The translations under genes were made by a program, and so were the position numbers. Shown here in pieces: positions 1-62,151 of a stretch of 62,151 nt of DNA. The stretch is from Rhodoferax sp. (lineage in GTDB: Bacteria > Pseudomonadota > Gammaproteobacteria > Burkholderiales > Burkholderiaceae_C), in contig JBIIVW010000001.1 in assembly GCA_044339205.1 (NCBI GenBank), forward strand, positions 1 through 62,151. Reading direction: 5' to 3'. Positions within the stretch are counted from its first letter, which is position 1. The number at the start of each line of letters is the position of its first letter. The notes below the pieces were generated by a model. That model was given only the letters and a program-made list of their open reading frames with translations, was not told where the DNA came from and made no database searches.

Positions 1-159
1 GCTTCCATGGGTGAGCGGGCGCAGGTGGCCGAGTCCATTGACTTGCTGGTCGCCCAAGTGGTTGCGCAGGCCCGCCCCGGCGACCACCTGGTGTGCATGA
101 GCAATGGCGGCTTTGGCAGCATCCACCTCAAACTGCTGGAAGCACTTCGAAATCAATAG
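1..159 (+). CDS. mpl: UDP-MurNAc:tripeptide ligase (murein peptide ligase), 3' end only
   Basis: Frame 1 reads ...ARPGDHLVCMSNGGFGSIHLKLLEALRNQ*, the characteristic Mpl C-terminal MSNGGFG motif. The stop is TAG at 157-159. Confidence 0.88.
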   Translation, partial: ASMGERAQVAESIDLLVAQVVAQARPGDHLVCMSNGGFGSIHLKLLEALRNQ

Positions 160-206
160 CTACCAAGTCAATAGGTTCGCCGGCTAGAGGCCAAAATGGC
201 CTCTTA
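143..206 (+). repeat. 64-bp dispersed bipartite motif; supplies the mpl stop codon
   Basis: cacttcgaaatcaatagc-N18-gccggctagaggcc-aaaatggcctctta. Confidence 0.85.
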
Positions 207-224
207 ACCCTCTAAGTCAGCTGT

Positions 225-1364
225 TCAACGTGCGCGACGGGCCACAACCGCCTGCGACAGCACCTCAAGCGAGGCCAGCGAGTCGTCCCAGCCCAGGCAA
301 GCGTCGGTGATGCTCTGGCCATACGCCAGCTTGGAGGCATCGTCTTTGCCGGGCGTGAACTTCTGGGCACCGGCCTTCAAGTGACTCTCCACCATCACAC
401 CAAACACGCTGGTTGAACCGCCGGTAATTTGGCTGGCGATGTCTTTCGCCACTTCCAGTTGCTTCTCGTGCTGCTTGCTGCTGTTGGCGTGGCTGCAATC
501 CACCATCAAGGTGGCAGGCAGTTTGGCCTTGATCAGATCCTGGCAGGCCGCCTCGACGCTGGCGGCGTCATAGTTGGGCGCCTTGCCACCGCGCAGGATG
601 ACGTGGCAGTCCGGGTTGCCGTGGGTTTGCACAATCGCCACCTGGCCGTTTTTGTGTACCGACAAAAAGTGGTGTCCACCAGCTGCAGCCTGAATGGCGT
701 CGGTGGCTATTTTGATATTTCCATCGGTGCCGTTCTTGAAGCCAATCGGCGCCGACAGGCCGGAAGCCAACTCGCGGTGAACCTGGCTTTCGGTGGTGCG
801 CGCACCAATGGCGCCCCAGGAGATCAAGTCACCCAGGTACTGGGGAGAAATCACGTCCAGAAACTCGCTGCCAGCAGGCAGGCCCAGGCGGTTGATCTCT
901 ATCAGCAACTGGCGGGCCATGCGCAGACCTTCGTCAATGCGGAAGGTCTCGTCCAGGTAGGGGTCGTTGATCAGCCCTTTCCAGCCTACCGTGGTGCGGG
1001 GCTTCTCGAAGTACACGCGCATCACGATCTCCAGCGTGTCGGCGTACTTCTCGCGCTGCACCTTGAGTTGACGGGCGTATTCCAGGGCGGCCGCAGGATC
1101 ATGGATCGAGCAAGGGCCGATGACCACGAGCAAACGGTCGTCGTTGCCGGCCATGATGTCGTGAATACGGCGGCGCGTGTCACTGATGAGCGCCTCAACG
1201 GGCGTGCCCTGAATCGGGAAAAAACGGATCAAATGCTCTGGAGGAGGCAACACGGTGATGTCCTTGATGCGTTGGTCATCGGTCTGGCTAAGGCGGTCGT
1301 TGGGGCGGGCAGTGGCTTGCGCATACCAACTGTCCGCTGGGACTGCTGTGGCTTCTGATTTCAT
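225..1364 (-). CDS. aroG: 3-deoxy-7-phosphoheptulonate (DAHP) synthase, class I
   Basis: Motifs GPCSIHD, MRVYFEKPRTTVGWKG, GARTTESQVHRE, DCSHANS and SITDACLGW. The feedback isoform (aroF/G/H) cannot be resolved from sequence. Confidence 0.95.
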   Translation of the reverse strand: MKSEATAVPADSWYAQATARPNDRLSQTDDQRIKDITVLPPPEHLIRFFPIQGTPVEALISDTRRRIHDIMAGNDDRLLVVIGPCSIHDPAAALEYARQLKVQREKYADTLEIVMRVYFEKPRTTVGWKGLINDPYLDETFRIDEGLRMARQLLIEINRLGLPAGSEFLDVISPQYLGDLISWGAIGARTTESQVHRELASGLSAPIGFKNGTDGNIKIATDAIQAAAGGHHFLSVHKNGQVAIVQTHGNPDCHVILRGGKAPNYDAASVEAACQDLIKAKLPATLMVDCSHANSSKQHEKQLEVAKDIASQITGGSTSVFGVMVESHLKAGAQKFTPGKDDASKLAYGQSITDACLGWDDSLASLEVLSQAVVARRAR

Positions 1365-1395
1365 GGTGAGGCTCCTAGGTCAAAGTAATCGAGGC

Positions 1396-1436
1396 AAAAA
1401 AGCAAAAAAAAACCGCCGGGGGTGCCGGCGGTTTTT
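1396..1436 (-). terminator. Intrinsic terminator of the DAHP synthase leader (attenuator)
   Basis: The minus strand reads AAAAACCGCCGG-CACCC-CCGGCGG-TTTTTTTTT, about 40 nt upstream of the start codon. Confidence 0.85.
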
Positions 1437-1466
1437 GGAAGATCAGGACGTTTTTTTCAGGTACGT

Positions 1467-1535
1467 TCAGAACTCTCTACCGCCGCAGGCGCTTGAGAAC
1501 CAAAAATAGCTAAAGAAAAACTGAACCGAATTCAT
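1467..1535 (-). CDS. Aromatic-rich leader peptide, 22 aa: MNSVQFFFSYFWFSSACGGREF
   Basis: Hand translation gives 6 Phe, 1 Tyr and 1 Trp. It lies directly upstream of the terminator and DAHP synthase. Confidence 0.85.
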   Translation of the reverse strand: MNSVQFFFSYFWFSSACGGREF

Positions 1536-1571
1536 GGATAGGAATGTAGCACAGTGGGGCTTGAGCCTGGC

Positions 1572-3032
1572 TTACGCCGTGCCGCCCACGGTCAAACCGT
1601 CAATACGCAAGGTGGGCTGCCCCACACCCACCGGCACGCTCTGGCCCTCTTTGCCACAGGTGCCTACGCCGCTGTCGAGTTTCATGTCGTTGCCGATCAT
1701 GCTGACGCGCTTGAGGCATTCCGGGCCGCTGCCAACCAGGGTGGCGCCTTTGACGGGGTACAAAATCTTGCCGTTTTCCACCCAATAGGCTTCACTCGCT
1801 GAAAACACGAACTTGCCCGACGTGATGTCGACCTGCCCGCCACCAAAATTGGTGGCGTACAGGCCCTTCTTGATGCTGGCGACGATTTCTTCAGGTGATT
1901 TGTCGCCACCGAGCATGTAGGTGTTGGTCATGCGCGGCATGGGCACATGGGCGTAGCTCTCGCGCCGGCCATTGCCGGTGGGCGCCACGCCCGTCAGGCG
2001 GGCATTCATGGCGTCCTGGATGTAACCCTTCAGAATGCCGTCTTCAATCAGCACATTGCGCTGGCTGGCATTGCCCTCGTCATCCACATTCAGCGAGCCG
2101 CGACGGTCGGCAATGGTGCCGTCATCCAGCACGGTCACACCTTTGGCAGCCACTCGCTGGCCTACACGGCCACTGAAGGCGCTGGACCCCTTGCGATTGA
2201 AGTCACCTTCCAGACCATGCCCGATGGCTTCATGCAACAAGATGCCTGGCCAGCCCGATCCCAGCACCACGGTCATTTCGCCAGCCGGTGCGGGCCGCGC
2301 CTCCAGGTTGGTGAGGGCTGCCTTGACGGCCTCGTCCACATACTGACCAATGATGGCATCGTCAAAGTAGGCGAGCCCGAAGCGGCCACCACCCCCGGCA
2401 GACCCCATTTCACGGCGGCCTTTTTGTTCGGCAATGACGGTCACGCTCAAGCGCACCAGAGGGCGCACATCGGCCGCCAGAGTGCCATCGGCGCGGGCAA
2501 CCATCACCACATCGTATTCAGCAGCCAACCCGGCCATGACTTGCGCCACACGCGGGTCTTTGGCCCGGGCGAGTTTCTCGACTTTTTCCAAGAGCTTGAC
2601 CTTGGCCGTGCTGTCCAGCGTGGCAATCGGGTCCAGGCCTTTGTACAAGGAGCGGGCCGAGGCTATTTTTTTGGTGGCCGTCTTGATACGACCCATCTGG
2701 GCCGCGCTGGAAATAGTGCGCACCGTGCGGGCGGCATCCAGCAACGAAGCCTCCGAGATGTCGTCCGAGTAGGCAAACGCGGTTTTCTCGCCACTCACGG
2801 CACGCACGCCCACCCCTTGGTCGATACTGAATGAGCCGGTCTTGACAATGCCCTCCTCCAAGCTCCAGCCCTCGGAGCGGGTGTACTGAAAGTACAGGTC
2901 CGCTTCGTCCACCTTGTTCGCCTTGATTTCAGCCAGGGCGCGGGACAAGTGGGACTCATCCAGCCCAAACGGGGTGAGCAAGAGGGACTTGGCAACGGCC
3001 AAGCGTTCGATGGTGGGTTCGCGAGAGATCAT
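1572..3032 (-). CDS. tldD: Metalloprotease TldD
   Basis: HEAIGHGLEGD and PMPRMTNTY motifs, C-terminal GCGKEGQSVPVGVGQPT, 486 aa. Confidence 0.96.
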   Translation of the reverse strand: MISREPTIERLAVAKSLLLTPFGLDESHLSRALAEIKANKVDEADLYFQYTRSEGWSLEEGIVKTGSFSIDQGVGVRAVSGEKTAFAYSDDISEASLLDAARTVRTISSAAQMGRIKTATKKIASARSLYKGLDPIATLDSTAKVKLLEKVEKLARAKDPRVAQVMAGLAAEYDVVMVARADGTLAADVRPLVRLSVTVIAEQKGRREMGSAGGGGRFGLAYFDDAIIGQYVDEAVKAALTNLEARPAPAGEMTVVLGSGWPGILLHEAIGHGLEGDFNRKGSSAFSGRVGQRVAAKGVTVLDDGTIADRRGSLNVDDEGNASQRNVLIEDGILKGYIQDAMNARLTGVAPTGNGRRESYAHVPMPRMTNTYMLGGDKSPEEIVASIKKGLYATNFGGGQVDITSGKFVFSASEAYWVENGKILYPVKGATLVGSGPECLKRVSMIGNDMKLDSGVGTCGKEGQSVPVGVGQPTLRIDGLTVGGTA

Positions 3033-3041
3033 CTAAGTATT

Positions 3042-3932
3042 TTAGGGCTTGGGGTTTAGCCACTTGAACAACGCGGCATCATCTTCATGCGCCAGGCCGG
3101 CTCGGGCGGCCCCATCGAACACATCGCGTACGCGCGCGCCTAGCGGGCCTTCAAAGCCGGCGGCCATTGCGGCCTGGATGGCCAGACGCGTGTCTTTTTG
3201 AAGCAGCGTCATGTGGGCGCGGGGCTCAAAGTCGCCAGCAATGGCGCGGCGCATCCGGTCTGATCCGATCCAGCTTTGCCCGCTGGACTGCTCGATCACA
3301 GCCAGCGTGGCCGCCAGATCGAGGCCCATTTTTTGGGCCATCACCATCACCTCAGCGGTCCCCACAAGGTTGATGCCTGCTGCCAGGTTGTTGACCAGCT
3401 TGGTGCGAGCCCCGTCGCCCACCCGCTCACTGATGCGGTGCACCTTGTTCGACAAAGCCTCGAACAGGGCTTGATGGCGCTCAAAAACCTCGTTGGCGCA
3501 GGCCACCATCAGGCTCATGCTGCCCTCGCGTGCCCGGACCGGGCCGCCCGACATGGGCGCATCCACCGTGTGCACGCCCAAGGAGGCCAGGCGCCGGGCC
3601 AAGTCTTCCACCTCATCCGGCGCCAAGGTGGGGCACAGCATCACCACCTGACCCGGTGACAGCGCGGGGGCGATTCCCTGCGGCCCGAACAGCACCGCCT
3701 CAGTCTGCTCGGCGTTCACCACACAGACGATGGTTACTACTGAATCAATAGCTGCCTGAGCATGATTGATGCCGGCTAGAGCCCCAAAAGACACCAAACC
3801 TTGTACTTTGGCCTCATCCAGATCCACCACCCGGACCGGCCAGCCCAGCGCCAGCAAACGGTGCGCCATGCCAGCACCCATATTGCCCACACCAATCACT
3901 GCAATCGGAAACCGGGGCGCAAGGGTAGTCAT
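3042..3932 (-). CDS. NAD(P)-dependent oxidoreductase, 3-hydroxyisobutyrate dehydrogenase family
   Basis: IGVGNMG Rossmann motif, DAPMSGG, KLVNN and KD motifs. The real start is ATG 3932, overlapping the rodA stop (ATGA). Confidence 0.88.
   Translation of the reverse strand: MTTLAPRFPIAVIGVGNMGAGMAHRLLALGWPVRVVDLDEAKVQGLVSFGALAGINHAQAAIDSVVTIVCVVNAEQTEAVLFGPQGIAPALSPGQVVMLCPTLAPDEVEDLARRLASLGVHTVDAPMSGGPVRAREGSMSLMVACANEVFERHQALFEALSNKVHRISERVGDGARTKLVNNLAAGINLVGTAEVMVMAQKMGLDLAATLAVIEQSSGQSWIGSDRMRRAIAGDFEPRAHMTLLQKDTRLAIQAAMAAGFEGPLGARVRDVFDGAARAGLAHEDDAALFKWLNPKP
3735..3798 (+). repeat. 64-bp motif copy, antisense within the oxidoreductase CDS
   Basis: tactactgaatcaatagc-N18-gccggctagagccc-caaaagacaccaaa. 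Confidence 0.85.
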
Positions 3933-5083
3933 GACTGCACCAAGCGTTTCGACTTGGAAATGGACATCAAAATCCCCAGCGCCAGGCCCAGCGTCACCAT
4001 GGCCGTACCGCCGTAGCTGATGAAGGGCAACGGCACGCCCACCACCGGCAAGATGCCACTGACCATGCCCATGTTCACAAAGGCGTAAGAGAAGAAGATC
4101 ATCGCCACGGCCCCGGCCAGCAGGCGGGAAAACACGGTGGGCGCCTCCAGCGCGATGACGATGGCGCGCAGCACCAGAAAAATAAACGCCGCAATCAGCA
4201 GCAGGTTGCCAAACAGGCCAAACTCTTCCGAGAAAGCCGCAAAGATGAAGTCGGTGGTGCGTTCGGGGATAAATTCCAGGTGGGTTTGCGTGCCCTGCAT
4301 GAAGCCCTTGCCCCAAAAGCCGCCCGAGCCAATGGCAATCATGCCCTGAATGATGTGGAATCCCTTGCCCAACGGGTCTTTGCCGGGGTCGAGCAAGGTG
4401 CAAATCCGCTGCTGCTGGTAGTCGTGCAGCACGGCCCAGCGCACCCCTTCAGCACACAACTCCGGCTCGAAAAACACCAACAGGCTCATGCCCACCAAGC
4501 CCAGCAGCACGGGTGGCACGATCAGTTTCCAGCTTAGGCCGGCAAAAAAGATCACCGACAAACCCGCCGCCAAGACCAGTAATGAGGTACCCAAATCGGG
4601 CTGCTTCATGATCAAGCCCACCGGCACCATCAGCAACACGCCCGCTACCAGAAAATCCAACGGGCGCAACTGACCCTCGCGCTTCTGGAACCACCAGGCA
4701 AGCATCAGGGGCATGGCAATCTTGAGAATTTCGCTGGGCTGGATGGTCACACCCACATTGAGCCAGCGCTGCGCGCCTTTTTTGGTGATGCCAAAGACTG
4801 CCACAGCCACCAGCAAGGCCACCCCCGCCACATACAAAGGCACGGCCAGTGCCATCAGGCGCTGAGGTGGAATCTGGGCCACCACGAACAGGATGAAGCC
4901 GGCAATCAGCATGTTGCGGCCATGGTCCTGAAACCGCGTGCCGTGGTCAAAACCCGACGAATACATGATCACCAGCCCCGCGCCAGCCAGCAAAAACACG
5001 GCAAAGGCCAACCAGCCGTCAAAACCGCGAAACCAGGGCGCGATGCGCTGCCACGGGTGAATACTTCCAAAATTTTTCGCCAT
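3929..5083 (-). CDS. rodA: Rod shape-determining protein RodA (SEDS glycosyltransferase)
   Basis: GAQRWL, QPSE, QPDLGT, PERTTDFIF and GVPLPFISYGG motifs. Confidence 0.95.
   Translation of the reverse strand: MAKNFGSIHPWQRIAPWFRGFDGWLAFAVFLLAGAGLVIMYSSGFDHGTRFQDHGRNMLIAGFILFVVAQIPPQRLMALAVPLYVAGVALLVAVAVFGITKKGAQRWLNVGVTIQPSEILKIAMPLMLAWWFQKREGQLRPLDFLVAGVLLMVPVGLIMKQPDLGTSLLVLAAGLSVIFFAGLSWKLIVPPVLLGLVGMSLLVFFEPELCAEGVRWAVLHDYQQQRICTLLDPGKDPLGKGFHIIQGMIAIGSGGFWGKGFMQGTQTHLEFIPERTTDFIFAAFSEEFGLFGNLLLIAAFIFLVLRAIVIALEAPTVFSRLLAGAVAMIFFSYAFVNMGMVSGILPVVGVPLPFISYGGTAMVTLGLALGILMSISKSKRLVQS
4598..4661 (-). repeat. Degenerate 64-bp motif copy within rodA
   Basis: gttggattttctggtagc-N18-gccggtgggcttga; the spacing is exact but the core is only partial. 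Confidence 0.4.
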
Positions 5084-5127
5084 TCCCGAATTATCCCGCG
5101 ACCAGCCCCGGACAGCGGGTCCGCCCT

Positions 5128-5760
5128 ATGATTTACCCCATGCAATTTGCCAACCCAAGCCCGCAGCCCATCACCCATCTGCTTTACCTGCACGGTTTTC
5201 GTTCGTCGCCGCAGTCGGCGAAAGCCCGCACGATGGCCCAGCACATGGCCGCGCAGCATCCGCAAGTTGGATGGTGGTGCCCGCAACTGCCCCCCTCACC
5301 GCAAGAGGCCATGGCCTTGGTCCTGCAAGGCATCGCGGGGTGGCCGCCTGAATCCATGGCGGTGATGGGCTCATCTCTGGGTGGCTTTTATGCCACGGCC
5401 GTCGCGCAGGCCATCGGATGCAAGGCGGTGCTGCTAAACCCGGCCGTCCATCCGGCGCGCGATCTGGCCAAGTACATTGGCGAGCAAACCAGCTGGCACG
5501 ACCCGCAAGAGCGATTTTTCTTCCGGCCCGAATTTGTGCAGGAGCTGCGCGACCTCACCCCGCCCGGTGTGACCCAGCCCGCCAGGTACCTGGCAGTGAT
5601 CGCAAAAGGCGACGAAGTGCTGGACTGGCGGGAAATGAGCACCCGTTATGAGGGTGCGAGTGTTCGACTACTGGAAGGCGGCGATCACGCCTTGAGCGAC
5701 TTTGAGGTGCACTTGCCTTCGATACTCACATTCCTGGGTCTGGCCCCAGCCGCAGCCTGA
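5128..5760 (+). CDS. YqiA/YcfP-family alpha/beta esterase
   Basis: LYLHGFRSSP, GSSLGG nucleophile, DEVLD and GGDH motifs. The start could be 5140. Confidence 0.9.
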   Translation: MIYPMQFANPSPQPITHLLYLHGFRSSPQSAKARTMAQHMAAQHPQVGWWCPQLPPSPQEAMALVLQGIAGWPPESMAVMGSSLGGFYATAVAQAIGCKAVLLNPAVHPARDLAKYIGEQTSWHDPQERFFFRPEFVQELRDLTPPGVTQPARYLAVIAKGDEVLDWREMSTRYEGASVRLLEGGDHALSDFEVHLPSILTFLGLAPAAA

Positions 5761-5802
5761 CGGCGGCAGCGAGACCAGAAATGTCGCCTTGACCGGGCCA
5801 AA

Positions 5803-7014
5803 TCAGCGACCCAGTTCCTTCAGGTAAGTTGCCCGCGCCGCCACGGCCGTGTCCGTGAAATCAGAGAACACGCCATCAATGCCCAGGCGGTAAAACTGCA
5901 GGTACTCAGCCTTGGGGTCACCCTTGTAGTCAAAGGCGAGGCGCTTGGGCTCGTTGCGAAAAGTCCAGCTGTGCACCATCAGGCCGAGCTTGTGCGCATC
6001 GGCAATCAGGGTCGTGCCCGGCTGTGAGGTGGTGTCCATGTAATTCACGGCACCGTCGCCATTCACGTCCAGCATCTTGCCGGCGGCGTCAAACGAGCCC
6101 TTGACCGGCACGATGTAGGGCTTCCACGGGCCCACGCCATCGGCGTATTTTTTGATCTCGGCCAGACCTGCCGGGGTCAGCATGGAGTCGAACAAGTCGG
6201 TTTTGCCGGCGCGGGTCCAGTCATAGGGGCGGTCAAACGGGGCGGCAAAGGTAACTTTGCCGGTCTTGAAGTCATAGTCGTCACCATCCACCAATTGCAC
6301 CAGACGAGCCTGGGTTTTAGTGCGCAGATACTGCAAGTTGGAGACTTCGAACGATTGAATGATGACTGGCGAGTCCTTTTTGGTGTAACCGTAATCGTTC
6401 AGGATGGCAAGCAAGCGGTCTTCGAGCTTGAGGTTGGCGTCCACGTGGTACGTGGGGTGCTTGGTTTCCGGATACACACCGACCACACGGCCGACCTTGG
6501 TGCCCTCGGTTTTGGCAAGGTCCAGCACCTCGCGCAGGGTGGGGATCTGGTATTTGCCATTGAGGGACTGATCGCGATCGCTGAGCGGCTGAATGGCGCG
6601 CAGTGTCTTGATTTCCGCCAGCGTGAAGTCGGTAGCAAACCAGCCTGTCTCCGAGGCACCGTCCACCAGGCGCGTGGTCTTGCGACTGGCAAATTCAGGG
6701 CGGCTGGCGACATCGGTCGTGCCGGTGATATTGGGCTCATGGCGGGCAATCAGCTCGCCGTCTTTGGTGGCTACCAGATCAGGCTCGATAAAGTCGGCGC
6801 CATTTTGGATGGCCAGTTTGTAGCCCTCCAGCGTGTGTTCAGGCAAATAGCCCGCCGAGCCCCGGTGGCCGATGACCAGAGGCTGCGCGCCATTGAGCGT
6901 CAACAATGGCGCGGGGTCACTGCCACCGCAAGCCACCAGCGCCGCAGCGCTCAAACAGGTCAGGACCAGGACAAGCCCACGGGGAGCAGAGAAAACGCCG
7001 GTTGTAGATTTCAT
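5803..7014 (-). CDS. glpQ: Glycerophosphodiester phosphodiesterase, lipoprotein
   Basis: GHRG, PEHT, IEPD, ETKHP, IQSF and GVFSDF motifs; lipobox LVAC. Confidence 0.9.
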
Positions 7015-7057
7015 GAATCACCCATCAAGTTAAGACTCTTTACTCTAGGTTGCTCTT

Positions 7058-7097
7058 GTGACAGGTCCACGTTGTCTGCGTTACAAAACGATGAATT
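7058..7097 (-). promoter_or_regulatory. Putative Pho-box array upstream of glpQ
   Basis: Minus-strand heptamers AATTCAT (7097-7091), TTGTAAC (7086-7080) and CTGTCAC (7064-7058) fall on an 11-bp register. The PhoB consensus is CTGTCAT. Confidence 0.4.
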
Positions 7098-7166
7098 GAA
7101 GCACCTGCGACACCTGAGCGAGTCGTCGTACACGGCCGATCCGCAGGCCATGGGAGAATCACGCCC

Positions 7167-9233
7167 ATGTTTTTATTGTTTGAAGAAGCCGGAAAATTCA
7201 TGGCCGGTCGGGTGCTGTCAGAAGCGGAGTCTTCTGTACAGGTGGAGTTGGACAGCGGCAAGCGGGTCAAGGTCAAGACGGCCAACATCTTGCTGAAATT
7301 TGAAAAACCGTCGCCAGCGCAGATGCTGCTGGAGGCGCAGGCTGTCAGCGACACCATCGAGCTGGAAATGGCTTGGGAATTTTCGCCTGAAGAGGAGTTC
7401 GGTTTTGCCGAGCTGGCGCGTGACTATTTCAGTGAGCAAGCCACGCTGGCTCAGCAGGCGGGCATGCTGGTGCGCCTGTTTGAAGCGCCGCACTACTTTC
7501 GCCGCGCCGGCAAAGGGCGGTTTCGCAAGGCCCCGGCCGACATCATCGCGCTGGCTCTGGCCGCCATTGAGAAAAAGAAACAAATTGCGCTGCAAACCGC
7601 GCAGTGGGTCAAGGACCTGAGCGAGGGTACTTGCCCGCAAGCCATCCGCGACCAGCTCTACAAAATCTTGTTCAAGCCCGACAAAAACGCGGCTGAATAC
7701 AAGGCCGTGGTGGAGGCCTCACGCGCCACGCACCTGGGGCCGCTGGAGCTGCTGATCCGGGCTGGTGCCATTGACTCGCCGTATCAGTTCCACTGGCGGC
7801 GCTTCTTACTGGAGAACTTTCCGAAGGGCACGGGATTTCCCAAGCTCGAAGCCCCGCTCATCAAGGACGAGCTGCCTTTGTCAACCGCGCGGGCGTTTTC
7901 GATTGACGACTCGGCCACCACCGAGATTGATGACGCGCTCTCGGTGCAGGGCCTGGGCACCGGCACGATTGTGCTGGGCATTCACATCGCCGCGCCGGGC
8001 TTGGCCGTGTTGCCAGGCAGCCCCATTGACCAAATGGGCCGCAACCGCCTCTCGACCGTGTACATGCCAGGCTACAAAGTCACCATGCTGCCCGACGATG
8101 TGGTGCAGGCCTACACCTTGATGGAAGGGCGCGATTGCCCGGCCGTGTCGCTGTATGTCACGCTGGATGAAGCCACACTGACCATCACCGGCAGCGAAAC
8201 CCGGCTGGAGCGGGTGCACATTGGCGCCAACTTGCGCCATGACCAGCTCGACGCCATCGTCACCACCGAGTGGCTGGAAGACCCGGCGTTTGAGCACCAA
8301 ATGGACCCCCAGCCGCTGATTAACAAGCGTCCACAGCTCTCATTTTTGCACCGCCTGGCCAAGGACCTGAAAGCCAAGCGCGAAGTGGTGCGCGGCAAGC
8401 CCGAGAACTTCAACCGCCCCGATTACAACTTCAAGCTGGTTGGCAACGACGGCGCCGAGCCTCAGGGCACCGAGCAAGTAAGCATCAGCGTGCGTCAGCG
8501 TGGCGCGCCGCTGGATTTGATCGTGTCCGAGGCCATGATTCTGGCCAACAGCACCTGGGGCGGCTGGATGGCCGAGCTGGGCGTGCCCGGCATTTACCGC
8601 AGTCAGGCCTCCATGTTGCCCGGCGTCAAGGTGCGCATGGGCACCCGGGCGCTGCCGCACGCGGGCTTGGGTGTCAAAAGCTACGCCTGGAGCACCTCGC
8701 CCCTGCGCCGCTACACCGATTTGGTCAACCAGTGGCAAATCATTGCCTGCGCGCGTCACGGCAACACGGCCGCGCTGGTGGCGCCGTTCAAGCCCAAAGA
8801 TGCGGACCTGTTTTCGATCATCTCCAGCTTTGATTCGGCTTACTTTGCTTACAACGATTACCAGCGCGCGATTGAGCGCTTCTGGATTCTCAAATACGTG
8901 CAGCAGCAGGGCATCACCGAGATTGAGGCCACCGTCTTTAAGGACAACATGGTGCGCGCTGATGAGTTGCCCCTGGTGCTGCCGGTCATGGGCGGGCAAA
9001 ACCTGCCACGCGGCGCGCGGGTGCGCGTGAAGCTGGGTGATATTGATGAAGTCACGCTGGACGTGGTGGGCACCGTGCTGGAGCGCCTGGACGCCCTGCC
9101 CGAAGCGACCGATGCCACGGACGATGCCGGTGATGAAGACGAGGTCTCCGCCGGGCCCATTGCGATCGCCGTGGACATGACCGAAGGCGAAGGGGCTGGC
9201 ACGCCGCCCGCTGGCGATAATACTGCCCCGTGA
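7167..9233 (+). CDS. RNB-domain (RNase II family) ribonuclease
   Basis: FSIDDSATTEIDDA catalytic motif, EAMILAN, TSPLRRYTDL. Confidence 0.9.
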   Translation: MFLLFEEAGKFMAGRVLSEAESSVQVELDSGKRVKVKTANILLKFEKPSPAQMLLEAQAVSDTIELEMAWEFSPEEEFGFAELARDYFSEQATLAQQAGMLVRLFEAPHYFRRAGKGRFRKAPADIIALALAAIEKKKQIALQTAQWVKDLSEGTCPQAIRDQLYKILFKPDKNAAEYKAVVEASRATHLGPLELLIRAGAIDSPYQFHWRRFLLENFPKGTGFPKLEAPLIKDELPLSTARAFSIDDSATTEIDDALSVQGLGTGTIVLGIHIAAPGLAVLPGSPIDQMGRNRLSTVYMPGYKVTMLPDDVVQAYTLMEGRDCPAVSLYVTLDEATLTITGSETRLERVHIGANLRHDQLDAIVTTEWLEDPAFEHQMDPQPLINKRPQLSFLHRLAKDLKAKREVVRGKPENFNRPDYNFKLVGNDGAEPQGTEQVSISVRQRGAPLDLIVSEAMILANSTWGGWMAELGVPGIYRSQASMLPGVKVRMGTRALPHAGLGVKSYAWSTSPLRRYTDLVNQWQIIACARHGNTAALVAPFKPKDADLFSIISSFDSAYFAYNDYQRAIERFWILKYVQQQGITEIEATVFKDNMVRADELPLVLPVMGGQNLPRGARVRVKLGDIDEVTLDVVGTVLERLDALPEATDATDDAGDEDEVSAGPIAIAVDMTEGEGAGTPPAGDNTAP
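8290..8353 (-). repeat. Degenerate 64-bp motif copy, antisense within the RNB gene
   Basis: cggtgcaaaaatgagagc-N18-agcggctgggggtc-catttggtgctcaa. Confidence 0.6.
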
Positions 9234-10087
9234 ACCTCCGGTCTTTCAGCCCCCTGCAACTGGCGCTTGGCGTCTCGGTGGCCGTGCACGCGGTGCTGCT
9301 GACGGTGCGTTTTGTCGACCCCGAGGCCTTCAACCGCGTGTTCGAGGACACGCCGCTGGAGGTGATTCTGGTCAACGCCCGCACCACCCAGCAGCCGGAA
9401 AAAGCCACGGCTATCGCCCAGGCGGCCATGGCCGGCGGGGGCGATGCAGAGCGTGGGCGGGCCACCAGCCCCTTGCCTCCGGCCCTGATCTCTACCACCG
9501 GGGACGACGTGCAAGACGAGGCGCAGCGCCAGCTGGAAACCCTGCAGGAACAGCAAAACCTGATGCTGGCCCAGATCAAAAGCCAGCTTGCCGCCCTGCC
9601 CCCTCGCGACCCCAAGCGGCCTACCCTGACGCCTGAGCAGGCCGAACGAGAGCAAAAGCGGCGCCAGTTGATCAAATTGCTGGCCGAAATCGAGCGGCGC
9701 ATCAACGAGGAAAATTCCCGGCCCAAAAAGCGCTACATCAGCCCGGCCACGCGCGAAGAAAGCTACGCCGTGTACTACGACAAGCTGCGCCGCAGCATTG
9801 AAGACAAGGGCACCGAGAACTTCCCCGAAGTCGCCGGCAAGAAGATGTATGGCGAGCTGACCATGGTGGTGACCGTCAATTTTGACGGGCGCATCGTGGC
9901 CACCGAAATCGTGCAAAGCTCCGGCAACCGCACGCTGGATCGCCGGGCGGAGGCCATTGTGCGCAACGCCGGGCCTTTTGGCCGCTTCAATGACGCCATG
10001 CGCCGCAAGGCCGACCAGATTGCCGTGGTATCCCGATTCAAATTCACCCGCGACGAAACGCTGGAAACCCAACTCACCGCCAAATGA
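9230..10087 (+). CDS. TonB family protein (TonB C-terminal domain)
   Basis: N-terminal TM helix with SVAVH, C-terminal SSGNRTLDRRA motif; conserved position upstream of aroE. Confidence 0.85.
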   Translation: MNLRSFSPLQLALGVSVAVHAVLLTVRFVDPEAFNRVFEDTPLEVILVNARTTQQPEKATAIAQAAMAGGGDAERGRATSPLPPALISTTGDDVQDEAQRQLETLQEQQNLMLAQIKSQLAALPPRDPKRPTLTPEQAEREQKRRQLIKLLAEIERRINEENSRPKKRYISPATREESYAVYYDKLRRSIEDKGTENFPEVAGKKMYGELTMVVTVNFDGRIVATEIVQSSGNRTLDRRAEAIVRNAGPFGRFNDAMRRKADQIAVVSRFKFTRDETLETQLTAK

Positions 10088-10923
10088 CCCCATCGACTGA
10101 CCTCTATTGCGTGATGGGCAACCCCGTGGCGCACAGCAAATCGCCCTGGATTCACGCGCGTTTTGCAGAACTGACCGGCCAGAGCCTGCGGTACGAGAAA
10201 CGCCACATTGCGCTGGACAGCTTTGCAAGCGCCGTATATGCCTTTCGGGCCGAGGGCGGTCTGGGCTGCAACATCACCGTACCCTTCAAGTTTGAAGCTG
10301 CGGCTGTGGCTAGCCAGACCAGCGAGCGCGCCCTGCTGGCCCAGGCGTCGAACACCTTGCGTTTTGAAGGCGACGCCATCCTGGCCGACAACACCGACGG
10401 CATCGGCCTGGTCAACGACATTCAGCGCAACGCCGGCGTTGACTTGTGGGGCCAGCGCGTGCTGCTCATTGGCGCGGGCGGGGCGGCGGCGGGTGTTTTG
10501 GGGCCCTTGCTGCAAGCGCAACCCGCCCATATCACCGTGACCAACCGCACGCGGAGCAAAGCCACCGAGCTGGTCAACCGCCATGCGGCACTGGCTTTGC
10601 TACACAATACAGAGCTACTAACCCAAGAGATATGCCGGCTAGAGGGTGATTTTGATGTGATTATCAATGCCACAGCCAGTAGCCTGCAGGGCGGGTCTGT
10701 GCCCGTGCCGGCCAGCGTCTTGCGACCCGGCGCCCTGGCCTACGACATGATGTACGGCCCCGCCGCCGCTGAATTCATGACTTGGGCCCATGAGCACAGC
10801 GCCAGCCCGCGCGACGGCCTGGGCATGCTGGTGGAACAGGCCGCCGAGGCTTTTCTGATCTGGCGCGGTGTGCGCCCGCCCTCGCTGCAAGTGCTGGCCG
10901 AATTGCGCTCCAGCCTGAAATAG
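10084..10923 (+). CDS. aroE: Shikimate dehydrogenase
   Basis: GNPVAHSKSP, NITVPFK, NTDG, GAGGAA and GLGMLVEQA motifs. Confidence 0.96.
   Translation: MTPSTDLYCVMGNPVAHSKSPWIHARFAELTGQSLRYEKRHIALDSFASAVYAFRAEGGLGCNITVPFKFEAAAVASQTSERALLAQASNTLRFEGDAILADNTDGIGLVNDIQRNAGVDLWGQRVLLIGAGGAAAGVLGPLLQAQPAHITVTNRTRSKATELVNRHAALALLHNTELLTQEICRLEGDFDVIINATASSLQGGSVPVPASVLRPGALAYDMMYGPAAAEFMTWAHEHSASPRDGLGMLVEQAAEAFLIWRGVRPPSLQVLAELRSSLK
10598..10661 (+). repeat. 64-bp motif copy, sense within aroE
   Basis: tgctacacaatacagagc-N18-gccggctagagggt-gattttgatgtgat. Confidence 0.85.
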
Positions 10924-10928
10924 GGCGC

Positions 10929-11693
10929 GTGACCATGAAGCCCCTCTTGCGCTGGCTCGGCTTGCTGGTGGTGGCCGTGCTGGCATTGCAGCTGTTTTTT
11001 GTAGCGCGCATTGCCGCCATGACCGTGATCAACCCGCAGTCCACTGCCTTTCAGCGCTCGGAAGCCTGGCGGGTACTTGTCGACAAAGGCCGCTTGCCCT
11101 GGCGTCAACAGTGGATTCCCTATGCGCAAATCTCGGACAACCTGAAACGCGCGGTGATTGCCAGTGAAGACGATGGCTTCAGCAACCACGACGGCGTGGA
11201 CTGGGACGCCCTGGAAAAAGCCTGGCAAAAAAACGCCAAGGCCGAAGCCCAGGCAGCCAAAAGCCAAGCGGCCAAAAAACCGGTCACCTCGACCCAGAAC
11301 GCAGCGCCCACCATCCGACCGCCCAAAGTGGTGGGCGGCTCCACCATCACCCAGCAGCTGGCCAAGAACCTGTTTCTGTCTGGCGAAAGAACGCTCCTGC
11401 GCAAGGGCCAGGAGTTTGTGCTGACCCTGCTGTTGGAGGCCCTGCTCAGCAAAGAGCGGATTCTGGAGATCTACCTCAACAGCGTGGAATGGGGTGAAGG
11501 TGTGTTTGGCGCTGAGGCGGCGGCGCAACATTACTTTAAAAAGCCCGCCGCCAAGCTCAGCACCTATGAGGCCGCCCGCCTGGCCGTGATGCTGCCGCGC
11601 CCCAAGTATTTTGAGAAACTGCCTAACTCCAGCTACATCGCCGGCCGCGCCAACATGATTGCCAACCGACTGAACAGCGCTGCCTTGCCTTGA
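10929..11693 (+). CDS. mtgA: Monofunctional peptidoglycan transglycosylase
   Basis: ASEDDGFSNHDG, GGSTITQQLAKNL, RKGQE and KERILEIYLN motifs. The start is 10929 or 10935. Confidence 0.93.
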   Translation: MTMKPLLRWLGLLVVAVLALQLFFVARIAAMTVINPQSTAFQRSEAWRVLVDKGRLPWRQQWIPYAQISDNLKRAVIASEDDGFSNHDGVDWDALEKAWQKNAKAEAQAAKSQAAKKPVTSTQNAAPTIRPPKVVGGSTITQQLAKNLFLSGERTLLRKGQEFVLTLLLEALLSKERILEIYLNSVEWGEGVFGAEAAAQHYFKKPAAKLSTYEAARLAVMLPRPKYFEKLPNSSYIAGRANMIANRLNSAALP

Positions 11694-11787
11694 GGGCGGC
11701 GCTTGAACCCTGGTTTCCGTGGCGGGTCGCTTGGGAGCAAAAACTCCCCCGCTGAGGTCTCGTCCGAGCGGGAACTGGGGCAGGCCG

Positions 11788-11851
11788 CGCTGTTAAGCTG
11801 GATTGTCTAGCCGTCAGCCCCCTATTGATTCGCGCGACAAATTACAGGGTT
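11788..11851 (-). repeat. Degenerate 64-bp motif copy, intergenic at the left edge of the accessory operon
   Basis: aaccctgtaatttgtcgc-N18-gacggctagacaat. Confidence 0.5.
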
Positions 11852-11881
11852 TTTGGGAAGGGGGTTTGTATGAAGCCATGT

Positions 11882-14668
11882 TCAGCAGGGCGAATTTTTG
11901 AATTTGTTTCCTATTAGTACACACCCTTGCTCCACTAGCCGCAATGTACCCAAAGCCCCCAAATCAATGATCAGGCCCAAGCCCAAATTGGTCGTAGACC
12001 CCGTCGAAACGCTGGTGTTTGCCGCACCCCAGGATTGACTCATCACGTTGCCAATGTAGGTTCTTGCATAGATCGTTTCGCTGGTGCTCAGACCAATGGC
12101 CATGGTGTTGACAGCACCCATGCTGACGCTGATGTCAATATCCCCGCTATGGGGTTCCGTCACAGAGCCAATCACCGTGGTGGCTTCGGTGTTAACACCC
12201 ACCGTGCCCGTCAAGACTTCCGCAGTTTTCACATTGATTTTGACGTTGCCTTGCACGGGTGCGTCCACCACGCCAATCAGGGTGGTGGCTTTTGTATGCG
12301 CACCCAGGGCAAAGGTCACCAGTTCGCCTGTGACAACCGACATGTTCAGGTTGCCACTCACCACCCCCTGGCTACCCAGCACTGCCGAGCGGCTGGTAGC
12401 CGTCGTGTCATAACCGATACTCACAGCAATGGTATTGCCAGCGCTTTGATTGACGTTTGCAGCGCCTCCCACGCGGCCTTGAAGCACTCCCGCCTCGATC
12501 ACGCTGGTACTGTTGTCGCCAATGGCAGCAGCCACCGCACCAAGAGTCAGGTTGGCAGTCATGCTCAATGGTCCGGTGACGCTTGCATTTGCGGCAAGCA
12601 CACCGGCGCGCACCGTCGCTGCTGAGCTGTTGCCCAGCGCGGCGGCAATGGGCGACAGGGCCGAAATGTTCGAATAATTGACTGTTTGGCCAACCTTACC
12701 GTCGAGGTTGCCGATTTCGATCAAGGTGTGCGTGTCATTACCGACCGCCGCACCCACCATGCCTGTAACGTTGTTGACCATGGTCACACCGCCACCGGCG
12801 CTGCCGCCCAGAGATGCCAGGCGTTGGCTGGCGCTACTTGCGTTGCCAATGGCCACATTGACGGCACCGTTGATGGTGTTGGTGAGTTTGATGTTGCCGC
12901 CAAAGGCCTGGTTTTTATCCAGCGTACCCACAGAGCTCAGCGTTTGTGAGGCTCGCGAATTTGCACCAATGGCACCATTGAGTGCGCCACTGAGCACCAC
13001 CCGGTCATCAAGGTCGAGAAGAGTTTTGATGCCGGCTCCACCCCCTACGCTGGCCAACTGCTGTTGTGCATTGGCCTTCAAGCCAATGGCGACATTGGCG
13101 ACACCCAACGCAACAACTTGATTGCTGACGCGCTCCAGGCTGAGCCTTGTCTCAAGTGGTGCGCCAGCTGTTTGTTGCAGCAAATTGAACACTTTGGTGG
13201 TTTTTGTCCGGGCCTCGTCCCCTGCGCCGGGATCAGCCGAGGTGTCAACGCCGGCCTGAATCGTGGTGGAGAGGTCAGGCACATTCATTTTGTCTTTGGC
13301 TGCAGCAACTGCGGCTGTCAGCTCGGACAACAATTGGGCTTTTTGCACATCTGTCTGTGCCGATGCGGCTCTGAACTGTTTCTCCTGCTTGTCGGCTGTG
13401 TCGATTTTGGCCTGGATTTTTTCGTTCTCCGCGTCCCATTTCACTCGATTTCGAATGGAGTCAGGTGTTTCTGCCTCAACCTTTTTATGTAAATCATGCC
13501 AAGAACAGTGGGCAACGCAATAATCGTCATAGGCCGGATGCTGTCCATCATGTATTGATTTTTCGGCCTTGGCCAGTTTGAGAGCTTGGGCGTTTTGATC
13601 AGCTTTTTTAATCAGCTCAACTTTCACGCGATCAAGCCCACCGCCAACCGCGCTGGCCACCTTCTGGTTGATGCCATCGAGCGCATCTTTGACCTTGCCA
13701 AGCGCACCATCAATGGTCTGGCTGACCCCAGCCAAGCCCTGCTTGACCCGGTCATCAACTTGCGCGTTGGGGTCAGTGATCTTTTTCATGCGGTCATTGA
13801 TTGTTTTGTCAATATCAGTGCTGAAGTTTTTGGTGGCTGTGCTGATCTCCCTCAGAGGCACATCAGCTACCCCCGGCAGGTCAACACCCCGGGTGACGAT
13901 GGACTTCGTCAGCGCCACAATGTTGTTCATGGCATCGTCGAGCCGGGTGTCAATGTTGCCCAAAATCATGTCCATTTGCACTTGGCGGGGGTCCTCCGTT
14001 AGCGGTGCGTTGACATCTGGCATGGCCGGCAACGCGTTGAGCGCTGTGTTGATGCGCGTATTGATGTCACGCATTTGGGGGTTGATGTCTTGGGTGTCGG
14101 GTTGATCAGGCAGGCCGGGTGGGCGAACTGTTACGTCGTTGATCCGAGCATTCACGTCTTTGACAACGTCCAAAACATGCAGGCCAGGTATTTTGACTTC
14201 GGGCAGTTGGGTGGCCACGTTTGAGGTGTCGGGCACCTTGATATCAGGCCTCGCCAAACCGGGCACAGCAACGTCTGGCATATCCATGTCAGGTACAACA
14301 ATGCCCTGCAGCCTCAAGGCAAGGGCTGGCTGGCCGTTGGATGTCTGTGGAGCAGGGTTGAGCCACTGATTGATGGAGGGCGAGTTGCTTGCAGAGCCCG
14401 CCGGGGAGGCCATGCGAGTCTGCCATTGAGAGGCAGTGGCGGCGCTCGTGGCGTCCCCGCCGTCGGCGTCAGCCATGTTTTGCCACCGGTTGAGTTGGTC
14501 TTTTTTGCCGGGGTCGTCGATGACGGTGCGCACTGCGGTCTCCAGCGGTTGCCGGCCCAGAAGTTCTTCAGCCACGTCAGCCTGAGCGGGCGGCAGCTGG
14601 CCTGCGCTTAGCAAGGCAAAGGCCAGCGAAGAGCTGGCCGCGCGAGAAAATTGCCTGTATTTATGCAT
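11882..14668 (-). CDS. Large secreted protein (928 aa): Pro/Asp-rich linker, helical/coiled-coil middle, C-terminal beta-repeat domain
   Basis: Signal peptide ending PAQA-D; about 11 repeats of the type G-x-x-N-x-A-I-G-x-x-S-x-A-x-x-x-(L/I)-(G/A)-x-V. No family recognised. Confidence 0.75.
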   Translation of the reverse strand: MHKYRQFSRAASSSLAFALLSAGQLPPAQADVAEELLGRQPLETAVRTVIDDPGKKDQLNRWQNMADADGGDATSAATASQWQTRMASPAGSASNSPSINQWLNPAPQTSNGQPALALRLQGIVVPDMDMPDVAVPGLARPDIKVPDTSNVATQLPEVKIPGLHVLDVVKDVNARINDVTVRPPGLPDQPDTQDINPQMRDINTRINTALNALPAMPDVNAPLTEDPRQVQMDMILGNIDTRLDDAMNNIVALTKSIVTRGVDLPGVADVPLREISTATKNFSTDIDKTINDRMKKITDPNAQVDDRVKQGLAGVSQTIDGALGKVKDALDGINQKVASAVGGGLDRVKVELIKKADQNAQALKLAKAEKSIHDGQHPAYDDYCVAHCSWHDLHKKVEAETPDSIRNRVKWDAENEKIQAKIDTADKQEKQFRAASAQTDVQKAQLLSELTAAVAAAKDKMNVPDLSTTIQAGVDTSADPGAGDEARTKTTKVFNLLQQTAGAPLETRLSLERVSNQVVALGVANVAIGLKANAQQQLASVGGGAGIKTLLDLDDRVVLSGALNGAIGANSRASQTLSSVGTLDKNQAFGGNIKLTNTINGAVNVAIGNASSASQRLASLGGSAGGGVTMVNNVTGMVGAAVGNDTHTLIEIGNLDGKVGQTVNYSNISALSPIAAALGNSSAATVRAGVLAANASVTGPLSMTANLTLGAVAAAIGDNSTSVIEAGVLQGRVGGAANVNQSAGNTIAVSIGYDTTATSRSAVLGSQGVVSGNLNMSVVTGELVTFALGAHTKATTLIGVVDAPVQGNVKINVKTAEVLTGTVGVNTEATTVIGSVTEPHSGDIDISVSMGAVNTMAIGLSTSETIYARTYIGNVMSQSWGAANTSVSTGSTTNLGLGLIIDLGALGTLRLVEQGCVLIGNKFKNSPC

Positions 14669-14692
14669 CAGAAGCCGCCAATGGCGGTCACA

Positions 14693-15877
14693 TCACTTGG
14701 CTTGCCCAGCCCCTGCAGGCTCGTTCGCCTTGGGCTTGGCAGGCACTCCGTCAGGTACTAATTGAAGGGCGGGGGAATTGTTGGGGCTTGAAGTCGCCAC
14801 GGCCAGCATCACCGGGGCCAACAGTTTCTCGTAAAGCGCCCAGTCGATATCAGGCCCGCCCAGCAGATCGTGCTTGGTGCGGTATTGCATGATGGCCGAG
14901 CGCATGGCCCTGGAATGCTTGCCTTGCGCATCGGTGGGCGCTGCAGTTTTGCCCAACATGCCGAGTTCGCGCAGACGCAGTGCCACACTGTCTAGCCGCT
15001 GCTCAGCCGACAAGCTGTCAAAGGCTTCACGCGCCAATTTGACGCTGGGGTCGTCGTTGCCCAGTTCGGCCAGACATTCCCAGTAAGGAAGGTCGTAGAG
15101 TTTTCCAAACAACTCAATGGCACCCACTTCCACCAGGCTTCGCATACTTTGGCTGATGGCCTGGGCACGGTTCTCACCCAAGTTCATGTTCACACCCAAT
15201 TTGGCAAGGCCCAGCGTGTACTCAGTGGAGTTGGAACGTTTTTCAACGGCCATGGTATTGGCTGAAAACACACCCGGCAAGAGTTGGTAGTTGTTGACCA
15301 GGCCCACGGCCATGTCCAGGGAAATGCTCGACAAACTAAGCGAATTTGAGCTTGAAGCGCCTGCGCCCAAGATTTGATCAGTGATACGCGCCGCGTTGGC
15401 AGAGTAGCCGGCCTGCTTGCTGTAAGGGTCGCTATTGATTTGGGTGACCGCACCGCGAATAAAAAAATCAGGAATGCGCAGCGTCGACTTTCGGGGGTGG
15501 CTATTTTGCAGTGCGACAATATCGGGGGTAGAGCGGTCAAAGGCCACATAACGAATGCCCGCGCTTTGTTTGGACATCTCGGAAATGGCTGAAATGAGCA
15601 TGTCCCGCGTGCCGTAGCCCGCCGTGCCGCGTGCCTCGGAGTAGTCAGGCAGCGTGGCTGCGGTGACATAAATGGGCTGCACCTTGTTGACCAGCATCAT
15701 CTGGTCAAAGCACGCGAGGCCTGGCGTGAAGGAGGTCACAGTGCGCACGGGGTAACGCGTGGACAGCTTGGTGGCTACATCGTTTGGCGGCTCAACCCTG
15801 TGGTGGGTGGCGCAGCCGCTGATGATGGCCAGGGACAACATGGCCCCACTGGTTTGAATGAACCGCTTGATAATCAT
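14693..15877 (-). CDS. CsgG/HfaB-like outer-membrane lipoprotein with probable C-terminal peptidoglycan-binding domain
   Basis: Lipobox ISGC; LACFD, RDMLISA, PDFFIRGAVTQ, ISLDM and SMRSLVEVGAIELFG resemble CsgG/HfaB; the segment SRAMRSAIMQYR..L..G is PG_binding_1-like. Start moved to ATG 15877. Confidence 0.65.
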   Translation of the reverse strand: MIIKRFIQTSGAMLSLAIISGCATHHRVEPPNDVATKLSTRYPVRTVTSFTPGLACFDQMMLVNKVQPIYVTAATLPDYSEARGTAGYGTRDMLISAISEMSKQSAGIRYVAFDRSTPDIVALQNSHPRKSTLRIPDFFIRGAVTQINSDPYSKQAGYSANAARITDQILGAGASSSNSLSLSSISLDMAVGLVNNYQLLPGVFSANTMAVEKRSNSTEYTLGLAKLGVNMNLGENRAQAISQSMRSLVEVGAIELFGKLYDLPYWECLAELGNDDPSVKLAREAFDSLSAEQRLDSVALRLRELGMLGKTAAPTDAQGKHSRAMRSAIMQYRTKHDLLGGPDIDWALYEKLLAPVMLAVATSSPNNSPALQLVPDGVPAKPKANEPAGAGQAK

Positions 15878-15903
15878 GTTTGGCAATGCTTGGGTAAAGA
15901 GGA

Positions 15904-16236
15904 CTACTGGCAACGATTGCCCACATTGATGATGTCGCCCACGATCACCACTTGAATATTGGTGCTAATGGCGGTTGAGGTGGTTTGCACGTTGCCCACC
16001 GACACCGAGCCGCAGTCCACTCGCGACACCTGCTGGGCCAGCTCTTCGGGCGTTTTGCCAAGAAGTCCTGACCGGATTTTTTGGTCGAAGTAATCCTGGT
16101 TGTACAGCAGTGTTTGGGATTTGACGCTGAGAATGCGCCGGTTGGCACTGTCAGGAATCAGACCGGCGCTGTGGGCGGCCTGGGTGAACAGTGTGGTGAG
16201 CAAAGCACCCGCCAGCGCCTGTTTGAAGGTATTCAT
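15904..16236 (-). CDS. Small secreted protein (110 aa) with a C-terminal Cys-bracketed beta segment
   Basis: ATG 16236, signal peptide ending AHS-A; C-terminus DCGSVSVGNVQ...IQVVIVGDIINVGNRCQ. Confidence 0.7.
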   Translation of the reverse strand: MNTFKQALAGALLTTLFTQAAHSAGLIPDSANRRILSVKSQTLLYNQDYFDQKIRSGLLGKTPEELAQQVSRVDCGSVSVGNVQTTSTAISTNIQVVIVGDIINVGNRCQ

Positions 16237-16252
16237 CTCGCAGGCCGATGTC

Positions 16253-16591
16253 TTATTTGTTTCGCTCACAGGCTGTTTTGTGCCCGATTGTGCCAATGGA
16301 TTGGTCGGCGCAGGTGCCTTGACCGGTGGCAGCGTTCATGGCACCGTCAGCGACTATTTTTTCGTTAGTCAACTCCGAGATCTTGCCCGATTCAACGGAG
16401 CCAATGTTTTGCGTCGTGCTGGAGTCCAATCCAGTAGCAGCATTCATCACTCCGGTCGCCAAAATGTCTATGTTGTCCATTTTTCCGATAGTTGGGCCGT
16501 CTTGTGCTGCCTGGGCATAGGCCGCAGTGCTCATGCTCAACGGTACTGCGCAGATTACGGCCAAGGCCAGGGTGTTGATCAAACGTTTCAT
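16253..16591 (-). CDS. Small secreted repeat protein (112 aa), candidate fibre subunit
   Basis: AAGGAG RBS, signal peptide ending AYA-Q, two repeats GVMNAATGLDSSTTQNIGSV and GAMNAATGQGTCADQSIGTI. Confidence 0.75.
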   Translation of the reverse strand: MKRLINTLALAVICAVPLSMSTAAYAQAAQDGPTIGKMDNIDILATGVMNAATGLDSSTTQNIGSVESGKISELTNEKIVADGAMNAATGQGTCADQSIGTIGHKTACERNK

Positions 16592-16612
16592 GAATTACTC
16601 CTTGTTAAAAAC

Positions 16613-16933
16613 TTAAAAAAGCAGATCGCTGATGCCATCTGCCGGTACCTCAAACAAAATGAACTGGTTGGATTCCCGGTTCATCACCTCAAGCTCCAGC
16701 TCGTTGCCCAGCTTGCGGATGTAAATAATCACCACATTCATGACTTCTCCGGTGTCGAGCCAGGCCACTTTGAGCTCTTGCCCCGCTGCAATACCACCCG
16801 GATGAAGCGCTTCCAAAATAGTGATGGCTCGCCCGGTGTGCACCTCAGAGCCATCCTGGGCATGAGCGCCTGAGCACAGAAAACCAAGACCCACCACAAG
16901 TGAAAGCGCAAATTTTTGGAAGATGGTGTTCAC
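16613..16933 (-). CDS. Small secreted hypothetical protein (106 aa)
   Basis: GTG 16933 with an AAGGAG RBS at 16943-16948; signal peptide ending AHA-Q. Confidence 0.7.
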   Translation of the reverse strand: MNTIFQKFALSLVVGLGFLCSGAHAQDGSEVHTGRAITILEALHPGGIAAGQELKVAWLDTGEVMNVVIIYIRKLGNELELEVMNRESNQFILFEVPADGISDLLF

Positions 16934-17032
16934 CTTTTTAAACTCCTTAAAGGGTGCTGATGAAATAATTGGGGTTGGGTGCATCTTCGGACTTCAGTGT
17001 TGCCAATGTTCAGACTTGCGTGCCGCCTTGTC

Positions 17033-17052
17033 TGTCCCCAGTTTTGGTGACA
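17033..17052. promoter_or_regulatory. Inverted repeat, probable binding site of the adjacent response regulator
   Basis: TGTCCCCA-GTTT-TGGTGACA (7/8 symmetric) in the divergent intergenic region. Confidence 0.5.
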
Positions 17053-17204
17053 CACCCTGACCGGGCCTGCACCCATAATCAAACCCATTTACGCGGTTCG
17101 CTGCAGGTGGTTTACTCGTGCTTCAATTGACCCAGCCCCAAGGCGCACCCGCCCAAGACCTGAACCCGGCGCAAGGCCCTTCGCGCCGGAAGCCAGACGC
17201 CGCC

Positions 17205-17864
17205 ATGATTCATGTGGCCATCGTTGAAGACGATGTTGACCTGCAAAACGCCATCGTCAGCGCCATTGAGGCGTCTTCCGACCTTTGCGTGACACACGCT
17301 GCCGGCACCCGGGCGGCAGGATTGAGGCTGCTGGAGCGGCCGCCCGCCGATGTGCTCCTGGTGGATTTGGGCTTGCCTGACGGCTCAGGCATCGATGTGA
17401 TTAGGGCGGCCTACACCTTGTGGCCCACCTGCGCGGTGATGGTTTGCACCACGTTTGCCGATGAGGCGCATGTGCTGCAATCGATTGAGGCGGGTGCCTC
17501 AGGCTACTTGCTGAAAGACGGCACTGCCGGTGACATGCTGGCCGAAATGCGCAGCCTGCACGGCGGCGGTAGCCCCATCAGCCCGCTGATTGCGCGCCAG
17601 ATACTGACGCGCTTTCGGAACGCCCCTGTGCCTGCGCCACAGCAGGTGAGCGCACCTGACAGCAGCGAACACGCGAGCTTGTCAGTCCGTGAAAAAGAGG
17701 TGCTGGAGCTCATCACCAAAGGCTTCACTGCTGATGAAATTGCCAAGCTGATCACGGTGTCGCAGCACACCATTCGCACCTATGTGCGCCGCATTTATGT
17801 CAAATTGAAAGTCACCTCCAAGACCGAAGCCATTTATGAGGCCAGAAGCCAAGGCTTGCTGTAG
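17205..17864 (+). CDS. NarL/LuxR-family response regulator
   Basis: IVEDD, LVDLGLPDGSG and GYLLK receiver motifs; LSVREKEVL..G HTH. Start at ATG 17205. Confidence 0.93.
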   Translation: MIHVAIVEDDVDLQNAIVSAIEASSDLCVTHAAGTRAAGLRLLERPPADVLLVDLGLPDGSGIDVIRAAYTLWPTCAVMVCTTFADEAHVLQSIEAGASGYLLKDGTAGDMLAEMRSLHGGGSPISPLIARQILTRFRNAPVPAPQQVSAPDSSEHASLSVREKEVLELITKGFTADEIAKLITVSQHTIRTYVRRIYVKLKVTSKTEAIYEARSQGLL

Positions 17865-19816
17865 TGGAAGCACAAGCGTCCGTGTGGTTTCGGTACCGTA
17901 TGCGCCTTTTCTGGCTTTTGTGGGGTGTCGCACTGCTTGCGATCTCGGGCTGCCAGAGGGCCACCAACGGTGACAAGGCTATCCACCTGACAAGCGCGCA
18001 GATTTATTCGGTGGTGGGCCACGAGTTCACACAGCCGCCAAGAAACCGGGGCGTTGTAATGCTGCCCCAAAGTGACTGGCAGACAGCAGGCTTGCCGCAC
18101 GTTGCCCCGCGTGAATTGCTGGCGCAGCCCCAAGATGAAGGGCACACCGTGACCGACTGGTATCGGCTTGACACGGCTGCGCTGCAGGGCACCACGCGGG
18201 CACGTTATTTGTATGTGCCACGTTGGAAAACCATTGGACAAATCGCAGTGTATGCAGATGACAGGCTTATCTACAGCTCTGAGGGCAGCATGACCCACAA
18301 CGGCTATAACCATCCGCTGCTGCTGCGGCTCAACGCCGGGCAGGGCGAGCGAGCACCAGCCACCGTGCTGCTGCGCATAGACCGGCTGCGCAGCAGCGGA
18401 AGCGCTTTATCTACCCTGTGGGTGGGTGCAGCACAGCCGCTGGTGTGGCGTTACCAGGTGCGGCAATTTCTTCAAACGCAGTTGCCTTTTATTGGCGGTG
18501 CGGCCTTTTTGGCGGTGGGATTTTTCTCACTGGCAGTTTGGCTCAGGCGGCGCAACGATTCGCTTTACCTGCTTTTTTTTGCCACCTCTGCGATGGCTTT
18601 TGTGCGGATGCTGCATTACCACATTGGCGGCAGCACCCTGCCTTTTGACGACGAGTGGTTTGAGTGGGTCACCGTGGCATCACTGATGTGGCTGCTGGTG
18701 TTGTCGCATGTTTTCCTGGAGCGTTTGCATGGCCAAGGTGTGCGCTGGCTGACCCCTGCTCTCTTTGTTCTCACGGCCTCGTTCAATTTGGTCACCCTGC
18801 CGGGGCTGGCGCTGCTGCTGCCCCGTCTGACTTTAATCACGCCGCTGCTTTATATGTTGTTGCTGCCGTTTGCCACGCTGATTTTTCTTGAAGCACTGCG
18901 CAACAGCATGCGCATTCGTTCGCGCGAGGTGTGGCTGATGTCAGGGTGGCTTTTTGCCACCACACTGGGCTGCACCTATGACCTGCTGTTGCAAAACAAC
19001 TGGGTAAGTCCCGAGGGGATGTACACCAACCCTTACGCCATTATTGGGCTGTTTGTTATGTTCACCTACATCATGTTCAGGCGCTATGTAGGGGCCAAAG
19101 CGGAGATTGAGCAGGCCAACGCTCACCTGGCCCAGCGCCTGGAAAGCCGCGAATTGGAGCTAGGCCTGAGTTACGCGCGACTGCGCGAAGTCGAACACCT
19201 GCAAACCTTGAGCGACGAGCGCCTTCGCCTCACACAAGACATGCATGACGGCTTGGGGGCGTCGCTGGTCAGCGCGCTGCGCGTGGTGCAGACCGGACGC
19301 ATGAGCGACATCGAACTGGGCGAGATTCTGAAAAGTTGTATTGATGACCTCAAGCTCACCATCGACTCCATGGAACCGGTTGATGACGACTTGCTGCTGC
19401 TACTTGCAACCCTGCGTTTTCGGTTGGGTCCGAGGCTGGCCAGCGCAGGCATCTCTCTGCACTGGGAGGTGGTGGACTTGCCTGCACTCCCCTGGCTGGA
19501 CCCACGCAACGCCTTGCATATTTTGCGGATTCTGCAAGAGTCCTTTGCCAACATCCTCAAGCACACCAAAGCTCAGGAAATCCGCGTGGCCACCCGTGTG
19601 GAAAGCAGTGGTGTCACCGTGACGATCACCGACAACGGCCAGGGTTTCTCGCTGGAGGCCGGCCTGCTCGCTGGTGGCAAAGGCCTGCACAACCAGCAGC
19701 GCCGGGCACAAACGGTCGGTGGCTCGGTGCAATGGCAATCAGACGCCAGCGGAACCCGCATGACGCTGTGGCTGCCAAGAAATAGACAAGATTCACCCGC
19801 AACCCAAGGCCATTGA
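17864..19816 (+). CDS. Sensor histidine kinase (periplasmic domain, multi-TM 7TM-DISM-like region, HisKA_3)
   Basis: QDMHDGLG H-box, ESFANILKH N-box, DNGQG and GKGL boxes; several TM helices. Confidence 0.9.
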   Translation: MEAQASVWFRYRMRLFWLLWGVALLAISGCQRATNGDKAIHLTSAQIYSVVGHEFTQPPRNRGVVMLPQSDWQTAGLPHVAPRELLAQPQDEGHTVTDWYRLDTAALQGTTRARYLYVPRWKTIGQIAVYADDRLIYSSEGSMTHNGYNHPLLLRLNAGQGERAPATVLLRIDRLRSSGSALSTLWVGAAQPLVWRYQVRQFLQTQLPFIGGAAFLAVGFFSLAVWLRRRNDSLYLLFFATSAMAFVRMLHYHIGGSTLPFDDEWFEWVTVASLMWLLVLSHVFLERLHGQGVRWLTPALFVLTASFNLVTLPGLALLLPRLTLITPLLYMLLLPFATLIFLEALRNSMRIRSREVWLMSGWLFATTLGCTYDLLLQNNWVSPEGMYTNPYAIIGLFVMFTYIMFRRYVGAKAEIEQANAHLAQRLESRELELGLSYARLREVEHLQTLSDERLRLTQDMHDGLGASLVSALRVVQTGRMSDIELGEILKSCIDDLKLTIDSMEPVDDDLLLLLATLRFRLGPRLASAGISLHWEVVDLPALPWLDPRNALHILRILQESFANILKHTKAQEIRVATRVESSGVTVTITDNGQGFSLEAGLLAGGKGLHNQQRRAQTVGGSVQWQSDASGTRMTLWLPRNRQDSPATQGH

Positions 19817-19865
19817 AGTTGGCGGCGACCCAAACAACGTGGTGTCGCTCTGTATCATCCCCGTC

Positions 19866-20477
19866 ATGCTTGCCACGCTGATGAGTTACTTTTTGCTGGG
19901 TCTGATCCGGGTCCTGACCGGGTCACAGGCACGCTGGTACGGTTGCCCGCCCAAGGCCGAGCAGCGCATCTACTTCGCCAACCACCAGAGCCACGCCGAC
20001 CTGGTCATGATCTGGGCCGCCCTGCCCAAGGAGTTGCGCGCACGCACCCGCGCCATTGCCGCGCGGGACTACTGGACCAAGACCCCCTTCAAGCAATGGC
20101 TGACCACGGCCGTGTTCAACGTCATTTATGTCTCGCGCGAGCGCACCGCCGAGGAGGACCCGCTGGAGCCCCTGATTGAGGCCTTGAACCACGGCGACTC
20201 GATCATCCTGTTTCCCGAGGGAACCCGGGGCAACGCAGAGGAACCGCAAGCCTTCAAGGCCGGGTTGTACAACCTGGCACTCAAATTCCCCCAGATCGAG
20301 CTGATTCCCGCCTGGATCAACAATGTGCAGCGCGTGATGCCCAAGGGCGAGGTGGTGCCCGTGCCGGTGCTGTGCTCGGTGACCTTTGGCACGCCCATGC
20401 GCCTGATGCCCGGTGAAGAACGTCGCGCCTTTCTGGATCGGGCGAGGAGCGCCGTCATCGCTCTGCGCGATGTCTGA
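19866..20477 (+). CDS. Lysophospholipid acyltransferase (PlsC family)
   Basis: NHQSHAD (HX4D) and FPEGTR motifs. Confidence 0.92.
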   Translation: MLATLMSYFLLGLIRVLTGSQARWYGCPPKAEQRIYFANHQSHADLVMIWAALPKELRARTRAIAARDYWTKTPFKQWLTTAVFNVIYVSRERTAEEDPLEPLIEALNHGDSIILFPEGTRGNAEEPQAFKAGLYNLALKFPQIELIPAWINNVQRVMPKGEVVPVPVLCSVTFGTPMRLMPGEERRAFLDRARSAVIALRDV

Positions 20478-20498
20478 GCACTCAACCGCCTGATTGCC

Positions 20499-21488
20499 AT
20501 GTACCAGCCCCTAAAGAATCTCACGGCCAGCCAGCAAGTTGGCGCGCTTTTTTTCATCGTCTTTGGACTGTTGCTGCTGGCCAGCATCACCGCGGTGTTT
20601 CTGTCCCTGCGTGAGAGCGATGACAGCGCTGCCTCCGACCAGCGTCGGGCCGATCTGCACAATTTTGAAGGTGTGCTGCGCACCAGCTGGTTCATGGCGC
20701 TGGTGTTTTGGGTGGGCTGGCTCAGTGGGAATAAGGTGGCGCTGGTGCTTTTTGGCGGGGTCTCTTTCTTTGCGCTGCGCGAGTTCATGACCCTCTCGCC
20801 CACCCGCCGAGGCGACCACCGCAGCCTGGTGCTGGCGTTTTTTGTGGTGCTGCCGCTGCAATACTGGCTGGCTGGCAGCAAATATTTCAATCTTTTTACC
20901 GTGTTCATCCCGGTCTATGTGTTTCTGGCGATTCCCGTGGTAAGCGCTTTGGCGAATGACCCGCAGCGCTATCTGGAACGCAATGCCAAGCTGCAGTGGG
21001 GCATCATGGTGTGCATCTTCGGCATGAGCCATGTACCTGCGCTACTACTCTTGAACTTTCCCGGCTACACCCAACGCAGCGCTTTTTTGGTGTTTTTTCT
21101 GGTGCTGGTGGTTCAAACCTGCATGCTGGCCCAGCACTTGACCTCGCGCCGCCTGCGCCGCCCGCCTGCCGCGCCGCTCATCAGCCAGAGCTTCAATTGG
21201 CCGAGTTGGTGGGTGGGCATTGCCGTGGGCAGTGGCGTGGGCGGCTTGCTGGCGGGCATCACGCCGTTCATGCCGGGTCAGGCCATGGCCATGGCCTTCA
21301 TTGCCTGTGTGGCAGGATCGCTGGGGCACTTGGTGATGAAGGCGCTCAAGCGGGACCGGGGCATCCCGATCTGGCGCGGCCAGGGGCCGGCCATCACGGG
21401 GGCCGGTGGCTTGCTGGACCGGGTGGATGCACTGTGTTTTGCCGCCCCGGTGTTTTTTCACTCGGTTAGATGGTATTTCGGCCTCTAG
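20499..21488 (+). CDS. Phosphatidate cytidylyltransferase-like membrane protein with degenerate motifs
   Basis: Multi-TM; ALREF, KALKRDRGI and GGLLDRVD motifs; lacks the SPxKTxEG motif. Confidence 0.8.
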   Translation: MYQPLKNLTASQQVGALFFIVFGLLLLASITAVFLSLRESDDSAASDQRRADLHNFEGVLRTSWFMALVFWVGWLSGNKVALVLFGGVSFFALREFMTLSPTRRGDHRSLVLAFFVVLPLQYWLAGSKYFNLFTVFIPVYVFLAIPVVSALANDPQRYLERNAKLQWGIMVCIFGMSHVPALLLLNFPGYTQRSAFLVFFLVLVVQTCMLAQHLTSRRLRRPPAAPLISQSFNWPSWWVGIAVGSGVGGLLAGITPFMPGQAMAMAFIACVAGSLGHLVMKALKRDRGIPIWRGQGPAITGAGGLLDRVDALCFAAPVFFHSVRWYFGL

Positions 21489-21529
21489 CCGGCGTATTCA
21501 TTGCCTTCAAACAGTAACAATAAGAGCGA
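21466..21529 (-). repeat. 64-bp motif copy spanning the stop of the cytidylyltransferase gene and the ruvC 5' region
   Basis: Perfect core gccggctagaggcc (21480-21493, minus); its CTAG provides the TAG stop. The left arm is degenerate. Confidence 0.75.
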
Positions 21530-22090
21530 ATGAGAGTTTTAGGCATTGACCCCGGTCTGCGCACCACCGGCTTTGGCGTGATTGATGTGGACGGCTCCAA
21601 CTTGGCCTATGTGGCCAGCGGCACCATCAGCACCACCCACATCGAGAAGGATTACCTCCCCGCGCGTCTGAAAGTCCTGTTTGACGGTATCCGCGAGGTG
21701 GTGGGGCGCTATGAGCCCGATTGCGCCTCGGTGGAGATCGTGTTCGTCAACGTCAACCCCCAATCCACCCTGCTGCTGGGCCAGGCGCGCGGCGCAGCCG
21801 TATCCGCGCTGGTGTTTTCCGACCTGCCGGTGGCCGAATACACGGCGCTGCAAATGAAGCAAGCCGTGGTGGGGTACGGGCGCGCCGACAAAACCCAGAT
21901 TCAGGAGATGGTGCGCCGGCTGCTGACCCTGCCCGGCCTGCCGGGGTCGGATGCTGCCGACGCGCTGGGGCTGGCCATCACCCACGCCCATGCGGCCAAC
22001 TCCATTGCCCGACTGATGCAGGCCAAGGGCGTTGGTGGCGCGCAAAACCAGACCCAAAAAGCGGCTTACAAGGCGGGGCGGAGTCGCTGA
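21530..22090 (+). CDS. ruvC: Crossover junction endodeoxyribonuclease RuvC
   Basis: [24 protein letters not shown] and DAADAL motifs. Confidence 0.96.
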
Positions 22091-22138
22091 GTCGGCTGTG
22101 CAGAGGCGGGAGCCAACCTGAACCCTCAAACGCGGATG

Positions 22139-22315
22139 TCAGGCAATCCGCTCCAGAATCAGCACCGCAAAAAAGCCGAACGCAGCCATCAGGGTCCACT
22201 TGAGGGTGAGCAACCCATAGCGCTTGAAACGGGGCTGGCCGGTGCCCATAAAAAACGCAAAAGACACCACAGAACCCAGCAGCAGCAGGAGAATGAGCCA
22301 GCGAAAAAGCAACAT
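22139..22315 (-). CDS. Small two-TM membrane protein (58 aa), not in the ORF track
   Basis: Hand translation: MLLFRWLILLLLLGSVVSFAFFMGTGQPRFKRYGLLTLKWTLMAAFGFFAVLILERIA*; starts 41 nt after the lpxC stop. Confidence 0.75.
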   Translation of the reverse strand: MLLFRWLILLLLLGSVVSFAFFMGTGQPRFKRYGLLTLKWTLMAAFGFFAVLILERIA

Positions 22316-22356
22316 GGTGGGGTGGCCTCAGGCGAATGGGGGTTGAAAGCGCCGCA

Positions 22357-23280
22357 CTACCAGGCGCGGGCGAGTTGCGCAAATCCTTTGGGGGCGCGCT
22401 TGTCATCCTCAAAGGTCACCACATCCCAGGCCTCGGGGTGATTGAGCAGTTCACGCAGCAGCAGGTTGTTCAGGCCATGGCCGGAACGAAACGCGCTGTA
22501 GCTGGCCAGAAAGGGCTTGCCGATGAGGTAGAGGTCCCCCATGGCATCGAGAATTTTGTGTTTGACGAACTCGTCGTCATAGCGCAGGCCGCCCGCATTG
22601 AGCACCTTGTAGTCGTCCATCACGATGGCGTTGTCCATGCCGCCGCCCAAGGCCAGGCCATTGGCGCGCATCATCTCCACATCTTTGGTAAAGCCGAACG
22701 TGCGTGCGCGGGCGATGTCTTTGGAGTAGGAATCGATGCTCATGTCGAACACCACACGTTGGCCGGTGGAGTCCACGGCGGGGTGATCAAAGTCAATCTC
22801 AAAGCTGAGCTTGTAGCCGTGATAGGGCTCCAGGCGGGCCCACTTTTCCGAGGCACCCTGTCCGTCTCGCACCTCCACAGATTTCAACAGCCTAATAAAA
22901 CGACGCGGGGCGTTTTGCAGCACGATGCCTGCGGATTGCAGCAAGAAAACAAACGAGGCCGCTGAGCCATCCAGGATGGGGACTTCTTCGGCGGTGATGT
23001 CCACATAAAGATTGTCGACGCCAAGCCCCGCGCAGGCGGACATCAAATGCTCCACCGTAAACACCTTGGCGTTGCCGCAAGACAGGGTGGAGGCCATGCG
23101 GGTGTCAGTCACTGCCGTGGCCGAGACGACGATGTCCACCGGGTCGGGCAGGTCAGTGCGACGGAACACGATGCCGGTGTCTGGTGCGGCCGGGCGCAAG
23201 GTGAGCTCGACCCGCTGGCCGCTGTGCAGGCCGACGCCTACGGCTCGGGTGAGGGATTTGAGGGTTCTTTGTTGAATCAC
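22357..23280 (-). CDS. lpxC: UDP-3-O-acyl-GlcNAc deacetylase
   Basis: GVGLHSG, TVEHL, ARTFGF and HKILD motifs. Confidence 0.97.
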
Positions 23281-23498
23281 CGAGCTATTTTACTTTTGTG
23301 GGCAAATCGGATGATGCTTGTAGGGCGAATGGCCGGCTCCCGCCCTTGCGAAGCTCGCAACTTGACCCTTGATACCTTGCCGCACCACTCACGCCGGCAA
23401 CCGTCTCCTGGACATCCGCTGCCGGTGCGACAGACTCAAATGAAGCCCTCTTCCCCCCCCGGCGGGGGTGGAAAGGGGGTTGGGGGGATAGGGGGGGA

Positions 23499-24749
23499 TT
23501 AATCCGCCTGCTTACGCAAAAACGCAGGAATCTCGAAGTCATCCATCCCGCCGGAAGCCAGCGCATCCACCTTGGCCGCCGCCTGCGTGCGGTCGCGCGT
23601 GCGCCAGACACTGGGGGTTGCCATCGAACCGTAGTCAGGCTGAGCCGAACCCGATGAGCCCATCGCACCTGCCATCGTGCCGGACGACACGGAGCCCATG
23701 GACGCGCCATTCAGCCCGGGCACATGAAACGGCACGTTGTCCGTACCGGTGCGCAGCACCTGCAGCGGAGGCGCCATGCGACGGGCACCCTGACGGCTCA
23801 GACCGGTAGCCACCACGGTCACGCGAATCTCGTCACCCAGGTTGTCGTCATAGGCCGTACCGTAGATCACATGGGCGTCGGGCGAAGCGTAGGCGCGGAT
23901 GGTGTTCATGGCCAGCTTGGACTCGGCCAGTTTCAGGGAACCCTTGGCGGCGGTAATCAGCACCAGCACACCCTTGGCGCCAGAGAGGTCAATGCCCTCC
24001 AACAACGGGCAAGCCACAGCTTGCTCGGCCGCAATGCGGGCGCGGTCCGGGCCGGCAGCCACTGCGGTACCCATCATGGCCTTGCCGGGCTCGCCCATGA
24101 CAGTGCGCACATCTTCAAAGTCGACGTTGACATGGCCTGGCACATTGATGATCTCGGCAATACCACCCACGGCGTTTTTCAACACATCGTTGGCATGGGC
24201 AAACGCCTGGTCTTGCGTTACATCGTCACCCAGGACTTCAAGCAACTTCTCATTGAGCACCACGATCAGGGAGTCCACATTGGCCTCCAGCTCAGCCAAG
24301 CCGCCGTCGGCGTTGGTCATGCGGCGACCGCCTTCAAACTCGAAGGGCTTGGTGACCACGCCCACGGTCAGAATGCCCATTTCACGTGCGACACGGGCAA
24401 TGACAGGCGCTGCGCCCGTGCCGGTGCCGCCGCCCATGCCAGCCGTGATGAAGAGCATGTGCGCACCTTCAATGGCACTGCGAATATCGTCCACAGCCAA
24501 CTCGGCGGCCTCGCGGCCCTTGTCGGGCTTGCTGCCAGCGCCCAGCCCGCTGCTGCCCAGCTGGATGGTGCGGTGCGCATGGCTACTGCTCAGGGCCTGT
24601 GCGTCGGTATTGGCGCAAATAAACTCCACACCCTGCACGGCGCAGCTGATCATGTGGCCCACGGCGTTACCGCCGCCGCCGCCGACGCCGATCACCTTGA
24701 TCTGGGTGCCTTGGTTAAACACTTGGTCTTCAATCATTTCGATAGGCAT
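23499..24749 (-). CDS. ftsZ: Cell division protein FtsZ
   Basis: GGGTGTG motif, C-terminal EIPAFLRKQAD; start ATG 24749 after AGGAG. Confidence 0.97.
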   Translation of the reverse strand: MPIEMIEDQVFNQGTQIKVIGVGGGGGNAVGHMISCAVQGVEFICANTDAQALSSSHAHRTIQLGSSGLGAGSKPDKGREAAELAVDDIRSAIEGAHMLFITAGMGGGTGTGAAPVIARVAREMGILTVGVVTKPFEFEGGRRMTNADGGLAELEANVDSLIVVLNEKLLEVLGDDVTQDQAFAHANDVLKNAVGGIAEIINVPGHVNVDFEDVRTVMGEPGKAMMGTAVAAGPDRARIAAEQAVACPLLEGIDLSGAKGVLVLITAAKGSLKLAESKLAMNTIRAYASPDAHVIYGTAYDDNLGDEIRVTVVATGLSRQGARRMAPPLQVLRTGTDNVPFHVPGLNGASMGSVSSGTMAGAMGSSGSAQPDYGSMATPSVWRTRDRTQAAAKVDALASGGMDDFEIPAFLRKQAD

Positions 24750-24926
24750 TTTTTTCTCTCCTTGAGGTTTCGATGGTTTGGCATTAGCCGAATAAGTTGA
24801 ATCAAGATCTGGGGCTGAGTGGTCACGGCGGGCCGGCGCATGGCCATCGACGCTGGGGGCTCTCACGCGGATTGGCGCCAACGCACTCTGCCGGGTTGGC
24901 CACAGGGATGTTCAGGTAGTTCATGG

Positions 24927-26156
24927 CTAAAAGTTCCCCACAAACCAGTCTTTGACCTGACCGAAGGCCGTTTTCATGGAGCCGTTTTTCTGGGCCACCT
25001 TGAAGCCGCGCAGACGTGCCGAACGGGCTTCTTCGAGCAAGCCCATGACGGTGGCCGCACGGGGCTGGGCGACCATGTCGGCCAACGCGCTGGAATACCT
25101 TGGAATGCCGCGTCGCACGGGTTTCAGGAAGATGTCTTCGCCCAGCTCCACCATGCCCGGCATGATGCAGCTGCCCCCGGTGAGCACAATGCCGCTGGAA
25201 AGCATTTCCTCAAAACCGGACTCGCGGATCACCTGGTGCACCAGCGAGAAAATTTCTTCGACACGCGGCTCAATGACGCCGGCCAGTGCCTGTCGGCTCA
25301 GCATGCGCGGGCCCCGGTCACCCAGGCCGGGCACCTCCACCTGCGCATCGGGATCGGCCAGCATTTGTTTGGCGTAACCGCTCTCGACCTTGATTTCTTC
25401 CGCGTCCTTGGTGGGCGTGCGCAACGCCATCGCAATGTCGCTGGTGATCAGGTCGCCGGCAATCGGGATGATGGCGGTGTGGCGAATCGCGCCGTTGGTG
25501 AAGATCGCCACGTCGGTGGTGCCGGCGCCGATGTCCACCAGAGCCACCCCCAACTCGCGCTCGTCTTCGCTCAGCACCGACAGGCTGCTGGCCAGGGGGT
25601 TGAGCATGAGCTGCTCAACCTCCAGGCCGCAGCGCCGCACGCACTTGATGATGTTCTCGGCCGCCGTCTGGGCACCCGTGACGATGTGCACCTTGGCCTC
25701 CAGGCGAATGCCGCTCATGCCGATGGGCTCTTTCACGTCCTGCCCGTCGATGATGAATTCTTGCGGTTCCACCAGCAGCAGGCGCTGGTCGGTCGAGATG
25801 TTGATGGCTTTGGCGGTCTCCACCACACGGGCCACATCGGCGGCAGTGACCTCGCGGTCCTTGATGGCTACCATGCCGCTGGAATTGATGCCGCGAATAT
25901 GGCTGCCGGTGATGCCGGTGTAGACCCGGGTGATCTTGCAGTCGGCCATCAGCTCGGCTTCTTTCAAGGCTTGCTGAATGCTTTGCACGGTGGCGTCAAT
26001 GTTGACCACCACCCCGCGCTTGAGGCCGTTGCTGGGCGCCACGCCCAAGCCCGCGAGTTTGAGCGTTCCGCCCGGCAGCACTTCAGCCACCACCACCATG
26101 ACTTTGGCGGTGCCGATGTCCAGCCCGACGACCAGGTCCTTGTATTCTTTTGCCAT
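24927..26156 (-). CDS. ftsA: Cell division protein FtsA
   Basis: GLDIGTAK, VDIGAGTTD and VLTGG motifs. Confidence 0.97.
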   Translation of the reverse strand: MAKEYKDLVVGLDIGTAKVMVVVAEVLPGGTLKLAGLGVAPSNGLKRGVVVNIDATVQSIQQALKEAELMADCKITRVYTGITGSHIRGINSSGMVAIKDREVTAADVARVVETAKAINISTDQRLLLVEPQEFIIDGQDVKEPIGMSGIRLEAKVHIVTGAQTAAENIIKCVRRCGLEVEQLMLNPLASSLSVLSEDERELGVALVDIGAGTTDVAIFTNGAIRHTAIIPIAGDLITSDIAMALRTPTKDAEEIKVESGYAKQMLADPDAQVEVPGLGDRGPRMLSRQALAGVIEPRVEEIFSLVHQVIRESGFEEMLSSGIVLTGGSCIMPGMVELGEDIFLKPVRRGIPRYSSALADMVAQPRAATVMGLLEEARSARLRGFKVAQKNGSMKTAFGQVKDWFVGNF

Positions 26157-26182
26157 AGTGTTGCCTGTTGCTCCTGTTGCCG

Positions 26183-26974
26183 CTACTTTGTTACTTTTTT
26201 CAAACCATCCACTGTCACCGTAGTCACCCCACCCAAGCGGATGGCATACCCATCGGGGTGCCTTAAATCTGCCGTTTCAAGGGCATCGGGCTTTCTGCCA
26301 TATCGGGAGGTCACCTGCGTCAGGGTGCCAAGAAACTGCTGCGTTCTGGCCAGCACTTCTTCTGACGTGCCACCGCCAAGTTCGATGACCGCACCGTTGT
26401 CGGACCGCGCCCGCCAGCCACCGTGACCCGTCAGATCAAGCTGAACCAGGGGCATGTCAAGGATCGCGAACTGGGGCGCCAGCGATTGGTACATCGCCAA
26501 AACCCTGGTGGCTTGGCCATCGGGGCCAAACAGGCGGGGCAGATCATCCTCGTCAACCTCGCCCACATTGGCCTCAAACACCTCCCCCAAGTGATTGACC
26601 AGCGCCGAGGCGCTTTCAGGCCCCCAATAGGCCACCGCCTTATGCTCCTCCAGCACCACCTTGAGCCGATTGGGAAACTCGCGCCGCACGGTGGCTTGGC
26701 GAACCCAGGGCAGACTCTCAAAAGCGTGCCGCGCCGCGCCCATGTCCATGGTGAAAAACGTGCCCTGCAAGAGTGGCGCCACATTGGCACGCAAGGTGGC
26801 GGCATTGTGGTGCGAGACATCGCCCGTGACCGTGATGCCGCGTACCGCCCAGGCGGGATGCCTCACGGCCCAACCTGCCAGGGCGCCCAGCACCAGCAAC
26901 GCGAACGCCAGGAACAAGACAGAGGCTGTCATGTTCATGAGTCGGACATCAACTGGCACGGGCGTATGCATCAT
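26183..26974 (-). CDS. ftsQ: Cell division protein FtsQ
   Basis: TM helix, POTRA (LPWV...VRREFPN), DLRH; dcw position. Confidence 0.92.
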
Positions 26975-27939
26975 CGTGTGGTCTGAACCAGGGGCGCGCT
27001 GTAGTCCAGCGTGGCGTGCCTGATCAACTCCAGGCACAGCTGCGGATAACTCAAACCAGCCGCCCGGGCGGCCATGGGCACGAGGGAATGGCTGGTCATG
27101 CCGGGCGAGGTGTTGATCTCCAGCAAATACGGCTTGCGCGTATGGGCATCCACCATCACATCAGCCCGCCCCCAGCCCCGGCAACCGAGGGTGCGGTAAG
27201 CATGAAGCACGAGTTGCTGGATATGCGCTTCTTCACCTTCAGGCAAACCACTCGGCACCAGGTACTGGGTGGTGTCGGTGAAATACTTGGCCTCGTAGTC
27301 GTAATTGCCGCCAGTGGCCACGATACGGATCACCGGCAGAGTGCGGGCATTTTGGTCGGCACCCAACACGGCAATGGTCACCTCATCACCGCTGATGAAC
27401 TGCTCGCACAGGACCTCGGTGTCGTGCAGCGCCGCCAACTCGTAGGCGGCTGCACACTGATTGATGGTGGTCACCTTGGTCAAGCCGATGGTGGAGCCCT
27501 CACGGGCGGGTTTCACGATCATCGGGCTGCCCAGGTCTGCAAACGCCTGCTCGGTGGCTGATGCACTGCCCACCTGCTGCCAGCCCGGGGTAGGCAGGTT
27601 TTCGGCGCGCCAGATGCGCTTGGTCATGACCTTGTCAATGGCGATACTGGAGGCCATGACGCCAGAGCCAGTGTAGGGAATGCCCAGCAATTCCAGCGCA
27701 CCCTGCACCGTGCCGTCTTCACCAAACCGGCCGTGCAAAGCGATAAAACAGCAGGTAAACCCCTCGTGTTTGAGGTCGGCCAATTCGCGCATCGAGGGGT
27801 CGAAAGGATGAACGTCCACACCTTGTGAACGCAGCGCTTCCAAGACACCCTGGCCCGACATGAGGGAGACTTCCCGCTCGGCAGAAGCACCGCCCATGAG
27901 CACGGCGACTTTGGCGGTCTTGAGATCAAATGGTTTCAT
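26971..27939 (-). CDS. ddl: D-alanine-D-alanine ligase
   Basis: [19 protein letters not shown] and [10 protein letters not shown] motifs. Confidence 0.96.
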
Positions 27940-29369
27940 AGCGGCTGTCCTTCTTCAACGGAGGGTGCGGAGGTCTGTTGCAACTCCAGCACTTTGACGG
28001 GTACGGCCCCGATCGAGCCCGCGCCCATGCACAGCACCACGTCATCGGCCCGTGCAGTGTCCAGAATGACTTGGGGCATGGCCAGAATATCGTCCACAAA
28101 CAAAGGTTCGATTTTGCCCGCCACCCGCAGTGCCCGGGCGAGGCTGCGACCATCGGCCGCCACAATCGGGGCCTCACCGGCGGCATAGACTTCAGCCAGC
28201 AGAACGGCATCGGCCAGCGCAATGACTTTCACAAAATCTTCAAAGCAGTCCCGCGTGCGGCTGAACCGGTGCGGCTGGAAAGCCAGCACCAAACGTCGAC
28301 CCGGGAACGCACCCCGCGCAGCAGCCAGCGTGGCCGCCATTTCCACCGGGTGGTGGCCGTAATCGTCCACTAGTGTGAAGGTGCCACCACCTTGCACCGG
28401 CACCTCGCCGTAGCGCTGAAAACGCCGGCCGACACCCTTGAATTCGGCCAGGGCCTTTTGAACAGCTGCGTCTTCAATGTTTAATTCCACCGCCACGGCA
28501 ATCGCCGACAGGGCGTTGAGTACGTTGTGGCGCCCAGGCAGGTTCAGCACCACCTCCAGGTCAGGCAGCACCACACCATTGCGCCGCTGCACAGTGAAGT
28601 GCATCTGGCCATCCACCGCCCGAACATTCACGGCGCGCACCTCGGCGCCTTCGTCAAAGCCATAGCTCGTAATCGGGCAGGTGACTTGCGGCACGATTTC
28701 CCGCACTGCCGGGTCGTCGGTGCACAAAATGGCCACGCCATAAAACGGCATGCGATGCAGAAAATCAACAAAAGCGCCTTTGAGCCGGGCAAAGTCATGC
28801 CCGTAGGTTTCCATGTGGTCGGCGTCGATGTTGGTCACCACGGCCATCACTGGCAGCAGGTTCAAGAACGAGGCATCCGACTCGTCGGCCTCGACCACGA
28901 TGTAGTCGCCCTGCCCCAGTCGGGCGTTGGCGCCCGCGCTGTTGAGGCGCCCGCCAATCACAAAGGTGGGATCCAGACCCGCTTCGGCCAACACGCTGGC
29001 CACCAGGCTGGTGGTGGTGGTTTTGCCGTGGGTGCCAGCAATGGCGACGCCCTTTTTAAGGCGCATCAACTCGGCCAGCATGAGTGCACGCGGCACCACG
29101 GGAATGCGGTTTTCACGCGCCTTGATCACCTCGGGGTTATCGGTTTGCACGGCAGTGGAGGTCACGACGGCGTCGGCCCCCTGCACATTGCCCGCGTCAT
29201 GGCCGATATAGGTGGTGATGCCCAGGGCACCCAGACGCTTGAGGGTCGCGCTGTCGCTCAGGTCAGAGCCAGAGATGGTGTAGCCCAGGTTGAACAGCAC
29301 CTCGGCAATGCCGGACATACCAACCCCGCCCAGGCCCACGAAATGGATGTGGCGCACAGCGTGCTTCAT
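27936..29369 (-). CDS. murC: UDP-N-acetylmuramate-L-alanine ligase
   Basis: [23 protein letters not shown] and DDYGHHP motifs. Confidence 0.97.
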
Positions 29370-30451
29370 CGGGTCAACTCCTCACAGGCGGCCACGAGCT
29401 GGGCAACCGCATCTATTTTTTGCATCTTTTTGGCCTCTAGCCCGCACGTTAAAAGGGTTTCTCGTGTTGTTTTTTGTAGCATGTCAGCCAACCATTCAGG
29501 CGTCAATTGGGTTTGCGGCACCAGCCACCCGGCGCCATCACGCACCAGAAACTCGGCATTGACGGTCTGGTGGTCGTCCACGGCAAAGGGAAACGGCACA
29601 AACAGGGCCGCGGCGCCCACAGCGGCGATTTCAGTCACCGTGCTGGCACCGGCGCGGCAAATGACCAGGTCGGCATCGGCAAAGGCCTGGGCCGTGTCAT
29701 TGATGAACGGGGCGAGTTGCGCCTGCACACCGGCGGCCGTGTAGTTGGCTTGCAGGGCGTCAATCTGGCGGGCACCGCTTTGGTGGGTCACCACGGGGCG
29801 TTTGTCCGCAGGAATCAGGGCCAGTGCGCGCGGAACCACGTCGTTCAGGGCCTTGGCCCCCAGGCTGCCACCCAGCACCAGTACGTTGAGCGGCCCGCTG
29901 CGACCGGCAAAGCGAACCGCAGGGTCGGGCATGCGCAGGAAGTTGGCTCGCAAGGGGTTGCCGACCCACAGACCCTTTTTAAAGACATCCGGGAAGGCCG
30001 TGAAGATGCGGTCGGCCACGCCCGCCAGCACCTTGTTGGCCAGGCCCGCCACCGAGTTTTGCTCGTGCAGCACCAGCGGCTTGCCCAACAGCACACTCAT
30101 CATGCCGCCTGGAAAGCTGATGTAGCCGCCCAGCCCCACCACCACATCGGGCTTGACGCGGCGAACCACCTGAATGCTTTGCCAGAACGCCCGCAACAGA
30201 CGCACCGGCAGCAGCACCAGCGAGAGCCGGCCTTTGCCCCGCACGCCAGAAAAATCCACCGTTTCAAAGGCAAATCCCTGCGGCGGCACCAGCTGGCTTT
30301 CCATGGAGGGCTGCTCCGCGCTGCCCGTGCCACCCAGCCAGTGCACGAGCCAGCCGCGCTCCCGCAGGGCCTGCGCGACTGCCAAGCCAGGAAATATATG
30401 CCCGCCTGTGCCGCCGGCCATGACCAATGCAACCTTTTGTGCGACGCTCAT
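29366..30451 (-). CDS. murG: Lipid II GlcNAc transferase
   Basis: GGTGGH, HEQN, GGSLGA and RAGAST motifs. Confidence 0.97.
29418..29481 (-). repeat. 64-bp motif copy, sense within murG
   Basis: tgctacaaaaaacaacac-N18-gcgggctagaggcc-aaaaagatgcaaaa. Confidence 0.8.
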
Positions 30452-31704
30452 ACGCGGCCTCCGTGCATCAGGGTGCGGTTCTCGTAATCAATGCGCAACA
30501 CCACCGCCAGGGCGACCAGATTTACCAGGATCGCGGAGCCGCCATAGCTCATCAGCGGCAAGGTCAGGCCTTTGGTGGGCAGCGCGCCGAGGTTCACACC
30601 CATATTGATGAAGGCCTGAAAACCCATCCAGATACCCACGCCTTGCGACACCAGCCCGGCAAACACCCGGTCCAGCGCAATGGCCTGACGGCCGATGTGC
30701 ATCATGCGTCGCGTCAGCCAGACAAACAGGGCGATCGCAATCAAAACGCCCACCAAGCCAAATTCTTCGCCGATCACGGCCAGCAGAAAGTCGGTGTGTG
30801 CCTCGGGAAGCCAGTGCAACTTCTCGACGCTGCCACCCAGGCCCACGCCAAAAATCTCACCACGCCCGATGGCAATCAAGGAGTGGGTGAGCTGGTAGCC
30901 CTTGGCCAGCGCGTTTTGCTCGCTCCAGGGGTCCAGGTAAGCAAAGATACGCTCCCGGCGCCACTCGCTTGACGCAATGATCAAACCAAACGCCACGACC
31001 AAAATGGTGGCAATCAGGAAGAACATGCGGGCATTGACGCCGCCCAAAAACAGGATTCCCATGGCAATCACCGCAATCACCATGAACGCACCCATGTCCG
31101 GCTCGGCCAGCAGCAAGATGCCCACCACGCCCACCGCAGCGCCCATCGGCAGGACCGCGCGAAAGAAGCGCTCCTTGACCTCCATCTTGCGCACCATGTA
31201 ATTGGCCGCATAGAGCAGCACGGTGAATTTGGCCAGCTCGGACGGCTGAAAGCTGAACGGCCCGATGGATATCCAGCGACGCGCGCCGTACACCACCTTG
31301 CCTACATGGGGAATCAGCACCAGCACCAGCAGCGCGATGGACAGCACAAACAGCCACGGCGCAGCCTTTTCCCAGGTGGCCACAGGCACCTGAAACGCGA
31401 GCAGCGCGGCCACAAAAGCGATCACCAGCCACGCAGCGTGGCGCACCAGAAAGTAGGTGGGGGTGTAGCGGGCGAAGCGCGGGTTCTCCGGCATCGCAAT
31501 CGAGGCGGAATACACCATCACCAAGCCCCAGGCCAGCAGGGCCACGGTGACCCAGATCAAGGGCTGATCGAACCCCATCTCTCGGGTAGGCGCGCTGCCG
31601 GTCTCTGCGCGTCGTGTGGCCCCCAGGCGCACTGGCAGCACGTCGCCCACAGGCGCATTCAAACGGCCTGCCCAGGCCGACATGCGTTGAGCCAGGCCGC
31701 TCAC
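30448..31704 (-). CDS. ftsW: Peptidoglycan glycosyltransferase FtsW
   Basis: [20 protein letters not shown] and [15 protein letters not shown] motifs; the GTG start overlaps the murD stop. Confidence 0.95.
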
Positions 31705-33290
31705 AGCGAGTCCTCCATCTGCACGCCCGCTGCGTGGGCCATCTCCTGGACAGCCTCGCAAAACACACGGGCCCGGTGCTCGTAGTTGTCAAACATGTCA
31801 AAACTGGCACAGGCGGGGGACATCAACACCGCATCACCCGCATGGGCCTGCGCATTGGCCAGTAGCACGGCCTGAGGCATGGAATCGGCGTCCAAAAGCA
31901 CCACACCGGTGTCTTGCAGCGCGGCACGAATCAGCGGCGCATCGCGCCCGATCAGCACCACGGCACGCGCATGGCGCGCCACAGCCGAGGCCAGTGGCGA
32001 AAAGTCCTGGCCCTTGCCTTCGCCGCCCAGAATGGCGATCACCTTGCGGTCAGCTCCAAGGCCAGTCAGGGCCGCTGCCGTGGCGCCCACGTTGGTACCC
32101 TTGCTGTCGTCAAAAAACTCCACCTCGTTGAACAGGCCGATCGACTGCACCCGATGCGGTTCGCCCCGGTAGTCCCGCAGGCCATACAGCACCGGGCCCA
32201 GTGCGCAGCCCCCGACGCAGGCCAGAGCCAGCGCCGCCAACGCATTCAGTGCGTTGTGACGCCCGCGAATGCGCAGCGCATCAGCTGGCATCAAGCGCTG
32301 GATGTGAATTTCTTCGGCGGCCTCGTTGCGTTTGCGGCGGGTCTCGTCGGCTTCCAGCGCGCGCACGAGCCAGACCATGCCGTTGACTTCTTCCAGACCA
32401 AAATCACCGGGGCGTTGCGGCGCATCTCCGCCAAAGGTGACGTAGGGGCGCAGCACGGGACGCTGCAATTTGACCCGTACCGGTGCGGGCAGCAGGGCCA
32501 TCACGGTCGGGTCATCACGGTTGAGCACCATTAGCCCCTGCTGGCCAAAAATCTGGCGCTTGGCATGCACATAGGCGGCCAGGCTGCCGTGCCAGTCGAG
32601 ATGGTCCTGGGTGATGTTGAGCACCGTGGCGGCGGTCGGCTCAAAGCCGGTTTCACCGTCGAGCTGGAAGCTGGACAACTCAATCACCCAGACCTCGGGC
32701 AAGGTGCCGGCATCCAGGTGGGCGCTCAGGGTGTCCAGCAGCGTGGGGCCAATGTTGCCGGCCACGGCCACGGTCTTGCCGGCCCGGCTCACCAGCTGCC
32801 CGGTGAGCGCGGTGACGGTGGTTTTTCCGTTGGTGCCAGTGATGGCCAACACCTGCGGGTTGTAGCCCCGCTGGGCCTTCAGATCGGTCAAAGCTTGAGA
32901 AAACAAGCCTAACTCACCCCTAGCCGGCAGACCGATTGCTTTGGCACAGTCAAAAACAGGAGCAACCTCCAAAGGTGTCAAGCCCGGGCTTTTGTACACG
33001 GCAGACAGGTCAGCGCCGTCCACCAGGCTGGCGCTCAGCGGGCCGCTGATAAAACGGGCTTCGGGCACTTCGCGTTGCAGGGCTGCTAACTGTGCGGGGG
33101 CCTCGCGGGTGTCCGCCACCGTGACCCGGGCACCTGAGCGGGCGCACCAGCGCGCCATGGCCAGGCCGGAGAGGCCCAGGCCCAGAATCAGGACGTGTTG
33201 ACTGCCAAGCCGCTCCGCACCCGGCCACGCGAACGCGACAGCCGCCTCGGAAGGCAAAGCCGCTTGATCGTCAACGTGGAGCATGGTCAT
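31701..33290 (-). CDS. murD: UDP-MurNAc-L-Ala-D-glutamate ligase
   Basis: [28 protein letters not shown] and SPACASFD motifs; start about 33290. Confidence 0.95.
32901..32964 (-). repeat. 64-bp motif copy, sense within murD
   Basis: tgctcctgtttttgactg-N18-gccggctaggggtg-agttaggcttgttt. Confidence 0.75.
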
Positions 33291-33292
33291 GG

Positions 33293-34471
33293 CTAGCGCA
33301 GCTTCAAGGTTGACAGGCCGACCAGGCACAAGAGCATGGTGATGATCCAGAAGCGCACCACCACCTGGGTCTCTTTCCAGCCGCTTTTCTCGAAGTGGTG
33401 GTGCAGAGGGGCCATTTTGAGCAGGCGCCGGCCCGTGCCAAAGCGCTTTTTGGTGAATTTGAACCAGGTCACCTGAAGCATGACGGACAGGGCTTCGACC
33501 ACAAAAATCCCGCCCATGATGGCCAGTACGATTTCCTGGCGCACGATCACGGCAATGGTGCCCAGCGCTGCGCCGAGCGCCAGCGCGCCCACATCCCCCA
33601 TGAAAACCTGCGCCGGGTGGGTGTTGAACCACAAGAAGGCCAGGCCTGCGCCAGCCATCGCAGCACAAAACACCAGCAACTCGCCAGTGCCCGGAATGTG
33701 CGGGAAAAACAGGTACTTGGAGTACACCAGACTGCCTGTCACATAGGCAAAAATACCCAGAGCCGAACCCACCATGACCACCGGCATGATGGCCAACCCA
33801 TCCAGACCATCGGTCAGGTTCACCGCGTTACTCGACCCCACAATGACCAGATAGGTCAGGATCACAAATCCGAAAACGCCCAGCGGATAGCTGATTTCCT
33901 TGAAAAAAGGCAGCATCAGGCCCGCCTTGGGCGGCAGGTCCATGTCAAACCCGGACTTGACCCAGCTGAAGAACAGTTCCAGCACGCGCAGATTCGAGTT
34001 TTCAGAAATGCTGAACACCAGGTAAAGCGCCGCCAGCAGGCCAATAACCGACTGCCAAAAATACTTTTCACGTGAACGCATGCCCTCGGGGTCCTTGTGA
34101 ACCACCTTGCGCCAGTCGTCCGCCCAGCCAATGGCCCCAAACGCCAGGGTGACCAGCAACACAATCCACACAAACCGGTTGCTCAGGTCCACCCAAAGGA
34201 GCGTGGAGAGGGTGATGCACAACAAAATCAGCACCCCGCCCATGGTGGGGGTGCCGCTTTTGCTCAGGTGCGACTCCATGCCATAGCCGCGAATGGGCTG
34301 GCCGATCTTGAGCGCGGTCAGGCGCCGGATCACGAACGGCCCCGCCACCAGCCCCATCAGCAAGGCCGTCATGGCGGCCATCACGGCCCGAAACGTCAGG
34401 TACTGGAAGACCCGGAAAAAACCAAATTCAGGCGACAGGGTCTGCAACCACTGCGCAAGGTAGATCAACAT
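33293..34471 (-). CDS. mraY: Phospho-MurNAc-pentapeptide transferase
   Basis: [23 protein letters not shown] and APLHHHFE motifs. Confidence 0.97.
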
Positions 34472-35892
34472 GCTGCAGTTCCCTTGTTTTCTTGTTCGTG
34501 CTGAAGAATGGCCGCAACCACTTGCTCCATCTTCATGAATCGCGAGCCCTTGACGACGATGCTGCCCATTTGGGGCAGCGCCGCCAGCACAGCCGCCTGA
34601 AGCGCGGCCATATCGGCAAAATGACGACCCGCGCCAAAAGCTTCGCTCGTCGACGCAGACAGCTGGCCCAGCGTGAATACGGCGTCAATGCCTTTCAAGT
34701 GGGCATGCTGTCCGGCCTGGGCATGAAAAGCAGGGCCCTCGTCGCCGACTTCGCCCATGTCACCCAACACCAGCAAATGGGGGCCTGGCAGGCTGGCCAG
34801 CACATCAATGGCGGCCTGAACCGAGTCGGGATTCGCGTTGTAGCTGTCGTCCACCAGCGTGATGGCGCGGCCCGCTACGTGCACCAGCAGCGCCCTGGAT
34901 CGGCCCTTGACCGGCTCAAACGCTGCCAGACCAAGCGCAATCGGCGCCAGCGGCACGCCAGCCGCGAGCGCGCAAGTCACCGCAGCCAGCGAGTTCTTGA
35001 CGTTGTGCAGACCCGCAATATGCAGGGCATAACTCAATGGCCCCGCCGGCGTGCGGACCGACACCTGCCAGGCGTCCCCAGACCACTGTGCGACCAGGCA
35101 GCTCACGTCGGCGTGATGAGCGACATCGGCACTGAAGGTGAGCGTGGTGCGCGGGCCGGCCTTGGCTGCCCATAGCGCACTGAAGGCGTCATCAGAGGGG
35201 AAGACGGCCACGCCCTGGGCGGGCAGCGCGTCAATGACCGAGCCGTTTTCTTGGGCCACGGCATCAACCGTGCCCATGAATTCAAGGTGCTCGCGCTGGG
35301 CGTTGTTGACCAGCGCGACGGTGGGTTGGGTGATAGCCGCCAGGATGGCGATTTCACCGGGATGGTTCATGCCGAGTTCGACCACCGCGATCTCATGTTG
35401 GGCGCGCAGGCGCGACAGGGTCAAAGGCACACCGATATCGTTGTTGAGATTGCCTTGGGTGGCCAGGCAGGCTTGGGGCTTAAAGGCGCGCAGGATGGCA
35501 GCCACCATCTGGGTCACTGTGGTTTTGCCGTTGCTGCCCGTCACCGCGATCAGCGGCATGTTGAATTGCGCCCGCCACGCGGTAGCCAGCGCGGCCAATG
35601 CCAGTTTGGCATCCGGTACGACCAGTCCCGGCAGGCCAGCGGCTTGCAGACGCGCATCGGCATCGCCCTGGCAAATGGCGGCCACGGCGCCCCGGGCCCG
35701 GGCCTCGGTCAGAAAATCATTGCCATCAAATCGCTCACCCCGCAACGCCACAAACAGGTCGCCGGGCTCAATCGTGCGGGTGTCGGTGTGAACCCGCTGG
35801 AAAGACAACCCGCCACCTTGACCCAAGGGGTCCACGAGCCGCGCGTTCTCCAGGAAGCGCATGGCTTGTTGCAGGGTCATCATTTCAAGCAT
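34465..35892 (-). CDS. murF: UDP-MurNAc-tripeptide-D-Ala-D-Ala ligase
   Basis: [21 protein letters not shown] and DDSYNANP motifs; start approximate. Confidence 0.95.
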
Positions 35893-37444
35893 GGGATGCT
35901 CCCGAGTGCGCATCTGAGGCATCCCACTGGCCCAAGGCCTCGCGCAGGTGCACCAAATCCGAGAACACCAATCGCTGGCCGGCCACTTCCTGGTAGTCCT
36001 CATGGCCCTTGCCAGCAATCAACAGCACATCCTGAGGTGCTGCTGCTGCAAGTGCGCGGACAAGGGCCTGTGCACGGTCTGGCTCCACCACGACCTGCGC
36101 GTGACCGCTCAGGCCCAGCAAAATCTGGCTGATGATGAGTTCGGGCTTCTCGTTGCGCGGGTTGTCGCTGGTCACCACCACCCAGTCGGCATGGTGGGCG
36201 GCCACGGCACCCATCAGCGGTCGCTTGGCCGCATCGCGGTTGCCGCCGCAGCCAAACACGCACCAGAGTTGCCCGCCTCGTTGTGCTGCCAGCGGACGCA
36301 ACGCCTTCAGCGCCTTGGCCAAGGCATCGGGCGTGTGGGCATAGTCCACCGCCGCCAGAGGCTGACCAGCACCACCCACAAACTCCATGCGACCGGGCAC
36401 CGGCGTCAAATCGGCACAAGACGCCACGGCAGCGGCCAGTGGCACGCCCAGCACACGCAAGGTGGCGATCACGCCCAGCAGGTTGGCGATGTTATAGGCA
36501 CCAATCAGGTGGGTTTGGAGCACGGGGGCCTCACCCAATACGCCCTGCTCCCGCACGGTAAAACGCATGCCCTGAACACCATGGCTGATGTCACATGCCT
36601 GCAAGCGAGCGGCCTGACTACAAGAGACCGTCCACACATCGCGCACCTTGTCCACCAGAGATTCGGCAAGGGCCTCGCCCTGGGCATCGTCCACATTGAT
36701 GACAGCAGCCTGCAGCCCGGCCCACTGAAACAGCCGGGCCTTGGCTTGCCAATAAGCGGCCATGGTGCCGTGGTAGTCCAGGTGATCCTGGGTGAAATTG
36801 GTGAAGATCGCGGTGTGGATATGGGTTCCGTCCAGGCGGTGTTCCTCGATCCCGATAGAGGACACCTCAATGGCACAGGCCTGCACACCTTCAATCAAAA
36901 ATCGCCTGAAGGTCTGCTGAAGCAATACCGGGTCCGGGGTGGTCAGGCCGGTGGCCACGCAGGCGCCCAACGCAGAGCCCAGCCCTTTGGCGACACCGGG
37001 CGCTGGCGGGTGGCCAATACCCAAAGTACCCACCAGCCCGCAGGAAATCGGCTTGTCTTGCTTCAAATAAGTGAGTGCCTGGGCCAGCCACCACGCGGTG
37101 GAGGTTTTTCCGTTGGTTCCAGTCACTGCCAGCACCTGCAGCTGCTCACTGGGGTGCCCGAAAAATGCCGCTGCAATCGGGCCGCTGGCGGCCTTGAGTT
37201 GCTCGTAGGAGGCAACCGACGGGTCGTTGAACGCATGGGCGTCCAGACCCTTGCGCTCTACCAGGCACGCGGTAGCGCCGCGAGCCAGTGCCGATGCCAC
37301 ATGCACTCTGGCGTCGGTTGCAGCGCCAGGCCAGGCAATGAAACCGTCACCCGGCTGCACCTTGCGGCTGTCGGCGTGAAGCGTACCGGTGACACGAGCG
37401 CGCAGCCACTGAGCGGCCTCCAGAGGGGTAGTCAATTCAAGCAT
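35885..37444 (-). CDS. murE: UDP-MurNAc-dipeptide-meso-DAP ligase
   Basis: TGTNGKTS, TTPD, DYAHTPD, DNPR and AGKGHE motifs. Confidence 0.96.
   Translation of the reverse strand: MLELTTPLEAAQWLRARVTGTLHADSRKVQPGDGFIAWPGAATDARVHVASALARGATACLVERKGLDAHAFNDPSVASYEQLKAASGPIAAAFFGHPSEQLQVLAVTGTNGKTSTAWWLAQALTYLKQDKPISCGLVGTLGIGHPPAPGVAKGLGSALGACVATGLTTPDPVLLQQTFRRFLIEGVQACAIEVSSIGIEEHRLDGTHIHTAIFTNFTQDHLDYHGTMAAYWQAKARLFQWAGLQAAVINVDDAQGEALAESLVDKVRDVWTVSCSQAARLQACDISHGVQGMRFTVREQGVLGEAPVLQTHLIGAYNIANLLGVIATLRVLGVPLAAAVASCADLTPVPGRMEFVGGAGQPLAAVDYAHTPDALAKALKALRPLAAQRGGQLWCVFGCGGNRDAAKRPLMGAVAAHHADWVVVTSDNPRNEKPELIISQILLGLSGHAQVVVEPDRAQALVRALAAAAPQDVLLIAGKGHEDYQEVAGQRLVFSDLVHLREALGQWDASDAHSGASHA
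37014..37077 (-). repeat. Degenerate 64-bp motif copy, sense within murE
   Basis: cactcacttatttgaagc-N18-gcgggctggtgggt-actttgggtattgg. Confidence 0.6.
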
Positions 37445-39186
37445 CAGAAGCTCTCCTCGACCGGTTGGGCCACGATCTGGGGCTTGACGGTCATGTCGGG
37501 CTGGACACCCATCATGCGCAAGGTCTGCTGCACTACTTCGCTGAACACGGGCGCGGCGACCACGCCGCCGTAATATTGCCCCGCACTGGGTTCGTCCAGC
37601 ATCACCGCCACAATGATGCGGGGCGTCTCGATCGGGGCCATGCCGACGAACCAGCCTCGGTACTTGCGGTTTTTGGCGGTGCCATACCCCTTGCCAATTT
37701 GCTTGTACGCCGTGCCCGACTTGCCGCCCACCGAATAACCGATGGTCTGCGCCTTCTGACCCGTGCCGCCAGGCCCTGCCGCCATTTGCAGCATCTTGCG
37801 CACCTGTCCCGCTGTGCGTGCCGACAACACCTGCACACCCACGGCGGGTTCGCTACTCTTGAGCATGGTGGCGGGAATGATCTGACCATCGTGAGAAAAC
37901 ACGGTGTAGGAGCGAGCCATCTGAAACAGGGATGCGGACAGACCGTAGCCATAGCTCATGGTGGCCTGTTCAATCGGGCGCCAAGTCTTGTGCGGACGCA
38001 GGCGGCCCGACACGGCGCCGGGAAAACTGATTTGCGGCTTTTGCCCAAAGCCGGCGTTGGAGAACAACTCCCACATTTCGCGTGCGGGCATCTGCATGGC
38101 GATCTTGGCAGTGCCGATGTTGCTGGATTTCTGGATCACACCTTCGACCGTCAGCATGCCGTTGGGGTGCGAGTCCGAGATGGTGGAGCCGGTGATGGTA
38201 TAGCGGCCATTGCCGGTGTCGATCATGGTTTGCGGCGTGAGGCGCCCGGTCTCCAGGCCCAAGCCCACCGTGAACGGCTTCATCACCGAACCGGGCTCGA
38301 AGGTGTCAGTCAACGCCCGATTGCGCAATTGTTCACCGGTCAGATTGCGCCGCCTGGACGGGGAATAGCTGGGGTAATTGGCCAGCGCCAGCACCTCGCC
38401 CGTGACAGCGTCCAGCACCACCACGCTGCCTGCACGTGCCTTGTGCAGTTGCACGGCATCGCGCAGCTTTTGGTAGGCGAAGTACTGCACCTTGCTGTCC
38501 ACGCTCAATTGCAGATCGCGCCCGTCGGCCGGCGGCACGGTCTCTCCGACCGCTTCAACCACCCGGCCCATCCGGTCCTTGATTACACGCCGTGAACCAT
38601 TGCGCCCGGCAAGCTCTTTGTTGAAGGCCAGTTCAATGCCCTCTTGCCCAATGTCCTCGACATTGGTGAATCCGACCACGTGGGCCAGCGCCTCGCCTTC
38701 GGGGTACTCACGTCTGTACTCCATGCGCTGGTAAACGCCCTTGATGCCCAGCGCCGCAATCTCCTTGCCCACCGACTCGTCCACCTGACGTTTGAGCCAG
38801 ACAAAGGTTTTGTCTTCATCGGCGAGGCGTTTGTCCAGATCAGCCAGCGGCATCTCCAGCAATTTGGCCAATTTCTCGAGCTGGCCCCTGTCCCGCTCCA
38901 CGTCTTCCGGAATGGCCCAGATGCTGGGCGCCGGAATGCTGGAGGCCAAAATCAAACCATTGCGGTCCAGTACACGCCCCCGATTGGCGGGCAGAGACAA
39001 GGTTCGGGCAAATCGCACCTCACCCTGCTTTTGAAAAAAATCATTGGCCACTACCTGAATGTAGGCCGCACGGGCCGCCAGGCCGGCAAAGCCCAAGGCA
39101 ATGGCCGCCACAATGAGCTTGCTGCGCCAGACCGGTGTGCGGCTGGCCAGCAGCGGACTGGCCGTGTAAGTGATGCCGCGCCTCAC
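37444..39186 (-). CDS. ftsI: Penicillin-binding protein 3
   Basis: EPGSVMK (SxxK), SSN and KSGT motifs. Confidence 0.95.
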   Translation of the reverse strand: MRRGITYTASPLLASRTPVWRSKLIVAAIALGFAGLAARAAYIQVVANDFFQKQGEVRFARTLSLPANRGRVLDRNGLILASSIPAPSIWAIPEDVERDRGQLEKLAKLLEMPLADLDKRLADEDKTFVWLKRQVDESVGKEIAALGIKGVYQRMEYRREYPEGEALAHVVGFTNVEDIGQEGIELAFNKELAGRNGSRRVIKDRMGRVVEAVGETVPPADGRDLQLSVDSKVQYFAYQKLRDAVQLHKARAGSVVVLDAVTGEVLALANYPSYSPSRRRNLTGEQLRNRALTDTFEPGSVMKPFTVGLGLETGRLTPQTMIDTGNGRYTITGSTISDSHPNGMLTVEGVIQKSSNIGTAKIAMQMPAREMWELFSNAGFGQKPQISFPGAVSGRLRPHKTWRPIEQATMSYGYGLSASLFQMARSYTVFSHDGQIIPATMLKSSEPAVGVQVLSARTAGQVRKMLQMAAGPGGTGQKAQTIGYSVGGKSGTAYKQIGKGYGTAKNRKYRGWFVGMAPIETPRIIVAVMLDEPSAGQYYGGVVAAPVFSEVVQQTLRMMGVQPDMTVKPQIVAQPVEESF

Positions 39187-39512
39187 TGGATCAACCCCGC
39201 TGCCGTGCGACCCAAGCCGACGTCTGCCCCCGACACGACGCTGGCCGCCGTGTCTTTGTCAAGGTAGTGGGTAATGGCTGGGGTCACCGGGCGCATCTGC
39301 AATTGGGTTTTGGCCAGGCGCTCCACGCGCAAAGGTGTGGCCTGAGCGCGTTTCTCCACGTGCAGGCGCTCCAGATCGGCGGCAAGTCGGCGAGCCTCGG
39401 ATCGGGACCGATCCAGCTCGGAGAACAAGCGACGCGACTCGTACTGCACGTTGACCAGATACAAGGCGCTGGCCACCACAGCCAGCAACAGCACCAGATT
39501 GACCCGGATCAT
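39183..39512 (-). CDS. ftsL: Cell division protein FtsL
   Basis: TM helix plus coiled coil, between rsmH and ftsI. Confidence 0.9.
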
Positions 39513-40462
39513 GCCGCGGTCCTTTGCGCCACTCGCATGATGGCGCTGCGCGAACGGGGATTGGCTGCCACCTCGGCGGCGCTCGGCTTGATGCGGTCCA
39601 GCGCCTGCAACTTCATGACCTTCGGGGGCGCAAACGGGTTGCGGCGGTCGTACTCGTCACGCGAATGTTTGGCGATGAACTGCTTGACGATCCGGTCTTC
39701 AAGTGAATGAAAGCTGATGACCACCAGGCGCCCACCGGGCGCCAACACTTGCAGACTGGCCTCTAGGGCCTGTTGCAGCTCTTCAAGCTCGGCGTTGATG
39801 AAAATCCGAAAAGCCTGAAATGTGCGCGTTGCAGGGTTCTGGCCCTGCTCGCGGGTTTTGACCGTGTCAGCCACGAGTTGGGCCAACTCGGTGGTGGTTG
39901 AAATAGGGCCCCGTTCCTGTCGGCGAGCAACAATCGTCTTTGCAATTGCCCCAGCAAACCGTTCTTCGCCGTAATCACGTATCACCTCCGTTATTTTGTC
40001 AACATCGGCGTAGGCCAGCCATTGCGCCACACTTTCGCCACGTGTCGTATCCATGCGCATGTCCAGTGGAGCCTCGAATCTAAAACTGAAACCGCGCTCT
40101 GCTTTGTCGATCTGCGGCGAACTGATGCCCAAGTCCAGCAACAAACCCGAAACGCTGGCGGGTGGCAACTCCCCCAGGTGGGAAAAGCCCTGGTGCCGGA
40201 TGGAAAAGCGCGAGTCCTGAATAGTGGCTGCCTCGGCCAGTGCTTCCAGATCCTTGTCGAAAGCAATCAAGCGCCCATCAGCGCCCAGCCGGGAAAGAAT
40301 CAGCCGGCTGTGCCCGCCCCTGCCAAAGGTGCCATCCACGTAGGTGCACGGACCCGCCTCAAGCGGGCTGGCCACGACATCGGTGTCGCCATTGGCGTTG
40401 TCAAGAAGCGCATCAACCGCTTCATTCAACAACACGGTCGTGTGTGTCAGGGAATTTTCCAC
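39509..40462 (-). CDS. rsmH: 16S rRNA m4C1402 methyltransferase
   Basis: [24 protein letters not shown] and ISFHSLEDR motifs. Confidence 0.97.
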
Positions 40463-40471
40463 CGCCAGCCT

Positions 40472-40900
40472 TCAGAAAGAGAAGTCCTTGAAGACATCGG
40501 GCATTTCAGCTTGCATGGCTTGGGCTTCCTGGGCATCGTAGGTGGACTTGTCCCACAGTTCGAAATGGTTGCCCATGCCCAGCAAGACCGTTTCACGGCT
40601 GATGCTGGCAGCTGACCTCAACTCCGGAGACACCAGGATGCGGCCCGTTCCGTCTAGCTCCACATCCATGGCGTTACCCAGAAAAATACGTTTCCACCAC
40701 TGCGCCGACATGGGCAGTGCAGCAATGCGCTCACGGAATTTCTCCCACTCCGGGCGGGGGAACACCATCAGGCAACCATGCGGATGCTTGGTGAGCGTGA
40801 GTTGGCCGGCGGCGGTGGCTGTCAGGACGTCACGGTGCCGGGTCGGCACAGACAGCCGCCCCTTTGCATCCAGACTTAATGATGACGCCCCTTGAAACAC
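40472..40900 (-). CDS. mraZ: Transcriptional regulator MraZ
   Basis: Two DxxGR motifs (DAKGR, DGTGR); start GTG 40900. Confidence 0.95.
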
Positions 40901-40950
40901 AACAGCACACTCTCTTTTGGTGAAAATACAAAGAAATGGAAACGCCGAGG

Positions 40951-40985
40951 GCACTTTTCACCACTTAATTGCACTTTTTTGCACT
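40951..40985 (-). promoter_or_regulatory. MraZ-binding direct repeats
   Basis: (G/C)CACT at 40951, 40961, 40971 and 40981, an exact 10-bp period (AGTG(C/G) on the minus strand). Confidence 0.75.
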
Positions 40986-41038
40986 GTATCAGCAATTGCC
41001 TCTCGCGCAAGCCCGCTTGCAACAAATTTTTTCAATGA

Positions 41039-41104
41039 AATCAAGTACTTAGAAACGATTGCGGAAGTAAATTTCAGCAAATAACGTTAAAAATTAAGCA
41101 CTTA
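41039..41104 (+). promoter_or_regulatory. Two IHF-consensus sites upstream of the dcw promoter
   Basis: AATCAAGTACTTA (41039-41051, perfect WATCAAN4TTR) and AATTAAGCACTTA (41092-41104), 53 bp apart. Confidence 0.55.
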
Positions 41105-41123
41105 GCTCGTTTTATGAAGGTAA

Positions 41124-41144
41124 CGCGTGAAGGCTTTTCACGCG
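41124..41144 (-). terminator. Hairpin after hslU
   Basis: CGCGTGAA-ggctt-TTCACGCG; the U-tract is weak. Confidence 0.45.
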
Positions 41145-41157
41145 CCGCCACACCGCA

Positions 41158-42489
41158 TTACAGGATGTAACGCGACAGGTCTTCGTCCCGGCTCAACTCC
41201 CCCAGCCGGGCATCCACATAAGCGGCATCGATCTGGATCGTCTGGCCGGCGAGCTTGGCCGCATCGAAACTTACCTCGTCGAGCAAGCGTTCCATGACCG
41301 TGGACAAACGCCGGGCGCCAATATTCTCGGTCCGCTCATTCACATCAAACGCAATATGGGCCAAGCGGGTAATGCCTTCGTCCAGGAACTCGACATGCAC
41401 GTTTTCGGTGGCCAGAAGCGCCTGATATTGTTTGACCAGTGAGGCATGGGTTTGCGTCAGGATCGCCACAAAATCCTTGACCGACAGGGACTGCAACTCC
41501 ACCCGAATCGGAAAACGCCCTTGTAACTCAGGAATCAGATCGCTGGGCTTGCTCAGGTGAAAGGCCCCCGAGGCAATAAACAGGATGTGATCCGTCTTGA
41601 CCATGCCGTATTTGGTGGACACCGTCGTGCCCTCGACCAGCGGCAGCAGGTCCCGCTGAACGCCCTGGCGGGAAACCTCGGAGCCACTACCCTCACTGCG
41701 CGACGTGACCTTGTCAATCTCGTCGATGAACACGATGCCGTTCTGCTCCAGCATATGCAGCGCCTGGGTCTTGATCTCCTCCTCATTGACCAGCTTGGCG
41801 GCCTCTTCTTCGACGAGCAGCTTCAGGGCCTCGGCAATCTTGAGCTTGCGGGTTTGTCGTTTTTGCTGTCCCATCTGGCCAAACATACCGCGCAATTGCT
41901 CGGTCATTTCCTCCATGCCGGCTGGCCCCATGATCTCCAACTGCGGTGCCGACTGTGCGACGTCGATCTCGATTTCCCGGTCGGCCAGCTGGCCTTCACG
42001 CAGCTTCTTGCGAAAGGTCTGACGTGCTGTGCTCTCGGGCTCACCCGCCAAGGCGGCACCAAAGTCACCACGTGGTGGGGGAATCAGGATGTCAAGCACC
42101 CGCTCTTCGGCGGCGTCTTCTGCACGAGCACGCACTTTTTTCATCTCGGCCACTCGGGTCTGCTTGACGGCAATATCCGCCAGATCACGAATGATGGCGT
42201 CCACATCCTTGCCCACATAGCCCACTTCCGTGAACTTGGTCGCCTCCACCTTGATGAACGGCGCGTCGGCCAGCCGAGCCAAACGCCGGGCGATTTCGGT
42301 CTTGCCAACGCCTGTAGGTCCGATCATCAGAATATTTTTGGGCGTGATCTCGGCCCGCAAGCCAGGTTCGACCTGCTGACGACGCCAGCGGTTGCGCAGG
42401 GCAATCGCCACGGCGCGCTTGGCCTGCTGTTGGCCAACAATGTGCTTGTCAAGTTCGACAACAATTTCTTGCGGGGTCATGGACGACAT
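41158..42489 (-). CDS. hslU: ATP-dependent protease ATPase subunit
   Basis: [18 protein letters not shown] and ENIGARRL motifs. Confidence 0.97.
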
Positions 42490-42493
42490 GGTT

Positions 42494-43039
42494 TCAGAGG
42501 GTCTCGATGGTGTGGTTCATGTTGGTATAGATGCACAGTTCCCCGGCAATCTCCAGTGACTTCTTGACAATTTCCGATGCGGACAATTGTGTGTTCTGCA
42601 GCATGGCGATGGCCGCAGCCTGCGCATAGGCGCCGCCGGAACCAATCGTGACAATGCCGTTTTCGGGCTCCAGCACATCGCCATTGCCGGTGATGATGAG
42701 CGAGGCCTCGCTGTCAGCCACCGCCAGCATGGCCTCCAGACGGCGCAACACCCGGTCGGTGCGCCAGTCTTTGGTGAGCTCAATGGCGGCCCGCACCAAG
42801 TGGCCCTGGTGCTTCTCCAGCTTGGCCTCAAAGCGCTCAAACAAGGTGAAGGCATCGGCCGTGGCACCGGCAAAACCCGCGAGAACTTTGCCATGGTAGA
42901 GCTTGCGCACCTTGCGGGCCGTTCCCTTGACCACAATGTTGCCCAGAGTAACTTGGCCATCGCCTCCAATCGCAACCGAATAGCCCTCAGGCGTCTTGCG
43001 ACGCACGCTGATGATGGTGGTGCCGTGAAATTGTTCCAT
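42494..43039 (-). CDS. hslV: ATP-dependent protease peptidase subunit
   Basis: TTI N-terminus, [13 protein letters not shown] and GSGG motifs; start ATG 43039. Confidence 0.97.
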
Positions 43040-43126
43040 AGATGATGTAGTTTGGGTAGTCCAGAGCAATCACACACCCTGACTGGAGAACCGGTTCGCT
43101 GAAAGTTGCGGATGAATGACGGTCGG

Positions 43127-44899
43127 TCAGGTGTTGCGCACAACCACTCGGGCGTGTTCGTTGATTCCGATCACATTGAAGAAGGCGGCCACAAGGCGCG
43201 GCACGTCCCGAAACTGCACATGGCAACCTTCAGACTCGCGCACTGCCACCCAGTTCAGAATACTGCCCGCTGCAGAAAAATCAACCCGAATCAGCCGGGA
43301 GCAGGAGATCACCAGCCGGTCGGCGCCCTTGAGGCCGGCCTGCAGGTCATCCAGAGCCTGGGCTGCATCTCCCAAAATCTCACCGTTGAGCTCCACGCGA
43401 GACGCCGGGAGTGACTCCACGCCCGCACGAACCGTGATGGCCCGGAAAAAGTCAGAGTCAGGGGCCCTGTCGGCCTCATCGCTGGGCCGGGAAACATCTG
43501 AAACCGAAGCCAGGGCGCCGCCGCGTTGGACCAACTCACAAAGCGCGTCTTTCCAAGGGGGAGGAGACACCTCAAAAGTGACGCAATAGTCCAGCGCAGC
43601 CAACTCAAACTCGTCCTGCAAACGCAAGATACGCAAAGCATCCAGTCGAAGGCGCCACCAATATGGCTCGACCGACTTGTCGCCTGATGGGGTCAGGGAT
43701 CGCAGCATGCGGTCCAGTGCCTCGAATCCAGCCATGTGCAATCGCACCGGTTCTGAACACCACCGGGTAAACAAGTCAGCCAAACGCCTTGCCGCATCGG
43801 GCGTGATGGATTGCAGCTGGCTCCAGTGAAGGTGAAGGGGCACCGATGTCGAGGCGGCACAGTCCAGGAGTTCTTGCATACTCACGGCGTCCAACGCCAC
43901 GGGGCACTCCCAGACCAGGGCCCGATCGGCTGGTGCGGCGGCTAGCTCCTGCCGCGTGGGCAACGGCATGATGCCGCCGAGCAAATCCGGAAGAGAGAAC
44001 CACGCAGGCGCTGATCGACCGAAGCGCATGGCGTAATCGATGGCAACACTGTCAAAACTCGACTTCTGCCCGGTTGCCCGGTACAGGTCAAACAAAGCGG
44101 CGGCCCAGCGGTCTGCTGATTCAGGCGCTGCGTCACTGCCCTGCAGCGCGCTGAGTAGCCCGGCCTCCGCGCCAGCGTCATCCCCGTTGGCAAAGCGAAT
44201 GGCTGCTTCTTCCAACTCCGGGTCCGCCTGCGCTTCGGCCATACCCACCGACAACAGATTGAAGGTGGAGAAATCAGTGCTACCTGCCTCCACAGAGGGC
44301 AGGTTGGGCCTGAAGGTCATCAAGGGCAGCTTACCCGCCGGGTCCACGCCTTCAGACGGAACCTGCTGGCCCATCTGTGTCGGTGCGTAGTCCACGGCAT
44401 ACAGCGACTCCCAACCCGGAGTCATTTCGGAGGCAAGTGTCGGCGAGAATCCGGTTTTTGCATCGGGAGTTCCACTGACGCGCCGCTCTGCGGGCAATGC
44501 CGACGGTGATTCCGGCATGGCTCGGGATGCGGCAGGCTCCTGTCTCCCTTTCCACCACTGCTTGGACATCTGGGCTTCGATTTCGTCAATTTTCCGCAGC
44601 GTCACGGCGCGCTCGCCCTGATTCGAGGCAATGCTGCTCTGGAAGAAAGACGGCCGACTGGGCAGGCTCTGGTTGGGAGTGGGGCCGTTACGTCGCAACT
44701 TCCTTAAATAGTCGAATTCACGCCGGCGAACAAAGTCATTTTGGCGCTTGCGCTCGATGATCTCTTTGAGTGCCGCCTTGCTGTAGCCACTGTCCTGCTC
44801 CACCTCCGCCTTGTCCAGGTCCGACCAGTTCGTGGTCGGATTGCGAACAAACTTCGCCATCTTGGAAAGCAAGCCGCTGCTGTTGTCTTTGGTCGCCAT
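43127..44899 (-). CDS. STAS-domain-containing protein
   Basis: C-terminal STAS-like LIRVDFSAAGSILNW; RKRQNDFVRRREFD N-terminal motif; start ATG 44899. Confidence 0.8.
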   Translation of the reverse strand: MATKDNSSGLLSKMAKFVRNPTTNWSDLDKAEVEQDSGYSKAALKEIIERKRQNDFVRRREFDYLRKLRRNGPTPNQSLPSRPSFFQSSIASNQGERAVTLRKIDEIEAQMSKQWWKGRQEPAASRAMPESPSALPAERRVSGTPDAKTGFSPTLASEMTPGWESLYAVDYAPTQMGQQVPSEGVDPAGKLPLMTFRPNLPSVEAGSTDFSTFNLLSVGMAEAQADPELEEAAIRFANGDDAGAEAGLLSALQGSDAAPESADRWAAALFDLYRATGQKSSFDSVAIDYAMRFGRSAPAWFSLPDLLGGIMPLPTRQELAAAPADRALVWECPVALDAVSMQELLDCAASTSVPLHLHWSQLQSITPDAARRLADLFTRWCSEPVRLHMAGFEALDRMLRSLTPSGDKSVEPYWWRLRLDALRILRLQDEFELAALDYCVTFEVSPPPWKDALCELVQRGGALASVSDVSRPSDEADRAPDSDFFRAITVRAGVESLPASRVELNGEILGDAAQALDDLQAGLKGADRLVISCSRLIRVDFSAAGSILNWVAVRESEGCHVQFRDVPRLVAAFFNVIGINEHARVVVRNT

Positions 44900-44937
44900 G
44901 GATGAGGACTGAGAAGGAGAGGTCGGCGATCCGGGTA

Positions 44938-45870
44938 TCAATCCCCAAACATTTTCTGCTTGAGTTCTCGACGCTGCTGGGCTTCCAGACACAAATTGGC
45001 GGTTGGACGGGCCAACAGCCGGCCAACACCAATGGATTCGCCGGTCTCATCGCAGTAACCGTAGTCGCCGGCATCAATCCGTTGAATGGACTGCTCGATT
45101 TTCTTCAACAGCTTGCGTTCCCGGTCGCGGGTCCGCAGTTCCAGGGCATGCTCTTCTTCGATGGTCGCGCGGTCTGCAGGATCGGGGACGACCACCGTAT
45201 CTTCCCGCAGGTGCTCTGTGGTTTCACCCGCGTTGCTCAGAATATCTTGCTTGATTTTGTTGAGTTTCAGACGGAAATAAGCCATCTGCGTGTCGTTCAT
45301 GTACTCATCGTCGGGCATGGCGATGAGTTCCGCATCGGTCAACTGGTCAACGGGCTTGAGTTTCCAGTTATTGACCAGCTTGGGGTCCTTCTTCACTGCG
45401 GAAGCCAGGGGAGGAACGATCAGTGGCGACTCCGTGGTCTGCATGAAACTGGCTTTGGCCGCCGTGGAAGCAACCGATTGCGCCATGGACGGAACCGTCA
45501 ATTGAGCCAACCGGGACGAAGGACGGCCGGCCCGGGCAGGCGTCGAGGGGGCAGCCACGGGTACAGGCTCGGGAGCGGCCGCAACCTTGGTCGTCGGCAT
45601 CGCAGCCTTGGCGATGGTGCCTGGCGCGACAGTGCGAGCCGCTTTGGGCTTGACTGCCACCGCTTCGGGTTTGCTGACTTTTGCAGTTGTTGTTTTCACA
45701 GAGTCCTTTAATTTATCTTTGTCTTTGGCCGTCAAGCGGGTTGTCACATCCGGAACAGGCGCGGTCTCCAACACCCGAGCTGCCAACACCTTCTTGGTCG
45801 CAGGCGTCGACTTTTCAGCCTCGCTGTTGATATCGGGCGCTGCTTTGGATTTCGCGGTTGTAGCTTTCAC
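44938..45870 (-). CDS. dksA: RNA polymerase-binding protein DksA with a long Lys/Ala-rich N-terminal extension
   Basis: DPADRATIEEE (DxxDxA), RDRERKL, YGYCDETGESIG..RL.ARPTA.LC. Confidence 0.93.
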   Translation of the reverse strand: MKATTAKSKAAPDINSEAEKSTPATKKVLAARVLETAPVPDVTTRLTAKDKDKLKDSVKTTTAKVSKPEAVAVKPKAARTVAPGTIAKAAMPTTKVAAAPEPVPVAAPSTPARAGRPSSRLAQLTVPSMAQSVASTAAKASFMQTTESPLIVPPLASAVKKDPKLVNNWKLKPVDQLTDAELIAMPDDEYMNDTQMAYFRLKLNKIKQDILSNAGETTEHLREDTVVVPDPADRATIEEEHALELRTRDRERKLLKKIEQSIQRIDAGDYGYCDETGESIGVGRLLARPTANLCLEAQQRRELKQKMFGD

Positions 45871-46033
45871 TTTTGGCCTCTCCCCAGGTTTTTCAGACTG
45901 GCGTGGTGCTTATGCCTTGGAAGGCTTGGTTCACGCGGTTGGTGGCGGGCGATTCTATCTGCTCGCCAACCGCAATCCCTCATTTTTTAAAAGCGGGACG
46001 GTCATTTGCCTTGATCACGACGCGTAGCTTACG

Positions 46034-47086
46034 TTAAACCAGCGATTGCTCCATGCCTTGCAAAAAGATATCTTTGGGCAAATCTATCCCGATGAAAACC
46101 ATTTTACTGGTGCGTTGCTCGTCCGCAGCCCAGGCCGGCCCCAGGTCACTGCCCATCAACTGGTGCACGCCCTGAAAAATCACTTTTCGATCTGTGCCCT
46201 GCATATTCAGGACGCCCTTGTAGCGCAGCATGCGCGGGCCATAGATGTTCACAATGGCACCCAGAAAGTCCTCCAGCTTGGCGGGGTCAAATGCACGGTC
46301 TGACTTGAAGACAAAACTCTTGACGTCATCGTCATGCGCATGGTGGTGCCCTGCCTCGTGCTGGTGGGACGGATGATCACACGATTCGCCGGACGCGTGG
46401 TCGTGGTCGTGGTCGTGGTGCGCATGATCGTCCTTCAGGAAATCAGGATCAATGTCCAGCTTGGCATTGAGGTTGAAACCGCGCAGGTCAAACACCTCGC
46501 TCAAAGCCACTTCACCAAAGTGCACCTCTTTTTGCGGCGCGCGCGGGTTCATGTGTTTCAGGCGGTGCATCAGCGCGTCCACGTCCTCGCCTGGAACGAG
46601 GTCGGTCTTGCTGATGAAAATCTGGTCTGCAAAACCCACCTGGCGGCGCGCCTCCTGGCGTTCATCGAGCTGGGTCATGGCGTGTTTGGCGTCCACGAGG
46701 GTCAGAATCGAGTCCAGCAGGTAACTTTCGGCGATTTCATCGTCCATGAAAAAGGTTTGCGCCACCGGGCCGGGATCGGCCAGGCCGGTGGTTTCGATCA
46801 CCACGCGGTCAAAGTCGAGCTCGCCCTTGCGCTTTTTCTCGGCCAGGTCACGCAGCGTGTCGCGCAGGTCCTCGCGAATGGTGCAGCAAATGCAGCCATT
46901 GCTCATCTGGATGATCTGCTCCTTGGTCTCGGTGACCAGGATGTCGCTGTCGATGTTTTCCTCACCAAACTCGTTCTCGATCACGGCTATTTTTTGGCCG
47001 TGCGCCTCCTGCAGCACGCGTTTGAGCAGAGTGGTTTTGCCCGAGCCGAGAAAGCCCGTCAGGATCGTTGCAGGGATAAGACTCAT
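46034..47086 (-). CDS. COG0523/CobW-family GTPase (metallochaperone)
   Basis: GFLGSGKTT, NEFG, GCICC and IETTG motifs, His-rich tract. Confidence 0.93.
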   Translation of the reverse strand: MSLIPATILTGFLGSGKTTLLKRVLQEAHGQKIAVIENEFGEENIDSDILVTETKEQIIQMSNGCICCTIREDLRDTLRDLAEKKRKGELDFDRVVIETTGLADPGPVAQTFFMDDEIAESYLLDSILTLVDAKHAMTQLDERQEARRQVGFADQIFISKTDLVPGEDVDALMHRLKHMNPRAPQKEVHFGEVALSEVFDLRGFNLNAKLDIDPDFLKDDHAHHDHDHDHASGESCDHPSHQHEAGHHHAHDDDVKSFVFKSDRAFDPAKLEDFLGAIVNIYGPRMLRYKGVLNMQGTDRKVIFQGVHQLMGSDLGPAWAADEQRTSKMVFIGIDLPKDIFLQGMEQSLV

Positions 47087-47144
47087 CGTGCGGTAAGTGG
47101 GTTGACTTCAAAAGAGGGGAGTGTAGCGGCCAATGGTTTCCGGG

Positions 47145-48326
47145 TCATTTACGCATGACTACTAAACCTTTTAAGTATTCGCCTTCGGGGAAATTCAGCG
47201 TCATCGGATGGTCCGGGGCGCCGCCCAAACGTTCGGTGATGAATCCATCGACCCCGGCATCGCTGCCAGCAGAGGCCACGATCTTGTGGAACAAGTCCGG
47301 GCTGATGCCGCCCGAGCAGGAGTAGGTGAACAACACACCGCCGGGCGCCAGCAACTTGAAGGCCAGCCGGTTGATGTCCTTGTAGGCGCGGGCAGCGCGC
47401 TCGGCATGCGTGATGGTGGGGGCAAACTTCGGCGGATCCAGAACAATGGCGTCAAACACCCGACCCTGCGAGCCAAACTGGCGCAGCGAAGCATTGACAT
47501 CGGCGTCCATCCAGGTCGTGCGACTGGTGTCAAACCCGTTCAGGGCCACATTGGCGGCAGCCTTTTCCAGCGCAGGGCCCGAGGAATCAATCGAGGTGAC
47601 ATGGCTTGCGCCGCCCTGCAAAGCCGCCACCGTGAAACCGCCGGTGTAGCAAAAGCAGTTCAGCACCTGGTCAAACTTCAAGCGGCGGGTGAGGGCGGAA
47701 AATTTCTGGCGACTGTCTCGCTGGTCAAGGTAAAAACCGGTCTTGTGGCCGGTCGCGATATTGACGCCCAGGTGCCAGTCGTGCTCCCGCAACACCAACT
47801 CCACCGCGCCCTCCCCCCGCAACCAGCCCGTGACCTCAGGCAGGCCCTCCAGGGCCCGGCCACTGGCGTCAGAACGCTCATACAGGTTGGTGAGTCCGGT
47901 GGCGGCCAGCAGGGCGTCAGTCAGCACGTCTTTCCAGCGCTCGGCACCGGCTGAGAGAAACTGGGCCACCAGCGTGTCGCCGTAACGATCCACGATCAGG
48001 CCGGGCAAACCGTCCGACTCACCATGCACCAGCCTCAAACTGTCGCTATTGATATCAAAACGGCCTCTAGCCGACACAGCCACTGCACAGGCAGCTACAA
48101 AAAAAGAAGCATCAATTCGCTGAGCCTCATCAAAGCTCCACACCCGGGCCCGTATCTTGGAGGCCGGGCTGAACGCAGCCCACGCCAGAAAGCCCCCTTC
48201 ATGGGACTCCACCCGAACGGTTTCACCGGACTCGGCGCCCCCGGTAGCGATGGCGGATTCAAAAATCCAGGGGTGGTGGCGAGAGAGTGAGCGGTCTTTG
48301 CCCGGTTTGAGTCGAATCGTTTTCAT
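47145..48326 (-). CDS. rlmI: 23S rRNA m5C1962 methyltransferase (RlmI family)
   Basis: HPWIF, HKTGFYLDQR, LDPPKF, SCSG and EGEYLKG motifs. Confidence 0.88.
   Translation of the reverse strand: MKTIRLKPGKDRSLSRHHPWIFESAIATGGAESGETVRVESHEGGFLAWAAFSPASKIRARVWSFDEAQRIDASFFVAACAVAVSARGRFDINSDSLRLVHGESDGLPGLIVDRYGDTLVAQFLSAGAERWKDVLTDALLAATGLTNLYERSDASGRALEGLPEVTGWLRGEGAVELVLREHDWHLGVNIATGHKTGFYLDQRDSRQKFSALTRRLKFDQVLNCFCYTGGFTVAALQGGASHVTSIDSSGPALEKAAANVALNGFDTSRTTWMDADVNASLRQFGSQGRVFDAIVLDPPKFAPTITHAERAARAYKDINRLAFKLLAPGGVLFTYSCSGGISPDLFHKIVASAGSDAGVDGFITERLGGAPDHPMTLNFPEGEYLKGLVVMRK
48048..48111 (-). repeat. 64-bp motif copy, sense within rlmI
   Basis: tgcttctttttttgtagc-N18-gtcggctagaggcc-gttttgatatcaat. 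Confidence 0.85.
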
Positions 48327-48366
48327 GCGCGCATTGTGGGGCCAATTGGGCTCGACTCAACCTCGG

Positions 48367-48678
48367 TCAATAAGTGATGGCCATGGCAGGCACATCCACC
48401 CGGATTACGGGCTTGGCCAGCGCCGCAAACACCGCACTGGCAAAGTCTGCCGCCCATTTCGGATCGGCAAACAGCACCGGACCCGCCGCCTGGCTCACGG
48501 TCAGCACCTTGTCTACGGTAAGCAGTTTGCCGCTGGCGCGCAGGGGCTCGCACTCCAGCGCGGTGAACTGCGCGTCAAGCCAGGCGCGGGCAATATCGTG
48601 GGGCATGGGGGCTACATCGGCCCCGCTGAAAGTCAACTCGACGTCTTTGTCGAAAATAACCGTGATTTGGTTGCGCAT
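48367..48678 (-). CDS. Hypothetical protein (103 aa)
   Basis: ATG with a GAGG RBS; co-oriented between xerC and rlmI; typical codon usage. Confidence 0.7.
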   Translation of the reverse strand: MRNQITVIFDKDVELTFSGADVAPMPHDIARAWLDAQFTALECEPLRASGKLLTVDKVLTVSQAAGPVLFADPKWAADFASAVFAALAKPVIRVDVPAMAITY

Positions 48679-48778
48679 TGAAAACCTCTGTGTAAATAAA
48701 GTGCAGTGTCGCCGAACTGAACACAGTTATCTGGAGAACGCTACCCAATCGGACTGCCGACAGGTTTCCCGGAGCAAG

Positions 48779-49771
48779 CTATTTATCCCCCGATGCCTTG
48801 ATTTTGGCGCGCGGGTGCGCGGCGTCGTAGGCTTTGGCCAGATGCTGAAAATCGAGCCGGGTGTAGACCTGCGTGGTGGTGATGTTGACGTGGCCCAGCA
48901 GTTCCTGCACCGCGCGCAGGTCGCTGCTGGACTGAAGCAAGTGGCTCGCAAAGGAATGGCGCAGCATGTGCGGGTGGACCGGCATGGCCAGCCCGGCTTG
49001 GTGGCTGCGCTGGCGCAAGCGCTGCCAGATGGATTGCGAGGTCAGACGGGTGCCGTTGCGCCCAATGAAGAGGGCGGCCTGCGGGCTGCCACCCTCGCTC
49101 AAAGCGATTGAGGACAGCCCGGTCAAGCCCTGATCGCGCAGCGCCAGCCAATGCGCCAGCGCCTGGACGGCTTTGGCACCAATGGGCACGGTACGCTGTT
49201 TGGCACCCTTGCCCAGCACATGCGCTTCGCCCTCCTGCAAGTCAACCCAACCGGCTGCGCCCCGCGACGCCACGGCGTCCAAACCGGTCAACTCGCTGAC
49301 GCGCAGACCGCCGCCGTACAGCAGCTCGACCATGGCAGCGTCGCGCGCCTCCAGCCAGGGGGTGTTGTGATCGCTCTCAAAGCTGGCGAGCCGGACCGAA
49401 TCGTCCACACTGAGTGCTTTGGGCAGAGGTTTGCCGGATTTAGGCGCGCGCACATCTTGCACCGGATTGCTGGGCACCCGGCCTTCGCGGCCCAGCCAAG
49501 TGTAGAAACCGCGCCACCCCGACAAAATGAGGGCAATGCCCCGGCCACTGCGCCCGCCCGAGTGCATGTGGGCAACCCAGCGACGGATGTGGTGATTTTG
49601 GACCTGCAGCAGCGCCACCGGTATCCGGGCGGCGTAGTCGCCGAGCTTCTGCAAGTCCAGTGAGTACAGCTCCACCGTGCGCGCGGCCAGGCGTTTTTCC
49701 ACGCGCACATGCTCCAGGTACCGATCCACCAACCCGGCATCGCTGGCAGACGATTCGCTGTCCGCACTCAA
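48779..49771 (-). CDS. xerC: Tyrosine recombinase XerC
   Basis: GLRVSE, GKG, HPHMLRHSFASH, LGH..TTQVY; dapF-DUF484-xerC synteny. Confidence 0.92.
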   Translation of the reverse strand: MSADSESSASDAGLVDRYLEHVRVEKRLAARTVELYSLDLQKLGDYAARIPVALLQVQNHHIRRWVAHMHSGGRSGRGIALILSGWRGFYTWLGREGRVPSNPVQDVRAPKSGKPLPKALSVDDSVRLASFESDHNTPWLEARDAAMVELLYGGGLRVSELTGLDAVASRGAAGWVDLQEGEAHVLGKGAKQRTVPIGAKAVQALAHWLALRDQGLTGLSSIALSEGGSPQAALFIGRNGTRLTSQSIWQRLRQRSHQAGLAMPVHPHMLRHSFASHLLQSSSDLRAVQELLGHVNITTTQVYTRLDFQHLAKAYDAAHPRAKIKASGDK

Positions 49772-49779
49772 GGCCAGGC

Positions 49780-50466
49780 CTACCTCAGGCGCGACAGTGC
49801 GGCACCTGCCAACTCGGCAATGCGCTGCAGAAAATCAGTGGCCATCGCGCTGTTGAAGCGTTCGGCATCCGGCGAGGCAAGCACCAACATGCCATAGGCG
49901 GGCGTGGCACTGCCGCTTGGTCCCAAGCGCAGCGGCAAAATCGCCAGCGACACAGCAGCCTGCGGATCGGGCAACCAGCTGATCGCCTCAAAACCCGTGT
50001 TGAGGCCACAAAACGGCGCCATCAACGACGAAGCAAACAGCTTGGCGTCATCGCTCACGCCGTTGGCAAAGTCGGCATGGGCAAAGGCGGGCATCACGTC
50101 CCAAACCTTGATGCCTACCTGCGGAACTGCAAATTGCTCGGCAATCTCCCGCGCCATCTGGGTGGGTAGCGTCCACGGGTCGCTCACCATGAACAAGGTG
50201 CGCGCCCAGCGCAGGAGCTTGTCGGACAACACGACGTTGTCGTTGCCATTGCGGATCATGTCCATGATGCGCAGCTCCAGCGCCTTGATTTTCTCGCGCA
50301 GCATCACCGCCTGACGCTCCTGCAGGCTCACGGCCCGGGTGCTGTGCGGGCTGGTGAACTGCACGGCCGCCAGCAGCTCGGCGTGGCGCTCAAAGAAATC
50401 AGGCGTATTGGCCAGGTAATTGGCAATATCGTCTTCGGTGATCGGGTTGGTAAAGGAGGTGGTCAT
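49780..50466 (-). CDS. DUF484 family protein
   Basis: YL..PDFF..H..LL and VSLQERQ motifs; lies between dapF and xerC. Confidence 0.88.
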
Positions 50467-51338
50467 AGGGTGTCAGGTAAATCGATTTCGCCGCAAAACA
50501 CGGAGGTGGCCGGGCCGGTCATCATCACAGGCGATGCTGGAGAGGCCCAGGAAATGCTCAACACGCCGCCGCGGGTCTGAACCTCCACGGCATTGTCCAG
50601 CAAGCCCAGCCGGATGCCGGCCACCACGGCCGCGCAAGCACCCGTGCCGCAGGCCAGGGTTTCACCCGCGCCGCGCTCATAGACCCGCAGGCGGATGTGG
50701 TTGCGATCCACGACCTGCATGAAGCCCGCGTTGACCCGGCGGGGGAAACAGGGGTGGTGTTCGATCAGCGGGCCCTGCAAGCCTACCGGTGCGGCGTCCA
50801 GGTCATCCACCACCTGCACGGCATGGGGGTTACCCATGGACACCACTGATACTAAAACAGGAGCATCTGAGGCAATAGATACGCCGGCTAGAGGCCATTT
50901 TTGCCATAAACCAGTCGTTTGAGGCACCAAACCGGCATCAACAAAGGGAATTTGGGACAACTCAAACACGGGCAGACCCATGTTCACGGTCACGCGACCA
51001 TCTGCCGTGAGCCGGGGTTCGATCACGCCAGCCAGCGTCTGCACGCGGATCGTGTCCTGGGTGCTCAGGCCCTGGTCGCGCACAAAGCGGGCAAAGCAGC
51101 GCGCACCGTTGCCGCATTGCTCCACCTCGGTGCCATCGGCGTTGTGGATCACGTATTCAAAGTCAATGCCGGGTCCGGGCGAGGGCCGCACCGTCAGAAT
51201 CTGATCGGCCCCGACGCCAAAGCGGCGGTCGGCCAGCAAGCGGTAGTGCGCGGGGGTCAGGGCGTAGCGCGTGGCAGTCTCATCCAGCACGACAAAGTCG
51301 TTGCCGGCGCCCTGCATTTTGGTAAACGGAATTCGCAT
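50463..51338 (-). CDS. dapF: Diaminopimelate epimerase
   Basis: [21 protein letters not shown] and [13 protein letters not shown] motifs; start ATG 51338. Confidence 0.96.
50847..50910 (+). repeat. 64-bp motif copy, antisense within dapF
   Basis: tgatactaaaacaggagc-N18-gccggctagaggcc-atttttgccataaa. Confidence 0.88.
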
Positions 51339-51444
51339 GCCATGAATTATCCCCGTATCTACAGATATCTCCGGCGCGACACTTCGCCCGGCCGAGAAAG
51401 AAAACGACCCCAAAGCGCCCCCGAATTCGGTGCAAAATCTGAAA

Positions 51445-53133
51445 ATGCCCAGACTTAACCAACTCCTTCACCCCGCTCGTACGCCCGCCCCCACCCGACC
51501 TGCCGCCACCGTGCTGCTGCTGCGCGATGGCGCCGCCGGGCTGGAGGTGCTGATGACGCGCCGCGCCATGACGGCCAGCTTTGCACCGGGCGCCTACGTC
51601 TTTCCGGGCGGCGGCGTGGACGCGCTGGATGCCCAGAGCCACGCCCAGGCCAGCCGGCGCAGCACGCAGAGCGAGCTGCACCTGACCCAGGCGATTGCGG
51701 CCATTCGGGAAAGTTTTGAAGAACTGGGCGTGCTGCTGGCCCGCCACGCAGACGGCAGATTAGCCAGCCAGCACGACATTGCGGCATTCAGCCGCAGTGC
51801 GCCCTTTGTGAGCCAATGCCAGGCGCGGGGACTGACCCTGGCTGCAGCCGAGGTCTTTGTGCTGGCCCACTGGATCACCGACCGTGACCTGCCGCGCCGC
51901 TTTGACGTCCCTTTTTTGGTGGCCCGCATGCCCGACGGCCAAACCCCCGTGGCCGACGAAGCCGAGCAGTTTGAGCCGGTGTGGGTGCGCCCGGCCGACG
52001 CGCTGGCGCGCCATGCTGCGGGCGAGTTTTTCATCATCTTTCCGACCATTCGCACGCTGGAGCGCCTGGTGGACCATGCCACCGTGGACGCCGTGCTGCA
52101 GTTGTGCGCTGCCACCGAGCAGCCCCTGTGGACCAGTTGCCCCCGTGCCGGCATGCTGGCCGGCCGCGAAGCGCGCTACATGGAACATGAACAGCCTTAC
52201 GGCGAACTGGCGCTGGTGTGCCCGGACGGGCAAATCGAACACGCGCTGGACTGGCAGACCGAACAGCCCGTGGCGTTATTGAAAAACGTCATGCGACTGA
52301 CCGCCCCCAACCCCGGCGTGATGACTGGCCCCGGCACCAACAGCTACCTGGTGGGCGACCCCGACACGGGCTATATCGCCATCGACCCCGGTCCGGCCGA
52401 CCCCGACCACATCGACAAACTGTGGCGCGCCGCAGGCGGCGACATCCGCATGATTGTGTGCACCCACTCGCACGCCGACCACTCGCCTGGCGCCCGACCC
52501 CTGCAAATGCTGTGCGAGCAGCACGGCAAGGCGCCGCCGCCCATTCTGGGCCTGCCAAGCGCGCCCACTGCCCGCACGGCCAGCGAGTTCACCCCGGACA
52601 GGTCACTCCTGAATAATGAGCTACTCACCCTTACAAGCTGCCGGCTAGAGGCGGATTTGGCATTAAATTCAAGCCATACGCTGCAAGTGATCCACACCCC
52701 CGGCCATGCGGCCAACCACCTGTGCCTGGTGTTGCTGGAAGACGGCCTGCTGTTCAGTGGCGACCACATTTTGAACGGCAGCACCACCGTGATTGACCCG
52801 CCGGATGGCGACATGACCGCCTACCTGGACTCGCTGGACCGGCTGGCCCAAGCCTGCGCCGAGCAGCACATCGACTTCATTTTGCCGGCCCATGGCTACG
52901 TGATGGGCGGCTATGAAGGAGAAGCCGCTGGAGCCATCGCCCACCTCAAGGCGCACCGCCTGAAGCGCGAAGCCAAGATCATCAAGGTCATGCAGGCACA
53001 GCCCCAGGGCACGCTGGACTCCTGGGTCCAGAGCGCCTATGACGATGTGCCGCCGCGCCTGTGGCCAGTGGCCAAGCGCTCGCTGATGGCGCATGTGGCG
53101 CGCATTGAAACCGAGATGCTGCTGGGGTCCTAG
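51445..53133 (+). CDS. NUDIX hydrolase / MBL-fold metallohydrolase fusion
   Basis: [13 protein letters not shown] Nudix box; THSHADH, HTPGH, SGDH and PAHG MBL motifs. Confidence 0.9.
52604..52667 (+). repeat. 64-bp motif copy, sense within the NUDIX-MBL gene
   Basis: cactcctgaataatgagc-N18-gccggctagaggcg-gatttggcattaaa. Confidence 0.85.
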
Positions 53134-53233
53134 GCTTTCGCGTGGCCAACGCCGGCCACAGGCGCCACTTGAAATAAATCAGGGACGTGCCCAGCTAGGG
53201 GTCTGTTGACCACTCACCTCAAGGGACAGATCA

Positions 53234-54052
53234 TTGCCTGCTTTCATCCTCACCTGTCTGGCCCTCCTGCTCATGGCTTGGTTCATGGGACAGCCCTACT
53301 TGCTGGAGCGCAAACGCCGTGCAATCCGGGCCCGGGCTTTTCCGGCGGCCTGGCGCGCCATCCTCAAACGCCGTGTGCCCTACTTTCGCGCGCTGCCAGC
53401 CGACCTTCAGCTGCAGCTCAAGCGGCACATCCAGGTTTTTTTGGCTGAAAAAGCTTTTATCGGCTGCGATGGCCTGGAGATCACCGACGAAATCCGCGTG
53501 ACGATTGCCGCCCAGGCCTGCCTGTTGATCCTGAACCGCCCGACGGACTACTACCCCGGCCTCACCCAGATTCTGGTCTACCCGAGACCCTTTTTTGCGC
53601 CACGGGGGCACACCGATGACGCGGGTGTGGCCCACCACGGCCACCAGGTGCTGTCGGGTGAATCCTGGTCGCAAGGGCAGGTGATTTTGTCGTGGCAAGA
53701 CACTCTGGACGGTGCGGCCACACCCCATGACGGTCAAAACGTGGTGATCCATGAATTTGCCCACCAGCTTGACCAAGCCACAGGCAGTGCCAACGGCGCT
53801 CCCGCGTTGGCGCGCCAGGCGCATTACGAGCGCTGGTCCGCTGTGCTGGGCGCCGAGTTCGAAACCTTGCAAGCCCGCACCGCGCGCCGGGAGGACACTT
53901 TATTCGACAACTACGGCGCGACCGATCCGGCCGAGTTTTTTGCGGTGATCTCGGAGGTGTTCTTCGAGCAACCCCAACGCATGGCCACGGAGCACCCGGC
54001 GCTGTACCAGGAACTCCGGGCGTTTTACCAGCTAGACCCGCTGAGTTGGTGA
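53234..54052 (+). CDS. M90 family zinc peptidase (MtfA-like)
   Basis: NVVIHEFAHQLD (HExxH), YGATDPAEFFAV..E.FFE. Confidence 0.9.
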   Translation: MPAFILTCLALLLMAWFMGQPYLLERKRRAIRARAFPAAWRAILKRRVPYFRALPADLQLQLKRHIQVFLAEKAFIGCDGLEITDEIRVTIAAQACLLILNRPTDYYPGLTQILVYPRPFFAPRGHTDDAGVAHHGHQVLSGESWSQGQVILSWQDTLDGAATPHDGQNVVIHEFAHQLDQATGSANGAPALARQAHYERWSAVLGAEFETLQARTARREDTLFDNYGATDPAEFFAVISEVFFEQPQRMATEHPALYQELRAFYQLDPLSW

Positions 54053-54079
54053 GCCAGGCACACGGTTAACATCCTCTGC

Positions 54080-54868
54080 ATGATTTTCTCCAAAAAAAAC
54101 CAGCCGCCCGCGCCCAGAACAGATGAGCGCCTGGCCAAGCGTGTGGCCGAAATGGTGCCCTGCTCGCGCCGTGAGGCTGAACAATATATTGAAGGTGGCT
54201 GGGTGAGCGTGAACGGCGTGGTGGTCGAAGAACCCATGTTCCGGGTGTCCAACCAGAAGGTGGAGATCGACCGCGACGCCAGTCTGATGGAACTCACCGA
54301 CGTGACGCTCCTGCTGCACAAGCCACCGGGCTTTGACGCCGTGGCGGAGTTGGGTGAGGCCAATAAAAAGATCAAACCAGCGCAGCAACTGCTGCAAGTC
54401 GCCAACCATGCGACCGACGACCCCAGCGGTACGCGTGTGCTCAAACGCCACTTTGCCAAACTCACCGCTACAGTGCCCCTGGAAACCGGCGCCAGCGGAC
54501 TGGTGGTTTTTACCCAGGACTGGCGCGTACTGCGCAAGCTCGAAGAAGACGCCGGAGTGATTGAGCAGGAAATCATTGTCGAAGTGGCTGGCGAGGTGGC
54601 GCCAGGCATTCTGCGCCGGCTCAGCCAGGGGCTGGACTCGGATCGTCAGACGCTCCCCCCCGTCAAGGTCAGCCTGAACAGCACCAGTGAGACCTCAAGC
54701 AAATTGCGCTTTGCACTCAAGGGCGTGCACCCCGGCCTGATTGCGTTTCTGTGCGAGCGCGTCGGGCTGGAGATTTTGAGCATGAAACGCCTGCGTATTG
54801 GCCGGGTCTCCATGACGCAACTGCTGCCCGGCCAGTGGCGCTACCTGCAGGCGCACGAGCGGTTTTAA
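54080..54868 (+). CDS. S4-domain RsuA/RluF-like pseudouridine synthase homologue
   Basis: RLAK...CSRREAE S4 domain, LHKP.G, SGLVVFTQD and KRLRIG motifs; the catalytic RLD motif is absent. Confidence 0.82.
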   Translation: MIFSKKNQPPAPRTDERLAKRVAEMVPCSRREAEQYIEGGWVSVNGVVVEEPMFRVSNQKVEIDRDASLMELTDVTLLLHKPPGFDAVAELGEANKKIKPAQQLLQVANHATDDPSGTRVLKRHFAKLTATVPLETGASGLVVFTQDWRVLRKLEEDAGVIEQEIIVEVAGEVAPGILRRLSQGLDSDRQTLPPVKVSLNSTSETSSKLRFALKGVHPGLIAFLCERVGLEILSMKRLRIGRVSMTQLLPGQWRYLQAHERF

Positions 54869-55764
54869 GTCGTCACGAACAGCTGACCCCGCGCGGCGTC
54901 GGTGATCGCCATCACGCAAGGGTGAGTTACCCGGCGCTCCACCGAAATCGCGTAGAACTCCTCTACCAGCTCGTCAGAGCGGCCAATCAGCTCGACCCCG
55001 AACTGCTCGATGGTCTCGGCCTCCAGCACGGTCGGCGCCATAAAAATGCCCGATCCTTCCCGTCCAAAGGCTTTCATCAAGGCCACGTCGTCAAACTCTC
55101 CAATGATCAGCGGATGCAGCTGATGGCGTACCAGCCAACCCTCAAACTGCTGACGCACCGAAGCCGCGGCGCCTTGAATCAACATGGGCATGCCATTGAG
55201 ACATTGAGGGAAATCGCCCTGCAGCTTTCGTTTTAAGACGGGTGCACAGAAAAAACTGATAGCACTTTGCCCCAATGGGTGGTTAAAAGCCTTGACGCTG
55301 ATGCGCCGGGACAGCGGTTCATCCGCGATTACCAGATCCAGCCGATGCAAGGCCAGTTGCGCCAGCAAATCAGCAAACTTGCCTTCGCTGCAGATCAGCT
55401 TGACCGGCTCCGGCACCGCCAGCGCGGGTTCCAGCAGCCGGTACGCCACCGACTTGGCCACCGAGTCCGCCACCCCCACCCGAAAGTCCAGCACCCGCTT
55501 GCCGCCATGCGACTGGCGAACCGCAACCTCCAGTTCAGCCCCCAGGGTAAAAATTTTCTCGGCGTAGTCCAACGCCAGGCGGCCGTCCTCGGTCAACTCC
55601 AGCTGGCGTCCGTTTTTTTGAAAGAGCTTGCTACCCAGCCACTCTTCAAGCAATTTGATCTGGCCCGAGAGGGTTTGGGGCGTGGTGTGCAGTTGTTCCC
55701 CCGCCCGCATGATGCCGCCGGCCTTGGCCGTGACCCAAAAATAGTACAAGTGTTTGAAGTTCAT
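54865..55764 (-). CDS. nhaR: LysR-family activator NhaR
   Basis: NFKHLYYFW..AK.G, TPQTLSGQI, GEFDDVALMKAFG; start ATG 55764. Confidence 0.88.
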   Translation of the reverse strand: MNFKHLYYFWVTAKAGGIMRAGEQLHTTPQTLSGQIKLLEEWLGSKLFQKNGRQLELTEDGRLALDYAEKIFTLGAELEVAVRQSHGGKRVLDFRVGVADSVAKSVAYRLLEPALAVPEPVKLICSEGKFADLLAQLALHRLDLVIADEPLSRRISVKAFNHPLGQSAISFFCAPVLKRKLQGDFPQCLNGMPMLIQGAAASVRQQFEGWLVRHQLHPLIIGEFDDVALMKAFGREGSGIFMAPTVLEAETIEQFGVELIGRSDELVEEFYAISVERRVTHPCVMAITDAARGQLFVTT

Positions 55765-55802
55765 GGTGTGAGAGAAGTGAGAGAACGGCAATAGCGCCTA
55801 TT

Positions 55803-55819
55803 GTTCGCAAAATTCGAAC
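55803..55819. promoter_or_regulatory. LysR-type (T-N11-A) palindrome between the divergent nhaR and Rrf2 genes
   Basis: GTTCG-caaaatt-CGAAC. Confidence 0.55.
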
Positions 55820-55911
55820 TGAAATTGTTTTAAATACGAATTTACACGAAGTGATTTGAACTTTATATTAAAGTCCTGATCACACGACGTGATTGACCAA
55901 GGAGATGATTT

Positions 55912-56460
55912 ATGCGACTCAGTACCAAAGGCCGATTTGCCGTGACCGCCATGATTGACGTAGCGCTGCGTGAGCGGCTGGGCCCCGTCCCTCTGTCAGA
56001 CATCGCTGTGCGCCAGCAGATTTCGCTATCCTATCTTGAGCAAATGTTCAGCAAGCTGCGCCAGCATGGCTTGGTGGAAAGCACCCGCGGCCCCGGCGGC
56101 GGCTACGCCCTGGGACACCGTGCCGACAACATCACGGTGGCAGACATCATCAGCGCCGTCGAAGGTGGTACGGGCACGTCTGACGACGAGACCAAACGTC
56201 TGGCCCACAATGCCAGCCACGACATGACCCAGGAAATGACGCAAGACCTGTGGGATTCCTTGAATTCCAGAATGCTGGATTACATGCAGTCCATCACGCT
56301 GCGCAGCTTGGTGCTGGGACAACTGGCAAAGGGAGTGCGGGTAGAAGCCCCCGCGTCTGCCAACCGGGGCGTATTCAAGAAGCCCAAACTTGCAGCCGTA
56401 CAAGGCAACGTGCCGAATTCGGTGTTTGCGCTGGGGCGGATGTCGGTGTCCCGAGGTTAA
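55912..56460 (+). CDS. Rrf2-family (IscR-like) regulator lacking cysteines
   Basis: MRLSTKGRFAV, SLSYLEQ and RGPGGGY motifs; no Cys in 182 aa. Confidence 0.9.
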   Translation: MRLSTKGRFAVTAMIDVALRERLGPVPLSDIAVRQQISLSYLEQMFSKLRQHGLVESTRGPGGGYALGHRADNITVADIISAVEGGTGTSDDETKRLAHNASHDMTQEMTQDLWDSLNSRMLDYMQSITLRSLVLGQLAKGVRVEAPASANRGVFKKPKLAAVQGNVPNSVFALGRMSVSRG

Positions 56461-56486
56461 GACAACAGCCCTTGCGGGCTGTTGTC
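56461..56486. terminator. Hairpin between the convergent Rrf2 and rnpB genes
   Basis: GACAACAGCCC-ttgc-GGGCTGTTGTC, a perfect 11-bp stem. Confidence 0.7.
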
Positions 56487-56494
56487 ATCAATAA

Positions 56495-56879
56495 GTGTGA
56501 AGCCCACCGATAAGCCGGATTCTGTGCAAGGAGGCCGGTCTTGCGACCCTTCTCCTTGTGACTGTCATTAATCTGGGCTGTTGGTCACCCAACAGCTCGG
56601 TGCTACCTACCCGCCAACTCCGGGGGCCCCGTCAACGTTGGCCTACTTGGTATTGCTGCGCGTAGAGATTGCCCGTTTCACCCGCACTTAAACGGCTCGT
56701 CTCTGTTGCTCTAATCCTCACCTTATATCCACCGCTTGCGCGATGGACTTTCAGTGGACAGCCGTTAGCTGCTACGCTGCCCTATGCAGTCCGGACGTTC
56801 CTCCAGTGCGGTGTTTCCACCCGACGCCTAAGCGTCGTCCTTGCGGCTTGCACCAGCGACAGTCTGGCGGGCTTCACAC
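56495..56879 (-). ncRNA. rnpB: RNase P RNA (class A)
   Basis: Minus strand: GAGGAACGTCCGGACT, GGGTGAAACGGGCAATCTC, GAGCTGTTGGGTGACCAACAGCCCAGATTAATGA, ACAGAATCCGGCTTATCGG; P1 ends GTGTGAAGCCCGCC / GGTGGGCTTCACAC. Confidence 0.96.
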
Positions 56880-56921
56880 CCTTATTATCAGGGCAACCTA
56901 AACGCTTTTAAGGAGCCGACC

Positions 56922-57839
56922 ATGAAAACCGACAACATCCTGCAAACCATTGGCAACACCCCCCACGTTCGCATTAACCGCCTGTTTGGGGCGGGACACA
57001 ACGTGTTCATCAAGTCTGAGCGCAGCAACCCTGGTGGCTCCATCAAGGACCGCATTGCGTTGGCCATGGTCGAGGCCGCCGAAAAAAATGGTGCATTGAA
57101 GCCTGGCGCCACCATCATTGAGCCCACCTCAGGCAATACCGGGGTTGGCCTAGCCATGGTGGCTGCGGTCAAGGGCTACAAGCTGATTTTGGTCATGCCG
57201 GACAGCATGAGCGTGGAGCGCCGCCGTCTGATGCTGGCCTATGGCGCGAGCTTTGATTTGACCCCGCGCGAAAAAGGCATGAAAGGCTCGATTGCCCGCG
57301 CCATGGAATTGGTGGCTGCCACACCCGATGCCTGGATGCCCCAGCAGTTCGAGAACCCGGCCAACATCGAGGCCCATGTGGCCACCACGGCGCAGGAAAT
57401 CATCGCCGACTTTCCAGATGGCATTGACGCCCTGATCACCGGCGTGGGCACGGGCGGGCACCTGACCGGCTGCGCCCAGGTCCTGAAGGCCAAGTGGCCC
57501 CACCTGAAGGTGTATGCCGTCGAACCCGTGGCCTCGCCCGTGATCTCGGGTGGAGCCCCCTCACCCCACCCCATTCAGGGCATTGGCGCTGGCTTCATCC
57601 CTAAAAACCTGCACATGGACTTGCTCGATGGCGTGATTCAGGTCGATGCCGAACCCGCCCGCGAGATGGCCCGCCGCTGCGCCCGGGAAGAAGGCATGCT
57701 GGTGGGCATCTCCAGCGGCGCCACACTGGCCGCCATTGCGCAAAAACTGCCAGAGTTGCCCACCGGAGCGGTGGTGCTGGGCTTCAATTACGACACCGGC
57801 GAGCGTTATTTGTCGGTTGAAGGTTTTCTGCCCGTCTGA
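56922..57839 (+). CDS. cysK: Cysteine synthase A
   Basis: NPGGSIKDR (PLP Lys), [14 protein letters not shown] and HPIQGIG motifs; start ATG 56922 after AAGGAG. Confidence 0.95.
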
Positions 57840-57880
57840 TGCGCGCTTGTCGAGGCTGAATTCAACTGACTTGCCGCTCG

Positions 57881-59073
57881 TCAAGCTTTTGACGCGGCTT
57901 CGATCATTTCATGCAACTCGGGCTGCCAGTTGCCATCGTGCTCCAAGGCTGTGTGCACAAGAACCGTCTTGGTGGGCATATCGATGATCACACGCTGGCC
58001 GTGATGACCGTTGAAAAAGGGGCGAGATCCGTCTGCCTTCCAATGCCACATGTGCGCCTTGTAGCCACGACCCGGCATCGCCAGGCCGTGGCGCACCTGC
58101 CTGTCCAGTGGCCCCAGGTGGTGCATTCGGTGATCCAGGCGTCGCTGACGACCTGCTGGCCAGCCATTTGACCCCGGTTGGCCACCAGGTTACCCAAACG
58201 AGCCCAGTCCCGCAGAGTGGCGGCGAAACCGATGCAGTTGAACTCGTTGCGCTCGGCGTCGGTGGTCCAGGTGGCGTTGGCTTCGGCACCCAGCGGTTGC
58301 CACAAGGCTTGCTGGGCGAACTCGGACATCGACATACCCGTGACCTTGCGAATCACGATCCCCAGCGTCAAGGGACACAACTCGTTGTAGTTGTAGGCGA
58401 GTCCCTGCGCCTCGCGTCGCTGGTTCCAGTTCGCCACGGTCCTGAAGACATTGGCGGTCTTGGTGGTGAACGCGCTGGGGTAAATTGTGCTGTTGTCACG
58501 GTCGTGCAACACCTCGGCGCCGCTGGACATATTGCTCAGGTTGCGCAAGGTGGTTGAGCCGTGCAGCGTGCCTGCGAGCTCTGGCACGTACTTGGATGGA
58601 AAGTCGTCGTAGGAATCAATGAGCTTGCGGTCCAGGCAAATGCCCAGCAGCAAAGAGGTGACGCTTTTCGCCATGGACCAGCTGGTCAGACGCATGTCGG
58701 GCGTGCGGGCATGGCGATACTGCTCGACCAGTATTTCCTGCCCGCGGCAGATCAACAAACCGGTGGCGGGCCACTGATCAAAGTATGCCTGGACGCTCTT
58801 GTTGAAAAATCCCCATCGGTACGTGAAGTTATCCCGATGCGCCCCGTTGAATGGAACGGGCGACCGCGACGCCTCAATAACGCGATGCGGCAGCATCTTC
58901 TCGAAGCCACCCGAGTAGTTCCCGACACGGTACAACGGCTCCCGGTTAAGCCCACCGGCCCACCCCGTGGGATACCCCTGGGACGCGCCCCACTTGTCCT
59001 GCGCCCGACTCAGGCCTGGAACGACTGCGGTGGTGGCGGCCAGTGAGCCCTGTAAGAAATGACGTCGTTGCAT
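57881..59073 (-). pseudogene. Tat-exported serine hydrolase (beta-lactamase class C/NylB-like), frameshifted near 58112
   Basis: RRHFL Tat signal, SWSMAKS (SxxK), YNY. The natural C-terminus (GYKAHMW...GHHGQRVIID) continues in another frame, ORF 57881-58126. Confidence 0.75.
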
Positions 59074-59231
59074 AGGCATGGCTCCGTCTACAGAAAGTTG
59101 CGACCCCAAGAGGCCGGGTATGACATTGTGCCAAAGCCTCCCTGAGGTTCAAGCTGTCCGCGTCAAGATCATTCGCAGCCCTCCCAGATCGATTTATGAT
59201 TCAGGTTCTGCTTGATAACCACGAGCCCATC

Positions 59232-61004
59232 ATGATTCGACTGACTGAACTCAAACTCCCCTTGTCTGCCCTGCCGGTAGACGCCCGCCGCGCAGCCGAC
59301 ACCGCTTCTGAAACCGAAGCTGATCGCCTCCCAACGCCGCACCCCATCGCCGCATTGACCCAACTGGCCACCGAGGCTTTGGGCGTGGCAGAGACCGCAA
59401 TAGCCGAACTGAAGGTGTTCAAACGCAGCTTTGATGCCAGGCAACCCGAGCTACTGGCGGTCTACATTGTGGACCTGGCGCTGCACGACCCCAGCCTGGC
59501 GGATACGCTGCTGGCGCACCACGCCTCGCACCCGCATATCGCCCGCACGCCTGACATGGGCTACCACCTGGTAGCCCAGGCCCCCGCCAGTCTGGCCTTG
59601 CGCCCAGTGGTGGTGGGATTTGGCCCCTGTGGCATTTTTGCGGCACTGCTCCTGGCCCAAATGGGCTTCCGGCCCATCGTGCTGGAACGTGGCAAAAAAG
59701 TGCGTGAGCGCACCAAAGACACCTGGGGGCTGTGGCGCAAGCATGTGCTCAACCCCGAGTCCAATGTCCAGTTTGGCGAGGGTGGTGCAGGCACGTTCTC
59801 AGACGGCAAGCTGTGGAGCCAGATCAAGGACCCGCGCTTTCTGGGTCGCAAGGTGATGGACGAGTTTGTCAAGGCCGGCGCACCAGCCGAGATTTTGGTG
59901 GAGGCGCACCCGCACATCGGCACCTTCAAATTGGTGAAGGTGGTGGAGAACATGCGCGAGCAGATCATCGCGCTGGGGGGCGAGATCCGCTTTGAGCAAC
60001 GGGTGTCTGACCTGCACATTGAAGACGGCCCGCGCGGACGCCAGGTGCGCGGTGTCACCGTGATCCACCTGGCCACTGGTCAGGTGGAAGAATTGCGGGC
60101 CGACCGGGTGATCATGGCCCTGGGCCACAGTTCGCGCGACACCTGCGCCATGCTGTACCAGCGCGGTGTGGCGATGGAGGCCAAGCCCTTCTCGATTGGA
60201 TTTCGCATCGAACACCCGCAAAGCGTGATTGACCGCGCCCGCTGGGGTCGCCATGCCGGCCACCCGAGCCTGGGTGCCGCCGACTACAAGCTGGTGCACC
60301 ACGCCAACAACGGACGCTCGGTCTACAGCTTTTGCATGTGTCCGGGCGGCACCGTCGTGGCGGCCACCTCGGAACCCGGGCGCGTGGTCACCAACGGCAT
60401 GAGCCAGTACTCGCGCAACGAGCGCAATGCCAATGCTGGCATTGTGGTGGGCATTGACCCGCAGGACTATCCGACTGACGCCGAGGCCTTTCACGCCGCG
60501 CTGGGCGAGCATGTGGACAGCCACGCCCCAGCAGGCCAAAAGAACCACCCGCTGGCAGGCATCGTGTTACAGCGCCAGCTCGAATCCAACGCCTACGTCA
60601 TGGGCGGATCAGACTACAACGCCCCCGGCCAACTGGTCGGCGACTTTCTGGCGGGCAAGGTCTCTCAACAGTTGGGCGAGGTGGAGCCCTCTTACAAGCC
60701 CGGCGTCACCTTGGGCGACCTGGCCCCTGCCCTGCCCGGCTACGCCATTGAAGCCATTCGCGAGGCGTTACCCGCATTTGCCCGCAAAATCCGCGGTTTT
60801 GACATGCCGGACGCGGTGCTGACCGGGGTGGAGACACGCACCTCATCGCCCTTGAAAATTCCCCGTGGGGATGATTTTCAGAGCACCAATACGCGGGGCT
60901 TGTACCCTGCTGGGGAAGGCGCCAGTTACGCCGGCGGCATTTTGTCTGCCGGGGTGGATGGGATTCGGGTGGCCGAGGCTCTGGCGCAAAGCTTGGCGAC
61001 CTGA
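59232..61004 (+). CDS. NAD(P)/FAD-dependent oxidoreductase (COG2509-like)
   Basis: VGFGPCG, FGEGGAGTFSDGKL, FCMCPGG, ETRTSSP and GEGASYAGGI motifs; start ATG 59232. Confidence 0.9.
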   Translation: MIRLTELKLPLSALPVDARRAADTASETEADRLPTPHPIAALTQLATEALGVAETAIAELKVFKRSFDARQPELLAVYIVDLALHDPSLADTLLAHHASHPHIARTPDMGYHLVAQAPASLALRPVVVGFGPCGIFAALLLAQMGFRPIVLERGKKVRERTKDTWGLWRKHVLNPESNVQFGEGGAGTFSDGKLWSQIKDPRFLGRKVMDEFVKAGAPAEILVEAHPHIGTFKLVKVVENMREQIIALGGEIRFEQRVSDLHIEDGPRGRQVRGVTVIHLATGQVEELRADRVIMALGHSSRDTCAMLYQRGVAMEAKPFSIGFRIEHPQSVIDRARWGRHAGHPSLGAADYKLVHHANNGRSVYSFCMCPGGTVVAATSEPGRVVTNGMSQYSRNERNANAGIVVGIDPQDYPTDAEAFHAALGEHVDSHAPAGQKNHPLAGIVLQRQLESNAYVMGGSDYNAPGQLVGDFLAGKVSQQLGEVEPSYKPGVTLGDLAPALPGYAIEAIREALPAFARKIRGFDMPDAVLTGVETRTSSPLKIPRGDDFQSTNTRGLYPAGEGASYAGGILSAGVDGIRVAEALAQSLAT

Positions 61005-61020
61005 AGCCTCAGTGAGCGAA

Positions 61021-62151
61021 TCAGTAACGCTCCGTTCGCCCGCCCAAGGACTGCAACACACCCATCCAGAATGCCGTTCTTTCGGCATAGGGCTCCGGAT
61101 CCTGGGCACCACTGGCTTGGGCGTACACAGCGGTCTGCACCATCACGATTCCTGTGGCGGGTTGCACAAAAATTGACTGGCCATGTATCCCTTGAAAAGC
61201 AAAGCTGCGCTCTCTCAAAGGATGCAACCAGAACTGAAAGCCGTAACCAAAATACGGCGTCGCCTTGTAAGGAGCAAATGCCGCTGGCTGAGCGGCAATC
61301 TCAGTGGCCTGGCGCAAATAGTCAGCCGAGATGATTTGTTGGCCGTTGACTTTGCCATCGTTGGCCATCAACAACCCCAGGCGACCCCAATCGCGCAAGG
61401 TTGCATTGAAGCAAAAATAGGCACCCGCCTGGAGGTCGCGGCCATGGCACCAAAACGCATCGCGCTCGGCGCCCATCGGCTTCCAGAGCCACTCGGTGGT
61501 CAACTCGGCCAGGCTGCGACCGGTGGCGCCGGTCAGCACGCGACCCAACACATCGGTTTCGGCGCTGGCGTAGACAAACTTTTCGCCTGACGGACTGTGC
61601 CTGTCTGAAAATGAACGCAACACACTGATGACAGAAGGACTGCCTGTCGCAAAGCCGCGCGACAATTTGGACACATCGTCCTGCCCGTCATAACGTTCGG
61701 TGAAGGTAATCCCCGAGCTCATCCGCAGCAAATTACGCAGCGTCGTTTCGCCGTAGGCACTGCCCGCCAGGTCTTTGGCATAGCGGCCGGCCGGGTCGTC
61801 CAGCGAAACGATCAAGCCCTTTTCCAAAGCCACACCGACCAGCATCGACGTCACGCTTTTGGCCATGGAGAATGACAAGAACCGCGCATCTTCTGTGCGG
61901 TTGTAACGGTATCGTTCGGCCACGATCTCGCCATTTTTAAGTACAAGCAAACCGGTGATGCGTCGCCGCTCCAGGTACTCGTCCAGGGTGTAGCCGAGGT
62001 TGCGATACCGGTAATTTATTTCCTTGGGCTGCATGGCTCTGGGCAGCGCATTCACCGTCTCACCTCGGCTGACCGACTGAGTCAAAACGCCCGGCACTCT
62101 GTCCAGCGCGGACCAGGCGCCCACCCGGTTTTCCATGGTGGACCAGCGGGC
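61021..62151 (-). CDS. Serine hydrolase (beta-lactamase class C/NylB-like); 5' end outside the window
   Basis: SFSMAKS, FVYAS and GIHGQ motifs; the frame is open to the window edge. Confidence 0.88.
   Translation of the reverse strand, partial: ARWSTMENRVGAWSALDRVPGVLTQSVSRGETVNALPRAMQPKEINYRYRNLGYTLDEYLERRRITGLLVLKNGEIVAERYRYNRTEDARFLSFSMAKSVTSMLVGVALEKGLIVSLDDPAGRYAKDLAGSAYGETTLRNLLRMSSGITFTERYDGQDDVSKLSRGFATGSPSVISVLRSFSDRHSPSGEKFVYASAETDVLGRVLTGATGRSLAELTTEWLWKPMGAERDAFWCHGRDLQAGAYFCFNATLRDWGRLGLLMANDGKVNGQQIISADYLRQATEIAAQPAAFAPYKATPYFGYGFQFWLHPLRERSFAFQGIHGQSIFVQPATGIVMVQTAVYAQASGAQDPEPYAERTAFWMGVLQSLGGRTERY

What the first reader, a model, noticed from the sequence alone, without database searches (positions are those of the whole stretch)
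143..52667. A fixed-geometry 64-bp bipartite DNA motif dispersed every few kb, mostly inside essential genes
Seen directly: clear copies at 143(+), 3735(+), 10598(+), 21466(-), 29418(-), 32901(-), 48048(-), 50847(+) and 52604(+), and degenerate copies at 4598(-), 8290(-), 11788(-) and 37014(-). The architecture is an 18-bp imperfect palindrome YRCT-N11(AT-rich)-AGC, an 18-bp variable spacer, the core GCCGGCTAGAGGCC, and a tail with A/T tracts. The spacer sequence varies freely but its length does not. Ten of the 13 copies lie within ORFs (oxidoreductase, rodA, RNB nuclease, aroE, murG, murD, murE, rlmI, dapF, NUDIX-MBL), where they form AT-rich patches with rare CTA/AGA codons and the normally avoided CTAG. 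No transposase or target-site duplication is visible. Inference: this is a DNA-level code layered over the protein code, most likely a genome-wide site for a protein contacting two boxes (nucleoid organiser, topoisomerase/SMC loading, uptake or recombination signal). A domesticated repeat is the alternative. I recall similar intergenic repeats in other Comamonadaceae but know of no described function.
Basis: partly seen in the sequence, partly recalled or inferred. Interest (0 to 1): 0.9.

Follow-up and report, generated by a model that had tools for sequence, protein, structure and literature searches.

The report
Genome-wide DNA tag overprinting Comamonadaceae genes
A roughly 70-base DNA signal recurs about 470 times in this bacterium's genome, is written over protein-coding sequence in species-specific dialects, and sits at the centre of a common integron cassette of unknown function; it is likely a protein-read tag, most likely one that would mark the cell's own kind of DNA for uptake.

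Summary
Corrections: the spacer is not free, and only 39% of copies lie wholly inside genes (85% expected). It is not an inserted repeat. Orthologous genes are mostly gap-free at the sites, and motif-rich relatives keep the same site in their own dialect, changing amino acids to do so. Copies show no subfamilies or hairpin covariation; mirrored half-sites vary independently, and a 10.0-bp A/T-phased tail runs about 100 bp on one side. It is confined to Comamonadaceae in the searches made and was lost several times. New link: the DUF1010 integron cassette (1,840 of 72,556 plasmids, e.g. between dfrA12 and aadA2) shows no coding signature and carries one copy at a fixed offset; multi-copy arrays were seen only in motif-rich genomes. 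Best reading (0.42): a long DUS/USS-like self-DNA uptake tag. Close rival (0.33): the site of an unknown chromosome-organising homodimer. No reader protein was found. Not found in 10 literature searches.

The parts
139..209 (+). motif copy, 58.0 bits; overlaps the end of a short + ORF and lies just past the 3' end of the DAHP synthase gene (225-1364, -), a convergent junction
3731..3801 (+). motif copy, 50.9 bits; inside NAD_binding_2 dehydrogenase gene 3042-3932 (-), antisense; no true orthologue retrieved
8287..8357 (-). motif copy, 26.8 bits; inside RNB nuclease gene 7167-9233 (+), antisense; gap-free against 5 of 5 relatives
10594..10664 (+). motif copy, 54.3 bits; inside aroE 10084-10923 (+); same site in G063 and G054 in their own dialects, absent in G007, G049, G061
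21463..21533 (-). motif copy, 45.2 bits; mostly non-coding subtype (left box shifted 1 bp, no AGC); spans the end of the cytidylyltransferase gene 20499-21488 and the start of ruvC at 21530
29415..29485 (-). motif copy, 45.6 bits; inside murG 29366-30451 (-); gap-free against 20 of 20 relatives
32898..32968 (-). motif copy, 30.7 bits; inside murD 31701-33290 (-); gap-free against 20 of 20 relatives, with dialect-coupled residue changes
48045..48115 (-). motif copy, 49.0 bits; inside rlmI-like methyltransferase gene 47145-48326 (-); gap-free against 5 of 5 relatives
50843..50913 (+). motif copy, 63.1 bits; inside dapF 50463-51338 (-), antisense; gap-free against 5 of 5 relatives
52600..52670 (+). 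motif copy, 52.9 bits; inside NUDIX-metallo-beta-lactamase gene 51511-53133 (+); its 3' end lies in a loop of variable length among relatives

Best explanation
The motif is a double-stranded DNA site of about 70 bp with a 10-bp-phased A/T tail, kept at old positions by base substitution rather than by insertion, and it most likely works as a long self-DNA uptake tag for natural transformation, like the DUS and USS of Neisseriaceae and Pasteurellaceae. Shown: the site, its three odd-centred pseudo-dyads, the tail in this genome, overprinting of coding sequence, dialects, repeated loss, and carriage in integron cassettes with no coding signature. Inferred: a receptor reads the dyads and bends or wraps the flanking DNA; fragments with a better site are taken up and recombined more often, which pushes each locus towards the receptor's current preference even at the cost of amino-acid changes (molecular drive); loss or relaxation of the receptor lets sites decay; site-only cassettes spread because they are preferentially imported and then inserted by IntI without needing homology.
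For: Overprinting with dialect-coupled residue changes at 6 of 7 testable window genes. Sites sit in poorly conserved protein stretches, about 30 points below gene-average identity. In-gene copies use mainly two frames, 148 of 185. No strand or replichore polarity, 106 of 191 leading in two complete genomes, p=0.15. In-gene copies are uniform along transcription units, 0.508 vs 0.500, p=0.80, n=75. Pairs closer than 500 bp are depleted, 11 vs 23.5 expected, and sites near low-GC3 genes are 5.1 vs 15.7 per 100 kb. Information 49 bits vs 14 needed to find the sites. A G/C-rich core followed by helically phased A/T tracts, as described for USS (PMC3458573, passages). PMC4212676 (passages and section 21) reports selective uptake in Verminephrobacter eiseniae and own-species-only transformation in Acidovorax temperans, naming no uptake sequence in the passages read; the A. 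temperans genome has 98 strict hits and an integron array in which 8 of 10 units are site-only cassettes. ComEC is found in 57 of the 60 genus relatives; in G000 its last 26 residues lie at a contig end.
Against: The site is far longer and sparser (1 per 3.5-8 kb) than DUS/USS (lengths 9-32 bp in the papers read; about 1 per kb, recalled). Mirrored, independently varying half-sites suggest a homodimer, which is not how ComP is known to read DUS (recalled). A. facilis and A. defluvii share one dialect, so dialect does not obviously explain the species barrier in PMC4212676; the A. temperans rows were not listed in that call. No inverted-pair terminators as in Neisseria. V. eiseniae itself was not checked. 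The cassette's fixed 99-bp left arm is not predicted by uptake alone, and short cassettes may amplify simply because they are short.
Confidence: 0.42

Rival explanations
1. The site is bound inside the cell by an unknown homodimeric nucleoid or topology protein (one to three dimers on the dyads) that bends and wraps 100-150 bp of DNA every 3-8 kb; each site is kept by weak selection, and site-only cassettes supply sites to foreign arrays or help attC recombination geometry.
For: Odd-centred dyads at -31 and -8 with mirrored half-site variants drawn independently on each side in G102, n=71. Two binding modes: 290 copies with AGC at -25 and 84 with the left box shifted and no AGC. One-sided tail with period 10.0 bp (95% 9.9-10.1), amplitude 0.060 vs null 0.013, in coding and non-coding copies. 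Regular spacing. Orthologous positions kept across genera. Fixed offset from the attC crossover. 34% of convergent gaps of 70 bp or more carry a site vs 15% codirectional and 5% divergent.
Against: No gradient along transcription units and no dependence on flanking unit length, p=0.88, so the convergent excess looks like free space. GyrA shows no diagnostic residue outside its variable tail in 4 motif-rich and 2 motif-poor genomes, and the E. coli gyrase motif is symmetric, degenerate, 130 bp and 10.75-bp periodic (PMC6379681, passages). HU/IHF copy number is about 3 in both groups. Fast dialect turnover and repeated loss are unusual for matS, SBS, NBS or parS systems (recalled). The tail period was not recovered in the small G054 and G102 samples (best 10.95 and 10.8 bp, low amplitude).
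Confidence: 0.33
2. The site is a self mark read by a defence or silencing system, so that DNA without a site every few kb is degraded or silenced; phages, plasmids and integron arrays gain sites to escape it.
For: Excess information and dialects; depletion near low-GC3 genes; full copies in about 25 of 60 viral-contig hits, beside repressor, nin, tail, terminase and methylase genes; site-only cassettes among foreign gene cassettes.
Against: Site-free stretches of 20-35 kb exist in G000; phage loci mostly hold one copy per 3-6 kb fetched, with no shared context; no candidate system was found or searched for by family.
Confidence: 0.11
3. The motif is an old REP/RPE-like repeat spread as single-stranded hairpins by a domesticated HUH transposase, now mostly immobile.
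For: A single-copy, about 235-aa Y1_Tnp gene with intact HUH and tyrosine motifs is present across the genus (59 of 61 genomes have a Y1_Tnp match), with a site right after its stop codon in G000 and in 6 of 10 motif-rich relatives; pseudo-palindromic shape; enrichment at convergent gaps.
Against: No 23-24-residue insertion at any in-gene site examined; mean pairwise identity of copies 0.474 equals independent draws, 0.472; no pair covariation in boxes 2 and 3 of G000 and no shared fold in 8 window copies; the Y1 gene is equally conserved in 10 motif-poor genomes and has no flanking repeat cluster. Box 1 does show some complementary excess (z 3-4 in G000, one pair z 6.5 in G054), which may reflect subtypes.
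Confidence: 0.08

Closest known systems
DNA uptake sequences: Pasteurellaceae USS and Neisseriaceae DUS
   Same: Dispersed, orientation-neutral, overprinted on coding sequence in permissive frames and poorly conserved stretches, family-restricted with dialects, depleted near foreign-looking DNA; G/C-rich core with phased A/T tracts as in USS (PMC3458573 passages; bioRxiv 10.1101/2025.10.24.684340 passages).
   Different: About 70 bp plus a 100-bp tail against 9-32 bp; 49 bits; sparser; three pseudo-dyads upstream of and around the core; no inverted-pair terminators; no receptor identified; uptake untested; also packaged as an integron cassette.
DUF1010 (PF06231) integron cassettes, recalled as orfD/orfF or gcuD/gcuF
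   Same: The cassettes in R46 (after blaOXA-2) and pMAK1 (dfrA12 - DUF1010 - aadA2) each hold one copy scoring 51-56 bits with the G054 and G102 matrices.
   Different: They are annotated as a protein family; here variability is equal at the three codon positions (0.162/0.174/0.164) and 1-bp indels compensate to keep length. The link to a chromosomal motif was not found in the papers searched.
Nucleoid-organising sites (matS/MatP, SBS/SlmA, NBS/Noc, parS) and strong gyrase sites
   Same: Protein-read dyads, some inside genes (recalled); phased A/T flanks that suggest wrapping.
   Different: Hundreds to about 1,300 copies, 70-140 bp, no ori/ter restriction seen, rapid dialects; tail period 10.0 bp and one-sided against 10.75 bp and symmetric for gyrase.
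REP/REPIN with RAYT, Rickettsia palindromic elements, and BRE of Betaproteobacteria
   Same: Pseudo-palindromic, enriched at convergent gene ends, some copies in ORFs; BRE is reported in Comamonadaceae (PMC3110155, section 14).
   Different: No insertion signature, subfamilies, tandem clusters in the chromosome or hairpin covariation. BRE is described as a 75-91-bp, 69% GC tandem repeat with at most 29 copies; its sequence is in a figure I could not see, so non-identity rests on those properties.

Membership tests
DUS/USS | promotes sequence-specific DNA uptake | not testable with these tools
   needs an uptake assay; only indirect literature, PMC4212676
DUS/USS | strong genome-wide over-representation on both strands | tested here: met
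   474 vs 0; 106 of 191 leading
DUS/USS | arises by substitution inside genes, in permissive frames and regions | tested here: met
DUS/USS | lineage dialects | tested here: met
DUS/USS | short motif of 9-32 bp, often in inverted-pair terminators | tested here: not met
   70 bp plus tail; only 5 neighbours closer than 250 bp
DUS/USS | cognate pilin receptor that tracks the motif | tested here: inconclusive
   PilE-like, FimT-like, HHH_3 and ComEC do not separate the groups; G000's pilin cluster is cut by assembly gaps
DUS/USS | bias to genome-maintenance genes | not tested
   no genome-wide annotation; sites beside gyrA, recA, smc and in comEC seen only anecdotally
REP/REPIN/RPE | copies arise by insertion | tested here: not met
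REP/REPIN/RPE | near-identical subfamilies and conserved hairpin | tested here: not met
REP/REPIN/RPE | cognate RAYT flanked by repeats and tracking them | tested here: not met
   Y1 gene conserved in both groups, one adjacent site only
Gyrase site | symmetric 130-bp degenerate motif with 10.75-bp period | tested here: not met
Gyrase site | cleavage by gyrase | not testable with these tools
   needs Topo-Seq
KOPS/Chi/matS/SBS-type polar or regional sites | replichore polarity or ori/ter restriction | tested here: not met
   54 of 91 and 52 of 100 leading; hits in all fifths, with a mild uneven pattern
Rfam RNA family | match at gathering threshold | tested here: not met
   only RNase P in the window
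Integron cassette (site-only form) | bounded by attC-like sites, IntI nearby | tested here: met
   IntI homologues beside arrays in G193 C3 (50% to IntI1) and G161 (48%), none in the other 10 of 12 stretches; annotated class 1 integrons

The most novel reading that the evidence does not exclude
Comamonadaceae carry a third, independently evolved self-DNA code, several times longer than any known uptake sequence, read by a dimeric protein that wraps about 150 bp. It has rewritten hundreds of enzymes in species dialects, and it has been packaged as a gene-less integron cassette, so that the DUF1010 cassette in about 1,800 plasmids is a stranded Comamonadaceae DNA address label and not a gene.
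Probability: 0.4. Interest if true: 0.95.

Novelty: new variant of a known kind. Interest (0 to 1): 0.86.

Why it matters
If it is an uptake tag, it is the first sequence-specific uptake code outside Neisseriaceae and Pasteurellaceae among the papers I could search, and it gives a direct test for the unexplained uptake selectivity reported in Verminephrobacter and Acidovorax. If it is a nucleoid site, it points to an unknown chromosome-organising protein with hundreds of long sites. Either way it shows a DNA-level constraint strong enough to change residues in core enzymes. It also offers a testable meaning, and a likely host family of origin, for one of the most common cassettes of unknown function in class 1 integrons, and suggests that DUF1010 is not a real protein family.

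Tried and rejected
Literature: 10 of 10 searches used, listings only unless noted. Terms covered Comamonadaceae with DNA uptake sequence, REP or intergenic repeat; Acidovorax, Polaromonas and uptake sequence; Comamonas testosteroni repeats; Verminephrobacter transformation; gyrase motif; USS receptor; Delftia and gene-less cassettes. None listed a description of this motif. Two reviews I wanted (cassette nomenclature; origin of class 1 integrons) were not held, so those names and claims are recalled. A Delftia paper on short non-coding cassettes is recalled but was not found, and subscription journals are mostly not searched, so the non-coding nature of these cassettes may be in print. No supplements were read. 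BRE judged different from its described properties. Rfam negative. Hairpin or RNA model rejected. RAYT-like Y1 gene, HU/IHF, ComEC, PilE-like, FimT-like, HHH_3 and GyrA did not track the motif. No DNA-binding gene stood out beside the 22 divergent-junction sites or close pairs; the LysR regex found only 3 proteins, so that check is weak. The expression-proxy test was discarded because it rested on 5 genes. The pMAK1 cassette has no sigma-70-like promoter match. BLAST of a G000 copy found nothing meaningful in plasmids and an Acidovorax copy nothing meaningful in isolated phages; the Acidovorax copy hit a few Comamonadaceae plasmids. Laying 4 metagenome runs showed no joints or ends informative about the sites. 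The first metagenome pattern had a wrong gap and found nothing.


Full report
Observation. I seeded a 71-position weight matrix on 311 core words in the window's genome (G000, 3.86 Mb, 396 contigs, 89.6% complete) and iterated it. It finds 474 sites at 20 bits or more, against 0 in the reversed genome and 0 in a block triplet shuffle; only 29 hits fall between 8 and 20 bits. Ten lie in the window. With the first G of GCTAGAGG as 0, the anatomy is: box 1, a 17-bp dyad GCTAY-N7-RTAGC centred at -31; a middle box centred near -8 whose right half is the dialect; the core; and A/T tracts at +12 and +22 inside a third weak dyad. Spacing is rigid. A second mode of 84 copies, 83 of them not wholly inside a CDS, has the left box 1 bp closer and no AGC.

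Footprint. AA/TT/AT steps keep peaking at about +33, +42, +52, +62, +72, +82 and +93. The period over +27 to +100 is 10.0 bp (95% 9.9-10.1), amplitude 0.060 against a phase-shuffled 95th percentile of 0.013, n=466, in coding and non-coding copies alike; the 5' side has only a weak signal, 0.014. Peaks to about +63 are visible in 119 pooled copies from other Comamonadaceae (122 loci less 3 chance hits), but the period was not recovered in 115 G054 or 71 G102 copies. A phased tail of this kind implies bent or wrapped DNA (inference).

Placement. 185 copies lie inside a CDS, 138 overlap an end and 151 are intergenic (gene calls are from my own dicodon model). Two frames hold 148 of the 185. Of gaps of 70 bp or more, 68 of 198 convergent, 124 of 852 codirectional and 22 of 405 divergent carry a site. 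This looks like free space, not supercoiling: in-gene copies are uniform along 579 closed transcription units (n=75, p=0.80) and convergent occupancy does not depend on flanking unit length (85 of 441, p=0.88). Close pairs are depleted and sites are three times rarer near low-GC3 genes. In two complete relatives 54 of 91 and 52 of 100 listed strict hits (of 112) are on the leading strand; counts per fifth of the replichore are uneven (24, 12, 15, 13, 27 in G031, KS p=0.14) but no region is empty.

Origin of in-gene copies. murG and murD are gap-free at the site in 20 of 20 relatives, and RNB, aroE, rlmI and dapF in 5 of 5; the NUDIX-MBL site ends in a variable loop and the dehydrogenase had no true orthologue. 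Motif-rich genomes keep the site at the same codons in their own dialect: murD reads WAAG in several, LPARG in G000 and IRAAG in G054; aroE reads ICRLEG, LQGLEA and LKGLEG. In motif-poor genomes the same codons have mostly returned to ordinary usage, with remnants in G049 and G013. In 400 kb each of G054 and G102 (another genus), site windows are about 30 points less identical than their genes; 28 of 64 windows (reciprocal, not independent) hold a gap against 6-10% of random windows, and the gaps shown for 16 genes are 1-15 residues in linkers, none a clean 23-24-residue insert. Among gap-free windows, 8 of 9 G000 sites are shared with G054 and 3 of 7 with G102. Copies are as unlike each other as independent draws (0.474 vs 0.472), apart from 13 pairs above 0.8 that I did not all inspect. 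An earlier unchecked note of this scan (e1-5203967) reported the same kind of overwriting in a Polaromonas gene; I tested the claim on other genes, not on that one.

Distribution. A strict 12-base pattern gives 20 or more hits in 27 of 60 genus relatives, 3-19 in 7 and at most 2 in 26; in one genome per genus across the family, 20 of 120 have 10 or more and 95 at most 2. A dialect missed by the pattern could hide some positives; a box-1-only pattern found 4-12 sites in 5 motif-poor genomes against 64 in G000. On a four-gene tree of 21 genomes the motif-poor ones fall in at least three places, with weak support at deep nodes. That G000 is a Comamonadaceae member is inferred from this. About 25 of 60 viral-contig hits are full copies on phage-like DNA with no shared gene context.

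Symmetry. Across species the middle box changes symmetrically (CCC/GGG in G054, CGC/GCG in G031), but within a genome the halves do not covary. In G102 both halves draw on the same mirrored variants (AGG, TTG, CCG, TTA) independently, z between -1.7 and +1. That fits a two-fold reader on duplex DNA and not a hairpin; 8 window copies share no fold. In G000 the right half has moved away from symmetry.

Integron cassettes. In the genome holding L059 (titled Acidovorax defluvii), copies recur at 318-320 bp between attC-like hairpins, mixed with gene cassettes. The unit matches 1,840 of 72,556 plasmid records, 1,805 over at least 80% of its length, mostly annotated DUF1010. R46 and pMAK1 (dfrA12 - DUF1010 - aadA2) each carry one copy at 51-56 bits and pYKBP039 six in tandem. 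Length between the attC cores is 273 bp in 28 of 30 (274 in the two clinical ones), with compensating 1-bp indels. In 38 unique metagenome cassettes, taken from 130 matches of which 76 were other or cut off, the offset from the crossover was the same in all, within a filter that allowed 85-115 bp; variability over 34 representatives is equal at the three codon positions, though the search pattern fixed part of the centre. A 216-bp form lacks about 55 bp just 3' of the motif and keeps the left arm. Full-length DUF1010 hits (E<1e-20) occur in 9 of 23 motif-rich and 1 of 52 motif-poor genomes, multi-copy in 5 motif-rich only (80 of 123 handles given; kin are not independent). IntI homologues lie beside two arrays. 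PMC11014356 (passages) says many such small cassettes probably contain no gene and leaves their role open.

Mechanism. That the motif is a protein-read duplex site kept by substitution is well supported (about 0.9). Which protein is open. The uptake reading explains neutrality to strand and transcription, excess information, dialects, amino-acid overwriting without a benefit at each site, repeated loss, and selfish site-only cassettes, and it meets a gap in PMC4212676 (passages and section 21). It is weakened by length, symmetry, a shared dialect in A. facilis and A. defluvii, and the failure of every competence gene tested to track the motif. The nucleoid reading explains symmetry, the tail and the fixed cassette geometry, but gyrase and HU/IHF show nothing and rapid dialects are unexpected. 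I give 0.42 and 0.33, with 0.11 for a defence self mark and 0.08 for a domesticated repeat.

Novelty. I do not file it as DUS/USS, since uptake is untested and the length criterion fails; it works like them in its genomic behaviour. It fails the REP/RAYT, gyrase-motif and polar-site tests. It was not found in 10 searches of the held library. Papers seen: PMC3110155 (passages, section 14), PMC4212676 (passages, section 21), PMC6379681, PMC3458573, PMC11551772, PMC11014356 and bioRxiv 10.1101/2025.10.24.684340 (passages). No supplements or figures were seen; the BRE alignment figure could bear on the BRE comparison. The names gcuD/gcuF/orfF, rlmI, aroE, murG, murD and dapF are my labels on Pfam hits or recalled.

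Noticed in passing
G000 C189:3383-4075 (L021); L315-L334: A single-copy RAYT-like Y1_Tnp gene of about 235 aa with intact HUH and tyrosine motifs sits upstream of a large conserved gene (recalled as gltB) in 20 of 20 relatives fetched, 69-84% identical, with no repeat cluster: a domesticated HUH protein of unknown role.
   Followed up: partly
L255, L258, L259, L261 (comEC genes): comEC holds one or two motif copies in 4 of 6 motif-rich genomes fetched; orthologous sites, so not independent.
   Followed up: partly
G000 C125:3430; L491, L492, L494: A site lies directly after gyrA in 4 of 4 motif-rich genomes and in neither of 2 motif-poor ones; sites also flank recA and smc in G000.
   Followed up: no
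G061:C55:18309 and G013:C26:107004: Residual box-1 sites in motif-poor genomes lie next to PilE-like pilin genes, which may mark recently exchanged pilin loci.
   Followed up: no
G000 C173:2716-4182: A second GyrA/ParC-like gene unlike the genus ParC orthologue, on a 4-kb contig; possibly contamination or a mobile gene.
   Followed up: no
L336:3352-4652: aadA-like and SMR-like cassettes lie among site-only cassettes in an integron-type array of an environmental Acidovorax genome.
   Followed up: no
window 56495-56875 (-): RNase P RNA gene (RF00010, 195 bits).
   Followed up: no
G069: MurG is only 55% identical to G000's while nearly all other genus members give 66-79%; long branch or replaced gene.
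   Followed up: no
G000 C229:1139-36627, C361:1-29055, C260:9735-35185: The longest site-free stretches (25-35 kb) have lower GC (0.52-0.57); gene content not examined.
   Followed up: no

Follow-up and report, generated by a model that had tools for sequence, protein, structure and literature searches.

A 66-70 bp DNA element overlying genes and gene ends in Rhodoferax, a candidate binding site of a clade-specific protein complex

A 66-70 bp element of fixed spacing is present in 485 copies (score of at least 16) in this 3.86-Mb Rhodoferax genome, and it is selected as DNA rather than as an encoded peptide, as a sequence-only reading of the window (the whole stretch of 62,151 nt analysed here) had proposed: synonymous positions are constrained, and changes of sequence dialect force amino-acid replacements. 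Our leading interpretation, to which we give a probability of roughly one half, is that the element may be a stretch of duplex bound and wrapped by a putative clade-specific protein complex concerned with chromosome structure or topology.

Copies were called by an ungapped 66-bp matrix at a score of at least 16, a threshold that yields a single copy in the reversed genome against 485 in the real one. The consensus shows three dyads about two helical turns apart, with A/T tracts phased at roughly 10.5 bp; a periodic but weak A/T tail is seen at +33 to +36 and around +43. In the common dialect a 6-9 bp dyad surrounds 7 nt, with (G/C)TAG as the foot of one strand. The information content of the matrix is 47 bits, although by calculation about 14 bits are enough to locate 485 sites; the excess would suit drive or copying no less than a single binder. 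Predicted genes contain 207 of the 485 copies (43% coding; the genes come from a purpose-made hexamer model whose short calls are uncertain), 106 in sense and 101 in antisense orientation. Copies concentrate toward gene 3' ends, and convergent junctions are enriched (19.4% with a copy, versus 7.0% of tandem and 4.3% of divergent junctions), for which promoter avoidance could be the cause. Pairs within 500 bp are fewer than chance (11 observed versus 24 +/- 4 at random). The element is rare in low-GC DNA, at 1.1 copies per 100 kb at GC 0.52 compared with 21-26 at GC 0.64-0.66. On the complete chromosome of the congener G014, 100 matches are spread all around, 52 forward and 48 reverse, a strand count over the chromosome as a whole. 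Contig ends are not enriched (13 copies versus 19.9 expected), and in four metagenome runs no copy was skipped at any of the 15 joints listed of 107, a count made uninformative by the mixture of organisms in those contigs. A single 66-base query found no match among INPHARED phages, and positions 1-400, the sole stretch scanned, hold no promoter or terminator consensus.

Ten copies within the window score at least 16, and several touch stop codons in the ways first read from the letters. The left-arm TAG (157-159) of the copy at 142..207 (+ strand, score 57.3) is the stop of mpl, whose ORF end agrees with the Mpl structures 3mvn and 3hn7. Between the cytidylyltransferase gene (Pfam CTP_transf_1) and the next gene, the copy at 21465..21530 (-, 45.3) provides the cytidylyltransferase stop: the TAG at 21486-21488 is the core CTA as read on the opposite strand. 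Within the RNB gene (7167-9233, +), the copy at 8289..8354 (-, 27.6; aa 375-396) is read in an antisense frame with the core TAG altered to CAG, and this site is present at the same position in many relatives. Two further copies are read in antisense: one at 3734..3799 (+, 50.9), giving L-A-G at about aa 45-67 of a 3-hydroxyisobutyrate-dehydrogenase-like protein (gene 3042-3932, -; assigned by Pfam), and one at 50846..50911 (+, 63.1) in dapF (50463-51338, -), at aa 143-165 in a strand-loop-strand predicted by the structure model and carried by 17/31 orthologues. The sense-frame copy of aroE (10084-10923, +) lies at 10597..10662 (+, 55.3), gives C-R-L-E at aa 172-193 and is carried by 13/24 orthologues. 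That of murG (29366-30451, -) lies at 29417..29482 (-, 47.0), covers aa 324-345, where helices 318-327 and 330-342 are predicted (model pLDDT 89), and is carried by 34/77. The A-R-G frame is used in murD (31701-33290, -) by the copy at 32900..32965 (-, 31.4; aa 109-131; 17/40 orthologues) and in rlmI (47145-48326, -) by that at 48047..48112 (-, 50.0; aa 72-94; 9/13 orthologues). In the NUDIX/metallo-beta-lactamase-fold (MBL) gene (51430-53133, +), the copy at 52603..52668 (+, 52.3) covers aa 392-413 and is carried by 12/13 orthologues. The murE copy (37013..37078, -; gene 35885-37444, -; aa 123-144) is worn in this genome, with a score of 2.1, which corrects the sequence-only reading, but a clear site occupies the corresponding position in 13/39 orthologues.

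All nine peptide words named in that reading are found in the window in the genes and frames it gave. Its count of four translated frames is too low, since several frames are indeed used but genome-wide all six are: the 207 coding copies fall as S1 79, A1 82, S0 18, A2 12, S2 9 and A0 7, two frames thus holding 161, and interior sites in genes of at least 150 codons fall as S1 56, A1 61, S0 15, A2 5, S2 8 and A0 6. The dodging of stop codons is real, if partly tautological; a stop triplet is retained in 0/9 S2 and 0/7 A0 coding copies, compared with 78/141 and 90/141 intergenic copies. Frame choice is not set by stops alone: among intergenic copies A2 is open in 29% and A1 in 25%, yet the two frames are used 12 and 82 times respectively.

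At fourfold codons ending in A or T, divergence from a close relative is 0.17 inside the sites versus 0.40 outside (21 sites, p=5e-6), and third-position A+T is 0.43-0.68 inside sites, 0.18-0.25 outside them and 0.19-0.27 in non-carriers. Substitution rate is lower where column information is higher (rho -0.49). When fourfold codons are taken without this condition, sites diverge no less than the sequence outside them (33/194 versus 312/1580, p=0.39), and at the amino-acid level they diverge more (80/462 versus 208/2792). Sites carry the dialect of their own genome even where this costs amino-acid changes: the dialect word at aroE, dapF, MBL and murD is GCCGGC here and mostly of AAGGGC type in the congeners scored at those genes (G009, G003, G007, G008, G014), and at aroE and MBL the switch is from G to R. 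Several dialects exist, one of them common to non-sister lineages.

The element overlies existing protein segments rather than adding itself to them. No insertion of about 21 aa recurs at every site; the net gain over the window sites tested lies between 0 and 11 residues and in most cases does not exceed 5. As had been supposed for murG and the oxidoreductase, no length is added in either, murG showing no indel in 77/77 orthologues and the oxidoreductase site aligning ungapped with 3cky, 5je8 and 4dll (three of the four solved homologues listed). Relative to motif-lacking outgroups, net length differs by 0/+2 aa in aroE (+5 versus three solved AroE chains), -2/+4 in murD and +3/+11 in dapF; rlmI is 2 aa shorter than E. 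coli 3c0k, rnb is 7 aa longer than in five basal family genomes, and MBL carriers vary by 0, -4 or -8 aa. The suggestion that the dapF and MBL copies are loop expansions therefore holds for a few codons, with loop gains of 3-11 residues at dapF, rnb and MBL, and fails for the element as a whole. Length gain does occur: in G197, a member of another genus, dapF is 18/22 aa and xerC 17 aa longer than in outgroups, with 17-18 aa of consensus-like peptide gained, and one intergenic copy coincides with an 80-bp length difference. By contrast, a site private to G197 murE among 39 orthologues shows zero indel. In-register identity between carriers and basal orthologues is 0.20-0.59, compared with a random-register mean of 0.07-0.09, and at murG, aroE and murF the value reaches only about the 99th percentile of the null distribution.

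Conservation of site positions, which the sequence-only reading had left as a check, is borne out: positions and frames are common to several genera, and the element is confined to one Comamonadaceae clade. Within the genus it has been lost at least three times, decaying in the lineages that lose it, and because four congeners live without the motif it is dispensable. We found no recent copies, the top identity to the consensus being 55/66, and near-identical pairs (58-64/66) have their flanks in common; recent spread by copying was rejected on this ground.

The strongest alternative, which we hold to be clearly less probable than the binding and wrapping reading, is that the element is a long signal of DNA uptake or recombination bias, like the USS of Pasteurellaceae or the DUS of Neisseria. 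Better-matching fragments would then enter cells or recombine at a higher rate, sites would build up by molecular drive, and dialects would track the receptor. In the portions of PMC2817400 considered, uptake sequences are described as gene-depleted, frame-biased, strand-balanced, spaced more evenly than random and missing from recently acquired genes, a genomic signature that the element has. The likeness to USS and DUS, as far as those portions and parts of PMC3630211 describe them, extends to in-place origin, preferred gene frames, use of both strands, even spread, scarcity in foreign DNA (compare the low density at GC 0.52) and lineage dialects. In addition, five of six tested sites fall in segments that are variable among outgroups too, comEC bears two copies in G014 and one in G197, and the motif-bearing allele of one junction is patchy on the tree, as expected from lateral allele replacement. 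Against this, the element is unrelated in sequence to the USS and DUS treated there, has dyad symmetry, measures 66-70 bp versus their 10-30 bp (more than twice the 30-bp USS) and forms no inverted terminator pairs (PMC2817400 and PMC3630211, in part), just 1/229 neighbouring pairs lying within 100 bp. Motif-losing lineages also retain comEC (G005, G006) or dprA and ComP_DUS-family pilins (G002, G006, G010), and competence genes fail to separate carriers from losers. Neither comEC nor the pilin was found in this genome, where both fall at assembly gaps, so that their absence is uninformative.

Less probable again is a domesticated REP-like repeat, which a nuclease or recombinase would insert intergenically and use to patch-replace coding DNA, with protein-level selection as the filter. 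The dyad of 6-9 bp around 7 nt with its (G/C)TAG foot resembles that of GTAG-tagged REPs, whose ends often provide TAG stops according to the part of PMC3733652 considered. As in the REP, BIME, REPIN-RAYT and RPE systems, so far as portions of PMC3733652 and PMC6006769 describe them, hundreds of copies are dispersed near gene 3' ends, TAG stops are supplied and some copies are translated. In 17/34 genomes the 3' end of a RAYT-like gene, itself single-copy, bears a copy scoring at least 18, and the peptide gains of G197 dapF and xerC and the 80-bp intergenic difference would also suit insertion. Yet REP and RPE are, in the same portions of PMC3733652 and PMC6006769, inserting hairpins that are often paired or clustered, whereas the copies here are single, old, mostly length-neutral and without pairing covariation; inverted doublets or clusters and an almost wholly extragenic distribution are not seen (1/229 within 100 bp, 207/485 genic). 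The lack of recent copies and the shared flanks of near-identical pairs tell against this reading as well. RAYT is present in 155/161 family genomes, including motif-negative ones, and has terminal repeats of its own, of GGGG(T/A)CA type. Five RAYT sequences first hinted at residues common to two same-dialect genomes. As mobiliser or reader RAYT was rejected, the gene being near-universal and the tree of 34 sequences, itself unresolved, neither uniting those two genomes nor grouping by dialect.

Selection on an encoded peptide or on RNA structure is very improbable and largely refuted. Concentration in two frames (161/207) and near gene 3' ends would favour it, but six frames and both strands are in use, synonymous positions are under constraint at sites whose amino acids evolve faster, and copies show neither an Rfam match nor a common fold. 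Compensatory long-range pairing is absent among the 485 copies and a shared hairpin or fold among the eight copies folded; RNase P is the sole Rfam match in the window, and three copies in 46-54 kb gave nothing at E<=5. Least probable of all is the in-frame insertion of an RPE-like element of about 22 codons into each host protein, which the gains in G197 dapF and xerC favour but which the gains of 0 to 11 residues and the placement of the MurG site on well-predicted ancestral helices rule out for the sites of the window.

We return to the binding and wrapping reading, under which the element would behave like uptake sequences or HIP1. A double-stranded site is suggested by sense/antisense parity, the 52/48 strand count, and the lack of pairing covariation and of a shared hairpin. 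The element would have arisen where it stands, on top of codons and gene ends already present, new sites probably forming by substitution and small in-frame loop indels where the old peptide half-matches. A change in the specificity of a putative reader, which may act in supercoiling or nucleoid organisation, would pull sites by the hundred, together with the amino acids they encode, over to a new dialect. No candidate binding protein was found, the single lead, the RAYT-like gene, having failed. In the portions of PMC5861425 and PMC4390886 considered, HIP1 of cyanobacteria is likewise clade-wide, selected inside and between ORFs, replaced by alternative forms in some lineages and proposed to act in chromosome structure, but it consists of a perfect palindrome of 8 bp and is linked to methyltransferases. 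By contrast, dialect words of the element are not all palindromic, and outside the element they show no genome-wide excess (GCCGGC at 0.89 and AGCGCT at 0.83 of expected), on which ground we rejected a methylation model of the HIP kind. Chi, KOPS and matS are replichore-polar or terminus-restricted signals; the element, unlike them, has no strand bias and is not restricted to a region (52/48 in G014).

Pieces of the element have already been published, with no function assigned to them. Tong, Schliekelman and Mrazek 2017 (PMC5217627) describe uncharacterised spaced pentamer pairs, stressing intergenic copies and noting frequent convergent placement. GCTTAT(N5)AAGCG of Acidovorax ebreus is the central dyad of the element, and TAATA(N24)GCTAG of Rhodoferax ferrireducens and GCTAT(N8)TAGCA of Variovorax fit its spacing (PMC5217627). 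In section 13 and a handful of the supplement's 140 rows on Rhodoferax, which form the basis of this comparison, PMC5217627 contains no assembled 66-70 bp unit, codon overlay, conserved positions, dialects, losses or selection. Our literature search, in which subscription journals are thinly covered, found no paper on the whole element.

Known DNA signals that overprint genes span 8-30 bases, and the element, with about 70 bases and 47 bits, shapes a 22-residue stretch of essential proteins, among them MurG, MurD, DapF and AroE. There is also a warning here: DNA-level selection can be the source of amino-acid signatures in these Comamonadaceae proteins. The several dialects, one of which is shared by lineages that are not sisters, and the three or more losses in one genus are natural experiments, so a putative reader should be findable through comparative genomics and pull-down. 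More tentatively, and with the balance against it, the Comamonadaceae may hold a third, independent and far longer genome-wide self-signature, read by a putative multi-subunit receptor for uptake or wrapping. Shifts in the specificity of that receptor would have recast 22 codons in each of some 150-200 proteins of a genome, would have led unrelated genera to one dialect by convergence, and would have been taken over by their temperate phages.

The motif, a fixed-spacing DNA signal of 66-70 bp with a CTA core, occurs 485 times in the 3.86-Mb genome when searched with an ungapped 66-base matrix, and once in the reversed genome used as control. Ten of these copies lie in the window, where murE holds an eleventh, worn one (score 2.1). 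In a different genome, G016 (locus L097), murE and murF are apparently fused into one ORF, and the alignment row of G106 is similarly long. By the gene calls made for this analysis, 207 copies (43%, vs 81% expected by chance) lie wholly within genes, a further 137 straddle gene ends, and the remaining 141 fall between genes. All nine peptide words that the sequence-only reading had drawn from the motif were found in the genes and frames it named, and TAG does end both the cytidylyltransferase gene (21486-21488) and mpl (157-159), the ORF so ended matching Mpl structures.

That feature is real, and the accompanying inference, that selection acts on the DNA rather than on a peptide, holds. Coding copies occupy all six frames (106 sense, 101 antisense), and none retains the core stop triplet in either frame where the core would read as stop. 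Third-position A+T is 0.43-0.68 inside sites; the remainder of these genes shows 0.18-0.25, and non-carriers show 0.19-0.27 at the corresponding codons. Against the close relative G332 (445 kb, 91 loci), 75 of 77 sites are retained in one direction and 68 of 68 in the reverse direction, values biased upward because the loci were picked mostly for holding matches; substitution rate in this comparison drops as column information rises (rho -0.49, p=3.5e-5). For A/T-ending fourfold codons, divergence is 0.17 inside 21 coding sites vs 0.40 outside them (p=5e-6); without conditioning on the base, fourfold divergence shows no difference (0.17 vs 0.20, p=0.39), and amino-acid divergence is higher inside (0.17 vs 0.07). 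The murG site taken alone is identical across 66 bases, vs 10% divergence elsewhere, and belongs to the conserved tail of the distribution.

The signal carries 47 bits and extends from about -43 to +26 relative to the core, fading at its edges, with a weak A/T tail recurring at about +34 and +43. Its left arm is a GCTAT-N7-ATAGC dyad, its right arm a GCC-W5-GGC-like dyad, and between them a species-variable dyad surrounds 7 bases; read from the matrix, the three centres are spaced 23 and 20 bases and the A/T tracts are roughly in helical phase.

Carriers of the site at the same position and in the same frame number 26 of 55 orthologues for murG, 13/24 for aroE, 17/31 for dapF, 17/40 for murD, 13/39 for murE, 9/13 for rlmI and 12/13 for the metallo-beta-lactamase-fold (MBL) gene. 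The proposed check for conservation across Comamonadaceae found position and frame common to many genera at seven genes, and the sites are old and position-fixed. In a 41-genome tree the carriers group as a single clade within the family, and the motif is missing from its basal branch as well as from other families. Among family genomes, one per genus, 29 of 160 are positive (at least 20 pattern matches and at least 3 times control, with a pattern that misses about half of copies), and in other families of the order 0 of 147 exceed 12 pattern matches. Two genomes of one such family, G228 and G320, have raw counts of 12 each vs 1 in control. Four congeners, 98-100% complete and at three separate tree positions, are at control level, and worn sites persist in three of them.

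The central part differs among genomes: GCGCTT..AAGCGC in the congener G014, GCCCTT..AAGGGC in the congener G007, GAGCAG..CTGGGC in the carrier G087, and AGGCAA..ACGCCGGC in the host (G000), G332 and G197, the last from another genus. Its two halves often change jointly between species. G009, the nearest sampled branch to the host, has the older form, and distant G197 has the new one. In the host the new 4-mer is present in 363 of 485 copies, and a search for old-type ones turned up just 11 more. Orthologous coding sites match the dialect of whichever genome they lie in, and do so in different frames, with dialect-linked amino-acid replacements that include G to R in both AroE and the MBL protein.

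We place at about 0.5 the probability of an intracellular role in chromosome structure or topology, for which both partner and function are our inference: the data fit a site that a putative two-fold-symmetric factor would recognise as double-stranded DNA and bend or wrap, a factor that would be active in one clade, shifting its specificity and sometimes being lost.

An uptake-type drive seems to us unlikely, at perhaps half that standing. Uptake sequences are among the closest known kinds of element (PMC2817400, PMC3630211); a competence-gene lead did not discriminate.

Motif density is 1.1 per 100 kb at GC 0.52 and climbs to 21-26 at GC 0.64-0.66, although the motif itself is A/T-rich. Close pairs are rarer than random, convergent junctions most often bear the motif (19.4%, vs 7.0% for tandem and 4.3% for divergent ones), 53 of the 78 tandem intergenic copies sit nearer to the stop upstream of them, and a complete congener chromosome shows neither strand bias nor gap in motif distribution. 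In the window, a 928-aa low-complexity ORF, a lipoprotein ORF (presumably CsgG/HfaB-like) and small ORFs (11882-16843, minus strand) sit within a 10.9-kb motif-less stretch that was possibly acquired. CTCGAG is strongly avoided genome-wide (0.23 of expected), suggesting a restriction system, either resident or past.

Viral contigs gave 40 pattern matches, 33 of which are true copies, and in 14 longer viral loci copies often lie just 3' of antirepressor/Rha or RecT stop codons, cases that are not independent because these genes have C-terminal regions in common. Seven phage antirepressor-like proteins (L229, L230, L232, L234, L235, L236, L239) differ in N-terminal domain (P22_AR_N, Rha, Bro-N), six share an unannotated C-terminal domain of ~100 aa, and a near-consensus copy follows each gene; L239 and L241 have copies within the C-terminal tail of terminase large-subunit genes. 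Plasmid matches come from three Comamonadaceae records.

Less probable still is a copied REP-like repeat. REP and RPE (Rickettsia palindromic elements) are among the closest known kinds (PMC3733652, PMC6006769). The RAYT lead did not discriminate: the gene, a single-copy Y1 nuclease of RAYT/TIRYT type (L152:1462-2151; G000:C189:3383-4072), occurs in 155 of 161 family genomes. It has short terminal repeats of its own, and in 17 of the 34 genomes scored a motif copy separates the right repeat from the gene's stop.

We give little weight to insertion of the RPE kind, and equally little to a role as peptide or RNA.

Aligning orthologues and scoring indels bears out the earlier view that the motif overlays protein segments. 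The MurG site has zero indel in 77 of 77 named orthologues, 34 of them carriers, is ungapped in 29 orthologues and likewise vs E. coli, and overlies predicted helices 318-327 and 330-342. At other window sites, relative to the basal family and other families, net length in residues is 0/+2 in AroE, -2/+4 in MurD and +3/+11 in DapF; it is +7 in RNB vs five basal family genomes, and -2 in RlmI vs E. coli. The oxidoreductase site shows no gap vs three of four solved homologues among those listed. The suggestion that the dapF copy is a loop expansion stands in part, through that gain and a strand-loop-strand site in the predicted model. In-register carrier-to-outgroup identity is 0.20-0.59 vs null means of 0.07-0.09, so that ancestral residues are kept, with murG, aroE and murF only near the 99th percentile of the null. 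Contrary cases exist, however: dapF and xerC of G197 gain 17-18 residues, and one intergenic host copy (G000:C324:1348) is accompanied by 80 extra bases; three relatives lack it and have the two genes overlapping instead, whereas a fourth has it. In the comparison with L350/L419 and L422-L424, three genomes show a 4-base stop/start overlap at this junction and two non-sister genomes a motif-bearing spacer of 80-100 bp; the left half of the host copy is in the old dialect. Dyads are seen in the consensus, but the copies showed no pairing-type co-variation, the 8 window copies folded had no common fold, and Rfam, which annotates a class A RNase P RNA at 56495-56875 of the window, had no match on the window's motif copies.

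Pentamer pairs of this element are reported, with no function assigned, for Acidovorax, Polaromonas, Rhodoferax and Variovorax (PMC5217627), and HIP1 is also among the closest known kinds (PMC5861425, PMC4390886). The motif is a genome-wide overprinted DNA signal, much longer than known ones, with a putative reader.

What the first reader, a model, noticed from the sequence alone, without database searches (positions are those of the whole stretch)
11882..19816. Candidate undescribed curli-like (CsgG-channel) fibre/adhesin secretion system with its own two-component regulator
Seen: five tightly spaced co-directional genes, all with signal peptides (106 aa, 112 aa repeat protein, 110 aa, 394 aa lipoprotein, 928 aa repeat protein). 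They are transcribed divergently from a NarL-type regulator and a multi-TM sensor kinase, sit between the housekeeping genes mtgA and the acyltransferase, and have visibly less GC-biased codons. Established: CsgG/HfaB lipoproteins export curli subunits and Caulobacter holdfast anchor proteins. The lipoprotein resembles this family by motif, but no curlin repeats (N-x-A-x-x-x-Q-x-G), csgE/F or hfaA/D homologues are recognisable. Inference: a distinct type-VIII-like pathway exporting beta-solenoid subunits, with the 112-aa protein as major subunit, the 110-aa protein as a CsgF-like adaptor or nucleator, and the 928-aa protein as cargo or tip adhesin.
Basis: partly seen in the sequence, partly recalled or inferred. 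Interest (0 to 1): 0.85.

Follow-up and report, generated by a model that had tools for sequence, protein, structure and literature searches.

The report
Curli-type pore exporting new repeat fibre
A conserved, apparently undescribed five-gene cluster pairs a predicted curli/holdfast-type outer-membrane channel with secreted proteins built from a new 36-residue repeat, so it likely makes a new kind of bacterial surface fibre, here probably switched on by a borrowed two-component regulator; no fibre has been seen.

Summary
The five signal-peptide genes (A 106, B 112, C 110, D 394, E 928 aa) form a cassette conserved across Proteobacteria. D's model has the CsgG fold (Foldseek E 3e-11; Z 14.3), is closer to HfaB than to CsgG by profile, and ends in a peptidoglycan-binding-like domain. 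B is two copies of a strict 36-residue repeat that is neither curlin nor Hfa. The C-terminal half of E is a predicted beta-solenoid of the same repeat. C sits directly before D, and its Cys-flanked tail weakly resembles a permuted repeat. A is DUF5334-like. Best reading: D exports B (shaft) and E (tip or minor subunit), with C as anchor/nucleator. Polymerisation, secretion and amyloid character are untested, and E's model fits ordinary beta-helices better than curlin. The two-component pair is not part of the conserved system. It is a separate module that often faces surface-protein genes, and it brings a conserved palindrome lying between it and gene A, so local control is plausible. The block is an 8.1-kb insertion between mtgA and plsC. 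Ten literature searches found no description; this scan noted the same family before on other genomes.

The parts
16613..16933 (-). Gene A: secreted small beta protein, DUF5334-like; likely periplasmic accessory or chaperone (role inferred)
   Evidence: PF17268 hit by 5 of 11 family members, best E 1.2e-6, own E 0.16; present in 16 of 23 loci with enough flank, upstream of B or downstream of E
16253..16591 (-). Gene B: signal peptide + two 36-aa repeats + C-terminal Cys pair (C94/C108); predicted major subunit
   Evidence: 36-aa spacing in 12 of 13 two-repeat members, 38 in one; 170 proteins at E<=0.001 among 1.84 billion representatives; AAGGAG ribosome-binding site; no Pfam, NCBIfam or PDB sequence hit
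15904..16236 (-). Gene C: signal peptide, conserved N-terminal helix-like motif, Cys-flanked beta-tail resembling a circularly permuted repeat; predicted anchor/nucleator (CsgF/HfaA-like in position only)
   Evidence: 16 of 16 C hits in other family genomes lie 65-275 bp upstream of a D match; tail scores 6.3 bits on the repeat-junction HMM against 2.2 for shuffles, 0 of 200 and 0 of 300 reaching it; no Pfam hit
14693..15877 (-). Gene D: lipoprotein with CsgG/HfaB fold (residues ~46-264, window 15086-15742) and two amphipathic beta-hairpins; predicted outer-membrane secretion channel
   Evidence: AF2 mean pLDDT 82; Foldseek CsgG E 3.1e-11; VIA Z 14.3, rmsd 3.2 A, 179 aligned; alternating hydrophobic/Ser-Gly columns; weak HfaB HMM hits
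14807..15025 (-). C-terminal peptidoglycan-binding-like domain of D (residues ~285-357)
   Evidence: Structural match to the SleB N-terminal domain Z 7.1, rmsd 2.6 A, 67 aligned, and to other PG-binding domains; PF01471 in relatives
11882..14668 (-). Gene E: 928-aa secreted protein with a variable low-confidence N-half, a conserved helical hairpin with a Cys/His-rich tip (residues ~340-461), and a C-terminal repeat solenoid; predicted tip or minor subunit
   Evidence: present in 26 of 30 loci with >=3.6 kb downstream
11885..13147 (-). Beta-solenoid of E (residues 508-928), about 11 copies of the B repeat, ending in a hydrophobic hairpin and a Cys pair (C916/C928) like B's end
   Evidence: AF2 block pLDDT 54-93; hhalign B vs E 97%; B profile hits E at 5.8e-10 with 7 stretches
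17033..17052 (.). Palindrome TGTCCCCA-N4-TGGTGACA between gene A and the regulator; candidate operator of the LuxR-type regulator
   Evidence: Found at <=2 mismatches upstream of the regulator in 10 of 11 homologous loci; the only site at <=1 mismatch in the 3.86-Mb genome, with 7 sites at <=2
17205..17864 (+). NarL/LuxR-type response regulator; not part of the conserved cassette
17864..19816 (+). Membrane sensor histidine kinase (HisKA_3-like + HATPase_c); not part of the conserved cassette
11703..19845 (.). Approximate extent of the insertion between mtgA and the acyltransferase gene
   Evidence: The acyltransferase follows mtgA directly in 12 of 13 relatives; one contig in run X9 joins 11702 to 19846

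Best explanation
This is a conserved five-gene cassette that likely works as a curli-analogous (type VIII-like) secretion-assembly system, in which lipoprotein D, with its predicted CsgG/HfaB fold, would form a peptidoglycan-tethered outer-membrane ring and export unfolded repeat proteins that would stack into a surface fibre. B (two 36-residue repeats, with start and end in register) would be the shaft subunit, adding head to tail by beta-solenoid extension. C would dock on the channel through its N-terminal helix and present one permuted, disulfide-stapled repeat as anchor and template. E would join through its C-terminal solenoid and display its helical, Cys/His-tipped N-half as tip adhesin or minor subunit. 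A is probably a periplasmic helper. Shown: gene conservation and order, the shared repeat, the lipobox. Predicted: the folds of D and E. Inferred: oligomer, export, polymerisation and the roles of A, C and E. In this genome the cassette probably came under the control of a neighbouring two-component module through the palindrome at 17033-17052 (about 55% on its own).
For: The top ten Foldseek rows for D are all CsgG (E 3e-11 to 2e-8), and CsgG leads the wide search at Z 14.3 against 10.7 for the next chain. The two hairpins alternate hydrophobic with Ser/Gly columns. In 45 related loci with >=900 bp upstream of D, C is found in 45 and B in 44; E is found in 26 of 30 with >=3.6 kb downstream (many metagenome loci are near-duplicates). 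Named hosts span Rhodocyclaceae, Halieaceae, Alteromonadaceae, Terasakiella, Rickettsiales and Desulfuromonadales. In 300 family genomes, 16 of 16 C hits and 20 of 21 B hits with E<1e-4 lie just upstream of a D match. B-family proteins carry 2 to 8 copies of an exact 36-residue unit with little else after the signal peptide, which is the length-variable, uncapped design of curlins (PMC10192328, passages). E's repeat half is predicted as a beta-solenoid. No csgA, csgE, csgF or csgG family match was found elsewhere in this 89.6%-complete genome. Other conserved neighbours are confined to subgroups, and no enzyme or polysaccharide gene travels with the cassette.
Against: No fibre, export or expression data exist. 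E's model superposes poorly on curlin (8c50 Z 17.3 but rmsd 8.9 A) and better on non-polymerising beta-helices (HMW1 secretion domain Z 16.7, rmsd 3.5 A; EtpA Z 16.4), and the repeat lacks the Asn/Gln ladders of curlin and FapC. B itself was not folded. A 900-residue protein with two or more likely disulfides, and a disulfide in B, would be awkward cargo for a diffusion channel (recalled knowledge of CsgG). The CsgG fold is shared with rings that export no protein subunits (PelC, FlgT, PqiC rows), and CsgG-family clusters without curli are known (10.1101/2021.05.19.444899, passages). Only 28 of 55 family genomes with a D match had a B or C hit upstream. Reading 17 chosen loci showed other small adaptors and other repeat proteins in most, but unrelated upstream genes in at least 3 (L046, L124, L127, output partly cut). 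The C-repeat resemblance is weak (hhalign 15% and 2%). A single-repeat HMM failed to hit the window's own E at E<=10, although it hit the 88%-identical P0091.
Confidence: 0.65

Rival explanations
1. Holdfast-anchor-like complex: D exports B, C and E, but they form a short surface patch or coat that tethers a polysaccharide or other adhesin, as HfaA/HfaD do, rather than a long fibre.
For: D is nearer HfaB than CsgG. hhalign gives 97% over 242 columns with two HfaB sequences including signal peptides, 58% (E 1e-4, 210 columns) on mature domains with a larger HfaB set, and 13% for the CsgG core. Weak HfaB HMM hits occur in 11 of 13 D-like proteins. D shares HfaB's Cys pair. The order C-D-E parallels hfaA-hfaB-hfaD. 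hfa genes need not sit beside the synthesis genes (PMC6707917, passages).
Against: B, C and E show no profile similarity to HfaA or HfaD (all <=1.5%). HfaB scores are at most 29 bits against a cut-off of 300. No polysaccharide gene is conserved near the cassette. There is an extra small pure-repeat subunit, B, with a strong ribosome-binding site.
Confidence: 0.17
2. Single-cargo secretion: D exports E as a monomeric beta-helical adhesin or effector (in the manner of two-partner secretion, or MafA/MafB), with B, C and A acting as caps or chaperones of the solenoid.
For: E's model matches TPS secretion-domain beta-helices at rmsd about 3.5 A. E has a conserved helical hairpin with a Cys/His tip. 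MafA, a lipoprotein likened to CsgG by its authors, secretes the toxin MafB (PMC7738311, passages).
Against: Many relatives have B, C and D but no E (L031-L034, and the DUF4384 types), so E is dispensable while B is not. E's conserved part is C-terminal and its variable part N-terminal, unlike polymorphic toxins (recalled). Foldseek gives no significant match to any toxin fold.
Confidence: 0.1
3. Periplasmic or envelope scaffold: D forms a PelC/FlgT-like ring bound to peptidoglycan, and the repeat proteins assemble on it inside the periplasm; nothing is exported.
For: D carries a PG-binding-like domain absent from CsgG. PelC, FlgT and PqiC share the core fold. OmpA-domain genes follow D in L031-L034.
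Against: D has both long amphipathic hairpins (model strands 152-193 and 199-238) and aligns with CsgG over 179 residues against about 120 for PelC.
Confidence: 0.08

Closest known systems
Curli / type VIII secretion (CsgG channel, CsgA/CsgB subunits, CsgE, CsgF, CsgC)
   Same: CsgG-fold lipoprotein; Sec-exported repeat subunits of variable repeat number predicted to form beta-solenoids; a small gene directly before the channel, like csgF.
   Different: 36-residue repeat without the N/Q kernel, against about 23 residues (PMC10192328); no CsgA, CsgE or CsgF family match; D is below the Pfam CsgG threshold, has 12-14% identity to CsgG and adds a PG-binding-like domain; Cys pairs in B, C and E; a 928-aa repeat-bearing protein in the operon.
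Caulobacterales holdfast anchor HfaA/HfaB/HfaD(/HfaE)
   Same: D's nearest profile relative is HfaB, with a shared Cys pair; small gene - channel - long repeat gene order.
   Different: No profile similarity of B, C or E to HfaA or HfaD; far below the HfaB cut-off; no holdfast link known; found in beta-, gamma-, alpha- and deltaproteobacterial genomes.
Pseudomonas Fap amyloid (FapC/B/E, FapF barrel, FapD peptidase)
   Same: Longer imperfect repeats, one per cross-beta layer (PMC12392863, passages); small major subunit with C-terminal Cys (recalled for FapC).
   Different: The channel is CsgG-type, not FapF; no peptidase in this cassette; the recalled Fap motif is absent; no N/Q-rich core.
Orphan CsgG/HfaB three-gene cluster of Acinetobacter/Neisseria (10.1101/2021.05.19.444899)
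   Same: A CsgG-family lipoprotein acting without curli subunits, with effects on the biofilm matrix.
   Different: Its partners are two lipoproteins (GNA1162-like), not repeat subunits.

Membership tests
Curli / type VIII secretion | Outer-membrane lipoprotein with the CsgG fold | tested here: met
   Lipobox C22; predicted model matches CsgG at Foldseek E 3e-11 and Z 14.3
Curli / type VIII secretion | Channel passes the Pfam CsgG (PF03783) cut-off | tested here: not met
   No hit for D; 2 of 61 family members hit weakly, best E 0.014
Curli / type VIII secretion | Subunits with curlin repeats (about 23 aa, QX10Q or NX5QxG kernel) | tested here: not met
   36-aa period; the PMC10192328 regexes match 4, 2 and 3 of 24 sequences; B's only match, to the degenerate pattern, falls by my reading at the signal-peptide cleavage site; PF07012 not found in the genome
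Curli / type VIII secretion | CsgE and CsgF homologues | tested here: not met
   PF10627 and PF10614 not found in the 89.6%-complete genome; no hit in the A or C families
Curli / type VIII secretion | Nonameric transmembrane pore that secretes the subunits | not testable with these tools
   Hairpins are amphipathic; oligomer and transport need experiment
Curli / type VIII secretion | Extracellular SDS-resistant cross-beta fibres | not testable with these tools
   Needs ThT/Congo red, EM and fibre diffraction
Curli / type VIII secretion | Two-sheet curlin solenoid architecture of the subunit | tested here: inconclusive
   E model: CsgA 8c50 Z 17.3 at rmsd 8.9 A, tied with beta-helices at rmsd about 3.5 A; B not folded
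Holdfast anchor (Hfa) | HfaB equivalog (NF037935, cut-off 300 bits) | tested here: not met
   16 bits for D, at most 29 for relatives; remote homology supported
Holdfast anchor (Hfa) | HfaA and HfaD homologues flanking the channel | tested here: not met
   hhalign probability <=1.5% for every B, C, E and A pair tested
Holdfast anchor (Hfa) | Anchors a polar polysaccharide | not testable with these tools
   No conserved polysaccharide genes nearby, which does not exclude it
Fap amyloid | FapF beta-barrel and FapD C39 peptidase in the operon | tested here: not met
   No such Pfam hit among the five genes; the channel has the CsgG fold
Fap amyloid | Greek-key solenoid fold of the subunit | tested here: inconclusive
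   FapC is not among the top 50 rows for the E model; B not folded

The most novel reading that the evidence does not exclude
A third family of Gram-negative self-assembling beta-solenoid fibres, beside curli and Fap: a non-N/Q, 36-residue-repeat polymer exported by a peptidoglycan-tethered HfaB-branch pore. It is nucleated by a single permuted repeat on the adaptor C and, in this five-gene form, capped by a 900-residue tip adhesin, which would make it a pilus-like amyloid with a dedicated tip. Its channel family occurs in about 5% of sampled genomes of the phylum.
Probability: 0.45. Interest if true: 0.87.

Novelty: new variant of a known kind. Interest (0 to 1): 0.72.

Why it matters
Curated curli models were long known to leave many CsgG paralogues unexplained (PMC3521004, passages). 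This cassette supplies a concrete substrate family for one widespread branch. D-like genes occur in 55 of 300 genomes of the host family and 20 of 400 of the phylum, including many environmental, floc- and biofilm-associated lineages whose matrix proteins are unknown. The prediction is cheap to test, because B is an 86-residue mature protein. A new CsgG-like pore and a programmable 36-residue solenoid would also interest nanopore and biomaterial work. The palindrome and its regulator offer a practical way to switch the genes on, and define a mobile 'surface-protein switch' module in this genus.

Tried and rejected
Complex prediction of two D chains (22-270) with C (24-110) gave no answer (score 0.00); it is no evidence either way. 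Sequence searches of solved structures with D, the D profile and the B profile found nothing significant. Foldseek of the E model gave no match at E<=0.001; FapC and HfaA-type folds were not listed for it. ESM Atlas: B gave only sub-0.9 leads, and C gave unnamed clusters at 0.93. The promoter/terminator scan was at chance level. No RNA holder was listed among sequencing runs; DNA holders are lake and river metagenomes. One search included four wrong-frame translations and cut off the probabilities, so it was redone. In one search the 'acin' set wrongly included L154, which looks HfaB/CsgG-like, so I do not rely on its 81%. The idea that B, C and E descend from HfaA/HfaD, prompted by a shared AIGN-like motif, was rejected. 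The idea that the regulator pair belongs to the conserved system was rejected. The 250-bit threshold mixes in distant DUF4384-type loci and drops 4 of 57 (L036, L037, L091, L092). For the palindrome, 2 of 13 kinase loci (L110, L119) were left out because the regulator's upstream region was off the contig. The pattern came from the window before testing; the widened pattern was made after seeing hits, and I do not count on it. No tree was built, since identities of 12-20% would not support one.
Full report
Observation. I call the genes A (106 aa), B (112), C (110), D (394) and E (928). None of the five has a Pfam or NCBIfam match above cut-off; the only informative hint is HfaB for D at E 0.005. 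There are no paralogues in the genome, and no CsgG, curlin, CsgF or CsgE family match in this 89.6%-complete assembly.

The lipoprotein D. A 61-sequence alignment gave a model with mean pLDDT 82. The ten best Foldseek rows are CsgG (E 3.1e-11 at the top, 12-14% identity). The wide search puts CsgG first (Z 14.3, rmsd 3.2 A, 179 aligned), ahead of PelC (10.7), and matches residues 285-357 to peptidoglycan-binding domains (SleB, Z 7.1). Both long hairpins alternate hydrophobic with Ser/Gly columns, the lipobox Cys is invariant, and residue +2 is Ser, Ala or Gly rather than Asp, which fits outer-membrane sorting by the recalled E. coli rule. By profile, D is nearer HfaB than curli CsgG: 97% over 242 columns with two HfaB sequences, 58% (E 1e-4) on mature domains with a larger set, and 13% for seven CsgG-core sequences. 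Weak HfaB hits occur in 11 of 13 D-like proteins, at most 29 bits against a cut-off of 300.

Conservation. Scans of genome and metagenome contigs returned 22 and 35 loci. Of these, 53 scored above 250 bits on the D profile. Among the 45 with at least 900 bp upstream, C is present in 45 and B in 44. Among the 30 with at least 3.6 kb downstream, E is present in 26, and among the 23 with both flanks A is present in 16. Many metagenome loci are near-duplicates, but the named hosts cover four proteobacterial classes. A more distant form (about 30% identity, often fused to DUF4384) occurs in 55 of 300 family genomes, 10 of 120 genus genomes and 20 of 400 phylum genomes (one of these matches only the C-terminal domain). 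In the family sample, 16 of 16 C hits and 20 of 21 B hits with E<1e-4 lie just upstream of a D match, while only 4 of 23 weaker B hits do; 28 of 55 D genomes had either. Reading 17 chosen loci by eye showed divergent small adaptors and other secreted repeat proteins in most, and unrelated genes in at least three (partly cut). So B-C-D is the core, and A and E define the subtype found here. None of the 120 genus genomes searched had a D match close to this subtype (best E 3e-58 against 4e-163 for the window).

The repeat. B consists of a signal peptide and two copies of a 36-residue unit, roughly IxGxVxIxVxA...NAAxG...AxQxIGxI, and relatives have up to eight copies at the same spacing. The B profile finds 170 proteins at E<=0.001 among 1.84 billion representatives, including E itself (5.8e-10, 7 stretches). 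B and E profiles align at 97%. A C-terminal Cys pair occurs in 62 of 88 short members. The unit is not curlin by the published regexes (PMC10192328, passages) and has no profile similarity to HfaA or HfaD. The E model has a low-confidence N-half, a helical hairpin whose tip is rich in Cys and His across homologues, and a beta-solenoid from 508 to 928. Its fold matches are generic: curlin 8c50 at Z 17.3 but rmsd 8.9 A, and the HMW1 and EtpA secretion domains at Z 16-17 and rmsd about 3.5 A. A solenoid is therefore predicted, but amyloid is not shown. C's tail scores above shuffles on an HMM of the junction between two repeats (6.3 bits against 2.2; 0 of 200 and 0 of 300 controls; reversed 3.1), although profile-profile support is weak (15%). 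A is DUF5334-like.

The regulator. No homologue of the regulator or kinase was found at E<=1e-5 in the 57 cassette loci (many are short), and 13 loci with a homologous kinase carry no cassette gene. In four of those 13 the divergent gene is a recognisable surface protein: two cadherin/Ig-repeat proteins, one ESPR type V protein and one IPTL-CTERM protein. In five more it is a small ORF, four of them with a signal-peptide-like start by my reading. A palindrome at 17033-17052 recurs upstream of the regulator in 10 of 11 testable loci and is unique in the genome at one mismatch or fewer. It also occurs in two genomes that have no divergent gene (L108, L109), so it may be autoregulatory only. The acyltransferase follows mtgA directly in 12 of 13 relatives, and a river metagenome contig shows the empty site. 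In G350 and G329 the same regulator pair sits before the acyltransferase with about 19 kb of other genes in place of the cassette. The regulator thus looks like a resident of this insertion site, with the cassette placed facing it.

Mechanism. Most likely D forms a ring in the outer membrane, tied to peptidoglycan. B and E arrive through Sec and thread through it unfolded. C anchors at the pore and templates stacking, B extends the solenoid, and E joins through its repeat domain and displays its N-half (0.65). The rivals are a holdfast-like anchor patch (0.17), single-cargo export of E (0.10) and a periplasmic scaffold (0.08). Gene content and the repeat are shown, the folds are predicted, and export, polymerisation and subunit roles are inferred.

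Comparison and novelty. It works like curli, but it fails the curli, Hfa and Fap membership tests on subunits and accessory genes. Ten searches of the held library found no description. DUF4384 occurs in 7 papers, none of which appears from its listing to concern CsgG, and DUF5334 occurs in none. Most subscription papers are not in the library. I saw passages only of PMC12822426, PMC10192328, PMC12392863, PMC3521004, PMC6707917, PMC7738311, PMC13397529, 10.1101/2021.05.19.444899 and 10.1101/2022.07.20.500906. I opened no supplements; the NanoporeDB tables may list D-family pores without context. Earlier notes of this scan describe the same or a similar family on other genomes. My reading was recorded before I saw them, and they are not independent support. 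What this locus adds is the five-gene form with a giant repeat-bearing protein, the permuted-repeat hypothesis for C, the HfaB affinity of the pore, and a candidate operator.

Noticed in passing
window 17033-17052; L108:6738, L109:6369, L111:7072, L112:7836, L113:1660, L114:8093, L115:4150, L116:7209, L118:3914, L120:6357: A LuxR/HisKA_3 two-component module of this genus carries a conserved TGTCCCCA-N4-TGGGGACA palindrome and often faces genes for surface or secreted proteins (cadherin/Ig, ESPR, IPTL-CTERM). It looks like a portable switch for surface proteins; I did not search the literature for the motif.
   Followed up: partly
window 11693-19866; G350:C2:739000-762000; G329:C20:1100-24000: The mtgA-acyltransferase junction is an insertion site: empty in most relatives, 8.1 kb here, and about 19 kb of signalling and transport genes plus the same regulator pair in two other genomes.
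   Followed up: partly
L031-L034: DUF4384-type D loci with two long repeat subunits (4-8 repeats), caspase-domain proteins, an ECF-type sigma factor and a downstream OmpA-domain gene; L032 and L033 also have an anti-sigma-like zinc-finger gene, and L032 a subtilase.
   Followed up: partly
L048-L054: A second D subtype (about 400 aa) preceded by a 1050-1290-aa secreted Gly/Asn/Ala-rich repeat protein and a different small adaptor, and followed by a Sel1-like protein (read by eye): another cargo family for the same pore.
   Followed up: no
L058:4726-6408, L086:3739-5421, P0021: D extended to 560 aa; L058 and P0021 carry a C-terminal Cds6_C NTF2-like domain (PF24125), and L086 was not scanned.
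   Followed up: no
L037:1750-6810: Two D-like genes convergent on each other; one is preceded by C and two 8-repeat subunits (Curvivirga MAG).
   Followed up: no
L085:5498-7909: The D gene is split by about 1.1 kb of inserted DNA in a metagenome contig.
   Followed up: no
L020:8104-8826, L029:5931-6584 and 9 more loci; L028:7079-7897 and 5 more loci: Subgroup-specific upstream genes: an unannotated 210-240-aa family in 11 loci, and a PpiC-type rotamase in 6 loci; they may be local neighbours or accessory chaperones.
   Followed up: no
L125:2395-6301, L126:2271-6155: Distant D loci in this genus lie next to a divergent LuxR-type regulator and a 7TMR-DISM GGDEF/EAL protein, a second case of local regulators beside the module.
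   Followed up: no
window 13481-13520 (E residues 384-396): The Cys/His-rich tip of E's helical hairpin varies from 2 to 9 Cys among homologues; possible metal binding or cross-linking site.
   Followed up: no
G000 C41:993: A two-mismatch copy of the palindrome elsewhere in the genome; a possible second target of the regulator.
   Followed up: no
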